DNA from: a virus
Lineage: Duplodnaviria; Caudoviricetes
Virus record (IMG/VR): IMGVR_UViG_3300005573_000075
Location: 1 to 64,000 of that record
Length of the DNA: 64,000 nt
Reading direction: 5' to 3' (one strand)
Shown here one piece after another: positions 1 to 64,000 of this stretch. The notes under the pieces were generated by a model that ran no database searches, was not told the DNA's origin, and saw nothing but the letters and a program-made list of their open reading frames with translations. How positions within the stretch are numbered: the stretch's first letter is position 1; each line of letters begins with the position of its first letter. A program made the position numbers and the translations under genes.

Positions 1-201
1 TTGCCCTTTAGAAAGAAAAGGAGCAATATTATTCGGAATCCAACTATCTATTTCACAATAGATAATCTTATCCCCTATTTTAAATTCTCCTTTTTTAACA
101 ACTACTTTCCAACCAAGAACAGTTGCTACTTCAATTGAATCAGCATTAGGGATTGGTTGAATGTCTTTAATAATTTGAATTGTGGCTAAATTAATATCCA
201 T
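1..201 (-). CDS. RNA ligase, DRB0094/Rnl5-like family, N-terminal part (runs off the window start; not in the ORF track)
   Basis: Manual translation from ATG at 201: MDINLATIQIIKDIQPIPNADSIEVATVLGWKVVVKKGEFKIGDKIIYIEIDSWIP, matching the characteristic N-terminal module of this ligase family. Confidence 0.8.
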   Translation of the reverse strand, partial: MDINLATIQIIKDIQPIPNADSIEVATVLGWKVVVKKGEFKIGDKIIYCEIDSWIPNNIAPFLSKGQ

Positions 202-202
202 G

Positions 203-472
203 TTAACCCTCATGACAGATTATTTTTTTGATATTAATATTTAAAAAATTCTTAATTTTTTTAATTAAGGATTTTTTTTGTTCTTTTACAATTGCTCCTT
301 TTAACGACCAATCAAAAAACCAATCTCTCCTTTTCTCGCAACAATCATACCCTGTATCGAAATTAATTCCTGCTTTTATTAAAGATTGTTCTGCCTCTAT
401 CATATATTTCATTTTTTCATTGCCTATATTAGGAAATGAAATTGTTACGAATTTGGATTTGTTGGATTTCAT
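203..472 (-). CDS. hypothetical protein (89 aa)
   Basis: AGGAGG upstream, co-oriented, stop abuts the start of the RNA ligase gene. Confidence 0.6.
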   Translation of the reverse strand: MKSNKSKFVTISFPNIGNEKMKYMIEAEQSLIKAGINFDTGYDCCEKRRDWFFDWSLKGAIVKEQKKSLIKKIKNFLNINIKKIICHEG

Positions 473-512
473 ATGTTCCTCCTAAAAATTCAACATATTT
501 ATTTTTTTTTAT

Positions 513-560
513 AAATTAAACTCCTTCTAAAACCCACGGTTTTAACCGTGGGTAGATGAC
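513..560 (+). mobile_element. 48-bp miniature IS200/IS605 derivative (left end plus one hairpin plus right-end tail)
   Basis: TTAT|AAATTAAACTCCTTCTAAAACCCACGGTTTTAACCGTGGG is identical to the left end at 26175 and is joined directly to TAGATGAC, the right-end tail at 27359-27366. Confidence 0.88.
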
Positions 561-1171
561 TTTTTTAACACAAGCCAATAAGAATGATATTTTCTTGAAT
601 GTCTCTGTTTAAGATTACTATTCCAAATTCTACCACCTTTAAAGACCATAATAAATAGATCTTCTATTTTAAATCCTTTTTCTAATGCCCAATTATGAAC
701 ATAACAATGCGTAAGCGTGGTTTTGGTATCTGTGTAATCTTGACATTTAAAAGCGACTATTCCATCTTTCTTTAATACTCGAAAGAATTCTTCCAATGCC
801 TTTTTATACATTTGCTCTAATTCTTCCCAGCTATCAAACATTGTGAATCTTTTTGTCATTACATTATTTTTTGTCTGTCCATGAGTTCCAAACATAAAAG
901 GAGGGTCAAAAACAATACTTTTTACTGTATCGTTTGGGAATGGTAATCCATTCATAATATCATTTTGTATAACATCATCACTTTGTGGATTTTTATCTAG
1001 CTTATGCATTGGCCTTTCTAAATCCTCATAAAATTTCCCTGTTGAATAACAAGGATCTAAATCAAAATTTTCATTATTTAAATACAGCTTTTTTACTGCG
1101 ATTAAAATATCTTTATCGCTATATTGTATAGATTTAATAACTTGTGGAGTTTCTTCAAATAAGCTATCCAT
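542..1171 (-). CDS. DNA methyltransferase (N6-A/N4-C class)
   Basis: Catalytic motif IV SIVFDPPF and SAM-binding-like DLDPCYSTGKFY; the last 5 residues derive from the mini-IS. Confidence 0.8.
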   Translation of the reverse strand: MDSLFEETPQVIKSIQYSDKDILIAVKKLYLNNENFDLDPCYSTGKFYEDLERPMHKLDKNPQSDDVIQNDIMNGLPFPNDTVKSIVFDPPFMFGTHGQTKNNVMTKRFTMFDSWEELEQMYKKALEEFFRVLKKDGIVAFKCQDYTDTKTTLTHCYVHNWALEKGFKIEDLFIMVFKGGRIWNSNLKQRHSRKYHSYWLVLKKSSTHG

Positions 1172-1198
1172 TTTTTTTCTCCTTTAATATTGTTAATT

Positions 1199-1399
1199 TC
1201 ATAGATCATTATCATCATATATAGGTATATCATCTATTGCAATTTTTTTAACATCAGAAATTTCCTTAAATGCTTCTTTTAAATTTTTAGTTAATTTATT
1301 GGTTATCCCTATCTTATAATTTAAATAAGTTATACCTAACTTATTAAAAGCTTTAATTAAACTTGGGGGAAATTCATTATTTTTTATTTTTTTATTCAT
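1199..1399 (-). CDS. hypothetical protein (66 aa)
   Basis: Co-oriented and tightly packed in the operon. Confidence 0.55.
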   Translation of the reverse strand: MNKKIKNNEFPPSLIKAFNKLGITYLNYKIGITNKLTKNLKEAFKEISDVKKIAIDDIPIYDDNDL

Positions 1400-1402
1400 A
1401 AA

Positions 1403-1933
1403 TTACTTTTCTAAAAGTTCTTTGTTTTGCCCTTTTAGAGATTTAAGTATTTCTTTCTCTATCTTAGTAGTGGGATTATTAACATCATAGAATTCCGCTA
1501 TTCTAGCTAAAGCATAAGAATCGGCCTCATCATCATTTTTGAACTCCGCTTTCCATTTTTTAAAAATGGAAAGCATCATTTGGTTTTTTTCTGTTCTTCC
1601 AGAGCCAGTTACATATTTTTTCAATGTCATTGGATTGACATTTATAAAAGGTAGTTTATTATCGGTCATAACTATTTTATACATCCCGCCTAATTCCCCC
1701 AGTGAAAAGCTATGCCCTGCCCGGATATTAAAAGTATAAGATTCCAAAGCTATTAATTTTACATCTAAATTAATATTTTTTAAAATATTTAAAAACTCAT
1801 TCCTGATATAAATTAATCTATCTACTCCTCTTAATGTTTTTGGCTGGATATTAAAAACATTAAAAGTTCCGTCAGGATTTAGCAATGTAATAGCACTATG
1901 GGTTAAAGAAGGGTCTATACCTATATATTTCAT
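1403..1933 (-). CDS. ruvC: RuvC-like Holliday junction resolvase
   Basis: YIGIDPSLTHSA, IALESY, LGELGG, KKYVTGSGRTEKNQM, DDEADSYALA: all RuvC acidic catalytic positions present. Confidence 0.9.
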   Translation of the reverse strand: MKYIGIDPSLTHSAITLLNPDGTFNVFNIQPKTLRGVDRLIYIRNEFLNILKNINLDVKLIALESYTFNIRAGHSFSLGELGGMYKIVMTDNKLPFINVNPMTLKKYVTGSGRTEKNQMMLSIFKKWKAEFKNDDEADSYALARIAEFYDVNNPTTKIEKEILKSLKGQNKELLEK

Positions 1934-2676
1934 TCTGTCTCCACACCGAATATACTTATTATATAATTTGGGAAGAAATCGAAAGGCAGATACCCATATC
2001 CTTTATCTCCCCATTCCAAACCATAACTATTAAGAAATTTAATTTGTTTTTTTTCCATATCATATCCGCAGGCACACACCGCATGCCCGCCAAGGAGATT
2101 CTCTCCTTGGCTGGGGGTAGTGACTATACCAGTTTTAGTGGTATATGGCGATTCAAAAGAATCGTAGACCATAAAGCCTAGCGCAGCTACATTTTCTTTT
2201 GACAAATGTAAAATTAATTGGTTTAATGTTACCAGTGGCGCAATATTTTTTACTCTATATTGCGCAGCATTTAGATACGCGGCGGATAACGGCGCTTGGA
2301 AAATGTCTTTATTTGTATCTGGAATATCGGGGTGATATATTTCTTCGCAGATACCATGCGTGTATAAAACGTCGACCACATCAGACAACCTGGCGCCATT
2401 ATCTGAACTTTCCGTATGCTCAGTCTGTCGGCCTAAGTAGTAAGCAAATAACGGAGATAACAATTTTTTATTTTGCAAGTAAAAATATCGCATAGCGCTG
2501 GTTGCATATCCAGTGCATGCGTTTTGGTTATATTGATTCCTAACGATTAATCCTTGAGATAGATCTATTTTGTTTTGGACATCAATAGGTTCATATGCCT
2601 GTCTGCAAAATATTTTTTTCTCAGGTAAAAGATTATATTTTCTTAGTTTGGATTTTATTGTGCGATACAGTTCCAT
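1930..2676 (-). CDS. papain-like (C1 family) cysteine peptidase
   Basis: RNQYNQNACTGYA (oxyanion Q, catalytic C), GGHAVCACGYD (H), FLNSYGLEWG (N). Confidence 0.9.
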   Translation of the reverse strand: MELYRTIKSKLRKYNLLPEKKIFCRQAYEPIDVQNKIDLSQGLIVRNQYNQNACTGYATSAMRYFYLQNKKLLSPLFAYYLGRQTEHTESSDNGARLSDVVDVLYTHGICEEIYHPDIPDTNKDIFQAPLSAAYLNAAQYRVKNIAPLVTLNQLILHLSKENVAALGFMVYDSFESPYTTKTGIVTTPSQGENLLGGHAVCACGYDMEKKQIKFLNSYGLEWGDKGYGYLPFDFFPNYIISIFGVETE

Positions 2677-2689
2677 GTCAATACCTCCT

Positions 2690-2921
2690 TTACATATTAC
2701 AAAATTTTTTAAAACTCTGTCAAGCGTTAATTTGGAAGATATACAAAAATAGCCAAATCTATATCATTTAAATATGCTTCTATTAACTGTTTTACTTTAT
2801 TCCATTACATATTACAAAATTTTTTAAAACTCTGTCAAGCGTTAATTTGGAAGATATACAAAAATAGCCAAATCTATATCATTTAAATATGCTTCTATTA
2901 ACTGTTTTACTTTATTCCATT
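2690..2921. repeat. perfect 115-bp tandem duplication
   Basis: 2690-2804 is repeated at 2805-2919 with a TT junction overlap; covers the 3' end of the macrodomain gene and a promoter. Confidence 0.95.
2694..2723 (-). promoter_or_regulatory. sigma70-like promoter for the peptidase operon (second copy at 2809-2838)
   Basis: Minus strand TTGACA-N18-TAATAT followed by AAGGAGGT and the peptidase ATG. Confidence 0.65.
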
Positions 2922-3291
2922 CCAATCCTCCATTCCCGCACCCTAGTGCGGGAATGGCGATGGATTCAATTTTAGCTTCAGGATCATTATCGCCAAATGG
3001 GCGTTCCTTTAAAAAATTTGATATAGCTTTTAACCCTGCTTCAACATATTCATATTTTGAAGGGTTCCTCCAATCTTCTTTTGTAGGAATATTTAATATT
3101 ATTTTATTTTTCTCTTTTACAGCCAAATATCCGCCTATATTTAATTTTTTTTCTTTGCATACTTCTTTGTACTCTGAAAAATTAAATGGATATTCTTTTT
3201 TGAATTGTAGAGCTAATCCTTTCCCCATTACTCCCACAGTATTGACTTTGGCAGAACTTTCAAGAATATTTCCTTGCATGTAAAAAATCAT
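2842..3291 (-). CDS. macrodomain ADP-ribose glycohydrolase, DarG/TARG1-like (start revised to 3291)
   Basis: VNTVGVMGKGLALQFKK, ILNIPTKEDWR, IAIPALGCGNGGLEW; AAGGAGGT 8 nt before ATG 3291, with ATGA overlap on the upstream gene. Confidence 0.9.
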   Translation of the reverse strand: MIFYMQGNILESSAKVNTVGVMGKGLALQFKKEYPFNFSEYKEVCKEKKLNIGGYLAVKEKNKIILNIPTKEDWRNPSKYEYVEAGLKAISNFLKERPFGDNDPEAKIESIAIPALGCGNGGLEWNKVKQLIEAYLNDIDLAIFVYLPN

Positions 3292-3605
3292 TTGAAAAAC
3301 CTCCTTATTATTAAAAAAATAATGAGTCCCCATGGTATTAAAGGTAAAATAATCCATACAAATACATTCCGCCAATTGATTCTATAAAATGTTTTTAATA
3401 TTTGTTGTAACTTAAATTTTATAGATTTTGTATTACTCCATTTTTCTATCCCTTCATACCAACCATCATGAAAGCCAGAATCGTATGCAAGTTCCACGAG
3501 ATTTAGCAAGTTATACTCAAATGAAAATTGTAAATTTTTTGAATTTCTTTTTCTAGCCAAATTTTTTGCTCGCTTCAATAATTCTTCTTTTGTTAATGTG
3601 AACAT
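3288..3605 (-). CDS. hypothetical membrane protein
   Basis: RBS AGGAGGAG; C-terminal hydrophobic stretch VFVWIILPLIPWGLIIFLII. Confidence 0.65.
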   Translation of the reverse strand: MFTLTKEELLKRAKNLARKRNSKNLQFSFEYNLLNLVELAYDSGFHDGWYEGIEKWSNTKSIKFKLQQILKTFYRINWRNVFVWIILPLIPWGLIIFLIIRRFFK

Positions 3606-3617
3606 TTCTCCTCCTCC

Positions 3618-4976
3618 TTAATTTCCTGATGAAATTAAGGTTTTTACTAATGAACAACTACGTTTAATAGCTTCTTTAAGAATATATGCACTATCCACGA
3701 TCCCCTCTTCGAGGGGGTCCACAAATTTTTTCTTTTCAAAAGAAAAAATTTGGGTAGGGTGGAGATAATTTGATACAGGATCCCCACATATCTTTTGTAT
3801 CAAATTATAGCATACTTGTGCAACTGCTTTTTTTAACCCTTTTGGAAATTCATTATTTTCCAGTCCCCACCAATGTAGAAAATCAAAGCCGCCTTTTATT
3901 CCGCCATAGATTAAAATATTTTTATGAACCATTAATGCATTTTTTATATCTGTATATAAATCCTCTCTATTTGTGCCGCCTATGTATACCGTTGCGTTTT
4001 TACCATACAATCGGCTTACTTTTGATACTACAGCCATTTTATCTAGGTTAGAGCTATACAAATCTTTTTTATTTAAAATTTTATCTAAATCAATGTCTAC
4101 ATTTTGAAATGAAAATTTTATGTACTTATCAAATTTATTAATTTCTATTGAATCTAATGTCCCTAAATCTGTTGGTGAAATAGACGAAGATGCTATATTA
4201 CATTTCGTGAAAGTTTTCATATCCTCCATAAAATCTATTCGTTTATCATCAACAAATGGCAATCTAATAACCGCTCCATCAATATTTCCTTTTTGTATAT
4301 TAAGATACATAGTTTGGAGCGCTTTTTTTTCAATTGATTTACAAAAAATTATTAAAGGTGTTTTTAAATTGTGGCAGATATTTAACAGTGATACAAATTC
4401 ATTAGAATAATTTAATGAATTATTTAAAACAGCAACATTAACATTTTGAAATTTTATGATATCAAGTTTATACAATTCAAAAATATCAGGCGATAAAATA
4501 TCGGAAGATATTATAAATCCATTATGGAGTACTATTTTGATATCCTCGATTTTATTCGTTCTTTTTAAATCCGCTATTCCGTATTTGCCTATATGATTAG
4601 CAACATATTGAATTAATCCGCTATATTTTTTATCTTTTAAATGAGTATTAATACTTTTGGAATTGGTGTATGAAAATCTAATTTTAGCTAAATAAGCGAT
4701 TAAATTTTTTTGCAACAAATCCAATTCGTTCACAATAGTATTTATTTCCATCCCGCTTACTTTCATTTTCTTATAATATTCTAGCAAATTGTATGTAACC
4801 AATCCGAAGAAATTAAATCCACCACCACAATCGTCTATTAATTTTCTACCCTCTTGCCATATTAAATTACTGACCAAATCTGTGGATATATCTGTGTAAC
4901 CTAAGTAAGATAATTTTTTCCCGTTGTATAGTAAATTTCTACCGTCAAACAAATTCAATAAAAACAATTTTTTCAT
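3618..4976 (-). CDS. highly divergent group I chaperonin (GroEL-like); probable start 4976
   Basis: Apical segment KTPLIIFCKSIEKKALQTMYLN..AVIRLPFVDDKRIDFMEDM, RLYGKNATVYIGG and GIVDSAYILKEAI align by eye with GroEL [50 protein letters not shown] and GILDPTKVTRSAL. Confidence 0.78.
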   Translation of the reverse strand: MKKLFLLNLFDGRNLLYNGKKLSYLGYTDISTDLVSNLIWQEGRKLIDDCGGGFNFFGLVTYNLLEYYKKMKVSGMEINTIVNELDLLQKNLIAYLAKIRFSYTNSKSINTHLKDKKYSGLIQYVANHIGKYGIADLKRTNKIEDIKIVLHNGFIISSDILSPDIFELYKLDIIKFQNVNVAVLNNSLNYSNEFVSLLNICHNLKTPLIIFCKSIEKKALQTMYLNIQKGNIDGAVIRLPFVDDKRIDFMEDMKTFTKCNIASSSISPTDLGTLDSIEINKFDKYIKFSFQNVDIDLDKILNKKDLYSSNLDKMAVVSKVSRLYGKNATVYIGGTNREDLYTDIKNALMVHKNILIYGGIKGGFDFLHWWGLENNEFPKGLKKAVAQVCYNLIQKICGDPVSNYLHPTQIFSFEKKKFVDPLEEGIVDSAYILKEAIKRSCSLVKTLISSGN

Positions 4977-4997
4977 TAAAACAAATTTTAGCAAAAT

Positions 4998-5294
4998 TTA
5001 AAAACGGATTGCAAGCACTATATCTAAATTTTTATTTTTCAAATCAATATTTGCTATTTGAAAAGAAACATCTTTATTTGTTTTTTCGGAAATTTTATTT
5101 GCCACTTTGGATAATTTTAAATTTATGAAGGAGCTAAATAGTTTATCAAAAAAATTAAAAGGAGATTTATTTTCTGGGATTCTTATTAGGAACTCAGATA
5201 TGTTATTGTATATTGCCATATTGACAACATCAAGTTGTTCAGATTCAATTGTTTTTTTTATCACTTCGGTTAATTCTATTTTTTTATTTTTCAC
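4998..5294 (-). CDS. hypothetical protein (98 aa)
   Basis: RBS GAGGTG, co-oriented; no GroES motifs. Confidence 0.6.
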   Translation of the reverse strand: MKNKKIELTEVIKKTIESEQLDVVNMAIYNNISEFLIRIPENKSPFNFFDKLFSSFINLKLSKVANKISEKTNKDVSFQIANIDLKNKNLDIVLAIRF

Positions 5295-5369
5295 CTCTTC
5301 CTCCCATTTTTCGTGTGCATTCTTTACAAATGAATCTTTTCATAGGCATTAGGGATGCCATATCGTTAT
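5284..5369 (-). pseudogene. 3' part of a 31-codon ORF interrupted by IS copy 1 (5' part at 6608-6617)
   Basis: Removing 5370-6607 gives MNFDNDMASLMPMKRFICKECTRKMGGRGEK, with ATGA coupling to the stop of 6614..7015. Confidence 0.55.
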
Positions 5370-5437
5370 AAATTAAACTCCTTCTAAAACCCACGGTTTT
5401 TAACCGTGGGATACAGAAGGGTAAAGAACATATATAA

Positions 5438-5466
5438 ATATTAGCATTTTTAAAAATGGTTGTCAA
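5438..5466 (-). promoter_or_regulatory. outward-facing sigma70-like promoter inside IS copy 1
   Basis: Minus strand TTGACA-N17-TAATAT with extended -10 TG; lies in a 46-bp segment absent from copy 2. Confidence 0.7.
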
Positions 5467-5477
5467 GTCAAAAATAA

Positions 5478-5502
5478 ATGACAATGAAGGGTATATATAA
5501 TA
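5478..5502 (+). promoter_or_regulatory. conserved phage promoter motif upstream of tnpB copy 1
   Basis: ATGACAATGAAGGGTATATATAATA, versus ATGACAATAAAGGGGATATATAATA upstream of virion-module genes. Confidence 0.75.
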
Positions 5503-5505
5503 GAT

Positions 5506-6606
5506 ATGGTAAGATTAACCTATCATTGTAATTTAAAAGGTAATAAAGAGAAACTAGCGTTTCTGGAACAACAATATAAATATGCTCAAATAATAGCTAG
5601 GTATTACCTTTGGTATATCAAATCAACTAAAGAGTATAGGAAATCAGAAATACATAAAGTTACATATGAAAAAATAAGAACTAAGTATCCATTTCTGTAT
5701 TCTAAATTAATACAACATATAAGGAATAAAGTGTTAGCTTCAGTAAAAGCTAAAAAACTCTATAAAGTCAAAAAATTAAATATTCCTCTAATTTTTGATT
5801 ACCAAAATTTTGATATAGGATTTAAAGAAGGTTACTATAATGCATGGATAAGATTGTGTAAAAATAATTATCCCCTAGAAGGTTTAAGAACGATTAATAA
5901 GTTAAAAGAAATAGTAAGTATAAAAGAAATTCAAATAAAAAAGATAAATAATGCATGGAGAATATACTTCATATGTGAGGTAAAAGAAAACAATAATGTT
6001 AAAGGAAATCAGAGGTTAGGTATAGATATCAACATAAAAAATATAACCCTTTCAAACAATAAAAGATTCAATCTAAAACAATATGTTCATAAAAAAATAG
6101 AATACCGAAAACATAAACAAAAAGATAAAATAATAAGATACTCTAAAGATTTCTTCCATAAGTTGACTTCTGAGTTAGTTAAGTATCTAATAGAAATGGG
6201 AGGTTCTCAAATTATATTAGAGAACCTAACTAATATCAGAAAGTCAAGTTCTAGAAAAGAGGGAACATCTAAAGGGAAAACTGTAAACTACCTAATAAAC
6301 AATGTCTTTCCCTATAAGATGTTTCAAAGTTTTCTAGAGTATAAATGTAAATTAAATGGGCTAGAAGTTAAATATATCAACCCTAAAAATACTAGTAAAA
6401 CTTGTGAATGTGGATCCATGGATACTAATAGACCTAAACAAAGTCTATTAGTATGCAATACTTGTGGAAGAAAGATGAATGCGGATTTAAATGGAGCTAT
6501 AAACATCTTGAAGTTTTCACTTCAAGATGGGTTACTGAGTCATTCTAACCAGTCTGAGCTCCTTAAACAAACAGACAAGCCCTCGGCCTTAGCCAGGGGT
6601 AGATGA
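5506..6606 (+). CDS. tnpB: TnpB RNA-guided nuclease
   Basis: RuvC-I LGIDIN, RuvC-II IILENL, zinc ribbon SKTCECG..CNTCG, RuvC-III NADLNGAINI; catalytic D/E/D intact. Confidence 0.95.
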   Translation: MVRLTYHCNLKGNKEKLAFLEQQYKYAQIIARYYLWYIKSTKEYRKSEIHKVTYEKIRTKYPFLYSKLIQHIRNKVLASVKAKKLYKVKKLNIPLIFDYQNFDIGFKEGYYNAWIRLCKNNYPLEGLRTINKLKEIVSIKEIQIKKINNAWRIYFICEVKENNNVKGNQRLGIDINIKNITLSNNKRFNLKQYVHKKIEYRKHKQKDKIIRYSKDFFHKLTSELVKYLIEMGGSQIILENLTNIRKSSSRKEGTSKGKTVNYLINNVFPYKMFQSFLEYKCKLNGLEVKYINPKNTSKTCECGSMDTNRPKQSLLVCNTCGRKMNADLNGAINILKFSLQDGLLSHSNQSELLKQTDKPSALARGR

Positions 6607-6625
6607 TCAAAATTCATAATGGATT
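6480..6625 (+). ncRNA. predicted omegaRNA/reRNA plus about 18-nt flanking guide, copy 1 (5' boundary approximate)
   Basis: Stems GGTTA/TAACC, GTCTG/CAGAC and the right-end hairpin; TnpB guide RNAs are known to overlap the tnpB 3' end and read into the flank. Confidence 0.6.
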
Positions 6626-7015
6626 ACTGAAAATTTTGAGATAGCAAGGAACCAAGGCAACTATAGGAATATTATTCGCTAATCTTGCTTCAATGCCTTT
6701 GGATATTATGGTTTTTTCTTGTTCACTAACATTATACCCTTTCAAAGTACTTGCAATATAAAAATTGAATGGATCAATATTTTGAAGGTTTATTTTAAAC
6801 TTATATTTTTTCCCATTAATTGTTTTGGCATATTTTTCAATTTGGCCCAAAGCTTCTTGTGCAGGTTGATTATCATAGCGAGCAGAATTAACAAGTTTGA
6901 CTAACCGTAATCCAATAGCTTTTAATTCCTTCATAGAAATTTTTCTAATTGAAGGCAATGGCGTAATTTCTATCACAACAATAGGTACCATAAGTTTAAT
7001 TTTTACGAATTGCAT
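6614..7015 (-). CDS. hypothetical protein (133 aa)
   Basis: RBS GGAGGAG; preceded by both promoter types. Confidence 0.7.
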   Translation of the reverse strand: MQFVKIKLMVPIVVIEITPLPSIRKISMKELKAIGLRLVKLVNSARYDNQPAQEALGQIEKYAKTINGKKYKFKINLQNIDPFNFYIASTLKGYNVSEQEKTIISKGIEARLANNIPIVALVPCYLKIFSNPL

Positions 7016-7036
7016 TTTTCTCCTCCAGTCGTGTTC

Positions 7037-7061
7037 TATTTATTATCCCTGATATTGTCAC
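7037..7061 (-). promoter_or_regulatory. conserved phage promoter motif (variant)
   Basis: Minus strand GTGACAATATCAGGGATAATAAATA with an upstream A tract. Confidence 0.65.
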
Positions 7062-7071
7062 TTATTTTTTT

Positions 7072-7101
7072 AGCATAGCAAAAAAAATTGATACTTGTCA
7101 A
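7072..7101 (-). promoter_or_regulatory. sigma70-like promoter for the leftward operon
   Basis: Minus strand TTGACA-N18-TATGCT with extended -10 TG. Confidence 0.6.
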
Positions 7102-7157
7102 CCAAATTTTTTTTTGGCCCGACGGGAGGTGAGGAAAAAAATTAAAGTCTCATCCTG

Positions 7158-7361
7158 AAAGTGTGGAAAAATTTCCACACTTTTCGCAATTAATTACTTT
7201 TATATATATTTTGTAAACTAAATTATTTTAAAATAATTTGGACCCTGTAACCCCCTTAAAATTGCGATTTTAAGGGGTTTGGGAGGGTGGATGGTAGGTG
7301 TATACCTTTTTTTAAGAAAACTTAAAATTAGCCCTAAAAGGTTTGCAATATCACAATATTT
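7158..7361. repeat. degenerate direct repeat A (copy B at 7960-8187)
   Basis: Both copies carry, in order, palindrome AAAGTGTGGAAA-NN-TTTCCACACTTT, hairpin CCCCTTAAAAT-TGYG-ATTTTAAGGGG and ATACCTTTT...AAAAGGTTT. Confidence 0.85.
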
Positions 7362-7754
7362 TCCTTGTCCTGCCAAGCGCTTACGCTCGGCAGGGGAGGG
7401 TATACAAAAGCTCATGTTAATTAATAGAAAAATGATATATATATATAACACAGAATATTAGGAAAGGGTATGAATCTGATCTGGTAGTTTTGCTTTCTTG
7501 CAGAAGATTCATACCCTCTATTATTCACCCCAAACTTGTTTTGGGGTTTGGAAAATTCATAAAATGAATTTTCCTTGGATTAACCTGTTTTATAAAAAAT
7601 GCTTAAAAAATAAGCATTTTTTTCTTCACCTTTGATTTTTCAAGGAAGTAATAGGTATATCATCTAGCATTAGTTAACATCTTACGATGTTAACATTTGA
7701 TGATATACCTGATACTTAGAACAGTATATATATGGGATAGTAAGTAATAAAAAT

Positions 7755-7826
7755 AGTAATAAGGTTAAAGATAAGGTTAGTAATAAGGTTAAAGATAAGG
7801 TTAGTAATAAGGTTAAGGATAAGATA
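7755..7826 (+). repeat. 3 x 24-bp tandem repeat AGTAATAAGGTTAAAGATAAGGTT (12-bp sub-period), iteron-like
   Basis: Read directly; the third copy is slightly degenerate. Confidence 0.9.
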
Positions 7827-7844
7827 AAGGGGGGTATGGGGGGG

Positions 7845-7941
7845 AAAAGAAAAGGAAAAGGAAAAGAGGAAGGAAAAGAAAAAGGGAAAGAGAAAGGGAA
7901 AGAGAAAGGGAAAGAGAAAGAAAAAGAGAGAGAAAGGAAAA
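7845..7941 (+). repeat. uninterrupted purine tract with 3 x GGGAAAGAGAAA
   Basis: About 95 nt of only A/G after GGGGGGTATGGGGGGG. Confidence 0.9.
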
Positions 7942-8000
7942 CCAAGTCATTTTTCCCTTAAAAGTGTGGAAATTTTTCCACACTTTTTTGCTGGCATATA

Positions 8001-8046
<46 letters not shown>

Positions 8047-8253
8047 AATATTTTTAATTTAATAGCATTTTGCCATCCCCCTTAAAATTGTGATTTTAAG
8101 GGGGCTGAGATAGCTTTAAGGGTTGGATACCTTTTTGGAAAAAAGATTTAAATTATCCCCAAAAGGTTTTTAATATCGCAACATTTCAAAAAGAGAGGCA
8201 AGTTTCTTTAAACTTTAGAAATCTTGTAGTTTTTGGGATTGTTAAAAAAATAA

Positions 8254-8278
8254 GTGACAATAAAGGGGATAAATAATA
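8254..8278 (+). promoter_or_regulatory. conserved phage promoter motif
   Basis: GTGACAATAAAGGGGATAAATAATA, about 30 nt before the first rightward gene. Confidence 0.8.
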
Positions 8279-8309
8279 GCAGACATTCTGCTGAAGAGAG
8301 GAGACAAAC

Positions 8310-10088
8310 ATGTTGCACGAATTCTTTTTCAAATATTTACTTCAACATTCAGGTTTGAAGAATTTAGTATATGCCTATCTAAGAATTAAACACCCAGATA
8401 TTTTTTCAAAATATTTTTCAGATATACCTATAGACGAGCCTACGGCAAGAAAATTATACGATACTATTCCTGAGAGATTAGGCGAAGTATTTAAATCAAT
8501 TATTTTTTCTATAACCGGTGGAGAAAGTGAAGAGAGTGAAGAAGGTAAAAAAAGCAGAAGTGATTTTTTTGAAAAATACAAAACATATATAGAAGGGCAG
8601 AGTAACGAATTAACCGATGCACAAATTAAAGAATTGGAGGGCGCCAAAGGAGCTATAATGGAATTAACTCCCAAAAGTTTTAATTATGTAATTAATATGA
8701 TTAGGCAAGATAAGTCTTACGCGTATGGGATAATAGCGTATTTAGCGTATATGCTTTTAGATGACTTAGGAATTACCAGGGAAGAAGAAACCTTAGATAT
8801 CTCCCAAAGTTTAGGGGATTTTTTATTGGAATTTATAAAAACTCATAATGATTATCGTGCTAAAAAAATAGATGACGCAATAGAAAAAATATTACAATCA
8901 TCTGACCCGGAAGAGCTGAAATTAAACAGAATAAAAGATATATTAGATATTGTTAAAGCACCCCAGTTTTTTTCTATTTCACACATTATAGAAAATAAAC
9001 GAATAGATGAATATTTTGAAAGTGTTCCTAAATTTTTTGAATATATAAGTAAAAATATGCAGCGAATAGTAAGTGAATATTTTGATAGTAAATTAAATGA
9101 TATTTTCAATGAAATGAAAAAAGAAATTGCAAAAAGAGATATACCTGAAAATGAATTAATGAAAGACTTAATAATGCAAACAGGGTGGAAAACATATTTT
9201 TCTATGCACGCGCAAACTTCCCAAATAAGTTATTTTTTAAATAACATTTACAGTTATGTATTTAAAGATATTTTTGGATTCAATATGGATGATATAGCTC
9301 AATCATTATCCAAAATAGCTTCAAATAATTTTGTTGATACAGATAAAATTGCAAAAGAAATTATTAATGATGTGTCTATGAGGGCAGATACTATTTTGCA
9401 AAATCATCTTTTACAATTGTTCGGTTTAAGTGAGCAACAAAAAGATCAATTGTATTCAATACTGGAAGAGGGAATAAAAGAAGTTTTAAAATATCTTTCA
9501 GAATCGGAAGAAATAGATAAAAACGATATTTTTTCGGACCTTATATCTCAGTTTAAAATTGGCGAATTGGATTCTGAAACTTCAAAATTTTTTCATACTA
9601 TTGCGAATAAAATATGGGATAGTATTCCTAAATTGAGAAAAGGTATTGTAGATTATCTGCAAGAACAGTTGCAGAAAAATAAATATTTGAAAACATTTTT
9701 AGAAGAAGAATATCTATTAGATTCTGAAGGGATAACAGAATTTATTGAATTTATAATAAAAGACTTGCTTTATAGTGATATAAAAGAAGGGCTTAGCAAT
9801 ATCTTAAAAAAGAGTATAAAAGAGCATATGAGTTTCTTAACGGAAGAGAATATAGAAAAATTGGCCAATATGTTAGAAAATATTATTAGCGGTATAGCGG
9901 AAGATTATGAAAAAATAGAACCTTCAGAGGCGGAGGCACAGTATTTTGAAAATATAAAACCAGGCGTATATGACGAGGAAGCGGAATATCGTCATTTGTG
10001 GAAACCTACTGAAGAATGGCGTTTTCTTTCTCCTGAAAAAGAAGAAGAGAAGTTAAAGGAGGATGAATATGGCCACATTTTCTTTTAA
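8310..10088 (+). CDS. hypothetical acidic alpha-helical protein (592 aa), possible internal virion protein
   Basis: Long ORF, RBS GAGGAG, no recognisable motif. Confidence 0.7.
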   Translation: MLHEFFFKYLLQHSGLKNLVYAYLRIKHPDIFSKYFSDIPIDEPTARKLYDTIPERLGEVFKSIIFSITGGESEESEEGKKSRSDFFEKYKTYIEGQSNELTDAQIKELEGAKGAIMELTPKSFNYVINMIRQDKSYAYGIIAYLAYMLLDDLGITREEETLDISQSLGDFLLEFIKTHNDYRAKKIDDAIEKILQSSDPEELKLNRIKDILDIVKAPQFFSISHIIENKRIDEYFESVPKFFEYISKNMQRIVSEYFDSKLNDIFNEMKKEIAKRDIPENELMKDLIMQTGWKTYFSMHAQTSQISYFLNNIYSYVFKDIFGFNMDDIAQSLSKIASNNFVDTDKIAKEIINDVSMRADTILQNHLLQLFGLSEQQKDQLYSILEEGIKEVLKYLSESEEIDKNDIFSDLISQFKIGELDSETSKFFHTIANKIWDSIPKLRKGIVDYLQEQLQKNKYLKTFLEEEYLLDSEGITEFIEFIIKDLLYSDIKEGLSNILKKSIKEHMSFLTEENIEKLANMLENIISGIAEDYEKIEPSEAEAQYFENIKPGVYDEEAEYRHLWKPTEEWRFLSPEKEEEKLKEDEYGHIFF

Positions 10089-10728
10089 AAAATATTTGGA
10101 AAAATATAATGCGCTGAATGATGTTATTGATTTTGCAAATAATCATAATTGGGATATAACTGTTGTGGCTACTTACATAAAATCTAAATATCCCAATATT
10201 CCATTAGAAAAATTTAAAATGGATAAAGCTTTGTTATATTTAAAAAAAGATAGTGTTAAACCAGTAAATACTGTGCAGAATATTGAATCCACACTAGAAA
10301 ATATTAAAAAAGATTTATCAATTAAAGAAAATGGGAATGTATCTTTTTTTGCTTTATTATCTGAAAATATTGATAATATTTTAAATTTGAAATTATCTCC
10401 TCAAGGGGCTATTTTACAAAACTCTTTAAAAGGATGCCTATTAAGAATTAAAGAATTGGAAAATAATGGGGATGGCAAGAAGGATAATAATATAGTTAAA
10501 TATGTAGCGGAAATTAGAGCTATTGTTGAACAAATTGATAAAGAATACAAAGAGCAAATAACAAATTACAAATATATTAGAGGATTAGTCAGAGCGGAAG
10601 TTTTAACAATATTGGATACGGTAAAAGAAGTAGTAAAAGAGATAATGCCGCAGGAAGTAGAAAAGTTTTCTTCTTTGCTGGCCGCTAGATTGACCGGAGT
10701 TAAAAATAATGATAACAGCGACGTCTAA
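10063..10728 (+). CDS. hypothetical protein, terminase small subunit candidate
   Basis: Helical/coiled-coil, two genes upstream of the large terminase; positional only. Confidence 0.45.
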   Translation: MNMATFSFKKYLEKYNALNDVIDFANNHNWDITVVATYIKSKYPNIPLEKFKMDKALLYLKKDSVKPVNTVQNIESTLENIKKDLSIKENGNVSFFALLSENIDNILNLKLSPQGAILQNSLKGCLLRIKELENNGDGKKDNNIVKYVAEIRAIVEQIDKEYKEQITNYKYIRGLVRAEVLTILDTVKEVVKEIMPQEVEKFSSLLAARLTGVKNNDNSDV

Positions 10729-11197
10729 AAAAGATTTTGAAAAATACATAACTGATCCGTTACCTGATGATTTATTTGTTTTTGGGTTTGATATTGATGA
10801 AAAAAATTGGGTAAGATATCGAGTGTCAGGAGTGCAATTCATTTCTAGCGCTAATTGTTACATTTTAAGCACTACATATTATAGATTGATTGCACCAAAA
10901 GATGCATATGTTCTAACGACAACATTGCCTATTATGTATTTATCTCAATTTGATAGGTACATGGCAAGGAAAGTAAAAATAAGAAATACTTATTTAGGAA
11001 TGCCTTTAATAGCTTATTTCCCCTCTGTGGATAAAGAAGGGGGTAAATTAATAAACGCGGTGACGTTTTTTATAGATTTTACTAAAGTTTTAGTGATGTC
11101 TTCTAATCCCTCTGATTTTGGAGTTATCTTGACATTAGATACTCCAAAACCAGATGCAAATTATGCATTAGACGGGGTTTTATTTTCAGCACAATAA
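10709..11197 (+). CDS. hypothetical protein (162 aa)
   Basis: Overlap-coupled on both sides. Confidence 0.65.
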   Translation: MITATSKKDFEKYITDPLPDDLFVFGFDIDEKNWVRYRVSGVQFISSANCYILSTTYYRLIAPKDAYVLTTTLPIMYLSQFDRYMARKVKIRNTYLGMPLIAYFPSVDKEGGKLINAVTFFIDFTKVLVMSSNPSDFGVILTLDTPKPDANYALDGVLFSAQ

Positions 11198-12936
11198 TGG
11201 ACAATAAATTAATTTTTCCAGAACAAATAAACATTGAAAATTTAGTTAAAAAATTTTTCCAAGAATCAGTTCAAGAAGGGCTAAATACTATTTTTTCAAA
11301 AGAATATAGTTTGGAATATTTTGAAACTAAAGATTTGCTTACATTTGAACAATTTTGTGTCTCTAAGGATCACATGGATATTGTATTGAGTGACAGACAA
11401 TTAAAAGCGGCTAAGGTGATGCTAGGAGATGATATATATAAAATTTTTGATAACAAGAAAGAACTCGCTATATTGGTTTGGGGTAAAGGCAGTGGTAAAG
11501 ATTTAATTTCTATTTTGATATTATGCTATGTAGTATATTTGCTTTTGAATATGAAATCTCCTCAAAAATATTTTAAAATGCCTGAGTCTGAGTGGTTGGA
11601 TTGTGTAAATACCGCTCCTTCCGCTCAAAATGCGGCTACAGTCTTTTTTGAGAAATTGAGACAAAAAATATTGAGATGGAAATGGTTATTTTCTAAATAT
11701 GCGGTAAAACATTCTGGTGCGTTTATATCTCAAATAAAGCCAGATCCAGGTCAACAACATGTTGTGATAACTAAAGATGGTATTATTTTCCCCAAGCTTA
11801 TACGATTATTATCCAGAAATAGTTCTAATGAGAGCGCAGAAGGATTGAATACCCTTGTATATATATTAGACGAAGCTAGCGCTTTTGTGGACAATAGTAA
11901 TAACAGAAATGCAGATAAGGTTTTTAAAAGCCTAAGAAGTTCTTCGGTATCCCGATTTGGCAATCGAGGTAAAGGATTTATTATTTCATATCCAAGAGAA
12001 TCAAATGATTTCACTTTAAGAATGTATAAAAAATATAAAGATAAACCGTATGTATATTCCGATCAAGCTGCGGTATGGGATGTAAAACCAGTGCATTTAT
12101 TTAGTAAGGAATTTTTTACTTTTGAAGGGTATAAAATCCCTATAGAATTTAAACATGATTTTGAGGCGGACCCTACAGACGCAAAAAAGGTATATATGGC
12201 AATTCCACCTGAAGTTGAATGTGGATTTTTTGAATTCCCGGAGAAAGTGGATAAATGCACTTCAAAAGCTACTCCGCCCATGGTGGTATTTGAAGATTTT
12301 ATATATAAAGAAAAAGTATGCAAAAGGATAGTTAATTTTGCAAATATTATCCCTTCTTATTCATATATAATAACTTTAGACTTAGGGGAAACTTCCGATA
12401 CTGCCGCATTGTCCCTCTTTCATTCGGAATATGATTCCGAACGAAAGGTCCAAATTTTTAAGCAAGATTTAGTTACAGGGTGGTCGCCGGACAGAAAGAA
12501 TAAATATACAGTCTCATTTGTTAATGTATTTGAAATTATAAAAATGTTATCGTTGAGAATACCTATTACAGGGTGCTGGTTTGATTATTGGCAGTCAGTT
12601 ACACTAGTTGAACAATTGAAAACAGCTGGTATTTTTGCGGATACATATGTCTTAAAATATTTGGATTATAGAAATTTGAAGGAGTATATATATACCGATA
12701 GAGTTGTATTGCAACCTTTTGATAAACAAATAGAAGAGTTAAAAAAATTAATTGATTTTGGTACCAGGATAGATCACCCATCAACAGGTTCAAAAGACTA
12801 TGCTGATACTATTTGTGGGGCGATAAAGATATTTATAGAAAAATATCCGTCAATTGTAAATCAGGAATCTGAATCATTAGAAGGTTCGGAGTTTGGAGAA
12901 CCTGATAATTTAGGACGGGAGGATCCATTTCTATGA
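11197..12936 (+). CDS. terL: terminase large subunit
   Basis: Walker A LVWGKGSGKD, Walker B VYILDEA, nuclease ITLDLGETSD and DHPSTGSKDYAD. Confidence 0.93.
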   Translation: MDNKLIFPEQINIENLVKKFFQESVQEGLNTIFSKEYSLEYFETKDLLTFEQFCVSKDHMDIVLSDRQLKAAKVMLGDDIYKIFDNKKELAILVWGKGSGKDLISILILCYVVYLLLNMKSPQKYFKMPESEWLDCVNTAPSAQNAATVFFEKLRQKILRWKWLFSKYAVKHSGAFISQIKPDPGQQHVVITKDGIIFPKLIRLLSRNSSNESAEGLNTLVYILDEASAFVDNSNNRNADKVFKSLRSSSVSRFGNRGKGFIISYPRESNDFTLRMYKKYKDKPYVYSDQAAVWDVKPVHLFSKEFFTFEGYKIPIEFKHDFEADPTDAKKVYMAIPPEVECGFFEFPEKVDKCTSKATPPMVVFEDFIYKEKVCKRIVNFANIIPSYSYIITLDLGETSDTAALSLFHSEYDSERKVQIFKQDLVTGWSPDRKNKYTVSFVNVFEIIKMLSLRIPITGCWFDYWQSVTLVEQLKTAGIFADTYVLKYLDYRNLKEYIYTDRVVLQPFDKQIEELKKLIDFGTRIDHPSTGSKDYADTICGAIKIFIEKYPSIVNQESESLEGSEFGEPDNLGREDPFL

Positions 12937-13160
12937 GGGAAGAAAAACCTAAAAAAGAATATGACACAACATGGTGGATTAAAATAAAAAGACCTGAGGA
13001 AAGTCCAAAAGGTAGGCAGGAAGATTTAGTCGCAGAACGAGATTTCATTGTAAATGATAAACCACAAACACCCGGCAGTTCAACGCAAGATCCTTCTATT
13101 GCGCTGGGAAAGGAAGGTGAGGATTGGCCTTCCTTTTGGGGGGAGGAGAGTAATAAATAA
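12933..13160 (+). CDS. hypothetical protein (75 aa)
   Basis: ATGA overlap with terL. Confidence 0.55.
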   Translation: MREEKPKKEYDTTWWIKIKRPEESPKGRQEDLVAERDFIVNDKPQTPGSSTQDPSIALGKEGEDWPSFWGEESNK

Positions 13161-13161
13161 A

Positions 13162-13187
13162 ATGACAATAAAGGGGATAAGATAATA
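13162..13187 (+). promoter_or_regulatory. conserved phage promoter motif
   Basis: ATGACAATAAAGGGGATAAGATAATA followed by GGAGGGAG and ATG. Confidence 0.8.
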
Positions 13188-13196
13188 GGAGGGAGA

Positions 13197-15380
13197 ATGG
13201 CTTTACCTCAAAGATTAACAAATATTATTGTTGACCACATTAGGGACACCTTAATTCCTGATTTGGACAAAGTTGAGAATGTAGATATAAAAAATCAATT
13301 AATTGATGGGGTTTCTAAATTAAATATAAAAGGGACAGCCAGAGAAATAAGAGATATTGCAATATCTGTAATAGATAAAAATTTACAAATTTTAAAATCT
13401 GAGATAACTAAAGGAATACCAGATTTTCTTTTAAAATTGGAAGAGTTATTAGGAATACCAACCCCATCTTCAGATATAGTAATACCTGAAGATATTAAAG
13501 ATATAGTTAGCAAAGAAGAATACAAAAACATTTTTAAATGGGATTTATTTTTTGATGGGATTAAATCAATATATAAAGCAGCTGCGGAAGCTAAAGAAAA
13601 ATACAATAATGCAACTGTAAATGATGTTCCTGCGATATTAAATAAATTAAATCAAGAGATAGAAGGGGTTTTTAATAACTTTTTAACTGTAGCGGAAGAC
13701 CGAATTAGATTTACATTTACAATTATGTATTTACGCAATATATTAGGCTATTATATATTAAATGTTTATGATGACGAAAAACTAAAAGAAGAATTAGAAG
13801 GATTTATAAGAGAAACTGTTGCGACAGGTACAAACGCCAAAGTTGGAGTTTATTATAACCGAGATTCCAGTGATACTGTTTCATTAATTAATAGAACCTA
13901 TACAAGTATTCTTACAAGGGAGTTTATAAATAATCCAAAAGAGGCTAAATCAAAAGCGGCTAGATTAAAAACGGAAGATATTATTCGAACTTTTTTGGAA
14001 GAATATTTTAATTTAACTGGGAAAGGGTTTGAACTAGAGATAGAAAATGCGATTAATATTTTGAGGCGAAAAATAGATCATAAAATAGCTTATAATTATC
14101 TTAAATATACCCAGGCAATGGTTACATATAGTGTGGCGGAATTTTTAATTAGATTTGTAAGTGACTACTCTTTTGAAAGAAATGCAACAGGGTTTAATGA
14201 ATTTTTGGAAAAACTTAATGAATTGATTTTAGATGGTGCTAGCTCAAATATCCAAGTCAATAATATACTAAAATTAAATAAGAATCAATTTACTGATTAT
14301 GATTATTGGATTCTTTTTTATTATATAAAAGAATATTTTAGTCCCAATGAATTATCGTATTTATTAGGCCGATTATTAAAAGGGAATCAAGCCGCTATTT
14401 TAAATGATGAGCTTAAAAAGATACCAAAAGATATTTATGATTATTATTTTACTCAATGGGATTTTTTTAAAGTATTAAAATTAGACAGAATAAATGTGTT
14501 AGAATACCAATATCAAAAATTAGCTTCAACAGAGAGAGGAAAACTTTTAGAGGATTTTATAAGCCATATTCAGGCATTGTTGAAAGAGAAAGATGCGCCG
14601 TTTTTTGAAATTTTCAAGAACTCTAAAGAATTTAATTTATTGGTAAAATTGACATTACACACTATTATAACAATGCAATATGACACAGATAAAAAATTTC
14701 AAGAAGTTTATGATAAATTAAGTGGAATACAATCCACTGAATTTTTTCTTAAATTTATTGGAGCCGATAAAATTGAACAATATGTGAGAATTCTTTTTGA
14801 CAATGCCAACTTTTTAGATAAAGCGCATAAACTTTTAGAAGCTCAAAAAATAACTAGATCATTAGAATTTGATACGCTTATACCTCCGAATGAGATAGGG
14901 CCAGATCAATCATTTGGGAATATTTTAACTGCTATTAATCAATTAGCTATAGTTAGAAAAAAGCATAAAATATTAGATCCTGATGAATTAAATTATATTA
15001 AATCTATATTTGATAAAGTTAAGGATACAATACATAAATTAAAAGAAGCGTATGAAAACGGATTTAAAAGTTATTATGATTATTTGAAAAGTGTTACGCT
15101 TGGCCAAACACCGACAGGCAAGATCCAAGATATTCCGGCAGAGCTTTTTTTTATATTTGAAAGTTATATTAATTTAGTGGATAAAAAAATATACATAGAT
15201 CCCGATGTAGCAAAAATAAGGGATGTCTTGTATAATTTTACTCCAACAGTAAAGACTAGCAGTATAAAGATAGAACGAAATTCTATTTTTGATAAATTAG
15301 GTGGAATTTGGGAGATAGATAAAAATTCTACTTTTTATAAAATTAAAAGAAAACTCATGGAGGCAATATGCAAGAAATAA
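13197..15380 (+). CDS. hypothetical alpha-helical protein (727 aa)
   Basis: Long ORF with its own promoter motif and RBS. Confidence 0.7.
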   Translation: MALPQRLTNIIVDHIRDTLIPDLDKVENVDIKNQLIDGVSKLNIKGTAREIRDIAISVIDKNLQILKSEITKGIPDFLLKLEELLGIPTPSSDIVIPEDIKDIVSKEEYKNIFKWDLFFDGIKSIYKAAAEAKEKYNNATVNDVPAILNKLNQEIEGVFNNFLTVAEDRIRFTFTIMYLRNILGYYILNVYDDEKLKEELEGFIRETVATGTNAKVGVYYNRDSSDTVSLINRTYTSILTREFINNPKEAKSKAARLKTEDIIRTFLEEYFNLTGKGFELEIENAINILRRKIDHKIAYNYLKYTQAMVTYSVAEFLIRFVSDYSFERNATGFNEFLEKLNELILDGASSNIQVNNILKLNKNQFTDYDYWILFYYIKEYFSPNELSYLLGRLLKGNQAAILNDELKKIPKDIYDYYFTQWDFFKVLKLDRINVLEYQYQKLASTERGKLLEDFISHIQALLKEKDAPFFEIFKNSKEFNLLVKLTLHTIITMQYDTDKKFQEVYDKLSGIQSTEFFLKFIGADKIEQYVRILFDNANFLDKAHKLLEAQKITRSLEFDTLIPPNEIGPDQSFGNILTAINQLAIVRKKHKILDPDELNYIKSIFDKVKDTIHKLKEAYENGFKSYYDYLKSVTLGQTPTGKIQDIPAELFFIFESYINLVDKKIYIDPDVAKIRDVLYNFTPTVKTSSIKIERNSIFDKLGGIWEIDKNSTFYKIKRKLMEAICKK

Positions 15381-16561
15381 AAAAAGAAGGAACATATGGA
15401 GAAGGAACATTAGCTAAGATTTTTGAGGGTACACCATACGCGGGAACAGGTACCAAAGAAGAAAAAGTTGAATTAGAAAAGGTGATGAGAGAGATGTTGC
15501 AACTCAAAATATATCCGTATTCATATATAGAAAAATTTTTGTTAGATAAAGGATATAGACTTGACTCAATCAGAAAAATTTTCTATGATATAACAGGAGT
15601 TAAAATAGAGTCGTTATTGGAACAAGGATTAAATAATAAAATTTTTAATACTCCTACTAGTATTCCTCAATTTAATTTAGGATGGGGAACTTCTAAGAAT
15701 AAAAAATTTGATTACTATTTTATTATGCCTTATCTATATGGATATGCTATATTTGGACAGAAAGGGGAACATATTAGAGAAATGGTAAAAGTATATGATT
15801 CCAAAGATTTGGAAACTGCAAGGATGGATCTCAGTAAAATGGTAGGGGGTTCACCAGAAGATAAAATATATAAAATAAAACAGGATAAGATTGAACCTAT
15901 GTGGTATAATGGCATTATGGACCCTAAATATTCTCAAGTTAAAGAAATTAAATCTTATCTCAATTTTTGTGGTAATGCTATAGATAAGAAGAAATACATT
16001 CAAGAACTATATTATAGCGGGGGCATATCAAAAGAAGATTATATTCAACTTTCTGAATTTATAAAAAAAGCCGGGGAAGCGATAGAAGAAAAAGCTAAAT
16101 CTCCCAATTTAGAAGAATATAATGTTAATAAAGAATTGTCAGAAGTGTCACCTTCTGATTTTTTTGAAAATGCAGAAGATAACAAATCTATTAAATTTGC
16201 GGAAGCGATAAATGGTATTCAAGAATATATATTTAAAAAACAGCAAGAGCTTAAAGATAAATATACTATAACTATCAATAGTTTAAAATATAAAGCTTCA
16301 AAATCAATTGATTATTTAGAGAGGGCTGTTGAAAAGGAAGAAAAAAAATCTTTTGAGATTCTAAGAAGTAATGGTGTTGTAGCGGTTATATTGGAATTTA
16401 GCGAATTAAAAAGTACAAATATTAAATATGGCTTAATGGTATTTAGCATAGTAGATAATGAATTGCAAACTTCTGGAGATTTTAAAGGGGAAGATAATAA
16501 AATCTATTCTTTATCTGAAGAAGGATTAGCGATGTATTTTTCTACAAAAGAAGAAAAATAA
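15368..16561 (+). CDS. hypothetical head-module protein (397 aa)
   Basis: RBS GGAGG; immediately upstream of the portal. Confidence 0.7.
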   Translation: MQEIKKEGTYGEGTLAKIFEGTPYAGTGTKEEKVELEKVMREMLQLKIYPYSYIEKFLLDKGYRLDSIRKIFYDITGVKIESLLEQGLNNKIFNTPTSIPQFNLGWGTSKNKKFDYYFIMPYLYGYAIFGQKGEHIREMVKVYDSKDLETARMDLSKMVGGSPEDKIYKIKQDKIEPMWYNGIMDPKYSQVKEIKSYLNFCGNAIDKKKYIQELYYSGGISKEDYIQLSEFIKKAGEAIEEKAKSPNLEEYNVNKELSEVSPSDFFENAEDNKSIKFAEAINGIQEYIFKKQQELKDKYTITINSLKYKASKSIDYLERAVEKEEKKSFEILRSNGVVAVILEFSELKSTNIKYGLMVFSIVDNELQTSGDFKGEDNKIYSLSEEGLAMYFSTKEEK

Positions 16562-16570
16562 AGAGGGTCC

Positions 16571-18814
16571 ATGTCTGATATAACACCTGAAGAAAAATTT
16601 AATCGCCAAGCTAGTCGGATAAAAATGTCCGGAGTTTCTGGGCGTCTTCAAGATGGGTTTACAAAGCAAGCATTTAATCTAGATGTCTTATCATCGGGAT
16701 CTGCCAATGTTACTAAGCTGCCTATAACTTATGTAGATCCAATGTTTGACCCTGTTCTTTTGATGTTCCCAAAAGAAAATTTGAAGGAATTAAATCGACG
16801 ACTTAGGCATTATTATACCTTTCATCCTATAGTAAGAAATATAATAAATCTACATTCAACATTTCCATTTAGCGACGCGGATATTCGTTGTGAGGATAAA
16901 ACTATTGAAGCGTATTGGCAATATTTGGCGGATAAACTTGATATTAATTCGATGGTAAACCAAATGAGCCATGATTACGAATTATTGGGGGAATGCCATA
17001 TTCCTGGTACGAAAGTATTAATGGCGGATAAAACATTGAAAAATGTAGAGGAAATAAAAATTAAAGATGTAGTTATAGATGGAAGTGGTTCAAAGAGTGT
17101 AGTTAAATATAGAACATCTAAAACTGTTCATCAAGAAGATCTTATAGGGTTAAGCATAGATGATAAACATTATTCCTGGATGACTAAAGAACATCCTGTA
17201 ATGGTATTGAAAGCAAATTCTTATGTTTGGGATTTGAAAAAATTATTATTAAATAAAGTGTACACTCCTTCTTTTATTTCCGCGGGGGAAATAAAAGAAG
17301 GGGATGTGGTTTTATATCCTATTAGAGCTTTTGGGTATGGGAAACCTTTAAAAGCGCCAATAGCATTTATAGAAGATCAGAAGGGCATACAATATTTTGT
17401 ATATATAATCACTTCAATAAAATATTTGAATTATTCAGGAAAAGTATATAGTATGGAATTGGAGGGTAATGAAAATACCTATATAGTGGATAGAATGTTT
17501 ACTGTCCATAATAGTTTTCATATAGGTAATTTTGATAAGAATGAATTAGAATGGAGTTCATTTATTCAATATCCTCCTGAAAATATAGAGATACATAAAA
17601 CTTATGTAGGGAATGCGGTTAAATATACTATAAAGATGGATGAAGAATTGCAAAAACTAGTCAGTTCGAGTAAAAAAGAGGATAAAGAAGTATTAGCTCA
17701 ATTAGATTCTGACGTTTTAGAATCAATAACGTCAAAAACTCCATTTCAAGTAGATGCTGAAAGAGTGATTCATTATAGTAATAAACCATCCGCATATTTA
17801 ACAAGAGGGGAATCCCCTTTAAAGGCCGCATTAAAATATTTATTATTAGAAGATAGATTATATATGTTAGCAATGACAATTGTTGATAGGCATACATTTC
17901 CTATTAAGTTATGGAAATTAGGATCAAAGGAAAAATTATGGATGCCACCTAAAAAACATTTTGATCAATTAAAAGAGCAAATAGCGGCAATGGCAGGCGA
18001 TCCTGATTATAATCTTATTTATCACGCGTTTTTAGACTTAGATATAAAAACTACTTCAACTCAGCATGAAGATATTGTAAAATGGTTTGATTGGACCCAG
18101 AAGAGGATTTTGATAGCTTTAGCGGCTAATGAGAATATGTTTGCAGAAGCAAATCCATATGCGAAGGATGCAGTAAGTATTAAACTTATAATGCACAGAT
18201 ATATGATACAACGTGCTACGGTATCTAGATTATTGAAGTATAAAGTATGGTTGCCTGTAGCTATAAAGAGAGAATTGATAAGAAAAAATCCTTCAGAAGT
18301 AAATACTGGGATAATAGATGATAAATTAAATATATCTAAATATAAAAGATATGTATTACCACAATTGTTGTGGCAACCAAATAATTTGGTTAATAACATG
18401 GCCGAAAAAGAATTTCTGTATAAACTAAGAAAAGATGGGGAGTTGCCAGCTTCTTTAATATATGATGTGTTGGGTGTAGATACGGATAAGGTTAGAGATA
18501 TGCTTGATAGAGAAGAAGGAACAATATTAGATCCTAATGTCAAGCAAGCTAAAAAAGATTCTATAAAAGATGATTCAATAAGAATAGGGATTATAGAGGG
18601 TAAAAAAATAAAAGAAGCTGTAAAAATAAAAGAGGATAAAGATAAAGAAAAAGAGGATAAAAAAGGGCCTGGGAGACCGCCATTACCTGAGGGAGAAAAA
18701 ACTGAGCGGGAACATGCTATGATACCTAATGAGATAGTGCCGCCGAGGGAAAAATTGACTGAAAAGGAAGAATTGCCCGCTCCAAAGGGGGAAGAACTTC
18801 CACCTTTGGAATAA
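16571..18814 (+). CDS. portal protein containing a mini-intein
   Basis: Between terminase and prohead protease; portal-like segments HPIVRNIINLHS, YELLGE/SF, IHYSNKPSAYLTRGESPL; charged C-terminal tail. Confidence 0.8.
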   Translation: MSDITPEEKFNRQASRIKMSGVSGRLQDGFTKQAFNLDVLSSGSANVTKLPITYVDPMFDPVLLMFPKENLKELNRRLRHYYTFHPIVRNIINLHSTFPFSDADIRCEDKTIEAYWQYLADKLDINSMVNQMSHDYELLGECHIPGTKVLMADKTLKNVEEIKIKDVVIDGSGSKSVVKYRTSKTVHQEDLIGLSIDDKHYSWMTKEHPVMVLKANSYVWDLKKLLLNKVYTPSFISAGEIKEGDVVLYPIRAFGYGKPLKAPIAFIEDQKGIQYFVYIITSIKYLNYSGKVYSMELEGNENTYIVDRMFTVHNSFHIGNFDKNELEWSSFIQYPPENIEIHKTYVGNAVKYTIKMDEELQKLVSSSKKEDKEVLAQLDSDVLESITSKTPFQVDAERVIHYSNKPSAYLTRGESPLKAALKYLLLEDRLYMLAMTIVDRHTFPIKLWKLGSKEKLWMPPKKHFDQLKEQIAAMAGDPDYNLIYHAFLDLDIKTTSTQHEDIVKWFDWTQKRILIALAANENMFAEANPYAKDAVSIKLIMHRYMIQRATVSRLLKYKVWLPVAIKRELIRKNPSEVNTGIIDDKLNISKYKRYVLPQLLWQPNNLVNNMAEKEFLYKLRKDGELPASLIYDVLGVDTDKVRDMLDREEGTILDPNVKQAKKDSIKDDSIRIGIIEGKKIKEAVKIKEDKDKEKEDKKGPGRPPLPEGEKTEREHAMIPNEIVPPREKLTEKEELPAPKGEELPPLE
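16994..17512 (+). mobile_element. mini-intein (173 aa, no homing endonuclease)
   Basis: Block A CHIPGTKVLMAD, block B TKEHP, block F VYSMELEG, block G TVHN followed by +1 Ser. Confidence 0.92.
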
Positions 18815-18819
18815 AAAAA

Positions 18820-18844
18820 GTGACAATAAAGGGGATATATAATA
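18820..18844 (+). promoter_or_regulatory. conserved phage promoter motif
   Basis: GTGACAATAAAGGGGATATATAATA; ATG 4 nt after TATAAT. Confidence 0.8.
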
Positions 18845-18847
18845 AGG

Positions 18848-19042
18848 ATGGATAACTATTTCAAAACTTTAAGCGATAGGGTGGAATATCACAAGACTGC
18901 AATTGAAAGAGAAGTAACTAATTTGGTTAGTATTGGATATGACCACCCAGAAGTGGAACATTTGCTAATGGACACTATGGAAAAGATTTTTCAAACATTG
19001 AACGAATTGAAAGAGAAAATAGGAGAAAAAGATCATGTTTAA
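18848..19042 (+). CDS. hypothetical protein (64 aa)
   Basis: Directly follows the promoter motif. Confidence 0.6.
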   Translation: MDNYFKTLSDRVEYHKTAIEREVTNLVSIGYDHPEVEHLLMDTMEKIFQTLNELKEKIGEKDHV

Positions 19043-19202
19043 AAAATTTGGGGATGTAACAAAATTCACTATATTAAATAAATTCATTTGTGATAAGTGT
19101 AAAAAGGAAGTAAGTTCTTTGTTTCCAATAAAGAAAAAAGATGGTGCTGTTATGATGGTATGCAAAGAGTGCCAAAATAATTTAAAAAATAAAGAGGAGT
19201 GA
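19035..19202 (+). CDS. small zinc-finger protein (55 aa; not in the ORF track)
   Basis: MFKKFGDVTKFTILNKFICDKCKKEVSSLFPIKKKDGAVMMVCKECQNNLKNKEE; two CxxC; RBS AGGAG. Confidence 0.7.
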   Translation: MFKKFGDVTKFTILNKFICDKCKKEVSSLFPIKKKDGAVMMVCKECQNNLKNKEE

Positions 19203-19205
19203 CAG

Positions 19206-20468
19206 ATGTTTAAAAAATTTGGAATTTCAAATGTGATAGATGTCTATCAGACAAAAGAGGAAATTGATAATATTTCTAAAATATGGAAGAACATTATAGG
19301 ATATTCAAATACAGAAACCATAAAAATAAACGATAAAGAATTTCCTTTTTTACCTGACAGATTTTTATATTATAGGGCTAGAGCTATCACCGCTGATGCT
19401 GTGAACCAAAATGGGGATAGATTTCCTCATGAAGAAATAAAGAAAAGTTATAATACTTTTATTGGGAAAGGGGTATATTATAATCATAATAGTCAAGATC
19501 CTAATAATGCGTTTGGAATAATTTTGGACGCAGTATATACCCCTGTTATTTATGGGGATACATATGATGATAAATATGTAGAGATATTGGCAGCTATAGA
19601 CAAACAATTAATGAATGAGAAATATCCTCAATTATTAGATTATATTATATCAAAAAGAGTTACCGGTACCAGTATGGGAACATTAGCGGCAGAGGCAGTA
19701 TGCTCTGTATGCGGGAATAGAGCTACAAATTATAACAATTTATGCGTTCATATGCATCCTCAAAGCCCGTTATATTGTAAAGCTAAAAAGGTTTTTGGTA
19801 ATTTAGCGTATGAGGATAATTATGGGCTTACATTCATAGAAGATAGTATAGTATATGTTCCCGCGGACCAAACAGCGCATATATTGGAAATATATGCCAA
19901 CAAGAGTATAAAATCGGATTTTAAACCTTTAATAGATTTATTTAGTAAGTATTCTTCTATAATGAGTAATAAAGAAGTAAAATTAAAAGAATTCCCAATT
20001 AATATATATTCTGCGGAGGGAGGGAAAATGGATAAAGAACCTGAAAATCCTGAATCTAAACCGATACCAAAACCAAAAAGTAAAGATTCTGATTATACGG
20101 AAAGTTTAACTATAACTAAGCCTGAGATAGAAGATAGCACAGAAAAAATAATTGACAATAAGATACGTAGAATAATAGAGGAAGAACTTAGAAAATTGAT
20201 GGCGCCTATATTAACTAAAATAGATGAAATGATAAGACCGAAAGTTAAGATGGAGATTAGTAAAGAAGTTGATAAAGTGAAAGATAAAGTGGAGCAGGTT
20301 TTACAAACAAAGATAGAAACGCCTAAAGCGGAAGTTCCCGCTAAAACAGAAGTTCCACCTGCGGAAATAAAAGCAGCTAGCGTTGATTTTTCTAAATATT
20401 CTAGCGAGGAAAAAAAGAAATTAATATCAGTTATAGCATCTGGAGATAGTTGGACTTTTAAATTGTGA
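19206..20468 (+). CDS. prohead (capsid maturation) protease with scaffold-like C-terminus
   Basis: NQNGDRFPHEEI, YYNHN (His), GIILDA (Asp), TGTSMG (Ser), CSVCGN..CVH; located between portal and capsid genes. Confidence 0.85.
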   Translation: MFKKFGISNVIDVYQTKEEIDNISKIWKNIIGYSNTETIKINDKEFPFLPDRFLYYRARAITADAVNQNGDRFPHEEIKKSYNTFIGKGVYYNHNSQDPNNAFGIILDAVYTPVIYGDTYDDKYVEILAAIDKQLMNEKYPQLLDYIISKRVTGTSMGTLAAEAVCSVCGNRATNYNNLCVHMHPQSPLYCKAKKVFGNLAYEDNYGLTFIEDSIVYVPADQTAHILEIYANKSIKSDFKPLIDLFSKYSSIMSNKEVKLKEFPINIYSAEGGKMDKEPENPESKPIPKPKSKDSDYTESLTITKPEIEDSTEKIIDNKIRRIIEEELRKLMAPILTKIDEMIRPKVKMEISKEVDKVKDKVEQVLQTKIETPKAEVPAKTEVPPAEIKAASVDFSKYSSEEKKKLISVIASGDSWTFKL

Positions 20469-20475
20469 GGAAATA

Positions 20476-21735
20476 ATGGACCCGTTTAAGAAAATGGATG
20501 TTAAAGAAACAGAACCAAAAACTGTTGAATATCTAAAAAAGTATAAGGAAGAATTGCAGGATAAAAAAGAAGAAATTGAACAGGAACAAAAAGAAATTGA
20601 TAAATTATTGTCAAAAAATATAAAAATGGAGGATAACATGTTACCACAAAAGAATATCATGACATCAAAAGAAACTCCATCTTTACCTGAAGAAAAGAAA
20701 GAGGAAAAACCTGTTGAAGTAAAAACAATAGAAACTCCAACAGAGGAAGAAAAAGAGGGAGAAAAACCCATTGAAGCCTCTTTTAAAATAAGGTTTAAAG
20801 AAGGAGAGACTTTAGATAAGAGCTATTTCATTGCCGATGATGGTAAAGAATTATTTACCGTTAGCGCTAGTGAAATACTTCCTTTAGATGTCATAGAGAG
20901 AATCAAGATAGGTAAGAAAGATGAAGTTATTACCCCGGAAGAGTTAATATTCCAGTTAAAGGAAAATGGGGTAAACTCTATGCTTACCTTTAAGAATGCT
21001 GTGATACAGCTAAAAGAAGCGGCATTAAAAAGGACAGCTGGTGTTGAACCGCTTATGTCTATGAATGAGTCCGAAATCCAAAAACCTAAGGAAAAGGATC
21101 AAGAACTTTTAATGTCAATGAAGAGTGATGAAGTAAAATCGGCTGAAAAATACCATCCGCTTCCTTCACAAATGAAATCTAAAGTGAAACAGTATTATGG
21201 TCGATTGCCTAGCGGTGGAGGTGGGGAGATAGAGCAATCTCTTAATCCACAATCTAGCCTTATGGCCCAAGTAGAATTACTGAGGACAGCTCTTGAAGAA
21301 CAGCAAAAAGAAGCTGATAAAATGAAAGAAGAATTGTCTAAAGTTAAAAAGGAAAAAGAAGGGCTAGAGCAGGAGAAGGCTGTAGATACTAAATCTAAGG
21401 TGCTAGATGGTATTATAAAAGATTTGGAATCTAAAAAGCTAATCGCTAAAGAGCAAGAGGATAAAGTTATAGATATACTTTCTAAAATAGATGATAAAGT
21501 ACTTCCTCATATAGCTTCTTTAGTCAAAGAATTTAAAGGGGCTTTGGAAAAAGGTAAACCAGAAGAAATGGGAATGGGTATTGGAATGGAGGAACCTAAA
21601 AAATTGATAGGTAAACCTTCAGAATTAGGCGCAAAGGCTTCAGCTAAAGTGCCGCCCATTTTTATAAGTGGGAATACCAAAATTGAAAGCCCGGATGAGT
21701 TTCTGGCAAAAAACTGGAATAAGCCGGTAAAGTAA
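20476..21735 (+). CDS. capsid scaffolding-like protein
   Basis: E/K/P-rich with a C-terminal coiled coil; positional. Confidence 0.6.
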   Translation: MDPFKKMDVKETEPKTVEYLKKYKEELQDKKEEIEQEQKEIDKLLSKNIKMEDNMLPQKNIMTSKETPSLPEEKKEEKPVEVKTIETPTEEEKEGEKPIEASFKIRFKEGETLDKSYFIADDGKELFTVSASEILPLDVIERIKIGKKDEVITPEELIFQLKENGVNSMLTFKNAVIQLKEAALKRTAGVEPLMSMNESEIQKPKEKDQELLMSMKSDEVKSAEKYHPLPSQMKSKVKQYYGRLPSGGGGEIEQSLNPQSSLMAQVELLRTALEEQQKEADKMKEELSKVKKEKEGLEQEKAVDTKSKVLDGIIKDLESKKLIAKEQEDKVIDILSKIDDKVLPHIASLVKEFKGALEKGKPEEMGMGIGMEEPKKLIGKPSELGAKASAKVPPIFISGNTKIESPDEFLAKNWNKPVK

Positions 21736-21755
21736 TTTAAAAGGAGGATAAAATT

Positions 21756-22301
21756 ATGCAGACAATAGGTGTTTTTGGAAAAGCAATAGGAATAAATCTT
21801 GATGCCTTGGTCCTTATGGATGGCACAAAGAAGGTTGTTAGCAGCGATATAAGTATTATAGGTGGCAGTCCGCTTGCCCTTATCTCAAAAGATGGGGAGG
21901 CAGTGATTGTTTCTTATAAATATTTAGCTGATAATTCGCTATCAACTAATGTTAAACCGTATGGATTAGCTGTTTTCGTAAAGAACCAGTATGAGAATGA
22001 GACTTATTCTCTTACGGGTCTTTATGGATCTGGAAAAGGAACAGCTGCGGTAATGGGAAGATTCACTCTTGGAGCCAATACTTTTATTGTGTCTGGCAAT
22101 ACAGTTAAAATGTTTGCCTTTGATACATCAAAAACGTATACTCCTGGAGAAGATCTTTATATAGACCTTACTACAGGTGATAAATTTGGCTTAATAACCA
22201 ATGTAGTAACCCCTAACGTGAACGATGGTACTAAATTTGGGAAAGTGTTAGCTTTCTATCCAAATTCATTAGCTCCGTCACTCGAAATAATGGTTGGTTA
22301 A
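21756..22301 (+). CDS. head decoration/cement-like protein
   Basis: Small G/T/V-rich beta protein directly before the capsid gene. Confidence 0.55.
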   Translation: MQTIGVFGKAIGINLDALVLMDGTKKVVSSDISIIGGSPLALISKDGEAVIVSYKYLADNSLSTNVKPYGLAVFVKNQYENETYSLTGLYGSGKGTAAVMGRFTLGANTFIVSGNTVKMFAFDTSKTYTPGEDLYIDLTTGDKFGLITNVVTPNVNDGTKFGKVLAFYPNSLAPSLEIMVG

Positions 22302-22306
22302 GCTTT

Positions 22307-22350
22307 TAAATTCCCGGGGGTGTAATTCCCCCGGGAATTTACAGATTTAA
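22307..22350 (+). terminator. intrinsic terminator-like hairpin
   Basis: TAAATTCCCGGGGG-TGTAATT-CCCCCGGGAATTTA with a T-rich tail shortly after. Confidence 0.7.
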
Positions 22351-22459
22351 ATTTTTTTTGAATTTTTGGTCTCTAACATGTTAGAAATACAAAATTAATA
22401 GAACGAGATAATTTGAAGAGAGTTCTTCACCCCAGCAATGGTCCATAAAGGTATATATT

Positions 22460-23488
22460 ATGGATTTTAATCAAGTATGGAGTTATAGTAAGTCTGAATC
22501 TTGCCCGAATGTAGTGGGTTACGCGAAAGAAAGAGGAGCTAGAGCGCTTTTAGAAATGGATAAATTTGTAAAAGAAGCTTCTACCCTTTCTGAAGTTCCT
22601 TCAATAGAACAGAAGGAAGCTGCATTTGAGCAGATATACAGAAATCCGGGTCAGAATTTTCAGAGGATGGCTTTCACACTGCAGACTCCTATCAAAGATA
22701 GGAATGACTATGTTGCGGTTGGAAGAAAACTTCTGTTGACTGACGAGTTGCCGGTTGGTGAAATACCTGCCTACGACTTGGATATCCCGGAATATCCGGC
22801 TGTAATTATAGGCGCTAGAGCTAATAGTCCTTTGGTTGAATCTAATATCCAGAGGGTCACGGTTCCTACTTTCTCGATATCTATCACTACGTCAGTATTG
22901 TATGAAGATATCACGACCAGAAGATATCCCGCTTTTGACCGTGCGAAAGAACGTGCGGCAATAGCTATGGCTATTGCGGAAGATAATCAGGTATTTACGA
23001 TACTTGATGAAGCTGCAAATGCCGGTATTAATGCGGTTTATCCTAAAGCTACTGGTGGAGTTGAAAGAGGGGAATTAGCGAAAGTGCAGGGATTAATGTT
23101 AGCTAATCAGCTAGCTCCTGGTGCATGGTTAATGAATCCTGTGAGATATGGCGACATACTCACTTGGAGTACTGCTGAATTGGATCAGGTTTCTTTGAAC
23201 GTTATAGTGGAAACTGGCCAGTTTGGTGTTATCCATGGAACGAGGTTAATAACCTCTACCAGAGTGAATCCTAGAAAAGCATATCTTTGCACCACGCCGG
23301 ATAAGCTTGGCAGAATTCCTGAGAGAAAATCTGTGGAAGTCAAAGTTGTCGATTGGCCGAAAGATACCAGATGGTATATCACCGCTTGGGAACAGTTAGG
23401 TTTTGCAATACTTAACACCGCCGGTGTTATAGCTATTGATTATCAGGATGCTAATTTGACACTGCCTTCTAGATTCCCACTCTCGTAA
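22460..23488 (+). CDS. major capsid protein (HK97 fold)
   Basis: 342 aa, high-expression codon bias; RKLLLTDELPVGEIPAYD, FDRAKERAAIAMAIAEDNQVF, WLMNP, WEQLGFAILN. Confidence 0.88.
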   Translation: MDFNQVWSYSKSESCPNVVGYAKERGARALLEMDKFVKEASTLSEVPSIEQKEAAFEQIYRNPGQNFQRMAFTLQTPIKDRNDYVAVGRKLLLTDELPVGEIPAYDLDIPEYPAVIIGARANSPLVESNIQRVTVPTFSISITTSVLYEDITTRRYPAFDRAKERAAIAMAIAEDNQVFTILDEAANAGINAVYPKATGGVERGELAKVQGLMLANQLAPGAWLMNPVRYGDILTWSTAELDQVSLNVIVETGQFGVIHGTRLITSTRVNPRKAYLCTTPDKLGRIPERKSVEVKVVDWPKDTRWYITAWEQLGFAILNTAGVIAIDYQDANLTLPSRFPLS

Positions 23489-23507
23489 TCTAGGAGTTTT
23501 TTAACTT

Positions 23508-23542
23508 AAATTGGGGAGGTAGTTAATACCTCCCCAATTTTT
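23508..23542 (+). terminator. intrinsic terminator after the capsid gene
   Basis: AAATTGGGGAGGTA-GTTAA-TACCTCCCCAATTT-TT. Confidence 0.85.
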
Positions 23543-23560
23543 GAATTTGAAGGAGAAAAG

Positions 23561-23926
23561 ATGGCAACATATAAATATGATTCCTATAACAAATTGCATT
23601 GGTTACTAGGCAGCGATAAGTACGCTACAGAAGTAGCTAAGCAGAAATTTGAAGAGGAATTAAAAATTGGGATAGAAAAGGAGAAGGAATATTGTAAAAA
23701 GCATAATTTACCTATCTCAATGAATAAAGAAAAGCATACCCATGTATTAAATCTACTAGGAAGATGTGCTAATTTTTATGAAGTTGAAGCATTAGCTAGA
23801 TTTATATATGATGATAATCGCATCCCGGAGTATGAAGAAATAAAAAAACGGGGTTCTTTCCTAAAAAGTATTATTCCTGTAAAAGATATTTTAAGCAAGC
23901 ATAAAAACCCAAGACGAAGTTTTTGA
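23561..23926 (+). CDS. hypothetical protein (121 aa)
   Basis: RBS AAGGAG. Confidence 0.65.
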   Translation: MATYKYDSYNKLHWLLGSDKYATEVAKQKFEEELKIGIEKEKEYCKKHNLPISMNKEKHTHVLNLLGRCANFYEVEALARFIYDDNRIPEYEEIKKRGSFLKSIIPVKDILSKHKNPRRSF

Positions 23927-23937
23927 AGGGAGGGGAA

Positions 23938-24537
23938 ATGAAATATATTAATAAATCTGGCTTGAAAATATATAGTGAAACATACCAAAAAGTAATATTG
24001 CCAAATGAAGAAATAGAAATAAAAGAGGATAATTTAGGAGATTTAGCAGATGCAGTGCGCCAAAATTATTTAATTAAAGTTTTACAGAATCAATCACAAA
24101 CTAATCCACAATCTACTTCAGGGAAGAAAAAAATAAAAATGATAGTTAAACCATATACAAACCCTGGTAAGCAGACTCTAATTGAAGCGTATGAAAATAA
24201 AGGTGGGGTTAGAGATGCTTTATTTCATACAAGAGTTATTATAGGAAACAGGGAACCTATTTTAGATAATCCAAACGATGATCCTTCCATAAGTGAGGTA
24301 GAAGCAAAAAAATTGTTAAATTCCATAAAAAAAATGGAAGAAGGTTATATTGATGAAGAAGTATGGCGAATAAAAAATACTATGGAAAAGAGGGAATTTA
24401 TTGTAAATGCTAATCAAGAGCAATTAAATACAATAAAAAAATTTGAAGCTAGCCCTTTTTTATTAAATTTAATATATGGTAGGGAAGAACAATTGCGGTT
24501 AACTCAGGAGATAAAAAATGACGACGATAACAAATGA
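23938..24537 (+). CDS. hypothetical head-associated protein (start revised to 23938)
   Basis: GGAGGGG precedes ATG 23938. Confidence 0.65.
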   Translation: MKYINKSGLKIYSETYQKVILPNEEIEIKEDNLGDLADAVRQNYLIKVLQNQSQTNPQSTSGKKKIKMIVKPYTNPGKQTLIEAYENKGGVRDALFHTRVIIGNREPILDNPNDDPSISEVEAKKLLNSIKKMEEGYIDEEVWRIKNTMEKREFIVNANQEQLNTIKKFEASPFLLNLIYGREEQLRLTQEIKNDDDNK

Positions 24538-25015
24538 AAAACTAAGAATAAGGGTATATCATAGGACAGTGGAAGACATTATAATTTTATGGTCATTTAA
24601 ATATTTAGATGATGACCAAAAAAATAATATCCAAATATTTTTAAATGGTTCACCGGTGAAATGCGCTGTTACTTATAATGATAAAAGTAAAAAAGATATA
24701 GAAGATTCCACAGTTGTATGCGTGATTGATCATAAACTTAATAATATTTCCGCATATAAATCATATACATTTGATATTATATTAGGTGAAAAAAATGTAA
24801 TTAATATAAAACTTAATGTTTTAGAATACGGCAGTTTACCCGCATACGATAAAGATAATAAAAAATCCAGAGTACATTTGATGGGATATGATAATAAAGA
24901 AAAACAATGGGGACGAGTTAATACTATAAAAAAAGGTGAGATTAATACTTTCCCTGTGGTTATACTTAATGTAGACGAACTTGCAGATAAGATAGTCGAA
25001 AAATTGAAAAAATAA
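24518..25015 (+). CDS. hypothetical protein (165 aa)
   Basis: RBS AGGAG, overlap-coupled. Confidence 0.65.
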   Translation: MTTITNEKLRIRVYHRTVEDIIILWSFKYLDDDQKNNIQIFLNGSPVKCAVTYNDKSKKDIEDSTVVCVIDHKLNNISAYKSYTFDIILGEKNVINIKLNVLEYGSLPAYDKDNKKSRVHLMGYDNKEKQWGRVNTIKKGEINTFPVVILNVDELADKIVEKLKK

Positions 25016-25025
25016 TGTCCCAAAA

Positions 25026-26108
25026 ATGGTGATTAAAAATAAAAACAATGAATTAGCTAAGTTGGTTCAAGATTGGAAAAATCAGCATGAAATGTATTCT
25101 TATACATTAGAAGATTTTGTAGAGGAATACAAAGGGGATAATTTTTTTTTAACTTATAAAGTTGATGGTGAATTAACAGGGTTTCATTATAAAAATGGGA
25201 AGACTATTCTTTCTACTAAAAGTGGGATATTAAAAACTGATTTTATAATATCTAAAGAATTAGAAAAATTATTAGCTGATTATACAGAAGTTATAGGTAT
25301 AGGGGAATTATACGCTGTTGATGAAAACGGTAAAATGCTACCTTATACTAAATCAGCTTCTATTATAAGAAAACCTTCCCCTGAAACTGAGAATCAATTG
25401 CGATATTTAATTTTTGATATATTTTCTATTAATGGAAAAAAAATAAAAGATACCGTTGAAAATAAAGTTGATACAATAAATAATATTTTTAAAAATTCAA
25501 TCTATATCCAACCATTAAAATTTAAAGAATCAAATATAGACGATTTAGAAAAAGAATGGGAAAAGGTAGAACAAGGCACATATGAAGGTTTTGTAATTAT
25601 AGATAAGGATAATAATTATATTAAAATAAAGCCGATTCTTACATTTGATTTAGCGGTTATTTTTGTAGAAATAAGCAATACACATCCTGATATGATGGGT
25701 GCGCTGGGGTTAGCTTTTAAGGATAAAAACGATAACTTTTATTTTGCGGGGAAAGTGGGTACCGGATTTTCTCAAAAAGATAGAATACAATGGTTAAATA
25801 TTGCAAAAAAAGATAAAATAAAACAAGAAGATAGTATTATATGGATATATCCTTCTTATGTAGTAGAAGTGGAAAGTATGGGTATTAATTCAAGAGAAAC
25901 AGAAGTATATGATACAGGTTTGAATTTTATTAAAAAGGATATAGGATATATATTAAGGCAGCCAAGATTTAAACAAATTAGAGAAGATAAATCACCTTTA
26001 AATAAAGAAGATGTAAGAATTTCACAAGTACCAGGGTATAAATATAGTACATTAAAATCTACTTTAATTAAAAATTCTTTTTGGATAAAATATTCAAAAG
26101 AAAGATGA
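25026..26108 (+). CDS. ATP-dependent DNA ligase (LigD/LigC-like ligase plus OB domain)
   Basis: Motifs I TYKVDGE, III GELYA, IIIa YLIFDI, IV EGFVI, V IKIKP, OB-domain GKVGTGFS, VI LRQPRFKQIREDK. Confidence 0.95.
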   Translation: MVIKNKNNELAKLVQDWKNQHEMYSYTLEDFVEEYKGDNFFLTYKVDGELTGFHYKNGKTILSTKSGILKTDFIISKELEKLLADYTEVIGIGELYAVDENGKMLPYTKSASIIRKPSPETENQLRYLIFDIFSINGKKIKDTVENKVDTINNIFKNSIYIQPLKFKESNIDDLEKEWEKVEQGTYEGFVIIDKDNNYIKIKPILTFDLAVIFVEISNTHPDMMGALGLAFKDKNDNFYFAGKVGTGFSQKDRIQWLNIAKKDKIKQEDSIIWIYPSYVVEVESMGINSRETEVYDTGLNFIKKDIGYILRQPRFKQIREDKSPLNKEDVRISQVPGYKYSTLKSTLIKNSFWIKYSKER

Positions 26109-26235
26109 TTTTTAATAGATGAAAATACTGCTATTTTAATAAAGAATAAAGGTGTAAATATTCCTTATAATTATAAATTAAACTCCTTCTAAAACCCACG
26201 GTTTTAACCGTGGGATACAGAAGGGTAAAAAATAA

Positions 26236-26260
26236 ATGACAATGAAGGGTATATATAATA
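26236..26260 (+). promoter_or_regulatory. conserved phage promoter motif upstream of tnpB copy 2
   Basis: ATGACAATGAAGGGTATATATAATA; ATG 4 nt after TATAAT. Confidence 0.75.
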
Positions 26261-26263
26261 GAT

Positions 26264-27361
26264 ATGGTAAGATTAACCTATTATTGTAATTTAAAAGGTA
26301 ATAAAGAGAAACTAGCGTTTCTGGAACAGCAATATAAATATGCTCAAATAATAGCTAGGTATTACCTTTGGTATATCAAATCAACTAAAGAGTATAGGAA
26401 ATCAGAAATACATAAAGTTACATATGAAAAAATAAGAACTAAGTATCCATTTCTGTATTCTAAATTAATACAACATATAAGGAATAAAGTGTTAGCTTCA
26501 GTAAAAGCTAAAAAACTCTATAAAGTCAAAAAATTAAATATTCCTCTAATTTTTGATTATCAAAATTTTGATATAGGATTTAAAGAAGGTTACTATAATG
26601 CATGGATAAGATTGTGTAAAAATAATTATCCATTAGAAGGTTTAAGAACGATTAATAAGTTAAAAGAAGTAGTAAGTATAAAAGAGATTCAAATAAAAAA
26701 GATAAACAATGCATGGAGAATATACTTCATATGTGAGGTAAAAGAAAACAATAATGTTAAAGGAAATCAGAGGTTAGGTATAGATATCAACATAAAAAAT
26801 ATAACCCTTTCAAATAATAAAAGATTCAATCTAAAACAATATGTTCATAAAAAAATAGAATACAGAAAGCATAAACAAAAGGATAAAATAGTAAGATACT
26901 CTAAAGATTTCTTCCATAAGTTGACTTCTGAGTTGGTTAAGTATCTAATAGAAATGGGAGGTTCTCAAATTATATTAGAGAATCTAACTAATATTAGGAA
27001 GTCAAGTTCTAGAAAAGAAGGAACATCTAAAGGGAAAAATGTAAATTACTTAATCAATAATGTATTTCTGTATAAGATGTTTCAAGAGTTTCTAGAGTAT
27101 AAATGTAAGTTAAATGGGATAGAAGTTAAATATATCAATCCAAGGAATACTAGTAAGACTTGTGAATGTGGATCCATGGATACTAATAGACCTAAACAAA
27201 GTCTATTAATATGTAATACTTGTGGAAGAAGATTAAACGCAGATTTAAATGGAGCTAAAAACATCTTGAAGTTTTCACTTCAAGATGGGTCGCCGAGTCG
27301 TTCCGACCCGTCTGAACTCCTTAAACAAAACAGACAAGCCCTCGGCTTTAGCCGTGGGTAG
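26264..27361 (+). CDS. tnpB: TnpB RNA-guided nuclease, copy 2
   Basis: Nearly identical to 5506..6606; catalytic D/E/D and zinc ribbon intact. Confidence 0.95.
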   Translation: MVRLTYYCNLKGNKEKLAFLEQQYKYAQIIARYYLWYIKSTKEYRKSEIHKVTYEKIRTKYPFLYSKLIQHIRNKVLASVKAKKLYKVKKLNIPLIFDYQNFDIGFKEGYYNAWIRLCKNNYPLEGLRTINKLKEVVSIKEIQIKKINNAWRIYFICEVKENNNVKGNQRLGIDINIKNITLSNNKRFNLKQYVHKKIEYRKHKQKDKIVRYSKDFFHKLTSELVKYLIEMGGSQIILENLTNIRKSSSRKEGTSKGKNVNYLINNVFLYKMFQEFLEYKCKLNGIEVKYINPRNTSKTCECGSMDTNRPKQSLLICNTCGRRLNADLNGAKNILKFSLQDGSPSRSDPSELLKQNRQALGFSRG

Positions 27362-27385
27362 ATGACTTTAAGCATAAATCAATGT
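27235..27385 (+). ncRNA. predicted omegaRNA/reRNA plus flanking guide, copy 2 (5' boundary approximate)
   Basis: Stems GGGTCG/CGACCC, GTCTG/CAGAC and the right-end hairpin; covaries with copy 1. Confidence 0.6.
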
Positions 27386-29946
27386 GGGGGGATAATACAA
27401 AAGATGAAAATATGGAAGAAGAACCAGTAGAAAAGAAGTCCATGTGGGTAAAAGAATCGATTAAAACATTAAAACATCCAGGTACTGTAATAATATCTCC
27501 TAATGAATATTATACTAAAGGATTAACGGAGCAAGATATTTATGATTATTATGAAAGGGTAAAAGATAACTTATTAAAATTATATGAAGAATATAAATTG
27601 GATTGCCTTTTGAAAATAAAGATAGATAATACTTTAATAGTAAAAAGATTGAAAAACGAAGAATTATTAAAATCATGGAATGTTATAAATAATGGTAGAA
27701 CAGTAGAATTTCATATAGTATTACCAACTCAATATTCTCGTATTTATTGGATAGATTTAGATCCTAAAGAAAAGTTTCCTTTTGAAACTGTGTATGAAAT
27801 TGCTGAAAAAATTAAAAATTTATGTTTAAAAAATATATCAAATACTTCTGATGTTGTTATTAATTATACTGGGGGAAGAGGAATGTATGTTATAGGATTT
27901 TTAAATAAGGAACAAGATGTTAATAAGATAAAAAATACTTTAAAAGAATTAATAGAATCTAATATTATACCTGAATATCCTAAAACAACATTAGGATTTA
28001 CAAAAGAATCTGATAATATGCGTATAGATTTATCCACATTACATAAGTTAGGATCTATAAGATCTCCATATTCTTTAAATGCTACTACAGGATTAGTATC
28101 AAAAGAATTAAAAAGTTTAGATAAAGAAGATTATAATATTAATTTTTTTAAAAAGAGTTTCACATTCAATCTTTGGATTCTACAGGCTACATTATTACCT
28201 CAGATAATTGGGGAAATAAATACTTTAAATAAAGATCCTGAATATATAAATAGAATTATAGATACATTATATGTAATGTCTTCATTTATAAAAGGATTAG
28301 AAGGTAAAAGTAAAGAAGAAATAAAAAAGGTGTATACACAAGAATGGAAAGAAGAGATGAAATCACGTATAAATAATATAATATCAACAATTAATTCAGG
28401 AAGAATTCCTAATAGTAAAGATTGGGAATTAATATTTACTTATTCTGATAAATTTAAAGATAATATAAACATGCAATCATTATTAGAAAAAGTAATAAAA
28501 ATGAAGTATGCAATTGAAAGAGGAGATAGAGAACGAATAGATAAACCTGAATTTTTAACATTGATAGCTAAATTTTTAATAAGAAGACCATATGAAAAAA
28601 CAAATTTATCAAAAGAATTAATACAAAAAATACAAAATAAGATAGGAGAAAGCTCATCAGCATCATTAGATTATTTGTTATCTGTAGCTAAGGGATATAG
28701 ACCAGAATATCAAGAGTATAGAAAAGATTGGGTAACTGTTGTGTTAGAAAAGAATAAAAGAACTGGTAGGGATATAGATGAGGATGATTTAGAAGATACT
28801 ATATCTTTTATAAAATTATTAAATAGAAGTGGAGAAAAATTAACTGATGATGAAAAAAAAGCTATAGAACAGATATTTTTAAAATTTCCTTTGTATGCTA
28901 TTAAAGTAGCAGATGAATTAATAAATTTAGGGGTTAGTTTAGATAAGAATACATTAATAGAAGAAATAGCAAAAAATTCAGGAAATTCTTTTGAATATGC
29001 TAAATTATTAATAGAAAAAAGAAAAGATATAAAAGAAATACCTGAAATAATAATACAAGGAATAGCTCAAAATTCGATAAGTTCTTATGATTTTGCTAAA
29101 TTATTAATAGAAAAAGGAAAAGATATAAAAGAAATACCTGAAATTATACTACAAGGAATAGCACAAGATTCAGTATATTCTTATTATTTTGCTGAGTTCT
29201 TAATAGATCAAGGGAAAGATATAAAAGAAATACCTGAAATTATAATACAAGGAATAGCCCAAAGTTCAAGGAATTCTTATTATTTTGCTGACTTATTAAT
29301 AGATCAAGGGAAAGATATAAAAGAAATACCTGAAATTATACTACAAGGAGTAGCCCAAAGTTCGGATGATTCTTATTATTTTGCTAAATTCTTAATAGAA
29401 CAAGGAAAAGATGTTAAGGAAATTCATGAGGGTATAATACAAAGTATTTTAAGGGATAAAGAATATAAAGAAAAATATTTTGATTTATTACGACAATATA
29501 ATTTGCCATTACCAGAAGAATATGAAATAAAAAATGAAAATAGGGAAGAAGAACCAGTAGAAAAGAAGTCCATGTGGGTAAATTCAAATAAAAAACAATT
29601 GACAATAAGGGGGATATATAATAAGGGGTATAAGATTTATCCTTTATACTCCTTAGCTTTTGTGGCAAAAGAGGCGTATGATATAGCCAGGGAACATTTA
29701 AACAAAGATACAGTTAGCAAGTACATGGATATGGTAAAAAATATTGAAGATACTAAAGAAAGAAATGAAGCGGCTTTTAATCTTTGGATAACTACTGAAG
29801 GATATTTACCTTATGAGGAAACGATTTCAAAAATAAGAAATAAAATTGATACTTTTTCAAAATATGAGAGAATTACGGTATCTAGATTAATTGAAAAATT
29901 TAGAAATTTTTTGAAACAACAGTTTGTAAATATAGGAAAAGCGTAA
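27382..29946 (+). CDS. multidomain protein: LigD-type primase-polymerase (AEP) domain, helical region, 5 x 32-aa repeats
   Basis: GLTEQDIYDYY, RTVEFH, motif I YWIDLDP, motif II-like YTGGRGMYV (His replaced by Tyr), MRIDLS, RSPYSLNATTGLVS are LigD Pol-domain hallmarks. Confidence 0.85.
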   Translation: MWGDNTKDENMEEEPVEKKSMWVKESIKTLKHPGTVIISPNEYYTKGLTEQDIYDYYERVKDNLLKLYEEYKLDCLLKIKIDNTLIVKRLKNEELLKSWNVINNGRTVEFHIVLPTQYSRIYWIDLDPKEKFPFETVYEIAEKIKNLCLKNISNTSDVVINYTGGRGMYVIGFLNKEQDVNKIKNTLKELIESNIIPEYPKTTLGFTKESDNMRIDLSTLHKLGSIRSPYSLNATTGLVSKELKSLDKEDYNINFFKKSFTFNLWILQATLLPQIIGEINTLNKDPEYINRIIDTLYVMSSFIKGLEGKSKEEIKKVYTQEWKEEMKSRINNIISTINSGRIPNSKDWELIFTYSDKFKDNINMQSLLEKVIKMKYAIERGDRERIDKPEFLTLIAKFLIRRPYEKTNLSKELIQKIQNKIGESSSASLDYLLSVAKGYRPEYQEYRKDWVTVVLEKNKRTGRDIDEDDLEDTISFIKLLNRSGEKLTDDEKKAIEQIFLKFPLYAIKVADELINLGVSLDKNTLIEEIAKNSGNSFEYAKLLIEKRKDIKEIPEIIIQGIAQNSISSYDFAKLLIEKGKDIKEIPEIILQGIAQDSVYSYYFAEFLIDQGKDIKEIPEIIIQGIAQSSRNSYYFADLLIDQGKDIKEIPEIILQGVAQSSDDSYYFAKFLIEQGKDVKEIHEGIIQSILRDKEYKEKYFDLLRQYNLPLPEEYEIKNENREEEPVEKKSMWVNSNKKQLTIRGIYNKGYKIYPLYSLAFVAKEAYDIAREHLNKDTVSKYMDMVKNIEDTKERNEAAFNLWITTEGYLPYEETISKIRNKIDTFSKYERITVSRLIEKFRNFLKQQFVNIGKA
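27414..27452 (+). repeat. 39-bp perfect direct repeat (second copy 29544-29582)
   Basis: GGAAGAAGAACCAGTAGAAAAGAAGTCCATGTGGGTAAA at both sites, 2130 bp apart, encoding EEEPVEKKSMWV. Confidence 0.95.
28975..29454 (+). repeat. 5 x 96-bp coding repeats (32 aa)
   Basis: Consensus xSxxSYxFAxxLIxxGKDIKEIPEIIxQGIAQ. Confidence 0.95.
29599..29623 (+). promoter_or_regulatory. conserved phage promoter motif, internal to ORF 27382..29946
   Basis: TTGACAATAAGGGGGATATATAATA. Confidence 0.7.
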
Positions 29947-30711
29947 ATGCCAATAGAACAAAATATTTTTTTGTTTCCAGTAATAAAATGGGTAATGCCA
30001 CAAGGATTAGATTTATCTGTTTATGATAAAATAAATATTTATTATTCTTCTAATGAAGGGCAGAATTATACTTTATTAACTACAATTGATTCAAAAGATG
30101 GTAATAATACTCCTGTAACTTCATATACTGACCAATTTCATTCTATTACCATGAAAGATAATTTATTTTATGTGGTATCGTATTATAGCACTTCTTTGGA
30201 TACTTCAACTGATTACATATTAACGTATAAAGAATTAACTCCAAGAGAAAGGAAGTTGACTTTTAATTTGGCCAATATCCTTTCCTCTTTCATTAGCAAC
30301 ACTTTAACAGATGAAGAATTAAGGCAGTATTTAGAGCAAGGGTTAAAAGCGTATAATATAATACCTCCAGCCACAGATTTTACCCTATTCTCATTACCAG
30401 CTTCTTTAGAGCCGGTAATTTTGCTAGGAGGGGCTGTATTTGGGGCATATACAAATATGCTTAAAATATCGTTTGGAGATGTATCAATTAATGATAATGG
30501 GATATCATTAACATTAAATAGAGGAGAAAAGATAAATCAATTGATAGATAAAATTAATACTAAGTATAAAGAGATTATTGAAGTGTCTAAATTAGATTAT
30601 GCGTATACTGGAGCAGGTGTAGGCTCGGTACCATTACCTATAGGTATAGGTAATAACTTAGGAAGATCAATAATGAATGTTTTTGATTTGATAGGCGCAT
30701 TAGGTAGATAA
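29947..30711 (+). CDS. head-tail adaptor / neck protein candidate
   Basis: LTDEELRQYL..SINDNGISLTLNR resembles myovirus head-completion proteins; position supports. Confidence 0.55.
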   Translation: MPIEQNIFLFPVIKWVMPQGLDLSVYDKINIYYSSNEGQNYTLLTTIDSKDGNNTPVTSYTDQFHSITMKDNLFYVVSYYSTSLDTSTDYILTYKELTPRERKLTFNLANILSSFISNTLTDEELRQYLEQGLKAYNIIPPATDFTLFSLPASLEPVILLGGAVFGAYTNMLKISFGDVSINDNGISLTLNRGEKINQLIDKINTKYKEIIEVSKLDYAYTGAGVGSVPLPIGIGNNLGRSIMNVFDLIGALGR

Positions 30712-30713
30712 TA

Positions 30714-31133
30714 ATGGCAAAGATATCCACAAATACGGAGCAAGTTCCCATAGATAATTTAGTGGTTACATTTGACGAAGGTTTGTATGACCATTATTTA
30801 AGCTATGCCGGAATGCCTCCAAGGCATTATATAACTTACATCAACGAAATCAAGGCAGGATTTTCCACTAAATATCAACTTCATAGATTATTGAAGTTTT
30901 TAAAAGAGATATTTCCAACAGGAATAATACCTGCAAAAGCGTTACAATATCAGCCAATACCTACTGTTTCCGAACCTATAATTAGAAGATTAGGTAAAAT
31001 TCAAGTAGTTGAAAAGAAATTTGATAAAGTACAAAGGAATTCTTTAAGAGAAATTGATTGGGAATACATGACCGGTGGAATAGATACTAATGCAGTTATA
31101 AACGGGCGGAATGTTGAAGGCCCTAGAGTTTAA
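30714..31133 (+). CDS. hypothetical protein (139 aa)
   Basis: Co-oriented and tightly packed. Confidence 0.65.
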   Translation: MAKISTNTEQVPIDNLVVTFDEGLYDHYLSYAGMPPRHYITYINEIKAGFSTKYQLHRLLKFLKEIFPTGIIPAKALQYQPIPTVSEPIIRRLGKIQVVEKKFDKVQRNSLREIDWEYMTGGIDTNAVINGRNVEGPRV

Positions 31134-31145
31134 AGGAGGAATAAA

Positions 31146-32582
31146 ATGGAAATAATATTTGATAGAAAAGCTTTTTTAGGCTATAAAGAAAAAATAAATA
31201 AAGAGAAGTATATATCAAAAGGAGTTACTGAAAAGCTTGATAATGTGCAGAAGGATTATTCTATAAAAGAAAGTCTTCCTGTAGATAAAATAGGAGAAGA
31301 AAACATCACAAAAGGAGAAAAAGGAGAATTAAAATTTCCCAAAGCCAATACCGATGAAATGTTTCATTCCGCTAGCAGAGGGGAAGATAAAGTTAAAGAA
31401 TATGTTTCAGCTATGGTGGATAAATTAGTTAAAGAAGGTTATTCAAAAGAACAAGCTATGGAAAAAGCGCTTTCAGAAGTTAAAGCTAGAGGATATGATA
31501 TACCTGAGAAAAAAGCTGCAAAATTAACAGATGAAGCCCAAGAATTTATATCCAACAAAATTAAACTTTTAATAGAAGAGGGATATGATCAGGAGCAGGC
31601 GGCAGCTATTGCTTACAGTCAAGCCAGAGAAAAAGGATATGATGTCCCAGAGAAAAAGGAGGCAGGTGTTAAGATGGCTAAAATAGATAATATTCAAGAA
31701 GGTGAAAAAGGGAAATTGGATTTTCCTACCTCGCAGGATAAACATGACCCTAGTGTTAAACAACCTTATCTTAAGACAGATAAGCCTACAATATCAAAAG
31801 GTCCAGAGGAGAAAATAAATATTGAAAAATCTCAAGCTTCATTTCCTTCTGCTGAATTGAAGGTCTCTACAGAGAGTGGTAATGAATTTAAAGAAGAAGG
31901 GGATAAAGGGGCATTTAAAAAGATAAATCCTGAACCGGGAGTATCTGCCGATAAACTTAAAGATGCAGATAAACCGTTCTCAGATTATGAACAGGTCCCA
32001 AAAATGATGAAGCAATTTAATATAAAGTTTTATAAAAAGCAAGATCCTTATATGTATAAAGAGGCTATGGTAGGCGCAATAGATTCTTCTATAAAGAATA
32101 TGGAAACGATAGCTTTGGCCTTAGGGAAAAATATATTTGATACCCCAATAGCCCCTATATATGCAGGATTGATACTTGCAAGAGATGTTAATACCCTTAT
32201 AGTTACTGCTGCAGATAGCAAAAAAACTATATTTACATTGTTAAAAGAATTAAAAGATAAATATATGACTGAGAAGGGGTTTGATAAAGAGAAGTTTAAA
32301 GGTGAATTTAAAGGGGCATTGAAAGGATTAACGGATAAATTTGCTGATTGGATGGAACAGTATGATTTTAAAGAAGAATCAGGTTCCAAAAAAGAACCAG
32401 GTGAAAAAGGGGAATCTAAAGGCCCTTTTGGAGCTGGTGATGAGAAGAAAGAGAAGGGCGGATTTCCTTTTGGCAAAGGTAAAGAAAAAGGTGAATTTCC
32501 ATTTGGCAAAGAGAAAGGTTCAGAAGAAGAACCAGAAGATAAAAATATTTTGGAAAAGATTAGTAGATTCCTTTTTTCTTAA
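31146..32582 (+). CDS. charged internal-head/scaffold-like protein with a duplicated EGYxxEQAxxxAxSxxxxxGYDxPEKK module
   Basis: RBS AAGGAGG; internal repeat and FPFG repeats visible in the translation. Confidence 0.65.
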   Translation: MEIIFDRKAFLGYKEKINKEKYISKGVTEKLDNVQKDYSIKESLPVDKIGEENITKGEKGELKFPKANTDEMFHSASRGEDKVKEYVSAMVDKLVKEGYSKEQAMEKALSEVKARGYDIPEKKAAKLTDEAQEFISNKIKLLIEEGYDQEQAAAIAYSQAREKGYDVPEKKEAGVKMAKIDNIQEGEKGKLDFPTSQDKHDPSVKQPYLKTDKPTISKGPEEKINIEKSQASFPSAELKVSTESGNEFKEEGDKGAFKKINPEPGVSADKLKDADKPFSDYEQVPKMMKQFNIKFYKKQDPYMYKEAMVGAIDSSIKNMETIALALGKNIFDTPIAPIYAGLILARDVNTLIVTAADSKKTIFTLLKELKDKYMTEKGFDKEKFKGEFKGALKGLTDKFADWMEQYDFKEESGSKKEPGEKGESKGPFGAGDEKKEKGGFPFGKGKEKGEFPFGKEKGSEEEPEDKNILEKISRFLFS

Positions 32583-32587
32583 TTAAT

Positions 32588-32619
32588 TTCCCCCCGCCCC
32601 GGATAACCGGGGCGGGGAA
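32588..32619 (+). terminator. very stable GC hairpin without a U tract (terminator or mRNA-stabilising stem)
   Basis: CCCCGCCCCGG-ATAA-CCGGGGCGGGG. Confidence 0.55.
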
Positions 32620-32630
32620 GAGGGTTCCAA

Positions 32631-34070
32631 ATGTTTTTAAAAGAAAGTCAAAATATATCAGATTTATATGACCTTTTTTTAACTAAGCGTACTGAGTTTG
32701 CACAGTTATTAGGTGTAGATGAAGGTTTAATTACAATTCCTAATATGAATGCTGAAGTTGTACTGCAAAAATTTAAAGGAAATACCCAATTAAATAATAT
32801 AAAAAAAGTATTAGATGCCACAAAATCTGCGATAGAAAAACAATTCGGGATACGTCCTGAATCTGTGAGCATAGAAACAATATTATTGGGAATGTTAAAT
32901 GAGAAATTCAAAATAGGGGCTAGGAGTCTGGAAGAAATAACCAATTTACAAGACGTGGTATCTCTTTTATTAGAAGATACAGGGTTTATAAATAATTATT
33001 TAACTCAGATGCAGAATATTTTGAAAAAAGAAGATATGGTATTTCAAGTAATAGATGGGATTGAAAAGGAATTTAATATCACAATAGATATAAAAGAGGT
33101 AGCTAGTTGGTTTAATACGGCCCCTGTAGGAATAAGTTATTTAAAAATGTCTCCTGAAAAATTATATGGCACGATTATTTCTATCCCGGGGATATGGGCA
33201 AGAATAAATAAAATTATAGCTACTTCTTTTATAAAAATAATATCTACAGAATTATCTGAGCAAGGGATAGATGTAACTATAAAAATATTGGATATTACTC
33301 CAAAAAATATACGTCATTTTTTTAATAGTATACAGAAAATAAAGGATATAATATCTTTAGTAAATAATGGGGAAATAGATATATCATTGGAAGTTAATTT
33401 AGTACCTTTAGAAGGGTGGCCAACAACTATTACAACTTTTGAAGATTTTGTTAATTTTTATAATAACATAAAAGAATATAAAAAAGATTTAAAAGAAGTT
33501 CAAACAAAAAAAAGGGAAGAGCAGGAAAAAGTAATAAAAGAGAAGGAGAAGGCAGAAAAAGGGGAAGAACTAAAAAAACAAAAAGAAAAAGAAGAGAAAG
33601 AAAAGGCAGAAAAATTTAAAGAAGAAGAAAAAGAAAAGAAAGAAAAAGAACAATTTACAACATTTGAAAGTGAATTTATAAATAGTAGCTATTCTCTAAT
33701 TAAAAATATAACTAGTAGTGGTTCAATTTATGATTTAATAGATAAGATAAAACCTTATACAGAGAAGAGTGATACATTATTTAAGTTATTTACTATTTTA
33801 CAAAGTATAAGCGATAATATTACTTCTTTGAATACAATAGAATCTGCAATATCAAAAGCTAAAAAAGAAGTTTTACAATATCATAGGCAATATTACTTAG
33901 AAAAAATGAACGATATAAAAAAAGAAGTAGAAGACAATTTGGCAGGATTAGAATTATTTTTTGAGCAGTTAGGTAAACCATTAGATAAAGAGTATAATCT
34001 GAAAAATATAATCTATTCAGATATAGATAATTTGCAGAAAAAGATAGAAGGATTAGGAGGGGGTCAATGA
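32631..34070 (+). CDS. hypothetical coiled-coil protein (479 aa)
   Basis: Long ORF with an E/K-rich coiled coil. Confidence 0.7.
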   Translation: MFLKESQNISDLYDLFLTKRTEFAQLLGVDEGLITIPNMNAEVVLQKFKGNTQLNNIKKVLDATKSAIEKQFGIRPESVSIETILLGMLNEKFKIGARSLEEITNLQDVVSLLLEDTGFINNYLTQMQNILKKEDMVFQVIDGIEKEFNITIDIKEVASWFNTAPVGISYLKMSPEKLYGTIISIPGIWARINKIIATSFIKIISTELSEQGIDVTIKILDITPKNIRHFFNSIQKIKDIISLVNNGEIDISLEVNLVPLEGWPTTITTFEDFVNFYNNIKEYKKDLKEVQTKKREEQEKVIKEKEKAEKGEELKKQKEKEEKEKAEKFKEEEKEKKEKEQFTTFESEFINSSYSLIKNITSSGSIYDLIDKIKPYTEKSDTLFKLFTILQSISDNITSLNTIESAISKAKKEVLQYHRQYYLEKMNDIKKEVEDNLAGLELFFEQLGKPLDKEYNLKNIIYSDIDNLQKKIEGLGGGQ

Positions 34071-35734
34071 ATTTAAAATTTTTGTTTAAAAAAATAAGCG
34101 AATACCTAGACAAAAATTTAAATAGAGAAGAAACTGTCGACCCTCACGAGTTAGAAATGGGTATTAAAGAAGAAATGGAACATACCGATGATCCAGAAAT
34201 AGCTAAGGAAATAGCATTAGACCATTTAGAAGAGCATCCTAATTATTATACAAAATTAAAAGAAGTTTTCTCTACTTTAAATAAGAAAGCACAGGCGTAT
34301 CAAATTACTGTGAATGACAAAATTTACGATATAGATATTACTCAAGAAGTTGATACTACTAATGAAAACTCTGTTATAAAATATTACATTACGTTTAAAG
34401 AGTATCCTGATATGTCTTTTGAAATTGAAAATGCAGAAGAAATTCCTGAGCCGGAATTGAAAGATATAATTGTGGATTATATAGTTAATTTTAAAGATTT
34501 AGCAATAAAAAGTTATATAGAAGATCAAATTCCGGTAGACCAATCTGATTTCAATTATAAAGATAAGAGAACAGATACTGAGGATTATTATGACAAATTA
34601 GGCCAATCTTTAGATAAACCAAAACCGGATGGTGAAAGTAGCATGCCTGTAAGAGAAAAAAATAAATATCCTTATCCTTCCACAGGGTGGTACTCAGACA
34701 TGAGAGGTTCTTCAGAACCACCTTCCGATTATAGCGATAGCAATTATTCAAAAGCTAAGGAAGGAGATTTACGGCCAGATTGGGCTACAGAAAGCAAATT
34801 TTCTTGGATAGATAAAGATGAGTTATTTAAGTTTATGAAATTATGCAAACTGTTTAAGATTAACAGAGAATTGACAAGAAATGCAACTATATATAAATAT
34901 CTTCCTTTTTTTGTAAAGAATAGTGCATACTACAGGTTATTGGATGCTTATTTAAATATTTTATTTGAGCCAGTGGATAATATTATTAATATTAATAATA
35001 GTAATAAAAGTATTATTAATTTAGTTGATGCCTTATATGCTAAGGGATATAATAAATCTACAATTAAAAAAGAAGCATATAAAGAATTTGAAAAGGAGAT
35101 TTATTCTGATAATAATATAAAAAAAGAAATTAAACAATATATAAAGTTTAAATTTTCTCCTAGATTACTAATAGCGTCGGATATGCGCCCGTATTTAAAA
35201 GTAAAGCATATAAAAAATCCTTTAAAAGAAGGGGTTATATTAAATGTTATAGAGGATACCCCTAGCGAGGCCAGGATATATGTATATTGGTTATCAGACG
35301 ATTCATTAGATTTTGTTAATGAAAATGATTTAATAATTACAGGAGAACCTACTTTTGAAGAGATGAAGAAAGTTAATGAAAAGGAGCAGCAAAAAGTTAG
35401 TATGCTTACAATACAAAAGAATCCTTTTAATTGGTATTTAAGCTCTTTCTTGCAAACTTTTAGGGAATTACCTGTAAAATATGCTGAATTTAGAGAATGG
35501 GCGAAGGATATAAAAGATTATACTTTATTCGATAGTTTAGAAACTTTTTTGATAGGTACTAATTTAGTTAATATTACGCCAGGGTTGACAAAATTAAATG
35601 CTAAAAAAGTGGTGTATGTTTCTTCTGATAATGCAACTAAAGTTATTGAATTAGGGGAGGGCGAAGAACCTCCTGAGAAAATAACAGATGATGCAGGAAA
35701 AGAGTATTCTAAAATCGGAGAAAAGAATGAATGA
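34067..35734 (+). CDS. multidomain protein with an N-terminal DUF5661-like module
   Basis: VDPHELEMGIKEEMEHTDDPEIAKEIALDHLEEHPNYYTKLKE. Confidence 0.75.
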   Translation: MNLKFLFKKISEYLDKNLNREETVDPHELEMGIKEEMEHTDDPEIAKEIALDHLEEHPNYYTKLKEVFSTLNKKAQAYQITVNDKIYDIDITQEVDTTNENSVIKYYITFKEYPDMSFEIENAEEIPEPELKDIIVDYIVNFKDLAIKSYIEDQIPVDQSDFNYKDKRTDTEDYYDKLGQSLDKPKPDGESSMPVREKNKYPYPSTGWYSDMRGSSEPPSDYSDSNYSKAKEGDLRPDWATESKFSWIDKDELFKFMKLCKLFKINRELTRNATIYKYLPFFVKNSAYYRLLDAYLNILFEPVDNIININNSNKSIINLVDALYAKGYNKSTIKKEAYKEFEKEIYSDNNIKKEIKQYIKFKFSPRLLIASDMRPYLKVKHIKNPLKEGVILNVIEDTPSEARIYVYWLSDDSLDFVNENDLIITGEPTFEEMKKVNEKEQQKVSMLTIQKNPFNWYLSSFLQTFRELPVKYAEFREWAKDIKDYTLFDSLETFLIGTNLVNITPGLTKLNAKKVVYVSSDNATKVIELGEGEEPPEKITDDAGKEYSKIGEKNE

Positions 35735-37031
35735 TGCAGAAAAAATAATAGCTATTGATTTTGATAATGTTATTGCCAAAGAGGAAGAAAATGGTAAAAT
35801 AGGCGAAGAAATTCCTTATGCCTGTGAAACTATTAAAAAATTAACTGAAGAAGGGTGGAAAATATATATTCATTCACACCGCGCTGCAGATCCTAAAGAA
35901 AAAATGAATATGGAAGTTTGGTTAAATTCAAGGGGATTAAATATTCCTATTATGGAGAAACCATTTGCCAGATTTTATATTGATGATAGAGCTATAGAGT
36001 TTAATGATTGGAATAAAGTATATGATAGATTAAAAAATGATATTCCTGTATCTGTAATAAAAACTCCGATAACTACTATTTTACCTGGCATTGAAGAGCA
36101 TATTAAAATGTTGGATACTCCATATTTAAATGAATCAGATTATATAGCAATAATTAATAGATTAAAAAATTTATATGGGATAAATGTAACTTATGAGGAA
36201 TTTGAAAAATATAATTCCCAATATCTTTGGGATTCAAAGATATTGAGATTAGCTAATAAATTATCAGCTAATTATATTCAAGAAGGGGATAGCGTTTTAA
36301 TATTGCATGGTAAATATTTAGGGGAATTAGGCACAGTGTATAGCATAAAAGATAGCGAAGCAGAGATTATATGCGATAGCAATAATAAATTTTTGAGATT
36401 TGAAGATTATATGAATAAGCTTAAATATTTCCCATATATATTTAAAAAAGCCTGCAAAGGCCCTTCTAAACTAGTTAATAAATATTATCCGAATGGATTA
36501 TCTATAGAAAAGATATCTAAATATTATAAAGATAATTTTCCCATGATATATTCTTATTTTGAAGATCCTAAAATTATCGGAGTTTTTGATGTGTATGGTT
36601 CTTTATATCGTATGGCAATAGAAGATATTAATGATATAAATATGGATAGATTAAGAGGGGTATACAATATAATACCAAATAATAGATGCTATCAACCATT
36701 GAGAATTAGGAGGGGGCCTAGATTTTTTGGAGAGTTTAAAAATTCATTAGCAGATTTGATATGCGCATTATCTCCATATGTAATAGATTTTAAGTTAAGT
36801 ATAGAGGGGGATAAAGGGGTTATATTATATTTACTATTTGATAAACAAGTTAATGAAGAACTATTATCGAATTTAAAAGAAGTATTGAAAGATTTTAAAC
36901 ATATGGATATAGACGATAATATTAAAGTGGTTCCAGCTATAGATTCGATAGATGTTAATACGGGATTAATTAATAAAAAAGTGTCACTGGAAGACTATAA
37001 TTACCCTATTGCGACAATTGAAGGGGAATAA
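35727..37031 (+). CDS. HAD-family phosphatase plus KOW/SH3-like motif plus degenerate LigD-Pol-like domain (start revised to 35727)
   Basis: IIAIDFDNVI, IHSHR, KPFARFYIDDRA (HAD motifs); C-terminus aligns by eye with the Pol domain of 27382..29946. Confidence 0.78.
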   Translation: MNDAEKIIAIDFDNVIAKEEENGKIGEEIPYACETIKKLTEEGWKIYIHSHRAADPKEKMNMEVWLNSRGLNIPIMEKPFARFYIDDRAIEFNDWNKVYDRLKNDIPVSVIKTPITTILPGIEEHIKMLDTPYLNESDYIAIINRLKNLYGINVTYEEFEKYNSQYLWDSKILRLANKLSANYIQEGDSVLILHGKYLGELGTVYSIKDSEAEIICDSNNKFLRFEDYMNKLKYFPYIFKKACKGPSKLVNKYYPNGLSIEKISKYYKDNFPMIYSYFEDPKIIGVFDVYGSLYRMAIEDINDINMDRLRGVYNIIPNNRCYQPLRIRRGPRFFGEFKNSLADLICALSPYVIDFKLSIEGDKGVILYLLFDKQVNEELLSNLKEVLKDFKHMDIDDNIKVVPAIDSIDVNTGLINKKVSLEDYNYPIATIEGE

Positions 37032-37456
37032 TGGAATTAGAGGAATATAAAGAAAAACGAGATTGGACCAAAACTCCTGAACCAAAGGGAGATGGATCTA
37101 AAGTCTCTAAATTAGTTATCCAGCAACATGAAGCCAAAAGGGCGGGGAACCATTACGATTGGAGAATCCCGTATAAAGGGGTATTAAAGTCTTTTGTAAC
37201 TAAAAAATTACCTAAAAAGGGAGAAAAGATATTAGCAATTCCTACAGAGGATCATCCATTAGCTTATGCCTCCTTCGAGGGGGAAATACCTGAGGGTACA
37301 TATGGAGCGGGGAAAGTGACTAAAAAAGGAGAGTATTCTTTTAAACTTAATGAATTCTCCTCCTCCAAAATTTCATTTGAAATTTTGGAGGAGGATATGG
37401 AAGGAAAATATACTTTAATAAAATTTAAAAATGGATTTTTAATGCACAGGGGTTAA
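37031..37456 (+). CDS. LigD-type 3'-phosphoesterase, stand-alone
   Basis: LEEYKEKRDWTKTPEP, VIQQHEAKRAGNHYDWRI, LAIPTEDHPLAYASFEGEIPEGTYGAGKV. Confidence 0.95.
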   Translation: MELEEYKEKRDWTKTPEPKGDGSKVSKLVIQQHEAKRAGNHYDWRIPYKGVLKSFVTKKLPKKGEKILAIPTEDHPLAYASFEGEIPEGTYGAGKVTKKGEYSFKLNEFSSSKISFEILEEDMEGKYTLIKFKNGFLMHRG

Positions 37457-37462
37457 AAAAAC

Positions 37463-38854
37463 ATGGCAGAATTTGATGCATATATAGAGACTGTAGTTAA
37501 AAGTGCGTATCCTGGTACCGGAAAAGAAGATGTCATTGCAAGAATAACGTACGATACTTTTTTAAAATATACTTATTTGGTTAGCCAGCATTATTTTGAT
37601 ATAGACATTATGAAGTTATCCACCAGTTTCCCAAAAATTACACCGCAAGAATCTACAGTATTGCAAGAGAATATTAATAATCGAATAAAAGAAGACCTGG
37701 TAGAGCCTACGGTAAAAGAAATTATCTCGGAAGATTTTAGTAAAAAGATGATAGAGAAAAAGAAAGATTATTATGATAAAGCAAAAGAATTGATAGTATA
37801 TGACTGGATTGCTGAAGGGGTTAAACAAATAGGGAAGAAGAAAGAAAATAATTTAGAAGGATATAAAAATACTTTAAAAGAAGATATTTCACATAGAATA
37901 AGTAGATTAATCCCTAATAAAGTTCCAAATATTAGAAGTATTTTAAATAAGATATATTCTACTATAATGTTGACATATTATCATGATGAGATTCAAAATA
38001 CCATAATAGAAATAATTCAAAATTCCAGAGAAATATTGCAACCTTTAATTAAAACTTTAGAGGATTATAAGGATGAAACTTTTAGAGGGTTAAATTTTTC
38101 CGATCCTAATAGTGTAAAAAGTTATTTTATAGATAAGCAACCGATAGTTGTAAATATGTTAAAGAATAATATTCAAGATACTGATATACTTGTAGCTAAA
38201 AATGCGCAAGAGGCATATAGCATACATCAATTAATAGCTTTGTATATATACGGTAATTTAAAATCAAAAATAGGGGATCCTACATTTATAAAAAGATTAC
38301 CGGTAGTGAAAAGATCATTAGAATATTATGAAAGTCTTTTCACTACAACAGCGGGATTAGCTAGTATGTATACCGCTATTTCTGTTTTATACGCCCCAGG
38401 AACTACAAGGGATAGAACTAAGGAACAGATAGTGGAGAATAAAAAGGAAGAATTTGCTAGATTAGAGCAAGTTTTTGTGGATAAAACACAACAAAAAGAA
38501 GTAGCAAGACTAATGTCTATCCCAATAAAGGAAGATGCCCCTGAAAAGTTAGGTAGAGTTAGGGCATTATTTATTACTTGGATTTCAGATTTAATGTATG
38601 AAACACGAGAAAATTTTTATGCTGCAAAAACGCCAGAAGAAGCTAAAAATGTATTAGAAGATTTTAAAAATAAAGTAGAGAAATATAAAACTGATTATAA
38701 AGTTATACAAGGATTAGAACAAAAAGAATTAGAAGCTATATATACCCCACCTGCAGGTCCTACTTATTTAGGTAAACCTAAGCATAGAGGGATAAATATA
38801 TTGGAAGAGTACGAAAAAAACATTTCTAAATTACTATTGGAGGCGGAATTATGA
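37463..38854 (+). CDS. hypothetical alpha-helical protein (463 aa)
   Basis: Long ORF directly after the phosphoesterase. Confidence 0.7.
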   Translation: MAEFDAYIETVVKSAYPGTGKEDVIARITYDTFLKYTYLVSQHYFDIDIMKLSTSFPKITPQESTVLQENINNRIKEDLVEPTVKEIISEDFSKKMIEKKKDYYDKAKELIVYDWIAEGVKQIGKKKENNLEGYKNTLKEDISHRISRLIPNKVPNIRSILNKIYSTIMLTYYHDEIQNTIIEIIQNSREILQPLIKTLEDYKDETFRGLNFSDPNSVKSYFIDKQPIVVNMLKNNIQDTDILVAKNAQEAYSIHQLIALYIYGNLKSKIGDPTFIKRLPVVKRSLEYYESLFTTTAGLASMYTAISVLYAPGTTRDRTKEQIVENKKEEFARLEQVFVDKTQQKEVARLMSIPIKEDAPEKLGRVRALFITWISDLMYETRENFYAAKTPEEAKNVLEDFKNKVEKYKTDYKVIQGLEQKELEAIYTPPAGPTYLGKPKHRGINILEEYEKNISKLLLEAEL

Positions 38855-39588
38855 TAAATTTTAAAGTTGGGCAAGTGGTATCGATACCTAACGATAACCG
38901 AGCAATGATTATTATAGGTTGGAATGATAATAAAGCGGATGAGTTATATATGATCCCTTTAAATGATGTCAATACCCACGAAATGACTAATGTCATTTCG
39001 GCAGGTATAAATGACATAACGCCTATAATGACAACTGATATAAATGAAGAGGACATTATAGACGTTGAAAATATTCCTGCGAAGGTTGTAAATGCGACTA
39101 ATAAAGAATTAGGGTATATAGATGTTAAATATTATCATAACCCGGTAATATACACTTTAAAAATAGCTTCTTTAAATTTATCAAAAAAAGAAGTTACTAA
39201 AGATATTGAATTATGCAAACATTGCGGTTTTGTAGTTTTTAAAGATAGCAATACCAAATGCCCGTATGAGAATATTTCTGAGTATAAACAAGAGCTTCCT
39301 AAAGAAAGGATAGAAGCTACCTCAGTATTAAAAAAGATTTTGAATGGCATGGACATAAAAGATTATATTCCTAAAAAAGAAGCTAAAAAAGAGGAGTATG
39401 ACCCCTATGTTATAGATTATTCCGAGGAATTAGAGATAGGCACAAAAGTAAGAAAATTTAGTTCTTTGAAAGAGGGAATTATAATTAGCAGAGTTAATAA
39501 TCAATATGTTGTAGATTGGGAAGGAATTCAGGAATCTTGTTGGGGTCAGGAATTGCTTCCAATAGTGGAGTATAAAAATCCAAATTAA
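38851..39588 (+). CDS. hypothetical protein with SH3/KOW-like segments and CxxC
   Basis: FKVGQVVSI.., LEIGTKVRK..EGIII..YVVDW, CKHCG. Confidence 0.6.
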   Translation: MINFKVGQVVSIPNDNRAMIIIGWNDNKADELYMIPLNDVNTHEMTNVISAGINDITPIMTTDINEEDIIDVENIPAKVVNATNKELGYIDVKYYHNPVIYTLKIASLNLSKKEVTKDIELCKHCGFVVFKDSNTKCPYENISEYKQELPKERIEATSVLKKILNGMDIKDYIPKKEAKKEEYDPYVIDYSEELEIGTKVRKFSSLKEGIIISRVNNQYVVDWEGIQESCWGQELLPIVEYKNPN

Positions 39589-39589
39589 A

Positions 39590-40630
39590 ATGGGATACAC
39601 GATACGACCAAATCCGTATGGGCAACCTCTAAACGCAGACGAGGAATTCAAATATATCCGTTCTTTGTTTCCTACTGCGGAGTGGGTACCTTCTTTGGTC
39701 AAAATAGAAGTGGTACCAGGAAAAATTAATACTTTTTTAATTTCTTGGAATTCTGTGCCTTCTGCGGTCTCTTACAAAATTCATGTTGGATTCTGCCCTA
39801 TTTTATCTCAGGCAGTAGATCACATTGAAATCACAACTACATCAGTGGAGTATACCCGAGCTGCAGTATTGCCAAATGATGCTTTCCCATATGTTTGGGT
39901 AGAATGGGTAGATTCTAATGGCAGTTCTAGTTTGATAAATCAAGATCCTGCTTCATTAGATACCGCGTATAATACTTTCGATGTAAATTATAGCCCTTTG
40001 GAACAGGGATATGCTAATTTAACTATAGATAACAATTATATACGATTTATTCTTCAGGAGATTAGAAGAAGAGAAGTAACTATGCTCCAAAACGATGGTG
40101 AACCTTTCATATTGTATACTCACCGTTGGGAAGGGAAGAAGTGTAAATGTATCCAAGATTATAGCAAAACCTCTTTAGATGGCGATGATTACTATGGTTT
40201 TAATACAGAAGATCCTGATAAAGGGGTTAAAATAACCCCAGTGGATACTAATGCTAATCCAACGTACGAGGGGTATTCACAATGCAATCTATGTTTTGGA
40301 ACTGGAATAGCAGGTGGATATTATCATGGGATCCCTTTAATCGCTAGATATGGCAATTTACCGACTAGAGTTAGATTGTTTGGGGCGGTAGGTATAGAAT
40401 TCCAAACTTCATTCAATACTTGGACCCTATGGAGTCCAAGATGGCATGAACATGATGTTTTGTATAGACCAGCAACAGGGGAATATTTTGAGGTAACAGA
40501 CCCAAAATATGGGACTTGGCGCGCAGTACCATTGCATCAAGAAGCTACGTCTAAAGCTATTCCAAGAAAAGATGTAAGATATTTGCTGACAGATAGTAAT
40601 ATTGATATAGGGGTTTCAGCTAATGGTTAA
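39590..40630 (+). CDS. neck / head-closure protein with an N-terminal Fn3-like segment
   Basis: ISWNSVPSAVSYKIHV; CKC..CNLCFGTGIAGGY; NTWTLWSP..HDVL..EYFEV; upstream of the sheath. Confidence 0.6.
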   Translation: MGYTIRPNPYGQPLNADEEFKYIRSLFPTAEWVPSLVKIEVVPGKINTFLISWNSVPSAVSYKIHVGFCPILSQAVDHIEITTTSVEYTRAAVLPNDAFPYVWVEWVDSNGSSSLINQDPASLDTAYNTFDVNYSPLEQGYANLTIDNNYIRFILQEIRRREVTMLQNDGEPFILYTHRWEGKKCKCIQDYSKTSLDGDDYYGFNTEDPDKGVKITPVDTNANPTYEGYSQCNLCFGTGIAGGYYHGIPLIARYGNLPTRVRLFGAVGIEFQTSFNTWTLWSPRWHEHDVLYRPATGEYFEVTDPKYGTWRAVPLHQEATSKAIPRKDVRYLLTDSNIDIGVSANG

Positions 40631-41216
40631 TAAGTATATCATTCATGGTTCAAATTATATTAAAAAGGTAACCGTCGCTGCATTGCGTCAAATATACGCA
40701 ATGCAGGAAGAGTTCCCTATATACAAATACAACGACGATACTTCTGCGACTAACATATTGATATATGGCTACTATCCCCCAACAGCCATGGCGTTACCGT
40801 TGCTGGTGGTGAGGAGTCAGAGTTCTACATATCATAGAGCAATTAGTGATATTCAGGGTGGATTTGACGAGAAAATAGATATAGTAGATGGTGAGGCGGT
40901 TACAAAAAAGTATGCGTTTGGGTTCATTGAAAGTACATTATACATAGATATTAATACTTTCACTGATGAGGATCGTAATGCTTTAACTGATTTAACTGCT
41001 TTTTATATTAGATACATATTCCCAGATGTTTTATTTAAATATGGAATAGGATTTAATAGTGCAAGCATTACCGGTGAAACTGAAAAAGATTGGTCCGGTA
41101 AGAGAATTTTTGCTAATAGTGTACAAATGAAGGTGTACACAGAAGTTCAATACAATAGAATAGATCCGTTAATTTATATCGAAAAATTGAATTTGACATT
41201 GCAAAGTTATATTTAA
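40623..41216 (+). CDS. tail completion / terminator protein candidate
   Basis: Size and position immediately before the sheath. Confidence 0.55.
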   Translation: MVNKYIIHGSNYIKKVTVAALRQIYAMQEEFPIYKYNDDTSATNILIYGYYPPTAMALPLLVVRSQSSTYHRAISDIQGGFDEKIDIVDGEAVTKKYAFGFIESTLYIDINTFTDEDRNALTDLTAFYIRYIFPDVLFKYGIGFNSASITGETEKDWSGKRIFANSVQMKVYTEVQYNRIDPLIYIEKLNLTLQSYI

Positions 41217-41228
41217 AGGAGGAAAAAG

Positions 41229-42440
41229 ATGGCAACATTCACAGGAGGTTTTGTAAAACCAGGAGTTTATGTAAAGGAGATATTTGAAAGTCAGGCTACG
41301 GGATTGCCCGGATACTTTATGCCAATAGTGATAGGGCATACTGAAAAAACAGGAGAAGGGATATACCAAGTAAAACAATTAAGCGCGATAGATGCAAATA
41401 ATAATGCTGCCGCTATATATGGTACTTATTCTGTAGAAAGTGGAGATGTAGTAAATGGTTCTAAAATTAAAAATAGTATTTCACTAGCAGAATCTATATT
41501 AAAATCTAATGGTATTACTGAATATTATGCATTAGCGCTTAATCCTACTGATGAAGTTACAAATCAGCCGTTAGATTTAACTACAGAATCAGGATTAAAA
41601 ACTTCATTTGAACAAGCATTAAATAAATTATTGCTTTTTGGGGATGCTTCACCTTTATATTGTATAATCCCATTATTTCCCATGAGTAAAACATTTAATA
41701 AACTAAGTTTAGATGCATTAATGGGACATATAGAATTTACTAGGAGTATAGAAGAGCAGAAGCCTAGAATAGCTATAATTGGGAATAAAACAGGCTCAGA
41801 TACCGGTGCCAATGCTTATCAGCAATATATAGATACAGCTACATATATAAAGAGTCCCTTTATAGCATATGTATCCCCTTCAACAGCAACTTATGCTATA
41901 GGTTCCAATATGGAAAATATTGGGGGTGAATTTATAGCATCCGCAGTGGGGGCTAATGCTTGTAATCCTACAGAAGACCCTGCTATGCCTATTTCAGGAA
42001 AAACTGTAAGAGGATTTAATACTATAGTAGACCCCTTCCCACTTTCTACCAAAAAAACTATGGCAGAAAGTGGTGTGCTGATAGTGGATGCATCGGATAA
42101 TAATAGAATCTTAATGGACCTTACTACTGATCAATCACAGATCGTTATCTCACAAATAAAATTTATAAAAGTAGCTGATTATGTGGGGAAAGTATTAAGG
42201 ACTTCATTAAAATCGTTGTATATAAATACCAAGTATTTAGGAGCGGTTACATTAAATGCAATTACTGTATCATTGAGAACTTTACTCCAAACTATGGCAA
42301 GTAATCAGATTATATTAGATTATACCATAGTTAGTGTTGCTCCTGATCCGGCGGATATAAGACAAATAAATATAGTAATAGGTATTAGGCCGGTACCTGA
42401 TGTAACTTGGATTTACGTTCAACTTAATGTATCTTTGTAA
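41229..42440 (+). CDS. contractile tail sheath protein
   Basis: MATFTGGFVKPGVYVKE N-terminus, PAMPISGKTVRGF, IKVADYV, C-terminal PDPADIRQINIVIGIRPV. Confidence 0.9.
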   Translation: MATFTGGFVKPGVYVKEIFESQATGLPGYFMPIVIGHTEKTGEGIYQVKQLSAIDANNNAAAIYGTYSVESGDVVNGSKIKNSISLAESILKSNGITEYYALALNPTDEVTNQPLDLTTESGLKTSFEQALNKLLLFGDASPLYCIIPLFPMSKTFNKLSLDALMGHIEFTRSIEEQKPRIAIIGNKTGSDTGANAYQQYIDTATYIKSPFIAYVSPSTATYAIGSNMENIGGEFIASAVGANACNPTEDPAMPISGKTVRGFNTIVDPFPLSTKKTMAESGVLIVDASDNNRILMDLTTDQSQIVISQIKFIKVADYVGKVLRTSLKSLYINTKYLGAVTLNAITVSLRTLLQTMASNQIILDYTIVSVAPDPADIRQINIVIGIRPVPDVTWIYVQLNVSL

Positions 42441-42452
42441 TAGGAGGATAAA

Positions 42453-43082
42453 ATGGCTTTTATGATACCACGAACATTAGCAAGGTTAAGACCTTATTTT
42501 TCATTAGAAATAGGAAGTTATAGCCCTAAGTATGACTTTACTACTCCTGAACCTGTAATCCCGGATAGTTCAACAGGAGATTCTGTAACCTACAACCCAG
42601 TGGGAACAGTGCAAGAAGTAGATATAACAGAATCAAGAGAAACCCAATTATGGAGAGCAGCCGCTGGAGATCCTACAACTAATCTTAGTTGGGTAGGAGT
42701 AGAGAATGTGCCAGGAATACCGTCATATTCTTTAAAAATGTCTAAAATATTATTGTATGCAAAAAAAATAAGTGATACATTTTATCCTGATAGCTTTTCT
42801 CTTGAAGCTCAATTAGAAGCAGGATATAACAATGGGTTTGATATACTTGCACAGTATAAACCTATAGCTATTAAACTTAATGCATATGCTCCTACTTCAG
42901 GAGACAGTACCATTACTTTACCTTCTATGTCCATGTATTTTTACAATTGTTGGTTTAAAAATTTTCCGTTGAGATTTTCTGTAGCTGCAGAAGGTAGGGA
43001 TATGTTAATGATACAGGAAATAGAGTGTAGTGTGGCTTTGGTTAAGGTAGAAGGTACTGGGAGCATAAAAACAAAAAAGTAG
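42453..43082 (+). CDS. tail tube protein 1
   Basis: After the sheath; VGTVQEVDITESR, YFYNCWF. Confidence 0.75.
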   Translation: MAFMIPRTLARLRPYFSLEIGSYSPKYDFTTPEPVIPDSSTGDSVTYNPVGTVQEVDITESRETQLWRAAAGDPTTNLSWVGVENVPGIPSYSLKMSKILLYAKKISDTFYPDSFSLEAQLEAGYNNGFDILAQYKPIAIKLNAYAPTSGDSTITLPSMSMYFYNCWFKNFPLRFSVAAEGRDMLMIQEIECSVALVKVEGTGSIKTKK

Positions 43083-43133
43083 ATTTGTAATATATTTTAA
43101 TTTTGTTCATTTTGCTTTGCAAAGTAAGTTAAG

Positions 43134-43808
43134 GTGGCACAGATGGCTAAAGTAAAACTACCCCGGACGCTAGCAAGGATTCCGCAATCTTGCGTAATCC
43201 TTGCGTCGTCGTTGGGGAATGTTGATTTTAGAAGTTTACTTATAGATAAGCTACAAAATGCATTTATACCATCTACAGCTGCAAAAGATATAGCAACAAT
43301 ATTGTTAGCTAATATTGAATTATCTTACTTAGGGTTTTTACAGGATTTCAGTATTATCCAAACCAGAACGGTCAAATCTGTATATAAATTAGGGGAATAT
43401 GAACCTAGTGTTAATATCCCTCAAAATGTAACATATACAGGGAAGGCTAAAAGAGTATGGGTATACGAACCTAATACACGACCGTCACCTAAAACAGCGG
43501 CCACTTTCGAGCAAAACTTGGGTTTTGCTCCGGGGATTAAGAATCAATTAGCTCCTTTTATAATTGTGCAAAGATTGTATAGTCCCCCAGTTAAGCCCAC
43601 TACAGATGATTGGGATTGGGATGTAGAGAATATGCTAATATATCTTGATTGTTGGTTTACTAAAATTGATTGGAAATGGGATTATACCGGAAGTGATAAA
43701 TTTTACACTACTGAAGATGTTGACTTCACAATAGGAAAAATGCTAACATTAAATAGTTTCCCTAAGGGAGGGGGACGACTTAATGTACATAAAATAACGG
43801 AGAAATGA
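43134..43808 (+). CDS. tail tube protein 2 (paralogue)
   Basis: Shares PRTLAR, LGFLQDFSIIQTR and IYLDCWF with tube 1. Confidence 0.7.
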   Translation: MAQMAKVKLPRTLARIPQSCVILASSLGNVDFRSLLIDKLQNAFIPSTAAKDIATILLANIELSYLGFLQDFSIIQTRTVKSVYKLGEYEPSVNIPQNVTYTGKAKRVWVYEPNTRPSPKTAATFEQNLGFAPGIKNQLAPFIIVQRLYSPPVKPTTDDWDWDVENMLIYLDCWFTKIDWKWDYTGSDKFYTTEDVDFTIGKMLTLNSFPKGGGRLNVHKITEK

Positions 43809-44230
43809 AAATGACAAACACAAACATAAAAATAGGAGTACCTCCACAGACTGAAACAGCTAATGAAGCTGATATAATAAAACTGATCTGTGAAGGGGTA
43901 GCGGAAAAAGAAGTAGTAATAAATAATGTTAAATATGATATTTCTTTGCTTACTGCGGAAGAATCTTCTGATTTTGCTAAAGAAACCGGTCATTCATTAG
44001 CGGAAATATCAACAGATATGAAATTGATTGATATAATAAAATTGCCTTTAATTAAAAGGGTAGTAAAAAAAATATCCACTCAGAAAGGAATAATAACAGA
44101 TAAAGAAAAAATAGGAAATATTTTGTCAAAAATACCTGTAGCTGTATTGGATAAATTGTTCATGGAATATATGCAATTAACTGCTAATGTTATGAATATG
44201 TTTGCCACTGATGAAAAAAAAACTCAATAA
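43805..44230 (+). CDS. tail assembly chaperone (G-like)
   Basis: Before the tape measure; ends at an A9 slippery site. Confidence 0.8.
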   Translation: MKMTNTNIKIGVPPQTETANEADIIKLICEGVAEKEVVINNVKYDISLLTAEESSDFAKETGHSLAEISTDMKLIDIIKLPLIKRVVKKISTQKGIITDKEKIGNILSKIPVAVLDKLFMEYMQLTANVMNMFATDEKKTQ

Positions 44231-44472
44231 TTAGCGAATATTTTCCTATTTCCAAAATATATTGGGCGATTTGTAGTTATTTTAAAATATTGCCCAATGA
44301 TCCTTTGTTTCGTAATCTTACTGCTGTGCAAATGTATTGGATAATATCAAATATAATTCAAGAGAATGAGGAGCATAATAAAGCTTTAAATTCTATTAAA
44401 TCAAGTAATAGTAAGACTTTTTCTAGTAGAGATGGTTCATTAGAAGAGTTCTTGAATGTATTCAAGAGGTAA
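44215..44472 (+). CDS. tail assembly chaperone -1 frameshift extension (GT-like)
   Basis: The -1 frame after A AAA AAA (44215-44221) is open to 44472: NSIISEYFPISKIYWAICSYFKILPNDPLF..QMYWI. Confidence 0.8.
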   Translation, partial: KKNSIISEYFPISKIYWAICSYFKILPNDPLFRNLTAVQMYWIISNIIQENEEHNKALNSIKSSNSKTFSSRDGSLEEFLNVFKR

Positions 44473-44474
44473 AA

Positions 44475-46307
44475 ATGCCTGGTGAAAATATATCTGCAGC
44501 TCAAGAAGAGTTTAGTAAAATGTTAAAAGCTGCTCAAGAAACATTTAAGGAAATAGATAAAGTATCGGCAGATTCTAATGCTTTAAAAATTGCATTGCAT
44601 AAAACTTATGAAGCTCAATTAATAGACTTATTAAAAGGATTTGGTACAGAAGCAGGAAAACAACTTGCAGCACTTACTAAAGAAACAGAAGTATATGCAA
44701 GACAATTTGGAGAAGCGCAGAAAAAAGTAGAACAAGCAACAATAGCAACTGGAAATGATTTTGTAATGGTTACTGACAAATATAAAGAAGCTATAATTGA
44801 ACAAATAGAAGCTCAAAAGCAATATGAAAATGGATTGGCTGGAATAAAAGCAGCTACAGAAGCATATTTACAAGCAGAAAAGTCATTAGAAGAAGCGGTT
44901 CGGAAGTCTGTAGTTTTACGAGAGCAAGCAAAAGAGCAAGCAAAAAAAGATGCTGAGTTGGAAAAAAAGGCTCAAGATTTAAGAAAAGCTTCTATAGCAG
45001 GGTATACCACATATATAGATGCACTTAAAAAAGGAGCAGGGGATACCCCTATAATTAAAAATTTAGGGCAATCAATTTATTCTCTTTCTGCGGCTTTCAA
45101 ATTTTTTGGATTAACAAGTTTTAAAGGAATAGCAGAAAACATAGCAAAATTAACAGAAACAATAGGCCCAGTTACAAGTATATTTATGCGATTAGGTTCT
45201 TCTATAGGGGCCGCCCTTTTAGCCGCATTTCAAGCAGTTCAACGAAATCTTCAATTTATTTCTTCTCTAGCACAAACTACTAGTCTTACTACTAAAGGGT
45301 TAACTGATACATCTGCAGCATTAACAGAACAATTACGTGGTTCAATAGGAGTAATGGATACCACTACGTTTGGAATAAATAATTTAACCACTACATTAAA
45401 AAAAGTTATAACTGCTATACCATTAACAGGAGATGTAATAAATAATGTTGGGGCTGTGGTAACTTCGAATATACAATACTTAGCTAGAGGTTTTGTAACA
45501 TTAGGTTTTTCAGCAAGCGATGCACTATCAAATGTAGAAAATTTAGCTGAAAAAGGGATAGTTGAATTTACTAATAGATTAACAACAGGCGTTTCTAAAT
45601 CGATACAAAGTCTTTTGGGTTTTATAAATGAATTAAGAAATTTTGGAATTAATACTGCAAGTGCTTTAAATTTTGTTAAAGAATCATATCCGGCATATCA
45701 AAAATTAGGATTAAGTATAAGTGATTTCTCTAAAGGATTTGGGTATTTAGGGAAAATATTAGGCGAGATTAGAGAGAAAGGAAAAGATGCTTTTTCATTA
45801 TTTTTGAAAAGCTCTGAAGGAATGTTAAGCACTATGAAATTAATAGCTAGTGAAGGAGATAAATTAACCGGTATGACTTTAGTAGGCTATCGTATGATAG
45901 CTGGAGTAGGACCTACTAATGTTTTTTCTAATGTTATGGATTTAGTAAAAAACCCTATGTCTACTATGCAGAAATTTTCTTTACAGGCAAGTACTATGTT
46001 TAATTTATTAGGTAAAGATATAAATACTTTTATGACATATACATACAGTAAAAGTGATGCTATGGCTAAAATATTCAGCGAAATATGGGAAAATGCTAGA
46101 GAGAATACTGATACATTTACAAAAAATTTACAAGCACTTGGGCGAGGGGAGACAATAAAAGGGTTAACTATTAATCAAGAATTGGTTAGATTGGCACAAA
46201 GTCAATTAGATCCTTTAAGTTTAATGGTTAGATATTTAGAGCAGATCGTTTATTGGTTGGAATCTAAAGGTTCTTGGCTAGTTAGAATTGCAATGAAAGC
46301 GGTATAA
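44475..46307 (+). CDS. tape measure protein
   Basis: Ala/Leu/Thr-rich helical, follows the chaperone pair. Confidence 0.85.
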   Translation: MPGENISAAQEEFSKMLKAAQETFKEIDKVSADSNALKIALHKTYEAQLIDLLKGFGTEAGKQLAALTKETEVYARQFGEAQKKVEQATIATGNDFVMVTDKYKEAIIEQIEAQKQYENGLAGIKAATEAYLQAEKSLEEAVRKSVVLREQAKEQAKKDAELEKKAQDLRKASIAGYTTYIDALKKGAGDTPIIKNLGQSIYSLSAAFKFFGLTSFKGIAENIAKLTETIGPVTSIFMRLGSSIGAALLAAFQAVQRNLQFISSLAQTTSLTTKGLTDTSAALTEQLRGSIGVMDTTTFGINNLTTTLKKVITAIPLTGDVINNVGAVVTSNIQYLARGFVTLGFSASDALSNVENLAEKGIVEFTNRLTTGVSKSIQSLLGFINELRNFGINTASALNFVKESYPAYQKLGLSISDFSKGFGYLGKILGEIREKGKDAFSLFLKSSEGMLSTMKLIASEGDKLTGMTLVGYRMIAGVGPTNVFSNVMDLVKNPMSTMQKFSLQASTMFNLLGKDINTFMTYTYSKSDAMAKIFSEIWENARENTDTFTKNLQALGRGETIKGLTINQELVRLAQSQLDPLSLMVRYLEQIVYWLESKGSWLVRIAMKAV

Positions 46308-46323
46308 TAAATAGGAGTAATAG

Positions 46324-46965
46324 ATGGGAATAACACAATATTTAATTCCTGAATTAAAAGATCGGAGAGTATTATATTATCCCGCAGAGAGTTTTGCAGC
46401 AATAGAAGAAAAGTTAGGGAAAGAAAAATTGAAAACAGAATTATTCAAAATATCTACGTTTAATTTTAGTAAATTAAAAGAACCTTTAACAAAATTTGTA
46501 AAAAGGTATTATGATTATGATGCTAATCCATTTAAAGGAGTGAATAAACTTAAAAAAATAGAATTTCCTAATGTAAATAAAGTGGATTTCAGAATGAATA
46601 GAGATGTCAGCGAAATTTATGGATTATACGGATTTGAATTAGTGCCTTGGTATGTGAAAGCGAATACGCTGGTTATAACAGGTACATATTATTTTGGAGG
46701 AATAATTTCAGAAGTTGATATTTTAGATAGTGATTTAGTATATAATAAGATTAAAGAAGATTTATTTGATACAGATAAGAAAATAAATACAACAGATAAA
46801 CATAAATCTTTAATAACTGTAGGGAGAATTACAGAAGCTAATAGTATAGCATTAGTAGGAATAATAAAACGATTTGATATAGAAGAATCTACTGAAAGTC
46901 AATTTACTTTTACATATACTGTTGAATTTGTAGGGATTGATTTGTGGGGGTACCTAGGTGATTAG
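46324..46965 (+). CDS. tail tube initiator / baseplate-proximal protein
   Basis: Position after the tape measure; tube-like beta pattern. Confidence 0.55.
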   Translation: MGITQYLIPELKDRRVLYYPAESFAAIEEKLGKEKLKTELFKISTFNFSKLKEPLTKFVKRYYDYDANPFKGVNKLKKIEFPNVNKVDFRMNRDVSEIYGLYGFELVPWYVKANTLVITGTYYFGGIISEVDILDSDLVYNKIKEDLFDTDKKINTTDKHKSLITVGRITEANSIALVGIIKRFDIEESTESQFTFTYTVEFVGIDLWGYLGD

Positions 46966-49900
46966 AGAGGAATTTAAATTAAATTTCAAAGTGTATGTTT
47001 ATCATTTTAAAGATGTGTATAATCTATTAAAAGCGTATAGCTTAGAATCATTAGTTTTTACAAACATAGATAAATATAAATTCCAAAACGATTCTGTAAT
47101 TCCTTTATTCTCTACTTTATTTAGTATCCAATCACAGGTTGAAATTAGTCAAGATAGTAAAATAATAAAATTAAAAGATAATATAGATAATCCAGTGAAA
47201 AATTATTATTCTTTGCTATCTTCTTATATTGAGGAAAATTATAAATCATTCCCATGGCTTTTAAGTGTGTTAGATAAATCTGCGGAGAAAAAAGAATATA
47301 TTAAGAAGTTTTTAAATACATTAAAAGACAATTTAATTGAAGATTTTACAAAAAATATAGATAATATTAGTAATGGAAAAATAACAATAGAGAAAAAGGA
47401 TATTACTAAATTTGTATTATCTATAAATCATTCCAATTCAGTAGAACAACCTTCTAATAAAGCCACTATAAATATAAATATAGATAGAAGATCTTCCATA
47501 TATGAACAAATTAAAAATGAATTATATGATAAAGATACTAATGAACTTTTAATAAGTGAAAATGATATTGTAGAAATCAGAGTAAAATATCCAAAAATAT
47601 ATGATCCTTTTCCTGGCGAATATTATGATGATGATGGGTATTACAGAATGTTTATTGGGTTTATTTCTGAATTAAAAATATCAAAAAGTGCTTTAGAATA
47701 TATGTCTTTATCCTTGCAATGCGAAGGAATATATAAAATATTAGAATTGCAAAAAGCTATATATACTACTGCTTTAGGGCAATCTCAGCTTTTTGAAAAA
47801 AATACAGAATTACAAGATGTGAATGTAAATATTTTTCAAAATAAATTTACTAGAATGTCAGCTAAAGCAATATTTGAAGATATATTATCCTCCATATTTT
47901 TAAATGGTTCAAATGAAAATATTAATGAATTATTAGAAAAAGAATCTACTTTAAAAATTAAAATACCTACAGCGAGTAATGCTTTTTCTTATGATATACC
48001 ATTAAAACAAGATATAGATAAAGTTAATTTTCAATTTATAACTTATATTCCTTTATTATATATTTTAGTAAAATTTATAGAAACTAGAGATACCACTAGC
48101 AAATTAGATCTTTCTTTTATATCCGCATACCATGACGGTATAGATATTCCACCTTACGAATTAGCTATTCAAGAGGCGTTCAGATTATTTTACCCTGTGT
48201 TAAAAACACCTTTAGATATACTAAGAGAAGTAGTTATTAACACTTTTTGTGAATTTTTTGAAAATGATCAAGGGGTGCTTATATTGCGCACCCCAAAATA
48301 TAACCAAATAGATTTATTTTATGATTTTTTAGAAAAAAATAATTCCGAAATTAAAACAGATAATAGAATAACATTAGATAAAGATATAACAGATGTAAAT
48401 TCGGATTATATTATAATCCCAGAGAATATTATTTCTTACTCATATGATCAAAAAGATCCTTCTATAGTAACCAGAAGCGATATGCAATTTTATTTCCCAT
48501 TAAATGGACAACCTTTGCCTACTTACACAGGACATTATACTGATCCTTATCTGTTAGCTAAATATGGTATGCGGCCGGTAGAGCCAATGAACAATCCTTT
48601 AAGTATTAATCCGGCTATAGCAGAAGTGTTATCTCCCTTAGTATTAGCAAATAAGAATAAAAACGCTAGAATTATACAGATTGAAGTTATAAATAATAAG
48701 CCATATAAATTAGGCTATCTGTATTTTATTCCTACTGATTCTTCATATAAAGAACCATTGATTAATTCTGAAATTAATACTACTCTTGAAGGGGTGGAAA
48801 AAAGGATATATGGGTATGTAGGATATTTAGAACAGAAACAATCTTCCTATGCTCCTTTTAAAGGATTTACTACAACTTTGACATTTACTTATGTTAGAAA
48901 AGCAAATATAATTGCTAAACAAGTAAAAGGAGAAAATTTTGTTACAAAACCAACTTATCAAAAATATATAGAATTTAAAAAGTTACCAGATACTGAAACC
49001 ATTTTAAATTTAGCTTTTAAATTTAATGTAGATAAAGCTCAAGGAATGGTAGAAAAGCAAACTCCAGCGGAGAAAGAAAAAGCTTCTTCTATAACTACTT
49101 CAGAAATTAGTGAAAATGGGTTTTATATAATACCTAATGGAGAATTATCTTACAAATATAATTATAAAAGGGAAGTATTAGAAAATTCAAGTGTATCATC
49201 AGAAAATATTGAAGATTTTTTATACCCTTTTGCTGTACGGGGAAAATTTGAAAGCACGGTAGAAGCTTTTGATAATACACCTAAAAATAAATATTTTCTT
49301 TCTTATTTGACTATATTAGATAAATTAACATTAGAGACTTCTTATGAAATCGCATTTGAAAAATATAATAAATTTTTTAAACCAAGTATTGAGAATTTTG
49401 TTAAAGCAGTAATTAGAGATTATATAGATGCTAATAAACTAAAAATAGCAGAGGTAGAAAAAAGGCTTAAAGAAGTAACAATTGATTTTTCCACTATTGA
49501 AGTTAATATAACTAAACTAACAAATATAAAATTAAAACCAGCAACTGTTTTGACTAACAAGGTATTTTGGATTACTGTTAAAAGTAATACAGGAGATTCT
49601 AATTTTGATAGAATTGCACGATCTTTTGGGTTTATAGCATGTTATCCATTGAATAAACTTCCTAAGCCTTCTTATTATGCCATATGGAAAGAAGGGAATT
49701 CTAAAGAAGAAGGATATATTTTAAAAGGATTTGATTTTCAAAAATCTATTGAAATAACTAATGATGATTTTTTATATAATATATTTATATTTAGAACAAC
49801 GTCTTCAGATAAGGTTAAGGGATATGACATTCAAGATATGTTAACTCGAAGAGTACTTTATACTAATAAAAATGCAATACATGCCAATTATAACTTTGCT

Positions 49901-50446
49901 AACTATTATAAAGATTATAGCATTTATAGTGTAATAAAACCTATGGACACAGAATTTGAATTTTATAAAGTAATATTTGTTATTCCTAGTGAAATCCAAT
50001 TTAGGGGAACTACTGCTGAAGGTATACAAATGGAAGAGTCACAGATAGAAGTAAGTAAATTAAATATTGATATTCCATACAGTGGAAGATGGTTTCTTTA
50101 TGAAAAAGCACCTAATGAAATTAAGTTTACAAATATTGAGAGATTTATAGAATATGAGGATTCTAAGTATGGAGATACATTAAAAGAATTTGAAGAGAAT
50201 ATGCAAAATTTTTATTCGTTGAGAAGATTTAATTCAATAGATAATGATAATAGTCTATTATTAGTATGGAATTTTGTATATTTAGATAAAGAATTTGAAA
50301 TTTTTAAAAAAGAAGTAAAAAATTTATATGCATTTAATTATGCTACTTGGGAAACAGGTACAGGTAAAAATACAGATTTTGCTGATGTATATTCTGGCAA
50401 GGTATTAAATCTCAATGAGGTAAGAACAAATGAATTTAGTCTTTGA
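46958..50446 (+). CDS. baseplate hub protein (large)
   Basis: Position before the spike; FCEFFENDQGVLILRTPKY and KYGMR segments typical of hub proteins. Confidence 0.65.
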   Translation: MIREEFKLNFKVYVYHFKDVYNLLKAYSLESLVFTNIDKYKFQNDSVIPLFSTLFSIQSQVEISQDSKIIKLKDNIDNPVKNYYSLLSSYIEENYKSFPWLLSVLDKSAEKKEYIKKFLNTLKDNLIEDFTKNIDNISNGKITIEKKDITKFVLSINHSNSVEQPSNKATININIDRRSSIYEQIKNELYDKDTNELLISENDIVEIRVKYPKIYDPFPGEYYDDDGYYRMFIGFISELKISKSALEYMSLSLQCEGIYKILELQKAIYTTALGQSQLFEKNTELQDVNVNIFQNKFTRMSAKAIFEDILSSIFLNGSNENINELLEKESTLKIKIPTASNAFSYDIPLKQDIDKVNFQFITYIPLLYILVKFIETRDTTSKLDLSFISAYHDGIDIPPYELAIQEAFRLFYPVLKTPLDILREVVINTFCEFFENDQGVLILRTPKYNQIDLFYDFLEKNNSEIKTDNRITLDKDITDVNSDYIIIPENIISYSYDQKDPSIVTRSDMQFYFPLNGQPLPTYTGHYTDPYLLAKYGMRPVEPMNNPLSINPAIAEVLSPLVLANKNKNARIIQIEVINNKPYKLGYLYFIPTDSSYKEPLINSEINTTLEGVEKRIYGYVGYLEQKQSSYAPFKGFTTTLTFTYVRKANIIAKQVKGENFVTKPTYQKYIEFKKLPDTETILNLAFKFNVDKAQGMVEKQTPAEKEKASSITTSEISENGFYIIPNGELSYKYNYKREVLENSSVSSENIEDFLYPFAVRGKFESTVEAFDNTPKNKYFLSYLTILDKLTLETSYEIAFEKYNKFFKPSIENFVKAVIRDYIDANKLKIAEVEKRLKEVTIDFSTIEVNITKLTNIKLKPATVLTNKVFWITVKSNTGDSNFDRIARSFGFIACYPLNKLPKPSYYAIWKEGNSKEEGYILKGFDFQKSIEITNDDFLYNIFIFRTTSSDKVKGYDIQDMLTRRVLYTNKNAIHANYNFANYYKDYSIYSVIKPMDTEFEFYKVIFVIPSEIQFRGTTAEGIQMEESQIEVSKLNIDIPYSGRWFLYEKAPNEIKFTNIERFIEYEDSKYGDTLKEFEENMQNFYSLRRFNSIDNDNSLLLVWNFVYLDKEFEIFKKEVKNLYAFNYATWETGTGKNTDFADVYSGKVLNLNEVRTNEFSL

Positions 50447-51731
50447 GATAGGGCAAGTAATAAGATATTACCCGGACGAATTAGCTGCAGATGTCCAGAA
50501 TTCTATAGGGATTATATATCAAAAAGTGCCGTTTGTTACTTCTTCATCTATTGTTATAGGCCCTCTGGAACCTTATATAAAAGAATCTCCTTTAGAAGAT
50601 ACTCCGCCAGAAAAAGCGCCTACAAAAGGAAGATTGATAAATACAGGCTCTTTTGTGTTATTAGGAAGGTTTCCTAATATAGATAAGGTAGCTATAATTA
50701 GTGTGTTAAATGACGATTTAACTATATTAGGGTCTACAGGATTAAATGTTAATCTATCTAGAAATTTCCCTTTATTATCATTAGTAGAATCGGGGGATAT
50801 ACTATTTACAGCGTTAGGTAAATATAAAGAAGATCCCTTTGTAGATATAAATGATACTCCTAATAGATTTAAAAGGGAATACGGTTCCTGGTTATTGTTA
50901 AAACATTTTGGGGATGCTATATTATCAAATACCAATTCTTCCGCGATAGTATGGCTTTTGCACGATGGAAGTTTAAAATTATATGGTACTACTTATGAAA
51001 TTTTAGGGAAAACTTCTTCTTTGTATGAAACTGAAAATGGGGATTGTTTACTTTCTAGGGGTAATAGTATTCAAAGTGAAGATTGCTATGTAAAGTTATC
51101 TAAAGATAATGAGTTAATTCTTAAATTCCCTAATGGAACTATAGTAGGCAAAGAGGGGGAATTATCTGTAAATACAACCGATCTAAATTTAAATTCTACT
51201 AATGTTAATGTGCAAGCAGTGGAAGAATATAAGAATATAGAGGAAAGTAATACTTATTATACTAATTATAGTGTAACTGCTAATAATATAGATATATCTG
51301 CAAACTATTATACTAAAGTAATAGATAATATAGCTGAAAATATATCCAAGGATTCATATAGCTTAATCCTTACAAAAAGTAAGGATACATCAGAATTAAT
51401 TTATTCTATTGAAATAGGAGATAAAGTAAAATTAAGTGGAACCACATCTGAATATTCTATTGAGGTGGATAAGACTTCTTTAAGTTTAGATGAATCTAAC
51501 GCTACTTTAAATACTGATAAAATTAATATAAAAGCTAAAGAAGTAACTATAGATGTGGATGGTAATAAATTAGTTATAGATAAATCAGGGGTTAAGATTA
51601 AACCTACTACTATGGTGGAGGTTGGGGATAATCCTACCCATTTTGTTGTCGTCGCCCCAACTGCCGGCAGTGGGCCGGCGTTGTGGGGACAGCTGATGAT
51701 TACCCCTAAAATAAAGGTGAGTTTGACATGA
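50430..51731 (+). CDS. baseplate central spike (gpV/gp5-like)
   Basis: N-terminal OB-like region followed by repetitive short beta strands. Confidence 0.65.
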   Translation: MNLVFEIGQVIRYYPDELAADVQNSIGIIYQKVPFVTSSSIVIGPLEPYIKESPLEDTPPEKAPTKGRLINTGSFVLLGRFPNIDKVAIISVLNDDLTILGSTGLNVNLSRNFPLLSLVESGDILFTALGKYKEDPFVDINDTPNRFKREYGSWLLLKHFGDAILSNTNSSAIVWLLHDGSLKLYGTTYEILGKTSSLYETENGDCLLSRGNSIQSEDCYVKLSKDNELILKFPNGTIVGKEGELSVNTTDLNLNSTNVNVQAVEEYKNIEESNTYYTNYSVTANNIDISANYYTKVIDNIAENISKDSYSLILTKSKDTSELIYSIEIGDKVKLSGTTSEYSIEVDKTSLSLDESNATLNTDKINIKAKEVTIDVDGNKLVIDKSGVKIKPTTMVEVGDNPTHFVVVAPTAGSGPALWGQLMITPKIKVSLT

Positions 51732-52129
51732 ATTTATCTAATGCAGAAAAAGCAACATTGAAAAATTTATTGCTATCAATAAGGCAATTATTGACAGTAT
51801 ATAAAACCCGATTAGTCAATCAAGCTGTAATTATTTCAGCGGTTAAAGTACCGCTTGGGATGTATACAGGCGCCTATAAACCGGTGGAGTACAAGAAACC
51901 TTACATCTTAAATGCAAATAATTACATAAAAAAAGGGGGAGAGAGTTCTGTTGAATCGGATCAATTATTTTTGAATGCAAGTAAATATACCCAAACATAT
52001 GAGAGTATAAAAAAATTTTACAATATAACGGGTATATATATAGAGGGCGACTTTATGCGTTGCACTCGTGAAATTGATAATTTAAGCAAAAACATAGAAT
52101 ATATTGATAAAGTGATACAGGAACTTTGA
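51728..52129 (+). CDS. hypothetical baseplate-region protein
   Basis: Overlap-coupled. Confidence 0.55.
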   Translation: MNLSNAEKATLKNLLLSIRQLLTVYKTRLVNQAVIISAVKVPLGMYTGAYKPVEYKKPYILNANNYIKKGGESSVESDQLFLNASKYTQTYESIKKFYNITGIYIEGDFMRCTREIDNLSKNIEYIDKVIQEL

Positions 52130-52584
52130 ACATGGAAACCATAACCTACAATTCAGAATCTTTTGATATAGGGATATCCGACAATGACATAGCTACTTCG
52201 GATTATACTGATCCCAAAATTCTAGTTGATAGGTTCATAAGATGTTTAGTGACAAAACCTTTTCAAATACCGCTTGTTGATGGGGGGAGTAATTCTACTA
52301 GAATGTTAGATTTAATTAATCAAAGATATTCTGATGAATTACTCATATATATTCGTTCATTTATTAATTCTGCTATGAATTTTGTTAATGATTATATAAA
52401 AGATAATGAAACAAATATAGTAACTACATATATGAAAGCTCACCTGGATGCTACAGAAGTTCCTATATATACTATAAGCGAGATAAAAGATATTACTATA
52501 GAGCAAAAGGCTAGCACATTAGAAGTGGCTATGACTTTAGTCATTGGGAAAAATACTTTCACGGTAATGATTGGAGGGGCATAA
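52126..52584 (+). CDS. baseplate wedge protein (gp25/W-like)
   Basis: Size and position before the J-like gene. Confidence 0.55.
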   Translation: MNMETITYNSESFDIGISDNDIATSDYTDPKILVDRFIRCLVTKPFQIPLVDGGSNSTRMLDLINQRYSDELLIYIRSFINSAMNFVNDYIKDNETNIVTTYMKAHLDATEVPIYTISEIKDITIEQKASTLEVAMTLVIGKNTFTVMIGGA

Positions 52585-52585
52585 G

Positions 52586-54070
52586 ATGGCATTTTTCACA
52601 CAGCAGCAATACATAGATTTACTAGTTAATGAAATAAAGAAATACAATCCTAACTTAGATGTTTCTGTAGGTTCAACTACCCGGGATGTTTTTGTATACC
52701 CTTCCGCAGCGGCATTATCGTATAACGCCGCGCTTCTGGAATTAACTTCTATTTCCCAATCGGTTTCATTGATTGTAGAAGCCATGGATAATACAGATTT
52801 AATTGCTAGATTAGCTGAAGCGTTGAATATTAGTCCTGTGGATGTAATAACATTATTGCAGCAGAGCATAGACAGGATAGGGAATAGTTTGAATTTAACC
52901 AGAAAAGCGGCTACTTACGCCAATGGTTTTGCCTATTTTTATGTATCTGGAGTACCTTCAAATGATTTAACAGTCCCTGTTAATACTGAAATTCAGACTT
53001 CTTATGGAGTGATTTATAAAGTTACGCAAACTACAGTTTTAATGGTAGCTAATATTAACCAATATTATAACCCTGTTTTGCAGAAATATGCGGTTTTAGT
53101 GCCGATACAGGCAGTAAATTCCGGTTCAAATTATAATGTTGCCGAGCGGGCATTGATATTTTTTGGGCAGAACCCACCTAATGGATTTGAAGGGGTAATC
53201 AATTTAGTGGCTATAAATAATGGTAAGGATATAGAAAGTTATACTGATTTTGCGGATAGGATAAAAACGACATATGCAGGGGTTAATATAGCCACAAAGA
53301 ACGGGTTGAAGGCGTTAATAACAAATAATATTTATGTTAATGATATCATTGTAATTACTTCTAATGACCCCGAAATGATTAGAAATGAAGGCAAAGGCGG
53401 GGTAGTAGATATCTATGTAAAGGAAAATAGTCCTACATTAGAAGCAGAAACATTTACATATAATACCACAGAACCATATATTTTAAGCAAACAACCGGTA
53501 TTAGATATTATCCAAATATCAGGAATACGTGGTGGGGTACAATATAGTTTTATAGAGAATACTGATTTTGTGTTGCAGTTTGACACTAATGCAATATCTA
53601 AAAATTCTACCATAGCAAAGGATAAAATAGTATTTATTAACCCACCAGATCCTAATACAGAATTTACTGTTACTTATGTTACCAATTATATCATGCAGCA
53701 AATAAAAGATTTATTATATCAAGATGATTATTTACCTTTAATGGGGAATGTAAAAGACAGCGTGGCTGTCAAGATGGGGGAAGAAGTAAAAATAGATATA
53801 AATGCAAAGGTTAATGTATTATCAAGTTATAGTAAAACTACCGTGGTAAATGATATTATTGGTAGAGTAAACGGATATATAAATGATTTAAAATTTGGGG
53901 AAGGGATAACTCAAAGTGATATTATAAATATTATAGAGAATACGCCAGGGGTTCAAAGCGTAGAAATCCCATTACTGAAATTTAATGTTTCTGGCCAATC
54001 GGAAGTAGTGGATAGGATTGATATAACTCAATTTGAGTATTTGGTACTCGGGGAGATTCTGATACAATGA
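52586..54070 (+). CDS. baseplate J-like wedge protein (start revised to 52586)
   Basis: LDVSVGSTTRDV, LTRKAATYANG, GKDIESYTDFADRI, GGVVDIYV, LKFGEGITQSDII. Confidence 0.88.
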   Translation: MAFFTQQQYIDLLVNEIKKYNPNLDVSVGSTTRDVFVYPSAAALSYNAALLELTSISQSVSLIVEAMDNTDLIARLAEALNISPVDVITLLQQSIDRIGNSLNLTRKAATYANGFAYFYVSGVPSNDLTVPVNTEIQTSYGVIYKVTQTTVLMVANINQYYNPVLQKYAVLVPIQAVNSGSNYNVAERALIFFGQNPPNGFEGVINLVAINNGKDIESYTDFADRIKTTYAGVNIATKNGLKALITNNIYVNDIIVITSNDPEMIRNEGKGGVVDIYVKENSPTLEAETFTYNTTEPYILSKQPVLDIIQISGIRGGVQYSFIENTDFVLQFDTNAISKNSTIAKDKIVFINPPDPNTEFTVTYVTNYIMQQIKDLLYQDDYLPLMGNVKDSVAVKMGEEVKIDINAKVNVLSSYSKTTVVNDIIGRVNGYINDLKFGEGITQSDIINIIENTPGVQSVEIPLLKFNVSGQSEVVDRIDITQFEYLVLGEILIQ

Positions 54071-54306
54071 TAATAACTCGCAATGAAGACAAAGCATCAG
54101 TAATAGCTTATTGGGAGCCAGTGCAAGGGGCAGTGGAATACAAAATAATGTTATCCGACAATGGATATAATTTTACCCTTGCCTTTTACACTTATAAAAA
54201 TTATTTTAAATATGATAATTTAAATCAATATAAATTATATACTTTTAAAGTAATAGCAATAGACAGTAATAATGGTGAAACTTTAATAGGAGAAGAACAA
54301 ATCTAA
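54067..54306 (+). CDS. single fibronectin type III-like domain protein
   Basis: WEPVQGAVEYKI..YDNLNQYKLYTFKVIAID. Confidence 0.75.
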   Translation: MIITRNEDKASVIAYWEPVQGAVEYKIMLSDNGYNFTLAFYTYKNYFKYDNLNQYKLYTFKVIAIDSNNGETLIGEEQI

Positions 54307-56087
54307 TGCTAAGTGGAATTTATTCAAATCATTATGATAATTTTGCAGAATTAGTAACTGCATTACCTAGTGATATTTTATACCCAAAAGATAGTTCTGT
54401 AATTCCATACAAAAAAGATTCTTTGTTCTTTTTCTATTTGCCTTCAGAAATTAACAGACCTTTAGATATATACATAAATGATAATTTTCTATACTCAGTA
54501 ACGGTTGATGATGAAGGATATTTATTTTTCTCAGAAGATATTCCTTATGGCGATTTTGAATTGAAAATCAAAAACGGGAATAATCTTGTTTATTCTAATA
54601 AATTTTCATCTAAGTATGCACACGAATTTGTTTATATTATCAGTCAACTATTCAAAGATTCTAAAATAGAATCTTTGAAATTATTTAATGATACATTTTT
54701 AATGGAAGGCGATTATTATTCTCAAAAGATAAGGGAAGGGGCTTTAACTGATAATTATGGTAGCTATTTTGATTTCCCTAAACCACCGGATTGGGATTAT
54801 GATTTCTATCATAAAGTCCTCATAGCCGCCAACCAATCCTTGCAAACTGCTAGCAGTTTGCAAGGGGTGAAGGGGATAATAAAAGTGGTAACCAATTATG
54901 ATATAGATATTGATAATTTATTGCCTTTGCAAGAATCTGAAGATTTTGTGGTAGGGGATTCCAATGTGGATAATCCTGTGAATTCTTTAATTCAAAAAGG
55001 ATTTACATATGTAGTAAAAATAAAACATCAAGGATTTGATAGGCAGGATGTTCCTGTAAAAAGAACAAGAAATTCCAATATAGATACATTAGATAATGAT
55101 TGGATAAATATATATGCTCCTGTGATATACAATGAGTATGATTTTTGGGGAGAAAGTTTTGATATTGACCCTAATAATAGAACATATACTTTTACAGGTG
55201 AATATTCTCAAAATTATATAAGTGTATACTTAAATGGATTATATATCCCCTCTACATTATATACTTTAAACAACAATTCCATTACATTAGCCAATTCGTT
55301 AGAATTGGCTAATGGGGATACTTTGTGGATTACAGGGTATAAATTTGATGATAGTTTATCCAAACGAGAAGAAGTATATACTATACCTGATAATAATCCT
55401 GTGGAATATACGCTTTCTTATCCCTGTATTCCTTCTACTTTAAGGGTATATTTAAATGGTTTAATGTTAGCAAGAAATGTTAGTTATACCTTTGATGGTA
55501 CAAAAGTAACTATTTTAACTGCTACTAAACAAGGGGATACGTTGATTTTAGAATATCATTCTCAGGGTAATAACTGGTATAAGCAAGAATATGCAATATT
55601 AAATAATTCACAATATACATTGAATACTTCAGCAAATTTAAAAAATGTATGGGTTTATCTTAATGGAATTAATTTAAGAGGAAATGGGTATGATTGGGAT
55701 ATAGCAAGTAATATTATAACTTTATATGTAAGTGTAACGGCTGGGGATAGTTTGTATGTAGAATATATTGAAGATATCCCTTATGGTAATAATGTTAAAA
55801 TTTATCAAGGAAATCAATTTTATTATCAAGATGTTGATTTTCTTATAAATTATCCTAAAGGGCAGGTGATATGGTTAACTCAAAACAAACCTGCAGATGA
55901 TTCTGTGTATTTTGCAAGTTATAATTATTTTCCTAAAACGATTTTAGAACATTTATTTAAATATGTAACTCCAGCAACTATAAGGATTAAACAGCAGTAT
56001 TTATACACAAAAGGGACACAAATATTAGTATATAACCCATATTTCTGGAATGGGCAAGAAAATCCAAGTGGGGATATAATTTTGTGA
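54306..56087 (+). CDS. baseplate wedge/tail protein with three internal beta repeats
   Basis: 3 x VYLNG..Y..IT..GD[T/S]LxxxY; position after the J-like gene. Confidence 0.65.
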   Translation: MLSGIYSNHYDNFAELVTALPSDILYPKDSSVIPYKKDSLFFFYLPSEINRPLDIYINDNFLYSVTVDDEGYLFFSEDIPYGDFELKIKNGNNLVYSNKFSSKYAHEFVYIISQLFKDSKIESLKLFNDTFLMEGDYYSQKIREGALTDNYGSYFDFPKPPDWDYDFYHKVLIAANQSLQTASSLQGVKGIIKVVTNYDIDIDNLLPLQESEDFVVGDSNVDNPVNSLIQKGFTYVVKIKHQGFDRQDVPVKRTRNSNIDTLDNDWINIYAPVIYNEYDFWGESFDIDPNNRTYTFTGEYSQNYISVYLNGLYIPSTLYTLNNNSITLANSLELANGDTLWITGYKFDDSLSKREEVYTIPDNNPVEYTLSYPCIPSTLRVYLNGLMLARNVSYTFDGTKVTILTATKQGDTLILEYHSQGNNWYKQEYAILNNSQYTLNTSANLKNVWVYLNGINLRGNGYDWDIASNIITLYVSVTAGDSLYVEYIEDIPYGNNVKIYQGNQFYYQDVDFLINYPKGQVIWLTQNKPADDSVYFASYNYFPKTILEHLFKYVTPATIRIKQQYLYTKGTQILVYNPYFWNGQENPSGDIIL

Positions 56088-56096
56088 GAGGTAAAA

Positions 56097-58211
56097 ATGA
56101 GAAATGATAATAAATATAAATTTTTTGCAAAACAAATATTAACACCTGAAGTGTTAAACAATACTATTGACACTTTGGTTGAGGATATAGGTCAACATTA
56201 TTTTATTCATCAGGAAGGTATAATTCCTGCTAAAGAGATGTATAATTTGACAGGTAATAATAAATGGCAATTATTTAGCGATTTTGAGATTACTGCAGCT
56301 ACAGGATTAAATGTAAATATCGGCCCTGGAGTTGCTATTAATAAAAATGGAGAATTAATAATCATTCCTACAGATGATACAAATACATATGACCCTGCTA
56401 ATGTTACTAAAGTTGATCAAGATGGGAGGCTTATTCCACAATCATCAGGACATTTAACTATTCCTATTCCTGCGGGTTCCACTAAATATATTTATATATC
56501 TTATTTGAAAGTTACTAAAATTAGTAATGTTGAACCACACCCAAATTCAAATGATGAGTACACTTTAAATACAGAAACAGGGGATCTGAATTATATTCAT
56601 TATGTCAATGGATATAATATAGAATTATTTGATACTCTACAAATAGGGACAGATAAGATTTATTTAGGTAAAGTTACCGCAGATATTGCAAATGTATATA
56701 TAGATATGAGTGGTAGAACATTTGCATATATACCAGCTACATATATAAAAACGAAGGTCCCTGCCGCTAATCCTACTATCAATTATAATTCAGGGGATTT
56801 AGTGAGTATAGAAAATCACATAAATTCAGTAGGGGATATTACAGCTATATCTAAAAATAATCCACATGGGATAACAATAAATAGTATTCCAGATCTTGCT
56901 AATAGATTTAATATGTTTTCTACTCATGGTGAATTGTTCAATGAAAATGGCTTAATAGATAAAGATAAACAGATGTTACCTATTATATTAGGATCAGGAC
57001 TTCGAGGGGTACCTTATGTATCATTAAATCCTCTTTTAAATGACCAATATATCCTTTTGAATACAAAATTGTATTCAATTGAGGCTATTGTATATTCCGA
57101 AATATTTTTGAATAATATATTACAGATGTCTGCTATTACGTCACCTACTTTTTATGTAGATTTTCCTACTAGTAGGGCTAATGGTGTTTATTATATCGTT
57201 TTGTTTGAGTATACTGTAGACAATGTTGTTTATATTGCAGTAAAGGCTATACAAGCTACTAATATAGGTACTTTAAATAAACAAACCGTTTATGATTTAA
57301 TATTACATCCTGAGGGGCATGGTATTGATTTAAGTTCTGAATTACCTGTATATATAGTGAATTGGCAAAATGGAAGTTTTGCACAAATAATAGATCCTTT
57401 TTCAGATACCATGGTAGATTCTATAGATATTAGAAAATTTGGATATATAGGTAATACTTTGATACATAATACAGCATCAAAAGATATATTCTATTTAGAT
57501 CATAATTTAATTTTGAATAATAAGAGTATCACTGTATTTAATAATACATATTCCGATAAATTAACTATACAACCTCAAACTAATTATATTGATTTAACTG
57601 GTACTAATTTGAATATTGGTTTTGATAAACTATATGTAAAAGGAATTACAGGGGATAAAGATTTTAATATAAATGGGGTTACTCAAATTAATGGCGAATT
57701 ATATTTAAAATCATCTAACAATGATGCAGTAATATATAGGTATGCAGGGAATAATCCATATATTAAATATAACAATAGCACGGGTACTTGGCGAATTTCT
57801 AATGATGGTACTTCAGAAGAAGATATCAATATGTGGTCCATGCCTAGGTGGTTGAAGTTTAATGTTGATTATAGTAAATTTTCCGTAGCTGGTACCCAGA
57901 CAAGTTATAAGATTTATGACTTACCTGCTGGGGCGGTTATTCATATGGTTAAGATAAAACATTCTGTGGCGTTTAATTTATCACCATATTATTTATCTGT
58001 AGGGATATATTCAGATTTAACTAAATATACTTCGTTATTTGATGTTAGTACTGCAATATCTTCAACAAATTTTTATTTAGCTACTAATAATATAAGTGAA
58101 GATCATGATAATACTGTTGAAATATATGTGCAAGCTGTAGCGAACGCTAATTTGAATGGAGCTTCCGCTGGAGTGGCGGATATTTGGTTACTAGTAAGTA
58201 TAGCTAAGTAA
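56097..58211 (+). CDS. tail fibre / baseplate-attached protein
   Basis: TGLNVNIGPGVAI N-terminal module, NPHGITI motif, beta-rich. Confidence 0.65.
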   Translation: MRNDNKYKFFAKQILTPEVLNNTIDTLVEDIGQHYFIHQEGIIPAKEMYNLTGNNKWQLFSDFEITAATGLNVNIGPGVAINKNGELIIIPTDDTNTYDPANVTKVDQDGRLIPQSSGHLTIPIPAGSTKYIYISYLKVTKISNVEPHPNSNDEYTLNTETGDLNYIHYVNGYNIELFDTLQIGTDKIYLGKVTADIANVYIDMSGRTFAYIPATYIKTKVPAANPTINYNSGDLVSIENHINSVGDITAISKNNPHGITINSIPDLANRFNMFSTHGELFNENGLIDKDKQMLPIILGSGLRGVPYVSLNPLLNDQYILLNTKLYSIEAIVYSEIFLNNILQMSAITSPTFYVDFPTSRANGVYYIVLFEYTVDNVVYIAVKAIQATNIGTLNKQTVYDLILHPEGHGIDLSSELPVYIVNWQNGSFAQIIDPFSDTMVDSIDIRKFGYIGNTLIHNTASKDIFYLDHNLILNNKSITVFNNTYSDKLTIQPQTNYIDLTGTNLNIGFDKLYVKGITGDKDFNINGVTQINGELYLKSSNNDAVIYRYAGNNPYIKYNNSTGTWRISNDGTSEEDINMWSMPRWLKFNVDYSKFSVAGTQTSYKIYDLPAGAVIHMVKIKHSVAFNLSPYYLSVGIYSDLTKYTSLFDVSTAISSTNFYLATNNISEDHDNTVEIYVQAVANANLNGASAGVADIWLLVSIAK

Positions 58212-58221
58212 GGAGAATTTT

Positions 58222-58692
58222 ATGGCGGTGATTGAAAATAAAAATAGTAATATAAAACCTGGTACAGTTATGGCGTTTCCTATTAATAGTGTTCCAGAAG
58301 GGTGGTTAATGTGTAATGGTGCGGCATATAGTCGTACTGTATACAATAAGTTGTTCGCTGTAATAGGAACAACTTATGGGGCGGGGGATGGGAGTACCAC
58401 TTTTAATGTGCCGGATTTTAGAGGTAGATTTTTGAGGGGATATGGAACAGATCCTGCTGACCCTAATAGATATAGCGATGCAATAGGAACATATCAAGCC
58501 GATGGATTTAAAAATCACGAACATCAAGTTGTGGGTTATTATAGAGGTGTAGAGGGTGATGGTGGAACGGCTGTTCACGCTTTTTATTTATCAGGTGCAA
58601 CCGCATATACACAGGTTATTCCAATAACAGTTGGTGGTGGGTTAGAAACAAGACCTGTAAACATGGCAGTAGTATATTGCATTAAATACTAA
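58222..58692 (+). CDS. tail collar domain protein
   Basis: PGTVMAF..PEGWLMCNGAAYSRTVYNKLFAVIGTTYGAGDGSTTFNVPDFRGRFLRG..ETRPVNMAVVYCIKY. Confidence 0.93.
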   Translation: MAVIENKNSNIKPGTVMAFPINSVPEGWLMCNGAAYSRTVYNKLFAVIGTTYGAGDGSTTFNVPDFRGRFLRGYGTDPADPNRYSDAIGTYQADGFKNHEHQVVGYYRGVEGDGGTAVHAFYLSGATAYTQVIPITVGGGLETRPVNMAVVYCIKY

Positions 58693-58703
58693 AGGAGATT
58701 TCA

Positions 58704-59303
58704 ATGGCAAATATTAAACAAGTTTATCAATACGATTCAAACACAAAAGAGTTCATAAACATAACATTAGCCCAAGAATCCCCCCTCGAACCAGGTGTTT
58801 GGGCGTTACCGCCCAACACCACTGAAATTGCACCGCCACAGGTGGGGCAATTTCAGAAACCGGTGTGGAATGAAACAACTAAGCAATGGGATATAAAACC
58901 TGATTATAGGAATGCTAAAGTTTATTCCACAAGTGGGGCTAATATAGGTCAAGAGATAAAGCTTGAACTTGGGCAGGATTTAGGTACCAATACATTAATA
59001 GAACCGCCGAAATTGACTAAATTGTATGAAGAATTAAAATGGCAGGGTTATTGGCTTATTGCCAATAACCCGGAGAAGGGGATGGAGTTGATAAGGGCAG
59101 AACGTAATAGATTACTAAGTTCAACAGATTGGTTAGTTTTAAGGCATCAAGATGAGATAGCAAGAGGGGTTACGACTACATTAACATCAGGACAATATCA
59201 AGAACTTCTAAATTATAGACAAGCCTTGAGAGACTTGCCGGATAATCCAAACTTAGATGTATTTAACCCTGTTTATCCCGCAAAACCAAGTTGGCTACAG
59301 TGA
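58704..59303 (+). CDS. tail fibre assembly chaperone
   Basis: ESPLEPGVWALPPNTTEIAPP, IRAERNRLLSSTDW, YRQALRDLP. Confidence 0.88.
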   Translation: MANIKQVYQYDSNTKEFINITLAQESPLEPGVWALPPNTTEIAPPQVGQFQKPVWNETTKQWDIKPDYRNAKVYSTSGANIGQEIKLELGQDLGTNTLIEPPKLTKLYEELKWQGYWLIANNPEKGMELIRAERNRLLSSTDWLVLRHQDEIARGVTTTLTSGQYQELLNYRQALRDLPDNPNLDVFNPVYPAKPSWLQ

Positions 59304-59311
59304 GAAAAAAA

Positions 59312-59336
59312 ATGACAATAAAGGGGATATATAATA
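59312..59336 (+). promoter_or_regulatory. conserved phage promoter motif
   Basis: ATGACAATAAAGGGGATATATAATA. Confidence 0.8.
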
Positions 59337-59351
59337 GAGAGGATCAAACCA

Positions 59352-59669
59352 ATGGCACCAAATAATGATATGCTTTTTAAAATGATTCATGACTTAACCG
59401 TAGAGCATACAAAAGCGGTAGATTCTTTGGATAAGTTATTATCTCAATTAAATGATATTTTAAATGAATTAAAAGAATTAAATAAAAGGCATATTGAAGA
59501 TACTGATAAATTCAAGAAAGATTTGGAAAATAATCATCATAAAATTAATAAAAGTATAAAATATTTAATATGGGTAAATATTGGAGCATTGACGATTCTG
59601 TTAATAACTGTAAAAGACCCTATAAATTTATTAGAGCATGTATTTAAATTTTTTGTAAATCTTTTCTGA
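59352..59669 (+). CDS. coiled-coil protein with one C-terminal transmembrane helix; holin candidate
   Basis: YLIWVNIGALTILLITV; own promoter motif. Confidence 0.45.
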   Translation: MAPNNDMLFKMIHDLTVEHTKAVDSLDKLLSQLNDILNELKELNKRHIEDTDKFKKDLENNHHKINKSIKYLIWVNIGALTILLITVKDPINLLEHVFKFFVNLF

Positions 59670-59670
59670 T

Positions 59671-59796
59671 ATGAGAAATAGGAAAGTAAAAATTGAAACA
59701 CTTCAACAATATATGAAAATTTTGAAAAAAGAAAGATATATCTTTGCTAAGTATAAAACAAATTTAAAGAAACTAAATGGGGGACATGTAGGTTAA
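59671..59796 (+). CDS. possible small basic protein (41 aa; not in the ORF track)
   Basis: MRNRKVKIETLQQYMKILKKERYIFAKYKTNLKKLNGGHVG exactly fills the gap between neighbours. Confidence 0.4.
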   Translation: MRNRKVKIETLQQYMKILKKERYIFAKYKTNLKKLNGGHVG

Positions 59797-59797
59797 A

Positions 59798-60319
59798 ATG
59801 GATTACGCTTCTAAAATAAGATTGTTAAGAATCCCGCTGGATGAAAACTATAAAGAGGTTTCAGTATTATATTTATATGACCCTATAGCGAACGCTTTTG
59901 CTCCCGCTAGTTCAGTGCCATTTGACAATGACACTTTAGCGATGAATGTTAATATAGTGGGAGGATTATTACAAACTCAGAATTTACAAGTTACTTCAGA
60001 TGCTGTAATAGATAAAAGCAAGACACAAATAACAACTTCTAATGGTTGGCAGTCAGTTATATTGGATACTAAAAAAAGTTTAAATAAAACTATAACTATA
60101 AAAAATGCAGGGACTCAGGATATTTTAATAAGAATATCAGGATCTTTAGATGGCGAAGAATGGGATATATCTTTATTAGGAGAAACTTTATTAACTCCTA
60201 ATAATAAAGTTATTATATACAATAATAAATATTATTATTCTATGACAGTAGATGTACGCAATGCGGTAACTAATATGAGTTCTACCGCAATAGTTAAATT
60301 TGCTGGAATCGCAGCGTGA
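59798..60319 (+). CDS. putative virion appendage protein (beta-rich)
   Basis: Composition and context. Confidence 0.5.
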   Translation: MDYASKIRLLRIPLDENYKEVSVLYLYDPIANAFAPASSVPFDNDTLAMNVNIVGGLLQTQNLQVTSDAVIDKSKTQITTSNGWQSVILDTKKSLNKTITIKNAGTQDILIRISGSLDGEEWDISLLGETLLTPNNKVIIYNNKYYYSMTVDVRNAVTNMSSTAIVKFAGIAA

Positions 60320-60326
60320 GGATAAT

Positions 60327-60827
60327 ATGAGTATACTAGATTTTTTAAAAAATAAACCCTTAGAAGGTGGAGCTGTAATACAAACAGACAGTGGAACCAC
60401 TACTTCAAGAATCATTACTTTAGACGAAACTCCTACATTCATATCTGACTTAAATCAAAATTTATTACAAGTTAATAATGATGGTTCTTTATCTGTTAAA
60501 CCAAAAGAGCGGATTTTTGCGGGGGAAACAATAACTACTACAGATTCTTATACTAATATTCGCCCTGTAAATGGTAATTTTGATACTAAATTATTAGCAC
60601 ATAAGACATTTATATGTGCTAATATAGATAATAAACCAGCACTTTTAACGGTTAAATATACTTTAGATAATACTTTCTATTTTGTAACTCAGTCTAATAT
60701 TACTTTGAATGCTAGTGAAATATTTTTATTAGATGAAGCTAAAGCTATTATGGCTATTAGTTTTGAAGCGAAATCTAAGAATGTAGGGCAACCTACAACT
60801 TTATATTCTGTAGGCTATGGATTTTAA
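60327..60827 (+). CDS. putative virion appendage protein (start revised to 60327)
   Basis: GAGGA before ATG 60327. Confidence 0.5.
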   Translation: MSILDFLKNKPLEGGAVIQTDSGTTTSRIITLDETPTFISDLNQNLLQVNNDGSLSVKPKERIFAGETITTTDSYTNIRPVNGNFDTKLLAHKTFICANIDNKPALLTVKYTLDNTFYFVTQSNITLNASEIFLLDEAKAIMAISFEAKSKNVGQPTTLYSVGYGF

Positions 60828-60836
60828 GGAGTAAAA

Positions 60837-62060
60837 ATGGGTTCAATAGTATTGAATTCTCAAACTGGGGAAGTTAATAGCACCGCTATTATTAATATTA
60901 ATAATCAATTAGCGGATTCTCAAGGGACTATAATAAATCCTGCTAAGGAAGATGGTAATTTACAAACAATATCTAGTGAAATTGTAACTAAATTAAATTT
61001 AACTTTATCAGATTTATTAAATGGAATTAAAGGAATAGATAATAAAGATATATCTACTTTAGAACAAAAAATTATCGATTTACAAACATTTTTAAATAAT
61101 AAATTTAATTTATCTATACAAGATTTAGCTAATGCTCTAGAACAGATAACAGTTACTATTGATAATATAATAGGAATTAAAGATACTTCAGGAACGCAAA
61201 TAAATCCTGCTACTTTAGAAAGTATTCAAGGATTAAATACTTTACTTACAGATATAAAAACTTTAATAAATTCATTGGATACAAAAACTATTATAGTAAA
61301 TACTAATGATGTTAAGATTACAAGTTCAGTATTACCTACTAATGCGGCTAAAGAAGCAGGAGGGAATCTTGATTTAATTAAATCAAATACAGATAAAATA
61401 GATGTTTCTTTATCCACCAGAGCAACAGAAACTACTTTACAAAATATAGATACCAATGTAATAGCATTAAGTCCAAAGGTTGATGCTATTAAAACTCAAT
61501 TAGATACACGAGTAAGGGGTCTTTTTGATGTTAATGGAGATCCTATAAATTCAGTTTTAATACCTATAACAGGTAATAGAAGTATATCTAATTTAAGTGC
61601 CACAATAGATCAATATTATGCTTTTAATAAACAGATGTTTTATTATGGATATTCTGTATCTATTGGTGGTAATGATACGAATGTTATGGCACTAATAAAT
61701 CCTGTGGGTAGTGGAAAAACGATTTTAATTAAAAGAATATGTATAGCAAGAAATCAAGATAATAATAATGGAGTTTTCTTTTCTATTAGATCAGGGGCTA
61801 CGGTATCTTCAGGAACACCAGTAACTCCATTATCCACAATAAGTGGTGGAACTTCAGCTGCAGTTTTATATACCGCTCCTGCGGTAACTGCCACAGGAAA
61901 TTTATTATGTGTTATGGCATTAAATTCAAATGAAAGTAGCAAGCAAGAAGATTTTAATTTAATATACGGATTAAATACAGGAGAAAATTTACTTATAATA
62001 GGCAACGCTACTGCTAATGGAACTCCGTGTTTTGTTACTCTTAATTGGGTGGAGGTATAG
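60837..62060 (+). CDS. putative fibre/whisker protein (coiled-coil shaft plus C-terminal beta domain)
   Basis: Recurring INPAxxxxLQ motifs, T/N-rich shaft. Confidence 0.55.
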   Translation: MGSIVLNSQTGEVNSTAIININNQLADSQGTIINPAKEDGNLQTISSEIVTKLNLTLSDLLNGIKGIDNKDISTLEQKIIDLQTFLNNKFNLSIQDLANALEQITVTIDNIIGIKDTSGTQINPATLESIQGLNTLLTDIKTLINSLDTKTIIVNTNDVKITSSVLPTNAAKEAGGNLDLIKSNTDKIDVSLSTRATETTLQNIDTNVIALSPKVDAIKTQLDTRVRGLFDVNGDPINSVLIPITGNRSISNLSATIDQYYAFNKQMFYYGYSVSIGGNDTNVMALINPVGSGKTILIKRICIARNQDNNNGVFFSIRSGATVSSGTPVTPLSTISGGTSAAVLYTAPAVTATGNLLCVMALNSNESSKQEDFNLIYGLNTGENLLIIGNATANGTPCFVTLNWVEV

Positions 62061-62061
62061 A

Positions 62062-62700
62062 ATGTTTGATGTAATAACTTTAGACTACCCTCAGTTTACG
62101 GACATAGTAACAAAGAAAAAGGCAAGAATACAGTATATTGAAAAAGAAAATCAGTATTGTCTATTTGCGTATGATGGACCAATAAAATATTACACTTGTA
62201 TTTATAAACAAGACCCAAAGATTGATAATTTTAATTGGGTTCAAGAGCAAAATAATTTAAATGACTTTGAAAGTAAATATAAACCTATTGCTAATAGACC
62301 TATCAGTTTTAGTCCTGTGGAAGGTGAGAGCGTTTTTAAATCTTTTTTGTTAGAAATTCTAGATAACCAACAGCAAGGAATTATATCAATAGATATAGCG
62401 GAAGTTTACGGTAAGGATATAGAATTAAGAAGGGTTAGACCAAGACCTGTTCAAGCAAAAAAGGGAGATAAGGTTCATTTTGAAGTCTGGGCTAAGGAAG
62501 GATATGGGTTGCCTACTGATGCTCCTTTACGAAAATTCGGAGAAACCTATCTTGAAGGTGGAGATGGCTGGTCTGGTCCCTGGTATGAAGGAGTAGGGAC
62601 TGCTCAAATTTCACAAATTTTTATACTTAAATTAATATATGATAAAGGGTCAGATTTAACTTACAGGAGATTTTACTTGGATGTTGAGGTAATAGTTTGA
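62062..62700 (+). CDS. hypothetical protein (start revised to 62062)
   Basis: GGAGGT before ATG 62062. Confidence 0.6.
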   Translation: MFDVITLDYPQFTDIVTKKKARIQYIEKENQYCLFAYDGPIKYYTCIYKQDPKIDNFNWVQEQNNLNDFESKYKPIANRPISFSPVEGESVFKSFLLEILDNQQQGIISIDIAEVYGKDIELRRVRPRPVQAKKGDKVHFEVWAKEGYGLPTDAPLRKFGETYLEGGDGWSGPWYEGVGTAQISQIFILKLIYDKGSDLTYRRFYLDVEVIV

Positions 62701-63902
62701 TGAGAAATTTAGATTATATTTTAAATCGTTTCATTCGCAAAGCTCAGCAAGAGATAGCAGAAGTTCAGCCGTCTGAAAAGGGGATAATTATTGTTTTTGA
62801 AGGATTAGATGGAAGTGGAAAATCTACTCAAGTTAAATTGTTAGCTTCTATTTTTGAAAAAATAGGAAAAGAAGTAGTAGTATCTAAATGGAATTCAGCT
62901 AATAAAATTTCTGATATAATAAGAGAATTGAAAAATAAAAAAGATTTAAAGCCTCAAACTTGGATTTTATTAGAAGCAGCCGATTTATATGAAAGATTGC
63001 GTACTTGTATATTACCGGTCGTTGCTAGAGGCGGTATTGCTATTTTAGATAGATATTATTATACCGCTTTGGTAAGAGGGACAGTAAGAGGATTAAATTT
63101 AGGATGGATCTATAATTTATATAAATATGCTCCTAAACCAGATTTTATATTCTATTTTAAAGTAGATCCTTCCGTATCTATGACTAGAGTAATTAAAAGA
63201 TCTAAAGAATTGACATTATCAGATGTAATAGATATAGATCATTCTTTAAAATTTTATGAAACTGGACAAGATGTTTCATTAGCAGAAAATGCATTGGCAA
63301 ATTTTTATATGTTTCAAAAAGAAATGCTTTCTTTATATGATTTAATTTTTAATGAATTAAAAGATAAAATATACTATATAGACGCTTCAAAAGATATTTT
63401 TTCAATATATGGGGATATATTAGAATATTTAAGAGAATATAAAATATTACAAGGGTTTAGAAAATTTAAAGATATTGTTTATTTTGTGGAATTTCCAAAA
63501 GGTTCAGTAAGAGTAGCTGGAGATAATAAATTAGTAATGCCATGTGAATATGGATTCATTCCCAATACATTAGGGGAAGATTTAATGGAAATAGATGTTA
63601 TAGTTGGGGATAATGAGAATAGCAATAAAGTAATAAAATTTTATCATCATAATAAAAAAGGGAAATTTTCTGAAGTAAAATATGCTATAGGGTTTTCTTC
63701 TACTCAAGATGCTATAGAACATTATTCAAAGATATATCCTAACAGAATACTTAAGTATGATGAATTAAATTGGGATATGTTTAAAAAGGAAATTAATGAG
63801 AATAAATTAGATCCTAAAACGCAATTTGTGGAGAATTTAATAAAAATAAATATAGGTAAGGGATATGAAAATAGTAATACAGAGAATCAAACAATTTCCT
63901 GA
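62697..63902 (+). CDS. tmk: thymidylate kinase fused to an inorganic-pyrophosphatase-like domain
   Basis: P-loop FEGLDGSGKSTQ, ILDRYYY, PKPDFIFYF; C-terminal IVYFVEFPKGSVR..EYGFIPNTLGEDLMEIDVIVG..EVKYAIGF. Confidence 0.85.
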   Translation: MMRNLDYILNRFIRKAQQEIAEVQPSEKGIIIVFEGLDGSGKSTQVKLLASIFEKIGKEVVVSKWNSANKISDIIRELKNKKDLKPQTWILLEAADLYERLRTCILPVVARGGIAILDRYYYTALVRGTVRGLNLGWIYNLYKYAPKPDFIFYFKVDPSVSMTRVIKRSKELTLSDVIDIDHSLKFYETGQDVSLAENALANFYMFQKEMLSLYDLIFNELKDKIYYIDASKDIFSIYGDILEYLREYKILQGFRKFKDIVYFVEFPKGSVRVAGDNKLVMPCEYGFIPNTLGEDLMEIDVIVGDNENSNKVIKFYHHNKKGKFSEVKYAIGFSSTQDAIEHYSKIYPNRILKYDELNWDMFKKEINENKLDPKTQFVENLIKINIGKGYENSNTENQTIS

Positions 63903-64000
63903 TTGTACTATAGGGGAATTATATTTTGAAGATAATAATAATTCTAATTTGTTTTGTAATACTTTGGAGGATGTTGTAAGGCCAATTTCAGAAAAAATAT
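63865..64000 (+). CDS. DUF5675-like protein, N-terminus (runs off the window end; not in the ORF track)
   Basis: MKIVIQRIKQFPDCTIGELYFED..FCNTLEDVVRPISEKI. Confidence 0.7.
   Translation, partial: MKIVIQRIKQFPDCTIGELYFEDNNNSNLFCNTLEDVVRPISEKI

Follow-up and report, generated by a model that had tools for sequence, protein, structure and literature searches.

Is the nuclease gene of a transposable element switched on by a regulatory signal of the phage that carries it? The question arises because the initial annotation placed two tnpB genes behind a motif that it also found ahead of phage genes. The window analysed here covers the initial 64 kb of a virus record of 89,780 bp, which CheckV rates as 100% complete; the carrier is an uncultured ~90-kb tailed phage that looks like a myovirus.

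Three tnpA-less TnpB elements in one phage genome

Non-autonomous TnpB/omega-RNA elements of the IS200/IS605 type, without tnpA, reside in the phage as one lineage, which comprises three full copies and two or three miniature derivatives. Both tnpB genes noted initially (ORFs 5506-6606 and 26264-27361) indeed encode TnpB (Pfam PF07282, E 2e-20), but a third full copy and the miniatures have to be added. The IS features of the window are the following:

513-559, plus strand: 47-nt miniature IS derivative, with TTAT just before it at 509-512
5366-5369, plus strand: TTAT, target- or TAM-like tetranucleotide that immediately precedes the left end of IS copy 1
5370-6606, plus strand: IS copy 1, tnpA-less, IS200/IS605-type, delimited by the homology limits among copies and by its left and right ends
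5380-5420, plus strand: subterminal left-end hairpin, an inverted repeat with the core CCCACGGTT / AACCGTGGG, also in copies 2 and 3 and the miniature
5424-5469, minus strand: 46-nt segment with a candidate outward promoter, in copies 1 and 3 only
5506-6606, plus strand: tnpB copy 1, 366 aa, RuvC residues D174/E239/D327 and zinc finger intact
6478-6606, plus strand: omega-RNA scaffold copy 1, overlapping the tnpB 3' end; predicted guide of ~16-20 nt from 6607 onward
26171-26174, plus strand: TTAT immediately preceding the left end of IS copy 2
26175-27365, plus strand: IS copy 2, between the genes for an ATP-dependent DNA ligase (25026-26108) and a prim-pol (27382-29946), co-oriented with both
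26264-27361, plus strand: tnpB copy 2, 365 aa, assigned by Pfam match
27236-27365, plus strand: omega-RNA scaffold copy 2; the guide starts at 27366

The mobile unit is laid out as TTAT, left-end (LE) hairpin, motif, tnpB/omega-RNA and, at the right end (RE), GGGTAGATGA; in copy 1 the order is left-end hairpin, promoter segment, tnpB, omega-RNA and right end. Homology among the copies begins at the junction of TTAT and AAATTAAACTCC (5366/26171/87348), upstream of the motif, and ends at GGGTAGATGA (6606/27365/88595), and the DNA beyond both ends is unrelated among copies. The motif is therefore cargo of the element and not flanking DNA, just as the initial annotation had it. Both ends of the mobile unit are defined by the 47-nt miniature, which consists of the 5' part of the left end, one hairpin and the 3' part of the right end, GGGTAGATGA. 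It resembles PATEs and other miniature IS200/IS605 derivatives in combining the outer LE, one hairpin and the RE tail beside TTAT; it differs in being extremely short and in lying in a phage genome, and it is a candidate mobile element. TTAT, already proposed as the target, is the conserved left flank in all copies, the miniature elements and the relatives L159, L161 and L163.

The RuvC triad is invariant, and the tnpB copies are under strong purifying selection (dN/dS 0.07-0.09 at dS 0.17-0.43, first 300 codons). Moreover, 13 of 29 omega-RNA base pairs hold through two-sided changes (RNAalifold, 10 family members), and a stem reads GGTTA..TAACC in copy 1 versus GGTCG..CGACC in copies 2 and 3. 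Judged by these sequence features, the TnpB/omega-RNA module is probably functional, in line with the RNA-guided nuclease suggested at the outset. The guides correspond to the local right flanks, and each 12-nt seed is unique in the phage genome.

Subterminal LE/RE hairpins, a fixed tetranucleotide 5' of the left end (here TTAT), a TnpB with RuvC and zinc-finger domains and miniature hairpin derivatives are all shared with known IS200/IS605 TnpB elements (ISDra2; tnpB-only IS1341-type; Geobacillus). So is an omega-RNA scaffold that overlaps the tnpB 3' end and stops at the right end, so that the guide is flanking DNA. Unlike those systems, the present elements have no tnpA anywhere in the carrier genome, their promoter region matches the carrier's nine-site motif rather than a sigma-70 promoter, and their mRNA is predicted to be leaderless. 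A further difference is that the carrier is a phage and that the whole clade has so far been found on phage-like contigs; the IS lineage is almost confined to such contigs, which agrees with the phage specialisation proposed initially.

IS copy 1 is inserted antisense to the minus-strand phage genes that surround it as a block, copy 2 is co-oriented with its neighbours and does not have the 46-nt segment, and copy 3 is located ~40 nt ahead of a gene start. Because copies 1 and 3 are antisense to their neighbours, their tnpB genes are beyond the reach of read-through from phage promoters; the IS copies need a promoter of their own for tnpB. The 46-nt segment of copy 1 contains a TG-extended, sigma-70-like promoter sequence (TTGACA at 5466-5461, 17 nt, TAATAT at 5443-5438) that faces the flanking minus-strand phage genes; an association of the segment with orientation is seen among n = 3 copies only. 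Finally, copies 1 and 3 share 89-93% identity over the noncoding region from LE to ATG, above the neutral expectation from their dS of 0.42. Identity among the copies is mosaic, which points to gene conversion, and gene conversion alone could keep this region similar.

A nine-site motif ahead of phage genes and tnpB

A 24-nt motif with an A-tract ahead, AAAAAATAA-[AG]TGACAATAAAGGGGATATATAATA, occurs at exactly nine sites in the phage genome. Its parts are, in order, the A-tract, TGACAAT, AAAGGGG and ATATATAATA. Six sites precede phage genes, namely the terminase, portal, head and tail-side operons and one small gene, and three precede the intact tnpB genes, two within the window and the third at 87,462. 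The sites in the window are:

5478-5502, plus strand: phage-class motif of IS copy 1, 4 nt (from TATAAT) or 6 nt (from TATATA) ahead of the tnpB ATG
7037-7061, minus strand: more degenerate phage site before ORF 7015-6614, adjoining an upstream sigma-70-like TTGACA-18-TATGCT
8254-8278, plus strand: phage site heading the plus-strand block, before ORF 8310-10088 and a terminase-large-subunit-like gene (11197-12936)
13162-13187, plus strand: phage site with a spacer 1 nt longer, before ORF 13197-15380 and the portal gene (16571-18814)
18820-18844, plus strand: phage site ahead of 18848-19042 and, further on, the genes for the head protease (19206-20468) and major head protein (22460-23488)
26236-26260, plus strand: phage-class motif of IS copy 2, assigned by 25-mer match and matrix score
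29599-29623, plus strand: phage site within the 3' part of the prim-pol ORF, ~320 nt before ORF 29947-30711, which is followed by neck/tail genes
59312-59336, plus strand: phage site after the tail assembly chaperone gene and before ORF 59352-59669

The matches on which the initial annotation was built were all recovered. The 25-mer ATGACAATGAAGGGTATATATAATA is exact at both tnpB sites of the window and differs in 2 positions at 59312 and in 3 at 18820, where shuffles (n = 100) lead one to expect 0 matches; the core TGACAATNAAGGG is also found at 8255, 13163 and 29600 and on the minus strand at 7061. A weight matrix trained on four non-IS sites only gave the IS sites 38.4, 34.8 and 23.6 bits, so that they rank next after the non-IS sites, whereas the best non-motif site reaches 13.4 bits and shuffled genomes at most 12.5 bits. 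The IS sites thus almost certainly belong to the phage motif class.

Eight of the nine sites fall into intergenic gaps, which make up ~4% of the genome, the downstream gene is co-directional with the motif at nine of nine, and the sites lie 4-40 nt ahead of a start codon or Shine-Dalgarno sequence. The motif is probably a promoter. Five of the six non-IS sites are found in the packaging, head and tail region at 8-59 kb, which encodes the terminase (phrog_17415), portal (phrog_16240), protease, major head protein, sheath and baseplate J. The earlier term 'virion-gene promoter' is nevertheless a majority description only, because the site at 29599 is inside an ORF and the one at 7061 on the minus strand precedes a small gene. 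On balance, we take the motif for the mark of a temporal class, middle or late, that is specific to the phage.

The 4-nt gap between TATAAT and ATG that had been reported for two tnpB genes and for the gene at 18848 holds, and it extends to the third copy (87462/87491). Since the gap is only 4-6 nt and no Shine-Dalgarno sequence is present between the copy 1 motif and the tnpB ATG, translation of tnpB would need leaderless initiation. TGACA and TATAAT are separated by 10-12 nt, compared to 17 nt for sigma-70, and so the motif is not read as a plain sigma-70 promoter: the TGACAAT box is too close to the -10 element to suit as a -35 element. In T4 middle promoters, the -10 element is that of sigma-70 and has a MotA box ~12 bp ahead of it. 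The arrangement of TGACAAT 10-12 nt from a TATAAT-type -10 is analogous in geometry only, as the box sequence is unrelated and no MotA or AsiA homologue was found in the phage.

Distribution among relatives and alternative readings

The motif was found in none of the 236 fetched loci with TnpB relatives and on no other contig in IMG/VR, and it is missing from the related phages G001, L157 and L002. As far as the data allow, it is absent from the IS relatives, as the phage-linked reading of the initial annotation predicts. Sister elements in related phages (77-86% aa identity) have another TATAAT-type sequence, with a Shine-Dalgarno leader behind it, in L159 and L161 (68-71%) the left-end stem abuts the ATG directly, and more basal relatives are without promoter-like sequence. 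L077 (35%) has TTGACA-16-TATATT-6-ATG, and the best TnpB match among 185,579 species genomes (35% identity, a Patescibacteria MAG) has a sigma-70-type promoter in the motif's stead. The motif thus appears specific to the IS lineage of the present phage. G001 has no comparable phage-wide motif, and the promoter-like sequence of its IS is unrepeated in its genome; that such elements copy each phage's promoter is therefore not a demonstrated rule. A close element-free relative of the phage was not found in the collections.

The same distribution bears on the view that the sites represent a strong host promoter type, or one served by an alternative sigma factor of the host, in which case the IS would be host-adapted and without phage-specific timing. 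The perfect TATAAT, the TTGACA-like TGACA, the upstream A-tract resembling an UP element and the failure to find a phage sigma factor or RNA polymerase in the phage genome all fit it. However, the spacer is 10-12 nt instead of 16-18 nt, 24 near-invariant nt across sites are unusual for housekeeping promoters, and the 236 loci of IS relatives are without the motif. Ordinary candidates of sigma-70 geometry coexist in the genome (7101 on the minus strand; the IS outward promoter), which suggests two promoter classes. Moreover, 401 genomes of Patescibacteria, a phylum that is a guess at the host, gave no repeated signal and three isolated 3-mismatch matches. We consider a host promoter unlikely.

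Alternatively, selection could act at the level of the phage, the elements being domesticated or mutualistic and serving to exclude element-free competitor phages or to supply promoters to neighbours. Strong purification of tnpB in a genome without tnpA is in favour of this, as are the outward sigma-70-like promoter of copies 1 and 3, directed at flanking minus-strand genes, the position of copy 3 just before a gene start, and the promoters embedded in the T4 seg and mob genes, which favour retention (PMC2988022). Yet the guides are local right flanks as in any IS, with single-copy seeds and no sign of retargeting; the ends, the TTAT target and the miniatures point to ordinary, recently mobile elements; and the link between 46-nt segment and orientation comes from n = 3. 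Domestication, too, is doubtful.

IS-borne promoters commonly activate neighbouring genes, and IS fragments and miniatures are present in this genome, so that the phage promoters might conversely be leftovers of an IS in which the motif arose. This is quite improbable, given that no LE/RE sequence is found beside any non-IS site, where similarity is limited to ~35 nt, and that the motif is missing throughout the sister and outgroup elements, so that an IS origin would need its loss in every other sampled lineage. A non-promoter binding site for another DNA- or RNA-binding function of the phage (for instance a repressor operator, a translational operator or a site at which a protein of replication or packaging binds), which the IS would then have for reasons of regulation or recombination and not of transcription initiation, is highly improbable. 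The ~35 conserved nt exceed what a minimal promoter needs and I-TevI-type autorepression through promoter-overlapping operators is known (PMC2988022), but the motif is strictly co-oriented with and closely spaced to downstream start codons, includes a canonical -10 hexamer and is located where operons begin, among others in the divergent region at 7-8.3 kb. As RNA, it would lie at inconsistent distances from start codons, 13-14 nt at some sites and 30-40 nt at others.

Proposed phage timing of TnpB and its possible role

The explanation of the whole that we cautiously prefer is a phage-class promoter that puts tnpB on the phage schedule and thereby allows homing. Host RNA polymerase with a phage-specific factor would read the motif as a promoter, and the same motif class would drive the packaging, head and tail operons. 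Neither a phage sigma factor nor an RNA polymerase nor a DxDGD motif turned up in the 89,780-bp phage genome, and the factor is therefore hypothetical. The genome likewise gave no match for an integrase or tnpA. With 6 nt between the -10 element TATATA and the ATG, the tnpB mRNA would be leaderless or near-leaderless. Its 3' end would double as omega-RNA precursor, so that nuclease and guide would both be made on the phage schedule, at a time when many replicating and recombining phage genomes share the cell. TnpB/omega-RNA could then cut element-free TTAT-plus-flank sites, either after excision or in co-infecting genomes, and recombinational repair would copy the element into the cut site. 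Homing or retention as the main selected role is put forward tentatively; TnpB has been described as a homing nuclease that acts on vacant sites (PMC13565253).

The intron endonucleases of T4 have middle or late promoters of their own, and the homing endonuclease genes I-TevI, I-TevII, I-TevIII and segB likewise combine a selfish nuclease gene with a promoter of a phage temporal class, although the timing proposed here is inferred (PMC2988022). The embedded promoters that T4 seg and mob genes provide for neighbours are comparable to the candidate outward promoter of copies 1 and 3. In contrast, the T4 enzymes are protein-guided GIY-YIG/HNH nucleases in an intron or a free-standing cassette, whereas here an RNA-guided TnpB is encoded on a transposon with ends, and the RBS-sequestering RNA hairpin of the T4 genes was not seen in the phage element.

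In this lineage, the segment from the left-end hairpin to the tnpB ATG is remodelled into a member of the phage's nine-site regulatory motif. Copies 1-3 form a single clade (support 100/98), and the remodelling most likely happened once, in their common ancestor; from there, transposition, for which TnpA would be provided in trans, and gene conversion probably dispersed it through the lineage. Three tnpA-less TnpB elements thus carry, inside their own borders and directly before tnpB, the gene-start signal of their carrier phage, and the transposon lineage seems to be adapted to having its tnpB switched on by the phage.

The motif and its place in the phage genome

The initial annotation had placed both tnpB genes of the window behind a promoter motif of the phage's own virion genes. 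These genes belong to copies of an insertion sequence (IS), termed copy 1 (5370-6606) and copy 2 (26175-27365), and a third copy, ending at 88595, lies outside the window. The annotated 25-mer occurs exactly in front of the two genes, at 5478 and 26236, and recurs with two mismatches at 59312 and with three at 18820, where none would be expected by chance. Matches to the motif core are also found at 8255, 13163 and 29600, and a more degenerate minus-strand match at 7061. Moreover, the third tnpB gene (87491-88591) is preceded by ATGACAATAAAGGGGATTATATAATA, which is followed by AGGT and then by the ATG.

A weight matrix was trained on four non-IS sites only. These sites score 47-49 bits, the three tnpB sites 38.4, 34.8 and 23.6 bits, and the sites at 7061 and 13162 score 28.4 and 23.6 bits, respectively. 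The next-best site scores 13.4 bits and the shuffled-genome maximum is 12.5 bits. Thus, the clean gap between 23.6 and 13.4 bits defines nine motif sites in the genome. Since a matrix built without the IS sites ranks all three of them above the gap, the IS motifs belong to the phage motif class, as had been proposed. Eight of the nine sites are intergenic, in a genome in which intergenic gaps make up ~4% of the sequence, and all nine are co-oriented with the following gene. A recurring motif that lies upstream of, and is co-oriented with, one class of genes is a feature of temporal-class promoters of phages. The term "virion-gene promoter" is a fair description of the majority, since five of the six non-IS sites are found in the packaging, head and tail region (8-59 kb), although one lies outside of it.

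Two other sequences resemble the motif. A minus-strand near-match, AGACAATAAAGGGGTATATAATA, is found at genome position 87246 inside the ORF 86880-87308, at a distance of ~100 nt from IS copy 3. Its score is lower than that of any of the nine sites, and it could be an internal promoter or a chance match. The sequence TTGACAATAAAAGATACATTAAGT at 64282-64320, before the ORF 64317-64853, has only its 5' half in common with the motif and could represent another promoter variant, either weaker or of a different kind.

The carrier is a single IMG/VR virus record of 89,780 bp with a GC content of 31% and a CheckV completeness of 100%, and the window consists of its bases 1-64000. By annotation it is a myovirus-like phage with the following genes.

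Annotated genes of the carrier phage
11197-12936, plus strand, terminase-large-subunit-like gene
16571-18814, plus strand, portal
19206-20468, plus strand, head protease
22460-23488, plus strand, major head protein
25026-26108, plus strand, ATP-dependent ligase
27382-29946, plus strand, prim-pol
41229-42440, plus strand, tail sheath
52571-54070, plus strand, baseplate J
58704-59303, plus strand, tail assembly chaperone
no coordinates given, plus strand, dTMP kinase and UvsW-like helicase
80.1 kb to 7.0 kb, spanning the record ends, minus strand, block encoding a RuvB-like ATPase, methyltransferases, RuvC, a C1 peptidase and a Cpn60-like protein

Searches of the genome for sigma70 region 2 (sigma70_r2), a tyrosine integrase, tRNAs and the DxDGD RNA-polymerase motif found none of these. 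Blastn of the element against GenBank phages gave zero matches, tblastn of TnpB against GenBank phages gave matches only at ≤36% identity, and the best match of the major head protein is in Bacillus phage G (32%). Thus, the phage has no close cultured relative in GenBank. Residues 142-314 of the portal ORF (16571-18814) give weak Hint/intein-type matches that do not reach the Pfam cut-offs (E about 0.002-0.005), and the ORF may contain an intein or the remnant of one. An exact 39-nt direct repeat (27414-27452 and 29544-29582), encoding EEEPVEKKSMWV, has its first copy at the start of the prim-pol ORF, immediately right of IS copy 2, and its second copy within the same 854-aa ORF, immediately left of the motif site at 29599. 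The repeat may represent a scar of recombination or mark the start of a second gene. The record is classed by IMG/VR as linear and without a terminal repeat, and its end (89720-89780) is a run of TTATTATA-type short repeats.

We infer that the motif is a promoter because of the position and orientation of its sites, its canonical TATAAT/TATATA element, the A-tract upstream and its placement at the heads of operons, including the divergent region at 7.0-8.3 kb. The TGACA box and the -10 element are only 10-12 nt apart, and ~24 nt hardly vary across sites. Such short spacing and near-invariance are more readily explained by a factor-dependent class than by housekeeping sigma-70, and membership in a middle or late class is plausible. 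Candidate promoters of sigma-70 geometry are found elsewhere, one at minus-strand position 7101 and the other being the predicted outward promoter of the IS. Among 401 sampled Patescibacteria genomes the motif gave only three isolated hits, each with three mismatches, which weakly argues against a host-wide motif and does so for Patescibacteria only.

At the tnpB genes and at 18848 the ATG follows 6 nt after TATATA (4 nt after TATAAT) and a Shine-Dalgarno sequence is absent, so that leaderless mRNAs are predicted. The same tight geometry is seen, with other promoters, in L077 and L163, two loci encoding relatives of this TnpB, and a promoter set tightly against the ATG may therefore be old in the TnpB clade. 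Reading AAAGGGG as a Shine-Dalgarno sequence was rejected in view of its spacing of 13-14 or 30-40 nt. An archaeal TATA-box was rejected as well, because a start ~25 nt downstream would fall past the ATG at 13197, at 18848 and at tnpB.

Structure of the tnpB elements

Comparison of the three tnpB loci shows that they are full copies of one ~1.2-kb element with unrelated flanks. In all three, the left border consists of TTAT immediately followed by AAATTAAACTCC and a hairpin, and the right border of a hairpin and a terminal GGGTAGATGA. TTAT is found 5' of the left end not only in the three copies but also in a miniature element and in the relatives L159, L161 and L163. Subterminal hairpins on both sides, together with a fixed short target 5' of the insertion, characterise the IS200/IS605 family. 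Since the element ends enclose the motif and the flanks are unrelated, the mobile unit carries the motif as internal cargo. In every copy the left-end border precedes the motif, which bears out the proposal that the motif moves with the element and rejects the alternative that it is an insertion target outside of it.

The miniature element (513-559, TTAT at 509-512) is 47 nt long and consists of the left-end 5' sequence, one hairpin and the right-end tail GGGTAGATGA. One or two degenerate relics are found at genome positions ~83457-83500 (plus strand) and 83753 (minus strand). Together they show past mobility of the IS family within this phage, despite the absence of tnpA: the 89.8-kb genome has zero matches to PF01797, the Y1 transposase TnpA. 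The elements are therefore non-autonomous, tnpB-only members of IS200/IS605. In more distant relatives (L004, L005, L164-L167) a tnpA is present upstream. Copies 1 and 2 are 98-100% identical over the 5' 900 nt, and copies 2 and 3 reach up to 100% near the 3' end, a mosaic that indicates recombination among the copies.

Both TnpB copies of the window match PF07282 (E 2e-20). An alignment of 22 members shows no variation at D174, E239 and C300/C302/C317/C320 and ≥90% conservation of D327, and copies 1-3 each have the full set of RuvC-triad and zinc-finger residues. Thus, the proteins have the RuvC-I/II/III D-E-D triad and the zinc-finger/TNB domain of IS200/IS605 TnpB. Members of the family share a conserved start codon. 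Between the copies, dN/dS is 0.07-0.09 (dS 0.17-0.43) for the first 300 codons and is higher only where tnpB overlaps the RNA. The last ~130 nt of tnpB form a conserved multi-helix scaffold with compensatory changes at 13 of 29 pairs among ten family members, and homology among all copies stops at GGGTAGATGA. This arrangement corresponds to a predicted omega-RNA scaffold at the 3' end of tnpB, continued by a guide derived from the flank, as in IS200/IS605 elements. An Rfam search of the element gave nothing meaningful.

Copies 1 and 3 have kept a 46-nt segment between the left-end hairpin and the motif (5424-5469, minus strand; genome 87406-87452) that carries an outward, sigma-70-like TTGACA-17/18-TAATAT. 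Both copies lie antisense within the minus-strand block, where this candidate promoter faces the neighbouring minus-strand genes, with copy 3 placed ~40 nt before a gene start. In copy 2, which has the same orientation as the ligase and prim-pol genes, the segment has been lost, a link with orientation that is based on three copies only.

Relatives of the element and probable origin of its putative promoter region

A profile built from the TnpB clade retrieved loci from viral (76), genomic (80) and metagenomic (80) sequences. For IMG/VR, a single-protein query gave nothing and the profile query gave matches. The sequence TGACAATNAAGGGNAT is absent from all of these loci, and an exact-pattern scan of IMG/VR found the motif in zero other contigs. 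Thus, the refuting case, in which the motif would occur in relatives of the IS, was not encountered among the fetched loci, and the motif appears specific to this lineage. The nearest relatives, L001/L157 (86%), L006 (85%) and L002 (77%), sit at other insertion sites in related phages that share the genes of 60837-65236 at 50-77% amino-acid identity, in agreement with the suggestion that the IS is phage-associated. The related 124.9-kb phage contig G001 additionally shares the ligase, prim-pol, portal, head and tail genes. It also has ~20 paralogous genes starting MNISDLLKDP in tandem clusters (loci L237-L243, e.g., 45076-48211 and 90387-91635).

Before tnpB the nearest relatives share a different sequence, ATCTTTAyCAACrCACGTATAATATAG, followed by a leader with AAGGA, and in L159 and L161 (68-71%) the left-end stem directly abuts the ATG. 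The sole notable match among 185,579 species genomes is L077 from a Patescibacteria MAG, whose tnpB is preceded by an ordinary TTGACA-16-TATATT-6-ATG. The closest match in these genomes thus has a sigma-70-type promoter and lacks the motif, but at 35% identity it is distant. L006 and G001 were used to ask if the IS of other phages likewise copies the promoter of its carrier. The sequence preceding tnpB in L006 is not convincingly repeated anywhere else in its 124.9-kb contig. A k-mer screen, which does pick up the motif in the present genome, yields nothing but Shine-Dalgarno words in G001, and a promoter motif of similar phage-wide distribution is not seen there. Copying of the carrier's promoter is therefore proposed for the present phage only.

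In a maximum-likelihood tree copies 1-3 form one clade (100/98) that is sister to L001, L006 and L002. Most parsimoniously, the promoter region would have been remodelled once, in the common ancestor of the copies, towards the motif of the carrier phage, and the alignment is compatible with either insertion of an upstream box or stepwise change as the route. The reverse direction, in which the IS seeded the promoters of the phage, requires that the motif was lost in all other lineages, and remnants of the IS are absent at all six phage motif sites. The element is classed as an IS200/IS605 TnpB element with a predicted carrier-phage promoter.

Predicted homing and its significance

TnpB, the ancestor of Cas12, is encoded by one of the most abundant prokaryotic genes. 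To our knowledge, little is known about how its expression is controlled or about selection for it outside cellular chromosomes. The present data confirm the observation made in the initial annotation and partly support its interpretation, that of a nuclease timed to the lytic cycle and acting like a homing endonuclease; the promoter, timing and homing roles are predictions from sequence.

In the proposed mechanism the element-internal promoter would drive tnpB mRNA alongside the phage structural genes, and the 3' end of this mRNA would be the omega-RNA precursor. TnpB and its omega-RNA would then recognise TTAT together with the right-flank sequence, a combination present only where the element is absent, and the resulting break would be repaired from an element-bearing genome. 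Because the phage has no tnpA, excision should be rare. Rare excision combined with strong purifying selection on three tnpB paralogues would point to an inheritance bias, or to competition during co-infection, more than to repair that follows excision. An element-free sibling genome was not found in the collections searched (GenBank phages and IMG/VR). In L002 the same IS lineage sits between homologues of the ORFs 64850-65236 and 65220-67322 (65236/65220 junction; L002:1370-2600), a site that is empty in this phage. The guide region of L002 is diverged here (~14/20 positions plus an indel), and cleavage of this empty site by the L002 guide is therefore not predicted.

Published work shows TnpB acting as a homing nuclease on vacant sites, and its spread into co-infecting phages by non-restorative homing has been proposed on theoretical grounds (PMC13565253). 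Phage-borne tnpB genes have been described in cyanophage A-1(L) and the Thermus Lalka phages; a phage promoter inside such an element was not found described in the literature consulted. The intron endonucleases of T4 have middle or late promoters of their own, and its seg and mob genes have embedded promoters (PMC2988022), to which the outward promoter predicted in copies 1 and 3 may be likened, with three copies only to compare.

We tentatively consider, as a rather doubtful extension, that the TnpB lineage is permanent in this family of related phages, having swapped its own promoter for the stage-specific one of its carrier. It would act as an RNA-guided gene drive among co-infecting phages and pay "rent" through outward promoters that serve displaced phage genes, which would make it hard to delete, and mimicry of carrier promoters would be a general way in which OMEGA elements adapt to viral hosts.

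The element provides a concrete, testable example of a transposon-borne RNA-guided nuclease apparently wired to the transcription programme of a virus. It combines three tnpB paralogues under purifying selection in a transposase-less genome, an apparent outward promoter that compensates for insertion, and natural controls in the form of close relatives with a different promoter. If confirmed, it would extend the logic of the T4 homing endonucleases to RNA-guided nucleases and make a compact module of phage promoter and TnpB/omega-RNA (TAM TTAT) available for study.

Follow-up and report, generated by a model that had tools for sequence, protein, structure and literature searches.

Why would a tailed phage encode the activities of the bacterial end-joining enzyme LigD among its head genes, and do so without Ku? 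The question is raised by a stretch of 64,000 nucleotides (hereafter the window) from an uncultured tailed phage whose full viral record is 89,780 bp. In the interval from its major capsid gene to its neck and sheath genes, this phage encodes an ATP-dependent DNA ligase (Lig), a LigD-type AEP polymerase (Pol), a HAD phosphatase, and a stand-alone 3'-phosphoesterase (PE). All four enzyme genes lie where the first-pass annotation of the window had placed them, on the + strand, and the head-to-neck position that it assigned them is likewise borne out, with the capsid gene at 22460–23488 and the tail sheath gene at 41229–42440 flanking the set. That annotation had also proposed profile searches with LigD_N, LigD_Prim-Pol, and DNA_ligase_A_M; all three score above their curated cut-offs. 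Together with the PDB matches and the motifs of Lig, Pol, and PE, these scores indicate that all three LigD-type activities are genuinely encoded and, as far as can be read from translations and alignments, intact, with catalytic motifs complete across the kit enzymes.

The ligase (25026–26108, + strand) is a 360-aa protein of the minimal NTase-plus-OB form. It matches DNA_ligase_A_M with 48.5 bits and DNA_ligase_A_C with 48.1 bits, the latter also above its curated cut-off, and motifs I (KVDG) to VI (RQPRFKQIREDK) are legible in its translation. Among solved structures it comes closest to archaeal ligases (2cfm, E 7e-15, in an alignment spanning aa 28–334), and it is 39–40% identical to the ligase half of a relative, P0003. 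None of its 25 PDB matches at E <= 1e-3 bears the label LigD, their deposited names being simply DNA ligase or DNA ligase 1, and by its sequence the enzyme falls outside the LigD clade.

The 141-aa PE (37031–37456, + strand), whose start overlaps the stop codon of the HAD gene, carries a LigD signature. It scores 76 bits against LigD_N (cut-off 31.1, E 3e-21), and its best PDB matches are 3p43 (E 7e-28) and 3p4h (E 4e-22), short chains of stand-alone size that we take to be archaeal PE proteins. His33, His41, Asp43, Arg45, His75, and Tyr79 line up with these solved domains; this set presumably forms the PE active site, as its counterparts do in the Pseudomonas LigD PE.

The polymerase gene (27382–29946, + strand) encodes an 854-aa protein made up of an AEP domain, a helical region, five 32-aa repeats, and a C-terminal module. 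The LigD-type AEP domain spans aa 27–263 (27460–28170, + strand), with a LigD_Prim-Pol match at aa 103–237 (34.7 bits, cut-off 27.4). Fold comparison was needed to place this domain, because a phmmer search of it against PDB sequences gave no match. An AF2 model (pLDDT 91) has the M. tuberculosis LigD PolDom structures 2r9l and 3pky as its top PDB fold matches (E 4e-12, TM 0.73), and its top 15 matches comprise LigD PolDom, the Methanocella NHEJ polymerase, and Prim-PolC (E 4e-12 to 1e-8, TMq ~0.7), whereas CAPP and PrimPol reach only E >= 3e-7 and TMq < 0.5. The modeled fold is thus nearest to LigD PolDom, NHEJ polymerases, and Prim-PolC, and not to replicative primases or PrimPols. The acidic triad is present (Asp125 and Asp127 in motif I, Asp216 in motif III), and the DxD and the motif-III Asp are kept in 142–146 of the 150 best relatives. 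In motif II (SGxGxH), Tyr169 stands in place of His, a substitution that the first-pass annotation had flagged as a caveat. The Tyr is indeed there, but the worry that it marks a lesion has largely gone: among the same 150 relatives the position is His in 95 and Tyr in 52, with the remainder of the motif conserved, and because so many share it we read the Tyr as a recurrent, normal variant of a clade. From sequence and model together, the domain is predicted to be an active AEP of the LigD/Prim-PolC type.

The rest of the polymerase protein is less readily interpreted. Five tandem 96-nt (32-aa) repeats of alpha-solenoid-like character (28859–29466, + strand) form a region in common with one relative, P0002, the only protein recovered by a word-based search with the polymerase and similar to it in these repeats alone. 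An ESM Atlas search with the C-terminal 590 aa gave nothing beyond a faint resemblance to helical-repeat proteins (PPR-like, TM <= 0.36), with no function attached. A 59-nt in-frame direct repeat, the first copy of which encodes EEEPVEKKSMWV (27394–27452, + strand), recurs in 95% identical form at 29526–29582 (+ strand), where it borders the last module of ~125 aa. The start of the gene has no obvious ribosome-binding site.

The HAD phosphatase noted earlier among the kit genes also holds up, and its 447-aa product (35688–37031, + strand) is predicted to contain more than a phosphatase: behind the HAD domain and a middle region lies an inactivated AEP domain. The HAD domain (aa ~15–117; nt 35730–36038, + strand) has no Pfam match and is identified by phrog_1238 (E 4.6e-19), PDB 2obb (E 5.8e-8), and the motif residues Asp24-x-Asp26, Ser63, Lys91, and Asp99-Asp100, of which Asp24, Ser63, and Lys91 are invariant in a three-sequence alignment. 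The C-terminal domain (aa 261–446; nt 36468–37025, + strand) aligns with the Pol-domain profile at an hhalign probability of 99.8% (E 2e-27). The profile comparison, rather than a fold search, settled this assignment, because the AF2 model of the protein, built from a three-sequence alignment, reached a pLDDT of only 54 and was left out of the fold search; a word-based homolog search recovered only the protein itself. The AEP DxD motif is absent from this second domain, as it is in two orthologs, and by sequence the domain is catalytically dead. It may serve instead as a module that binds DNA ends or 5'-phosphates.

The first-pass annotation described the LigD activities as split into separate genes. 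Lig, Pol, and PE are indeed three ORFs here and not a single LigD-like polypeptide, but only part of this separation is native. The Lig gene is divided from the Pol gene by a TnpB-only element of the IS200/IS605 type (about 26171–27366, + strand; tnpB 26264–27361; Cas12f1-like_TNB E 1.6e-20), 1.2 kb in size and one of three copies that are 90–95% identical, the others being at 5362–6606 of the window and 87344–88596 of the genome. No TnpA was seen with these elements, and a TnpB scan of GTDB genomes, run for host inference, found no relative. Because this element lies between the two genes, and because the closest relative has a single Lig-Pol protein, the separation of Lig from Pol is probably secondary and caused by the insertion. 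In silico removal of the element restores a Lig-Pol frame for two of four plausible boundary choices; the TGA of the ligase stays and the chance expectation is high, and this reconstruction was set aside. The kit in this particular genome could be partly decaying, since the insertion divides Lig from Pol and the Pol gene starts without a recognizable ribosome-binding site.

The surrounding layout is that of a virion module. The major capsid protein (22460–23488, + strand) matches phrog_2522 (E 3e-30) and is 32% identical to the major head protein of Bacillus phage G. Directly 3' of its gene is a terminator- or attenuator-like hairpin with a 14-bp stem (23508–23540, + strand), beyond which no further convincing + strand terminator was found up to 41.5 kb. 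The kit lies on the strand of the head and tail genes and is interleaved with conserved core genes: p165 (24518–25015, + strand) adjoins it, and p254, a virion-type gene, follows Pol (29947–30711, + strand), both with homologs in four related contigs (L004, L005, L007, and L008). The ESM Atlas neighbors of p254 are viral, with adaptor and head-completion proteins ranking lower, and such a role for p254 is a lead only. Four genes intervene before the HAD gene (30714–35734, + strand), namely p139, p478 (DUF6496), p479 (coiled coil), and p555 (DUF5661); L004 has its own versions of p139, p478, and p555. Downstream, p346 and p197, neck-region genes kept beside the sheath in relatives, and the sheath gene itself fill 39590–42440 (+ strand), and from PE through the sheath, adjacent genes meet or overlap at their start and stop codons. 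A phage promoter-like motif, TGACAATAAGGGGGATATATAAT, lies inside the Pol ORF (29600–29622, + strand) and recurs at 5479, 8255, 18821, 26237, and 59313; it is also found ahead of structural genes. A generic sigma-70 promoter scan returned no more sites than shuffled sequence.

The earlier observation that the window lacks Ku now extends to the full genome: a six-frame search of the whole record with PF02735 gave nothing at E <= 1, and neither did four related viral records. Phage_Mu_Gam and lambda Gam were not found in this genome either.

Related viruses bear directly on whether these genes belong together. Among 146 relatives of the Pol domain, fusion to PE is seen in 60, to Lig in 24, to both in nine, and to a HAD domain in six, with every domain order represented; Pfam scans of the 53 best relatives found LigD_N in 27 and ligase domains in 17–20. 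Lig, Pol, and PE are joined in one protein in P0009, P0013, P0006, P0016, P0021, and P0062. Some relatives, 1.7–2.7 kaa long, have further SLT lysin, Acb1/2H, CCA-adding, or mCpol/GGDEF domains: P0035 (2659 aa) combines Lig and Pol with an SLT lytic transglycosylase, a 2H domain, and a CCA-adding enzyme, and P0028 (1721 aa) additionally carries Acb1/2H. A trypsin-like protease gene lies directly upstream of P0035, with a like arrangement at P0037.

The position of the kit recurs as well. Contig L004 (capsid protein 62% identical) is collinear with the window, and in L005/L012 (capsid 50% identical) the 1992-aa Lig-mCpol/GGDEF-Pol-PE protein P0009 sits between head and neck/sheath genes. Seven relative contigs have the kit within the morphogenesis module. 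In five contigs beyond L004 and L005/L012, it is beside portal, protease, neck, or sheath genes or fused to an SLT lysin; it is upstream of portal and protease in L011, between the two in L021, and immediately ahead of the neck gene and sheath in L022. DUF5661 proteins adjoin it in L004, L010, L011, and L021. Both linkage and virion-module location are therefore conserved. Relatives with unlinked, sporadic genes would have refuted the first-pass annotation by its own criterion, and L004 and L005/L012 show the opposite, but in three more distant phage records the kit genes are 34–49 kb apart, and two relatives with 43–44% identical capsid proteins have neither Pol nor PE; in L007/L008, the p165 and p254 homologs are ~1.3 kb apart with no Lig or Pol between them. 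Because of these absences and the dispersal in distant records, we call the kit accessory. Among the searches for relatives, a single-protein search of IMG/VR for loci related to the polymerase found none, a Pol alignment of 20 sequences proved too diverse to scan for loci, a four-sequence alignment yielded only four viral loci, and tblastn searches of 50,697 GenBank phage records with Lig, Pol, and PE, in a set from which very near records may be omitted, had no match.

The reading that we favor, and to which we give even chances, is that these genes form a Ku-less cassette for the repair of DNA ends or gaps, a conserved accessory of the virion-morphogenesis operon in an uncultured myovirus clade, and that the cassette is at least partly delivered by the virion. 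The kit proteins would be made together with the head proteins, and at least part of the kit would be loaded into the capsid or otherwise associated with the virion, entering the next cell along with the phage DNA. There, the PE and HAD enzymes would clear blocked 3' ends, the polymerase, on its helical-repeat scaffold, would fill or bridge short gaps or overhangs, and the ligase would then seal. Nuclease damage to the incoming genome could thereby be repaired, or its ends joined, ahead of any phage gene expression. P0035, with its lysin, 2H, and CCA-adding domains and upstream protease, and P0028, with Acb1/2H, are pointers to delivery with DNA. A protease cleavage motif near Pol domains or capsid cores is suggestive: K-[KR]-[SA] upstream of internal Pol domains is 3.4-fold enriched (p 3e-4), yet occurs in 10 of 79 proteins only, and [KR]-x-A-S is visible by eye ahead of the conserved core in three capsid proteins. 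No capsid-targeting or cleavage signal could be established. The bacterial LigD enzymes studied so far join ends inefficiently without Ku, and for this reason nick or gap repair may be the true activity.

A competing account, appreciably less probable and still to be reckoned with, keeps the kit inside the producing cell, where enzymes expressed late and not loaded into capsids would mend nicked, gapped, and broken phage DNA after replication for concatemer packaging. The late-operon location fits this account equally well; for DNA processing the phage has, besides the kit, genes for RuvC, a RuvB-like ATPase, a UvsW-like helicase, and a PD-(D/E)XK nuclease, and the structural neighbors of Pol include Prim-PolC, a Ku-less gap-repair enzyme. 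It leaves unexplained, however, why relatives fuse the kit to SLT lysin, Acb1/2H, and CCA-adding domains with a dedicated protease, and why the kit is repeatedly placed between portal and protease genes.

We think it unlikely that the substrate is RNA, for instance tRNAs cut by host anticodon nucleases. The ligase does match RNA_ligase weakly (23.7 bits, under the cut-off of 27), in relatives, CCA-adding enzymes and 2H phosphoesterases are attached to Lig and Pol, and the Pol and PE domains of LigD act on ribonucleotide ends. Against this, the OB domain of the ligase is of the DNA-ligase kind and includes motif VI, the closest enzymes of solved structure are DNA ligases, the nearest Pol folds bind DNA breaks and gaps, and there are no tRNA genes in the window and no kinase module in Pfam scans of the larger ORFs. 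Slightly less likely still is a role in replication, with the AEP as replicative primase-polymerase, the ligase sealing Okazaki fragments, PE trimming RNA primers, and the kit among structural genes by chance. The 89.8-kb record yielded neither a family A nor a family B DNA polymerase, and the Pfam-scanned ORFs no primase; yet the Pol fold is nearest to NHEJ and gap-repair AEPs, no helicase or PriCT-type domain is attached to it, its partners are PE, ligase, and counter-defense domains, and the morphogenesis-module location is conserved. That these are unconnected morons, each acquired on its own at a permissive site and now decaying without joint function, is improbable: an insertion does break up the Lig-Pol pair and some relatives are without the cassette, but the same three or four domains are fused repeatedly across the 146 relatives, gene order in L004 is identical, and the catalytic residues are all intact.

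Should the kit travel with the DNA, as in the reading that we favor, repair of the incoming genome would join virion-packaged RNA polymerases, anti-restriction proteins, and lysins, and would offer a new route past nuclease-based immunity. More broadly, and with rather less than even confidence, we suggest that Ku-independent LigD-like end- and gap-repair enzymes, with HAD and its dead AEP as a clamp beside ligase, AEP polymerase, and PE, may be a widespread, undescribed phage cargo, loaded into capsids as separate proteins or protease-processed polyproteins and injected to heal, seal, or circularize DNA before gene expression. Such a cargo would amount to a DNA-repair form of counter-defense against restriction, CRISPR, or other nucleases. 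This natural Ku-less Lig/Pol/PE set, with its clade of Tyr-for-His motif-II polymerases and its phosphatase-linked dead AEP, could also be a source of useful compact end-joining reagents.

We found no published description of a LigD-like phage kit in a head module, and known systems each resemble it in part. Bacterial LigD with Ku (POL-PE-LIG in M. tuberculosis, PE-LIG-POL in P. aeruginosa) has the three activities in common with it, and the phage PE matches the Pseudomonas LigD PE structures 2lj6 and 3n9b. Unlike that system, the phage kit has no Ku, separate genes, a ligase that by sequence is outside the LigD clade, and Tyr for His in motif II; it adds the HAD-dead-AEP protein, and its genes are phage-encoded and inside a virion module. 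The Methanocella paludicola NHEJ system, with separate Ku, Lig, Pol, and PE genes, shares the stand-alone Lig, Pol, and PE, and its polymerase (5dmu) is the fifth structural match of the phage Pol model, but it is chromosomal and works with Ku, whereas the phage kit is found in a viral morphogenesis setting without it. Mycobacterial Prim-PolC has an AEP fold close to that of the phage Pol (6sa0, E 5e-10) and, with LigC, pairs an AEP with an ATP-dependent ligase as the Ku-less phage kit does. Prim-PolC and LigC act in short-gap and excision repair independently of Ku; theirs is cellular housekeeping repair without a PE or HAD partner, while the phage kit has both. The mycobacteriophages Corndog and Omega likewise use NHEJ components; as Pitcher et al. 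are said to have described in 2006, they encode Ku and circularize with host LigD. They supply Ku where the phage here supplies the enzymes, which reverses the division of labor. Phage T4 Pnkp and Rnl follow a like logic, an end-healing phosphoesterase/phosphatase and a ligase set against host nucleases, and the Pnkp phosphatase is HAD-type; they are early and cytoplasmic, however, act on tRNA, and have no AEP polymerase of the kind present here. Finally, the polyvalent proteins of phages and conjugative elements (Iyer et al., 2017; PMC5512222) are, like the kit relatives of 1.7–2.7 kaa, multi-enzyme proteins with lysin and 2H/Acb1 domains, an adjacent processing protease, and late-gene neighborhoods. 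LigD-type Lig, Pol, and PE domains are not listed in that founding survey, and the relatives described here extend the polyvalent-protein concept to them, although polyvalent proteins place several effector domains in one polypeptide and this phage carries them as separate genes within its virion module.

The ligase, polymerase and 3'-phosphoesterase described in the first-pass annotation were all found where it had placed them, together with the HAD phosphatase, and all of them lie on the strand that carries the structural genes. The IMG/VR record (89,780 bp, ~30% GC), of which the window covers bases 1-64000, is classed as linear with a CheckV completeness estimate of 100%, and its virion genes form a single long plus-strand block that includes the terminase large subunit (11197-12936), portal (16571-18814), prohead protease (19206-20468), major capsid protein (22460-23488; 32% identity to that of Bacillus phage G), tail sheath (41229-42440) and a baseplate J-like protein (52571-54070), all on the plus strand. 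The ligase (25026-26108) carries both ligase Pfam domains above curated cut-offs, and motifs I (KVDG) to VI are legible in its translation; judged by sequence, it falls outside the LigD clade. The phosphoesterase (37031-37456) scores 76 bits for LigD_N against a cut-off of 31.1 and can be aligned over its full length with the solved phosphoesterases 3p43 (E 7e-28) and 3p4h, an alignment in which the active-site set (His33, His41, Asp43, Arg45, His75 and Tyr79) is present; these alignment-based matches lie far above chance level. The gene at 35688-37031 begins with a HAD phosphatase (phrog_1238; PDB 2obb, E 5.8e-8).

The polymerase ORF (27382-29946) opens with a LigD_Prim-Pol domain scoring 34.7 bits (cut-off 27.4). 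A phmmer search of PDB sequences with this domain returned zero matches; an exhaustive HMMER search recovered 322 relatives, of which 33 reached E <= 1e-30. An AlphaFold model of the domain built on 20 of these relatives (pLDDT 91) matched the PolDom of M. tuberculosis LigD best (2r9l/3pky; E 4e-12, TM 0.73), followed by the Methanocella NHEJ polymerase, Prim-PolC and the Pseudomonas LigD Pol, with much lower scores for CAPP, human PrimPol and primases; the modeled fold groups the domain with the repair AEP polymerases. The Tyr in place of His in motif II had been flagged as a caveat. Among the 150 best relatives this motif reads S-G-x-R-G-F-[H/Y]; 95 have His and 52 have Tyr, and the DxD and the motif-III Asp are retained in 142-146, so that the Tyr is a recurrent clade variant and not a lesion. 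In the remainder of the 854-aa protein, a helical region is followed by five tandem repeats of 32 aa each and then by a ~125-aa C-terminal module; the only structural look-alikes were weak helical-repeat proteins.

A second AEP domain occupies residues 261-446 of the 447-aa HAD protein (99.8% probability, E 2e-27 against the Pol-domain profile). Its DxD is lost (L-R-I-R-R), as it is in the orthologue from L004, the contig of the closest relative, and in P0089, a further orthologue; loss in three proteins makes a non-catalytic role likely. It is possible that this domain binds DNA ends and thereby steers the phosphatase onto its substrate. An AF2 model of the HAD protein was set aside because its quality was too poor.

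With the window phage's own proteins as queries, 60 of 146 polymerase relatives were found also to carry the phosphoesterase, 24 the ligase, 9 both and 6 a HAD domain; every domain order occurs, and Pfam results for the 53 best relatives agree with these counts. The siting among head genes noted at first pass recurs across relatives' contigs. L004, whose capsid protein is 62% identical to the window's, preserves the window's gene order, which runs from capsid through p121, p165, ligase-polymerase, p254, p139, a p478-like gene, a DUF5661 protein and the HAD-dead-AEP protein to the phosphoesterase (p-names denote window genes by length). L005/L012 (110 kb; capsid protein 50% identical) encode a single 1992-aa ligase-mCpol/Cas10-palm/GGDEF-polymerase-phosphoesterase protein, with head genes on one side and p346, p197 and sheath genes on the other. 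In L011, a polymerase-phosphoesterase-ligase lies upstream of portal and protease; in L021, portal and protease flank a polymerase-ligase-phosphoesterase-KTSC; and in L022, ligase and polymerase-phosphoesterase stand directly ahead of a neck gene and the sheath. Two IMG/VR relatives with capsid proteins 43-44% identical have a p165-p254 gap of ~1.3 kb and lack the polymerase and phosphoesterase in 61-73 kb of sequence, and three phage records at greater distance place the polymerase gene 34-49 kb from the phosphoesterase or ligase gene; the cassette is therefore accessory.

Some related proteins carry further domains. P0035 (2659 aa) combines 2H, ligase, polymerase, an SLT lytic transglycosylase and a CCA-adding enzyme; P0028 is a ligase-polymerase-phosphoesterase-Acb1/2H protein; and a trypsin-like protease gene lies immediately upstream of both P0035 and P0037. 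We read the SLT domains and adjacent processing proteases as hallmarks of virion delivery, in line with earlier work (PMC5512222). Trypsin-like serine protease genes in contigs L009 (462-1139) and L010 (9061-9681) overlap or abut the start of 2.6-kaa ligase-polymerase polyvalent proteins, and are candidates for dedicated polyprotein-processing enzymes.

The initial description of a split LigD holds in that the genes are separate ORFs, but the separation of ligase and polymerase in this genome is probably secondary, since a TnpB-only IS200/IS605-type element (~26171-27366) sits between the ligase stop and the polymerase start, the closest relative of both (P0003) is one 699-aa protein (40% identity across the ligase, 42% across the polymerase, 12-residue linker), and 24 of 146 relatives are so fused. 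When the element is excised in silico, the two genes share a frame for two of four plausible boundaries; the ligase TGA persists after removal, and the chance expectation of a shared frame is not small. The element has three copies, 90-95% identical (5362-6606, 26167-27366 and genome 87344-88596), each with a phage promoter-like motif just 5' of tnpB, and two left-end relics of ~45 nt (509-552 and genome 83455-83505). A 59-nt in-frame direct repeat (27394-27452 and 29526-29582, 95% identical), encoding EEEPVEKKSMWV, marks the polymerase N-terminus and the border ahead of the last module; it may serve to signal a module border or cleavage, or may be a joint left by recombination. A promoter-like motif lies 17 nt past its second copy, inside the ORF. 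KKS-[FMSW]-like strings are enriched 3.4-fold ahead of internal polymerase domains in some fused relatives (p 3e-4; 10 of 79 proteins), and visual inspection shows a [KR]-x-A-S string ahead of the conserved core in three related capsid proteins; both would fit a putative protease site at module borders.

Other insertions and gene clusters were observed. Portal residues ~146-309 form a ~160-aa insertion relative to the L007 and L008 portals, with weak, sub-threshold Hint/intein matches; clear inteins occur in the L011 and L021 portals, and the insertion is probably a mini-intein or its remnant. A LAGLIDADG endonuclease ORF splits the L004 capsid gene (225-1884), whose final ~28 residues resume ~800 nt downstream of the interruption, probably a group I intron or intein. 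Near the record start, genes for a papain-like peptidase (1930-2676), a macro-domain protein (2842-3375) and a divergent GroEL-like protein (3618-4994) cluster on the minus strand, and a 121-nt tandem duplication (2686-2806 and 2801-2921, 99% identical) lies just upstream of the macro-domain gene region and overlaps it. A thymidylate kinase is fused to an InPase-type pyrophosphatase at 62697-63902; the polyvalent-protein survey (PMC5512222) lists InPase as a domain that such phage proteins carry.

From the phosphoesterase on to the sheath, neighbouring genes overlap or abut at their start and stop codons, and a strong hairpin lies 3' of the capsid gene. A 23-nt phage motif (TGACAAT-A/G-rich-TATATAAT) precedes structural genes at 8255, 18821 and 59313, and also occurs within both window IS copies and in the polymerase ORF at 29600. 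This arrangement fits co-transcription of the kit with virion genes and is no proof of timing. Six-frame searches of the entire genome with a Ku profile gave no match at E <= 1, in agreement with the first-pass claim for the window, and neither did four viral records with related polymerase domains; searches with Mu-Gam and lambda-Gam profiles were likewise negative. The Ku negatives cover viral records alone, and the kit may draw on host Ku.

We favor, with roughly even confidence, a Ku-independent end- and gap-repair cassette acting on the incoming genome. Its proteins would be produced together with head proteins and carried at least partly in the particle; the phosphoesterase and HAD phosphatase would clean 3' ends, the polymerase would fill or bridge gaps and ends, and the ligase would then seal them. 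It is possible, if rather doubtful, that the same enzymes are confined to the cell and act on DNA due for packaging. A role in RNA repair appears quite unlikely. Replicative priming, very unlikely in our view, would suit the missing DNA polymerase, as no family A or B enzyme was detected in the whole record, but is disfavored by the polymerase fold and its fusion partners; presumably replication uses host machinery, or the record is incomplete despite its estimate. Genes encoded outside the virion block include RuvC, a macro domain, a GroEL-like protein, methyltransferases, a UvsW-like helicase, a RuvB-like ATPase and the thymidylate kinase-InPase fusion, and the record also encodes a PD-(D/E)XK gene. 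That the kit genes are unrelated morons is highly improbable; the cassette is accessory, yet repeatedly linked or fused and repeatedly sited in morphogenesis modules.

Literature searches turned up no account of a phage kit of this type, tblastn of ligase, polymerase and phosphoesterase against GenBank phage records gave no match, and LigD-type domains are not listed in the polyvalent-protein survey (PMC5512222). Among known systems, the Ku-independent cassette that we favor would work like LigD in its three LigD-type activities, but it departs from the NHEJ system in both Ku and the single polypeptide. Its ligase is not of the LigD clade. It resembles the Methanocella system in its separate genes, and Prim-PolC/LigC in acting without Ku.

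Follow-up and report, generated by a model that had tools for sequence, protein, structure and literature searches.

A phage gene predicted to join a HAD phosphatase and a KOW-like barrel to a catalytically degenerate polymerase domain of the LigD type

A gene from an uncultured tailed phage (Duplodnaviria; Caudoviricetes) encodes a protein of four parts: a capless HAD phosphatase domain, a helical linker, a KOW-like small beta barrel and a C-terminal domain of 196 residues that is predicted to have an AEP fold of the LigD-polymerase type but that has lost its catalytic residues. The gene occupies positions 35727-37031 of the window, the stretch of DNA comprising positions 1 to 64,000 of IMG/VR record IMGVR_UViG_3300005573_000075, and is on the plus strand, as are all the features described below. 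Our preferred reading, which is tentative and held at somewhat less than even confidence, is that the degenerate AEP domain is a putative binding module tethering phosphatase activities to DNA ends, possibly in a protein delivered with the virion. In the current view, end joining in bacteria depends on Ku, which holds the DNA ends and recruits LigD via its polymerase domain; this phage lineage has a ligase, a polymerase and a phosphoesterase but no Ku, plus a long-kept dead polymerase-type domain, all among particle genes. If the dead domain were an end-binding or recruiting module, a repair polymerase fold would have been turned into a scaffold and, if this is true, the phage would carry a compact and testable Ku-free set for end healing and joining. 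Our searches of the literature found no description of the HAD/KOW-like/dead-AEP architecture, or of inactive LigD-type AEPs in phages.

The start codon at 35727 is the likely one, with a GGAG sequence 8 nt upstream and an overlap of 8 nt with the upstream stop, and gives a product of 434 aa, as in the ORF list and the database gene call; the same frame is also open from an alternative ATG at 35688, which would give a protein of 447 aa, whose numbering is used here for the HAD residues. The HAD domain (positions 35727-36053), of the BT0820-like type, matched phrog_1238 (E 4.6e-19), the structure PDB 2obb (E 3e-6 with the single sequence, 4.6e-16 with a family profile) and NCBIfam model NF046079 (E 3.4e-11), and these matches bear out the phosphatase that had been placed at the N-terminus from the DNA letters. 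Since the last match scored 43.6 bits, against an equivalog cut-off of 165, the domain is, as judged by score, a relative of the NF046079 equivalog and not a member of it. In the window protein, HAD motifs I-IV (D-x-D-x-T/V, S/T, K, D-D) are all present, with V28 at the T/V position, and the catalytic residues D24, D26, S63, K91, D99 and D100 are intact. These residues are also fully kept in seven of the twelve family members having the domain (the window protein plus six others), at overall identities of 22-29%, while the motifs are degenerate in P0005, P0007 and P0013. A further member, P0073, has no HAD domain and yet keeps the KOW and dead AEP domains, which suggests that the family is built around the dead domain.

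The sequence-only reading had described the protein as a HAD phosphatase fused to a dead polymerase domain; both parts stand, but the linker and the barrel between them had been overlooked. The linker region (positions 36054-36272) was delimited from alignment A1 and is shorter than in the relatives; its helices come from a single-sequence AlphaFold2 (AF2) model of low confidence, the model of the whole protein having a pLDDT of 41 and being thus uninformative. The KOW-like barrel (positions 36273-36437) is below the gathering cut-off of Pfam PF00467 when the window protein is searched alone (13.8 bits versus 22.3; E 0.056), and matches the Spt5 KOW domain (E 6e-4) and uL24 (E 0.009) with the family profile. 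The relatives also possess an N-terminal extension that is wholly absent from the window protein; blastp comparisons of these extensions revealed no shared N-terminal capsid-targeting segment among neighbouring proteins. Likewise, a candidate protease-site motif preceding the dead domain was discarded as too weak, because its basic residue occurs in most, but not all, of the linkers.

The C-terminal domain (positions 36441-37028) had been proposed to be AEP-like, and its predicted structure is indeed an AEP, nearest to LigD Pol. The AF2 model obtained with a 14-sequence alignment (A3) had a pLDDT of 89.2 and a pTM of 0.85, and its top matches in a Foldseek search of the PDB were to the Mycobacterium tuberculosis (Mtb) LigD PolDom (E 3e-7, probability 1.0, TMq 0.67-0.73). 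VIA-align gave Z scores of 14.9, 14.0, 13.8 and 13.3 to four NHEJ polymerases, with 188-194 of the 196 residues aligned; the highest corresponds to Mtb PolDom 2iru, over 192 residues. The ESM Atlas rows for the domain are also AEP or LigD_Prim-Pol. The AEP fold is thus common, over nearly the whole predicted domain, to the LigD Pol and NHEJ primase-polymerases (Mtb PolDom 2iru, P. aeruginosa 2fao, Methanocella 5dmu and Prim-PolC 6sa0). Conversely, there was no Pfam match, PF21686 included, in the C-terminal 200 residues of the window protein at E values up to 0.1, nor in the C-terminal domain of ten relatives, and the domain was not picked up by a sequence search of the PDB; standard annotation would therefore leave this half of the family unnamed.

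The closest relative of the dead domain within the genome is the Pol domain at the N-terminus (about 27466-28113) of an 854-aa ORF (positions 27382-29946), an active-looking domain of the LigD type (Pfam LigD_Prim-Pol, 34.7 bits, cut-off 27.4). A profile-profile alignment to this Pol domain, named in the sequence-only reading as the comparison that could overturn it, was significant: hhalign paired the family alignment with Pol over 203 columns, with the same motifs facing each other (probability 98.4%, E 1e-14). The family HMM also recognized the window Pol (E 4.8e-25), and a colinear Smith-Waterman alignment of the two over ~190 residues had a z of about 6 against 500 shuffles, so that the similarity, as far as alignment statistics can tell, is beyond chance. 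The six peptides quoted as evidence of this relationship are all in place, NKYYPNGL (36477), SIEGDKG (36798) and SIDVNTGL (36945) in the fusion gene and NEYYTKGL (27502), NYTGGRGMY (27862) and SLNATTGL (28072) in the Pol ORF. Both domains have in common the N-terminal N-x-x-Y-P-x-G-L...Y-Y signature and the P-Y-S...T-G-L strand. This Pol and the fused Lig-Pol of contig L009 are the closest sequence relatives of the dead domain (82.8 bits with the family HMM; blastp E 2.4e-9 to P0002), and by these scores the three make up a phage-specific branch of the LigD-type AEPs. Unlike the dead domain, the phage Pol and the L009 Lig-Pol keep D-L-D and the motif III Asp and are, or formerly were, joined to a ligase; they carry a Tyr at the position of the motif II His.

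In those AEPs that have been characterised, catalysis requires D-x-D. The window protein has R-I-R (positions 36702-36710) at the D-x-D metal site of AEP motif I, as deduced from the hhalign pairing with I-D-L-D of Pol and from a MAFFT table of 14 members plus Pol. The replacement of WIDLDP (27748, in the Pol ORF) by QPLRIR (36693) had been noted previously; both aspartates are indeed lost, but the exact pairing was one residue off, because hhalign sets I-D-L-D against L-R-I-R. Motif II (S-G-x-x-G-h-H) reads E-G-D-K-G-V-I in the window, with an Ile for the His, and the motif III Asp is kept (M-D-I-D). Across the family, D-x-D is found in one of the 14 members (P0015, as D-I-D), the motif II His only in P0003 and P0007, and the motif III Asp, besides the window, in P0002, P0003, P0006 and P0007, being lost in the other nine; the full catalytic triad is present in none of the 14. 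With the metal- and nucleotide-binding residues lost, the dead domain is predicted, to judge from these alignments, to be unable to polymerise. It might be argued that the domain retains enzymatic activity, as a polymerase or primase of a non-canonical kind or as another transferase, working with different residues, and the scattered retention of the motif III Asp, of D-x-D in P0015 and of the His in P0003 and P0007 could be taken in this sense. Nevertheless, no member combines the three motifs, and the nearest relative, the L015 protein (45% identical), has G-V-G instead of R-I-R and Asn at motif III, at sites that include the essential D-x-D; we consider a surviving enzyme very improbable.

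Drift of the active-site remnants even in a relative so close suggests that the old catalytic pocket is not a conserved functional surface, and also means that these residues do not mark a DNA-binding surface. We had considered that the former D-x-D site might have become a basic pocket for phosphate, because the first residue is basic in 9 of 14 members, but G-V-G in L015 rules this out; the domain is not basic either (pI about 6). By contrast, the fold and the non-catalytic motifs N-x-x-Y-P-x-G-L, W-Y and P-x-P-Y-S-x-x-x-T-G-L are kept down to identities of about 20%, a pattern that speaks for selection on some role other than catalysis.

Immediately downstream of the fusion gene there is a stand-alone LigD 3'-phosphoesterase (PE) gene (positions 37031-37456), identified by matches to Pfam LigD_N PF13298 (76 bits, cut-off 31.1) and TIGR02777 (E 1.2e-32), whose product has H33, H41, D43, R45, H75 and Y79 in columns that are invariant or nearly invariant among 45 sequences. 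As first noticed from the letters, the two genes overlap at a TAATG junction, in which the TAA of the first and the ATG of PE share 1 nt, preceded by an AAGGGG Shine-Dalgarno-like site. The arrangement recurs in three other phage contigs and, on this pattern of junctions, the translational coupling is real. PE turns 3'-phosphate ends into 3'-OH, and within LigD the Pol domain serves as the hub for binding DNA and Ku (PMC13717202). The gene order, with the fusion gene followed by PE, resembles the Pol-PE arrangements of cellular LigD proteins. There are nevertheless clear differences with LigD Pol: the phage domain is ~100 residues smaller, has R-I-R for D-x-D and Ile for the motif II His, and shares its polypeptide with a HAD and a KOW-like domain, the gene lying in a phage morphogenesis block. 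The same kit includes an ATP-dependent DNA ligase gene (positions 25026-26108; Pfam DNA_ligase_A_M and DNA_ligase_A_C), and L009 has a fused Lig-Pol gene at the syntenic site, occupied in the window by Lig, then an inserted tnpB, then Pol. A search for Ku across the 89,780-base virus record gave no PF02735 match at E values up to 1.

Relatives of the fusion protein were found by exhaustive HMMER search, word-indexed protein searches having returned only the protein itself and P0013. In a collection of cultured phages there was no match to the family with DNA or protein queries, other queries giving HAD-only or distant tail matches, and a pattern search of viral_contigs gave no match. From the sequences retrieved, HAD-KOW-dead-AEP proteins are a conserved family of uncultured myoviruses. 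In every context the gene lies between the genes for the major head protein and the tail sheath, in a block with the order TerL, portal, protease, major head protein ... fusion gene ... sheath, which is syntenic in L002, L005, L009, L011, L012 and L013. PE is directly downstream, overlapping or abutting, in four of eleven contexts (the window, L015, L009 and L012), whose fusion proteins are only 25-45% identical, and does not adjoin the gene in the other seven; LigD_N was not found within the fusion proteins of any of ten relatives. One PE-less relative, L002, is sequenced across the Lig-Pol site, and the Lig-Pol gene is absent there too. Together with the seven contexts having no adjoining PE, this suggests that the core function of the family is independent of the LigD kit.

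The fixed position of the gene in the morphogenesis block, the lack of PE in most relatives, the drifting active-site remnants, and the degeneration of the HAD motifs in three members and loss of the domain in one are all what would be expected from a head or neck structural or assembly protein with vestigial enzyme folds, adjoined by PE because the junction tolerates insertions. We deem this explanation unlikely, if worth serious consideration, because seven of the twelve domain-bearing members have a full set of HAD catalytic residues, and because PE occurs at exactly this junction, with overlapping or abutting frames, in four lineages. The PE-bearing members do not form one clade and, on a poorly resolved tree, its distribution requires at least two gains or losses of PE, yet none of the sequenced blocks has PE at any other place.

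The sequence-only reading had cast the dead domain as a possible scaffold for binding or synapsis of DNA ends that might replace Ku or form a dimer with the active Pol, a proposal qualified by the PE-less contexts and by the drift of the active-site remnants. Under the preferred reading, the dead AEP domain would be retained as a module binding a DNA end or a partner protein, and would tether the HAD phosphatase; in the sub-lineage that has Lig-Pol as well, the translationally coupled PE would be tethered too. This would clean 3' ends, whether of phage DNA or of broken DNA, in readiness for the phage's own Ku-less ligase-polymerase. The constant location of the gene between those for the major head protein and the tail sheath suggests that the protein may be packaged, in which case it would act at or just after DNA entry. 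A bolder version, for which we see a small chance, is a Ku-independent, phage-delivered end-joining pathway in which the catalysis-less Pol domain would be an end recognition or synapsis factor, bringing a HAD 3'-phosphatase and the coupled PE to the ends of entering or host-nuclease-cut genomes, with the phage Lig-Pol sealing them.

The mycobacteriophages Omega and Corndog encode a Ku that recruits the host LigD for genome circularisation. Our phage would similarly exploit bacterial end-joining machinery but, unlike them, brings Lig, Pol, PE and a dead Pol paralogue, and no Ku. The dead domain could instead bind the C-terminus of host Ku, either recruiting the end-healing enzymes of the phage to Ku-bound ends or acting as a decoy that blocks host end joining. 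This agrees with the absence of a phage Ku, with the Ku dependence of the NHEJ polymerases that are its nearest structural matches and with findings from M. tuberculosis and B. subtilis, in which the polymerase domain of LigD is bound by the C-terminus of Ku (PMC13717202). However, the domain is so much smaller than the LigD Pol domains (196 versus 283-301 residues) that surface elements may be missing, and the family phages differ widely in base composition, so that their hosts probably include bacteria both with and without Ku; we give Ku binding a slender chance.

The HAD domain could act on a nucleotide or a protein instead of a DNA end. The protein might be directed to counter-defence or to modifying the nucleotide pool, its HAD dephosphorylating nucleotides, whether free or signalling, with the dead AEP reduced to a nucleotide binder or sponge. 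Fusions of this HAD type to 2H/Acb1-like, inorganic pyrophosphatase and thymidylate-kinase-linked proteins occur, the PHROG label of the HAD family is of the auxiliary metabolic type, and domains of this kind have been suggested, as parts of injected polyvalent proteins, to act against nucleotide signals (PMC5512222, PMC7824862). We think this improbable, because the metal- and triphosphate-binding residues of the AEP are lost rather than conserved and what recurs next to the gene encodes an enzyme of DNA 3' ends rather than of nucleotides.

Like the phage-type polyvalent proteins, which are injected and multidomain, the protein combines several enzyme-derived domains in one polypeptide and is encoded in a virion block; additionally, 2H and InPase domains, listed as specific to that type (Iyer et al., 2017, PMC5512222), occur in its neighbourhood and in its HAD relatives. 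In the same work, PrimPol domains were reported only from the polyvalent proteins of conjugative elements, and ligase, LigD and a HAD domain are unmentioned (PMC5512222). The fusion protein differs from the phage-type polyvalent proteins in having only three modules and in that its packaging is putative.

In T4 Pnkp and eukaryotic PNKP, too, a small HAD phosphatase is linked to another module for nucleic-acid ends, and these enzymes work alongside a ligase. By analogy, the phage protein may be compared to these in its small HAD tethered to a second module and in the presence of a ligase in the same phage; unlike PNKP, it has no kinase domain, its HAD is BT0820-like and not PNKP-like, and a 3'-phosphatase role is putative. 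Giant multidomain proteins also contain the HAD type described here, along with 2H/Acb1, InPase, ligase and PNKP-type HAD domains; in one of these proteins the two types of HAD occur together.

The window covers the first 64 kb of an IMG/VR virus record of 89,780 bases, which CheckV rates as complete and whose G+C content is ~30%. In it, plus-strand genes for the terminase large subunit (11197), portal (16571), head maturation protease (19206) and major head protein (22460) precede that for the tail sheath (41229). The genes for the major head protein and the sheath are ~17 kb apart, with mostly unnamed genes between them, and inside this stretch lies a plus-strand gene (start at 35688 or 35727 in the ORF list, end at 37031) for a protein with a HAD domain and, in its C-terminal 196 residues, a catalytically degenerate LigD-polymerase-type fold (dead AEP). 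Directly 3′ of it is a 141-residue ORF (37031–37456, plus strand) for a LigD 3′-phosphoesterase (PE). The remainder of the LigD kit comprises an ATP-dependent ligase gene (Lig, 25026–26108) and an 854-residue ORF (Pol, 27382–29946) whose N-terminus scores above the Pfam LigD_Prim-Pol cut-off, with a TnpB-like gene (26264–27361) between them; Ku was searched for and is absent from the 89,780 bases of the record.

The sequence-only reading had proposed that the C-terminal domain is a catalytically dead paralogue of Pol, and the peptide motifs that it compared are all found where it placed them in the two proteins. Plain BLASTP between both gave a marginal match (E = 0.018 over 45 residues) and gapped local alignment a colinear one of ~190 residues (z ~6 versus shuffles). 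An exhaustive HMMER search recovered 13 further full-length relatives (444–650 residues, 22–29% identical), of which one, P0002, shows a direct match to the window Pol domain (E = 2.4e-9 over 218 residues with blastp); likewise, a family HMM built without Pol matches it with E = 4.8e-25, and the profile-profile alignment is significant (hhalign probability 98.4%, E = 1e-14, 203 columns). Against the PDB sequence set, the family profile retrieved no LigD Pol at E values up to 10 and only PriS (E ~0.01); when the two phage Pols were added to the profile, 2iru appeared only at E = 1.5 and PriS at E ~0.001, and the phage Pol alone had no match. The strong match to the phage Pol, together with the missed LigD Pols of the PDB, makes "paralogue" a fair word and argues that the dead AEP and the phage Pols are mutual nearest relatives, in a phage-specific branch of LigD-type AEPs.

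AlphaFold2, run with a 14-row alignment, modeled the C-terminal 196 residues with a pLDDT of 89.2 and a pTM of 0.85, and a PDB structure search with this model returned, after the top matches, CAPP, Prim-PolC, the Methanocella NHEJ polymerase and the P. aeruginosa LigD Pol. An independent all-against-all aligner gave Z scores of 14.9 (192 residues aligned), 14.0, 13.8 and 13.3 for four NHEJ polymerases, versus 10.8–12.6 for PriS proteins and ~7 for unrelated folds. Searches of the ESM Atlas with the Atlas's own model again yielded AEP and LigD_Prim-Pol clusters, and BFVD yielded AEP primases only, with weaker matches. With an AEP-like fold predicted and a significant profile alignment, the proposed homology stood on both counts.

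In the hhalign and MAFFT alignments, I-D-L-D of Pol pairs with L-R-I-R, confirming the proposed loss of the D-x-D, T-G-G-R-G-M-Y pairs with E-G-D-K-G-V-I, and the motif III Asp with an Asp (M-D-I-D). Among 14 family members, the D-x-D is retained by P0015 only, the motif II His by P0003 and P0007 only, and the motif III Asp by five, with no member (0/14) keeping all three motifs together. The D-x-D is essential for AEP catalysis, and from its loss we infer that the domain is catalytically inactive. Since a closer relative, from contig L015 (45% identical, E = 5e-114), reads G-V-G and Asn at the old active-site positions, the site is drifting, not re-purposed. At a family identity of ~20%, the fold itself and several motifs outside the active site are well conserved, which points to selection on a non-catalytic property.

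Residues 14–122 form a minimal, capless HAD (phrog_1238, E = 4.6e-19; PDB 2obb, BT0820, E = 4.6e-16 with a profile; NF046079, E = 3.4e-11, below the cut-off of that model); between this HAD and the dead AEP come first a helical linker and then a KOW-like barrel (Spt5 KOW, E = 6e-4 with a profile). The four HAD motifs are all intact in the window protein and six other members and degenerate in three; P0073 (contig L016, 715–2139) has no HAD, keeping the N-terminal extension, linker, barrel and dead AEP. This extension, of ~90 residues in the relatives, is missing from the window protein. The window PE is intact (Pfam LigD_N, 76 bits; TIGR02777, E = 1.2e-32), with every invariant catalytic column retained. 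The junction between both genes is TAATG, behind an AAGGGG site, so that stop and start have one base in common, as the overlap noticed from the sequence implied.

The family gene has an identical position in every contig recovered, preceded by genes for a DUF5661-bearing protein and a ~440-residue protein and followed by those for a ~1000-residue protein, neck-like proteins and then the sheath. The window ORF upstream (34067–35734, 555 residues) combines two genes from a relative's contig, L002 (5934–9988), with its DUF5661 segment corresponding to the end of a 910-residue protein and its remaining part to a 441-residue protein. Also conserved in L002 is a 478-residue protein (window 31146–32582) that matches DUF6496 weakly and contains long low-complexity tracts rich in Lys, Glu and Gly.

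PE directly follows the family gene in the window, L009 (8-nt overlap), L012 and L015, and does not in L002, L005, L010, L011, L013, L014 and the ERZ1426849 contig. The family tree is poorly resolved, and accounting for the PE-bearing members on it takes two or more gains or losses. At the site of the window Lig, tnpB and Pol (25026–29946), L009 carries a single 699-residue ORF (1661–3760) with ligase and LigD-type Pol domains, a difference that fits an insertion splitting an ancestral Lig-Pol gene. Because PE occurs in only four contexts and both Lig-Pol and PE are absent from L002, the HAD-KOW-dead-AEP gene predates the LigD kit and is the more widespread of the two; the kit comes and goes, with PE always landing beside this gene. 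The ERZ1426849 contig (context of P0015) and L010 (514–1623) hold, in the same head-to-tail block, a 698-aa fusion of InPase with thymidylate kinase and a gene for a 2H phosphoesterase, which suggests that the block is a general home of nucleotide and nucleic-acid enzymes.

The same HAD type is found within giant proteins with 2H/Acb1-like, InPase, ligase, PNKP-type HAD and HEAT domains, and InPase and 2H genes share the gene block of family relatives; in phage-type polyvalent proteins, which are injected along with the DNA, 2H and InPase are described as hallmark domains (PMC5512222). The LigD polymerase domain serves as the hub of DNA and Ku binding, and PE converts 3′-phosphate ends to 3′-OH (PMC13717202). 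Put together, these data suggest that binding is most likely what the dead AEP is retained for: it would bring to DNA 3′ ends the HAD phosphatase and, in phages that have it, PE, and may do so from inside the phage particle. Less likely rival readings are that the protein is purely structural, that its dead domain binds host Ku, that it acts in counter-defence directed at nucleotides, or that some catalysis persists. Neither the HAD-KOW-dead-AEP architecture nor an inactive phage AEP of LigD type turned up in the literature searched, and no phage in the cultured-phage collection carries the gene. Each part of the protein belongs to a known superfamily, and lost catalysis with a kept fold is a familiar theme; what makes the finding notable is the Ku-less LigD kit within a block of particle genes.

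The phage Pols show peculiarities of their own. Motif II reads T-G-G-R-G-M-Y in the window (27862–27882) and S-G-G-R-G-I-Y in L009, with Tyr at the AEP His position, and these two active-looking Pols have Asn after the P-Y-S-L strand, a position of Arg in cellular LigD Pols. The activity of these domains should not simply be assumed. The C-terminal extension of the window Pol ORF contains five tandem 96-nt (32-residue) repeats, 85% alike (28955–29442), which may be HEAT-like helical repeats; HEAT domains are also present in the giant proteins with this HAD type. Additionally, the ORF has two copies of an 11-residue peptide, EEPVEKKSMWV, at residues 13 and 723 (27418–27450 and 29548–29580), which bracket the Pol domain and the repeats and might represent a duplicated site for processing or recognition.
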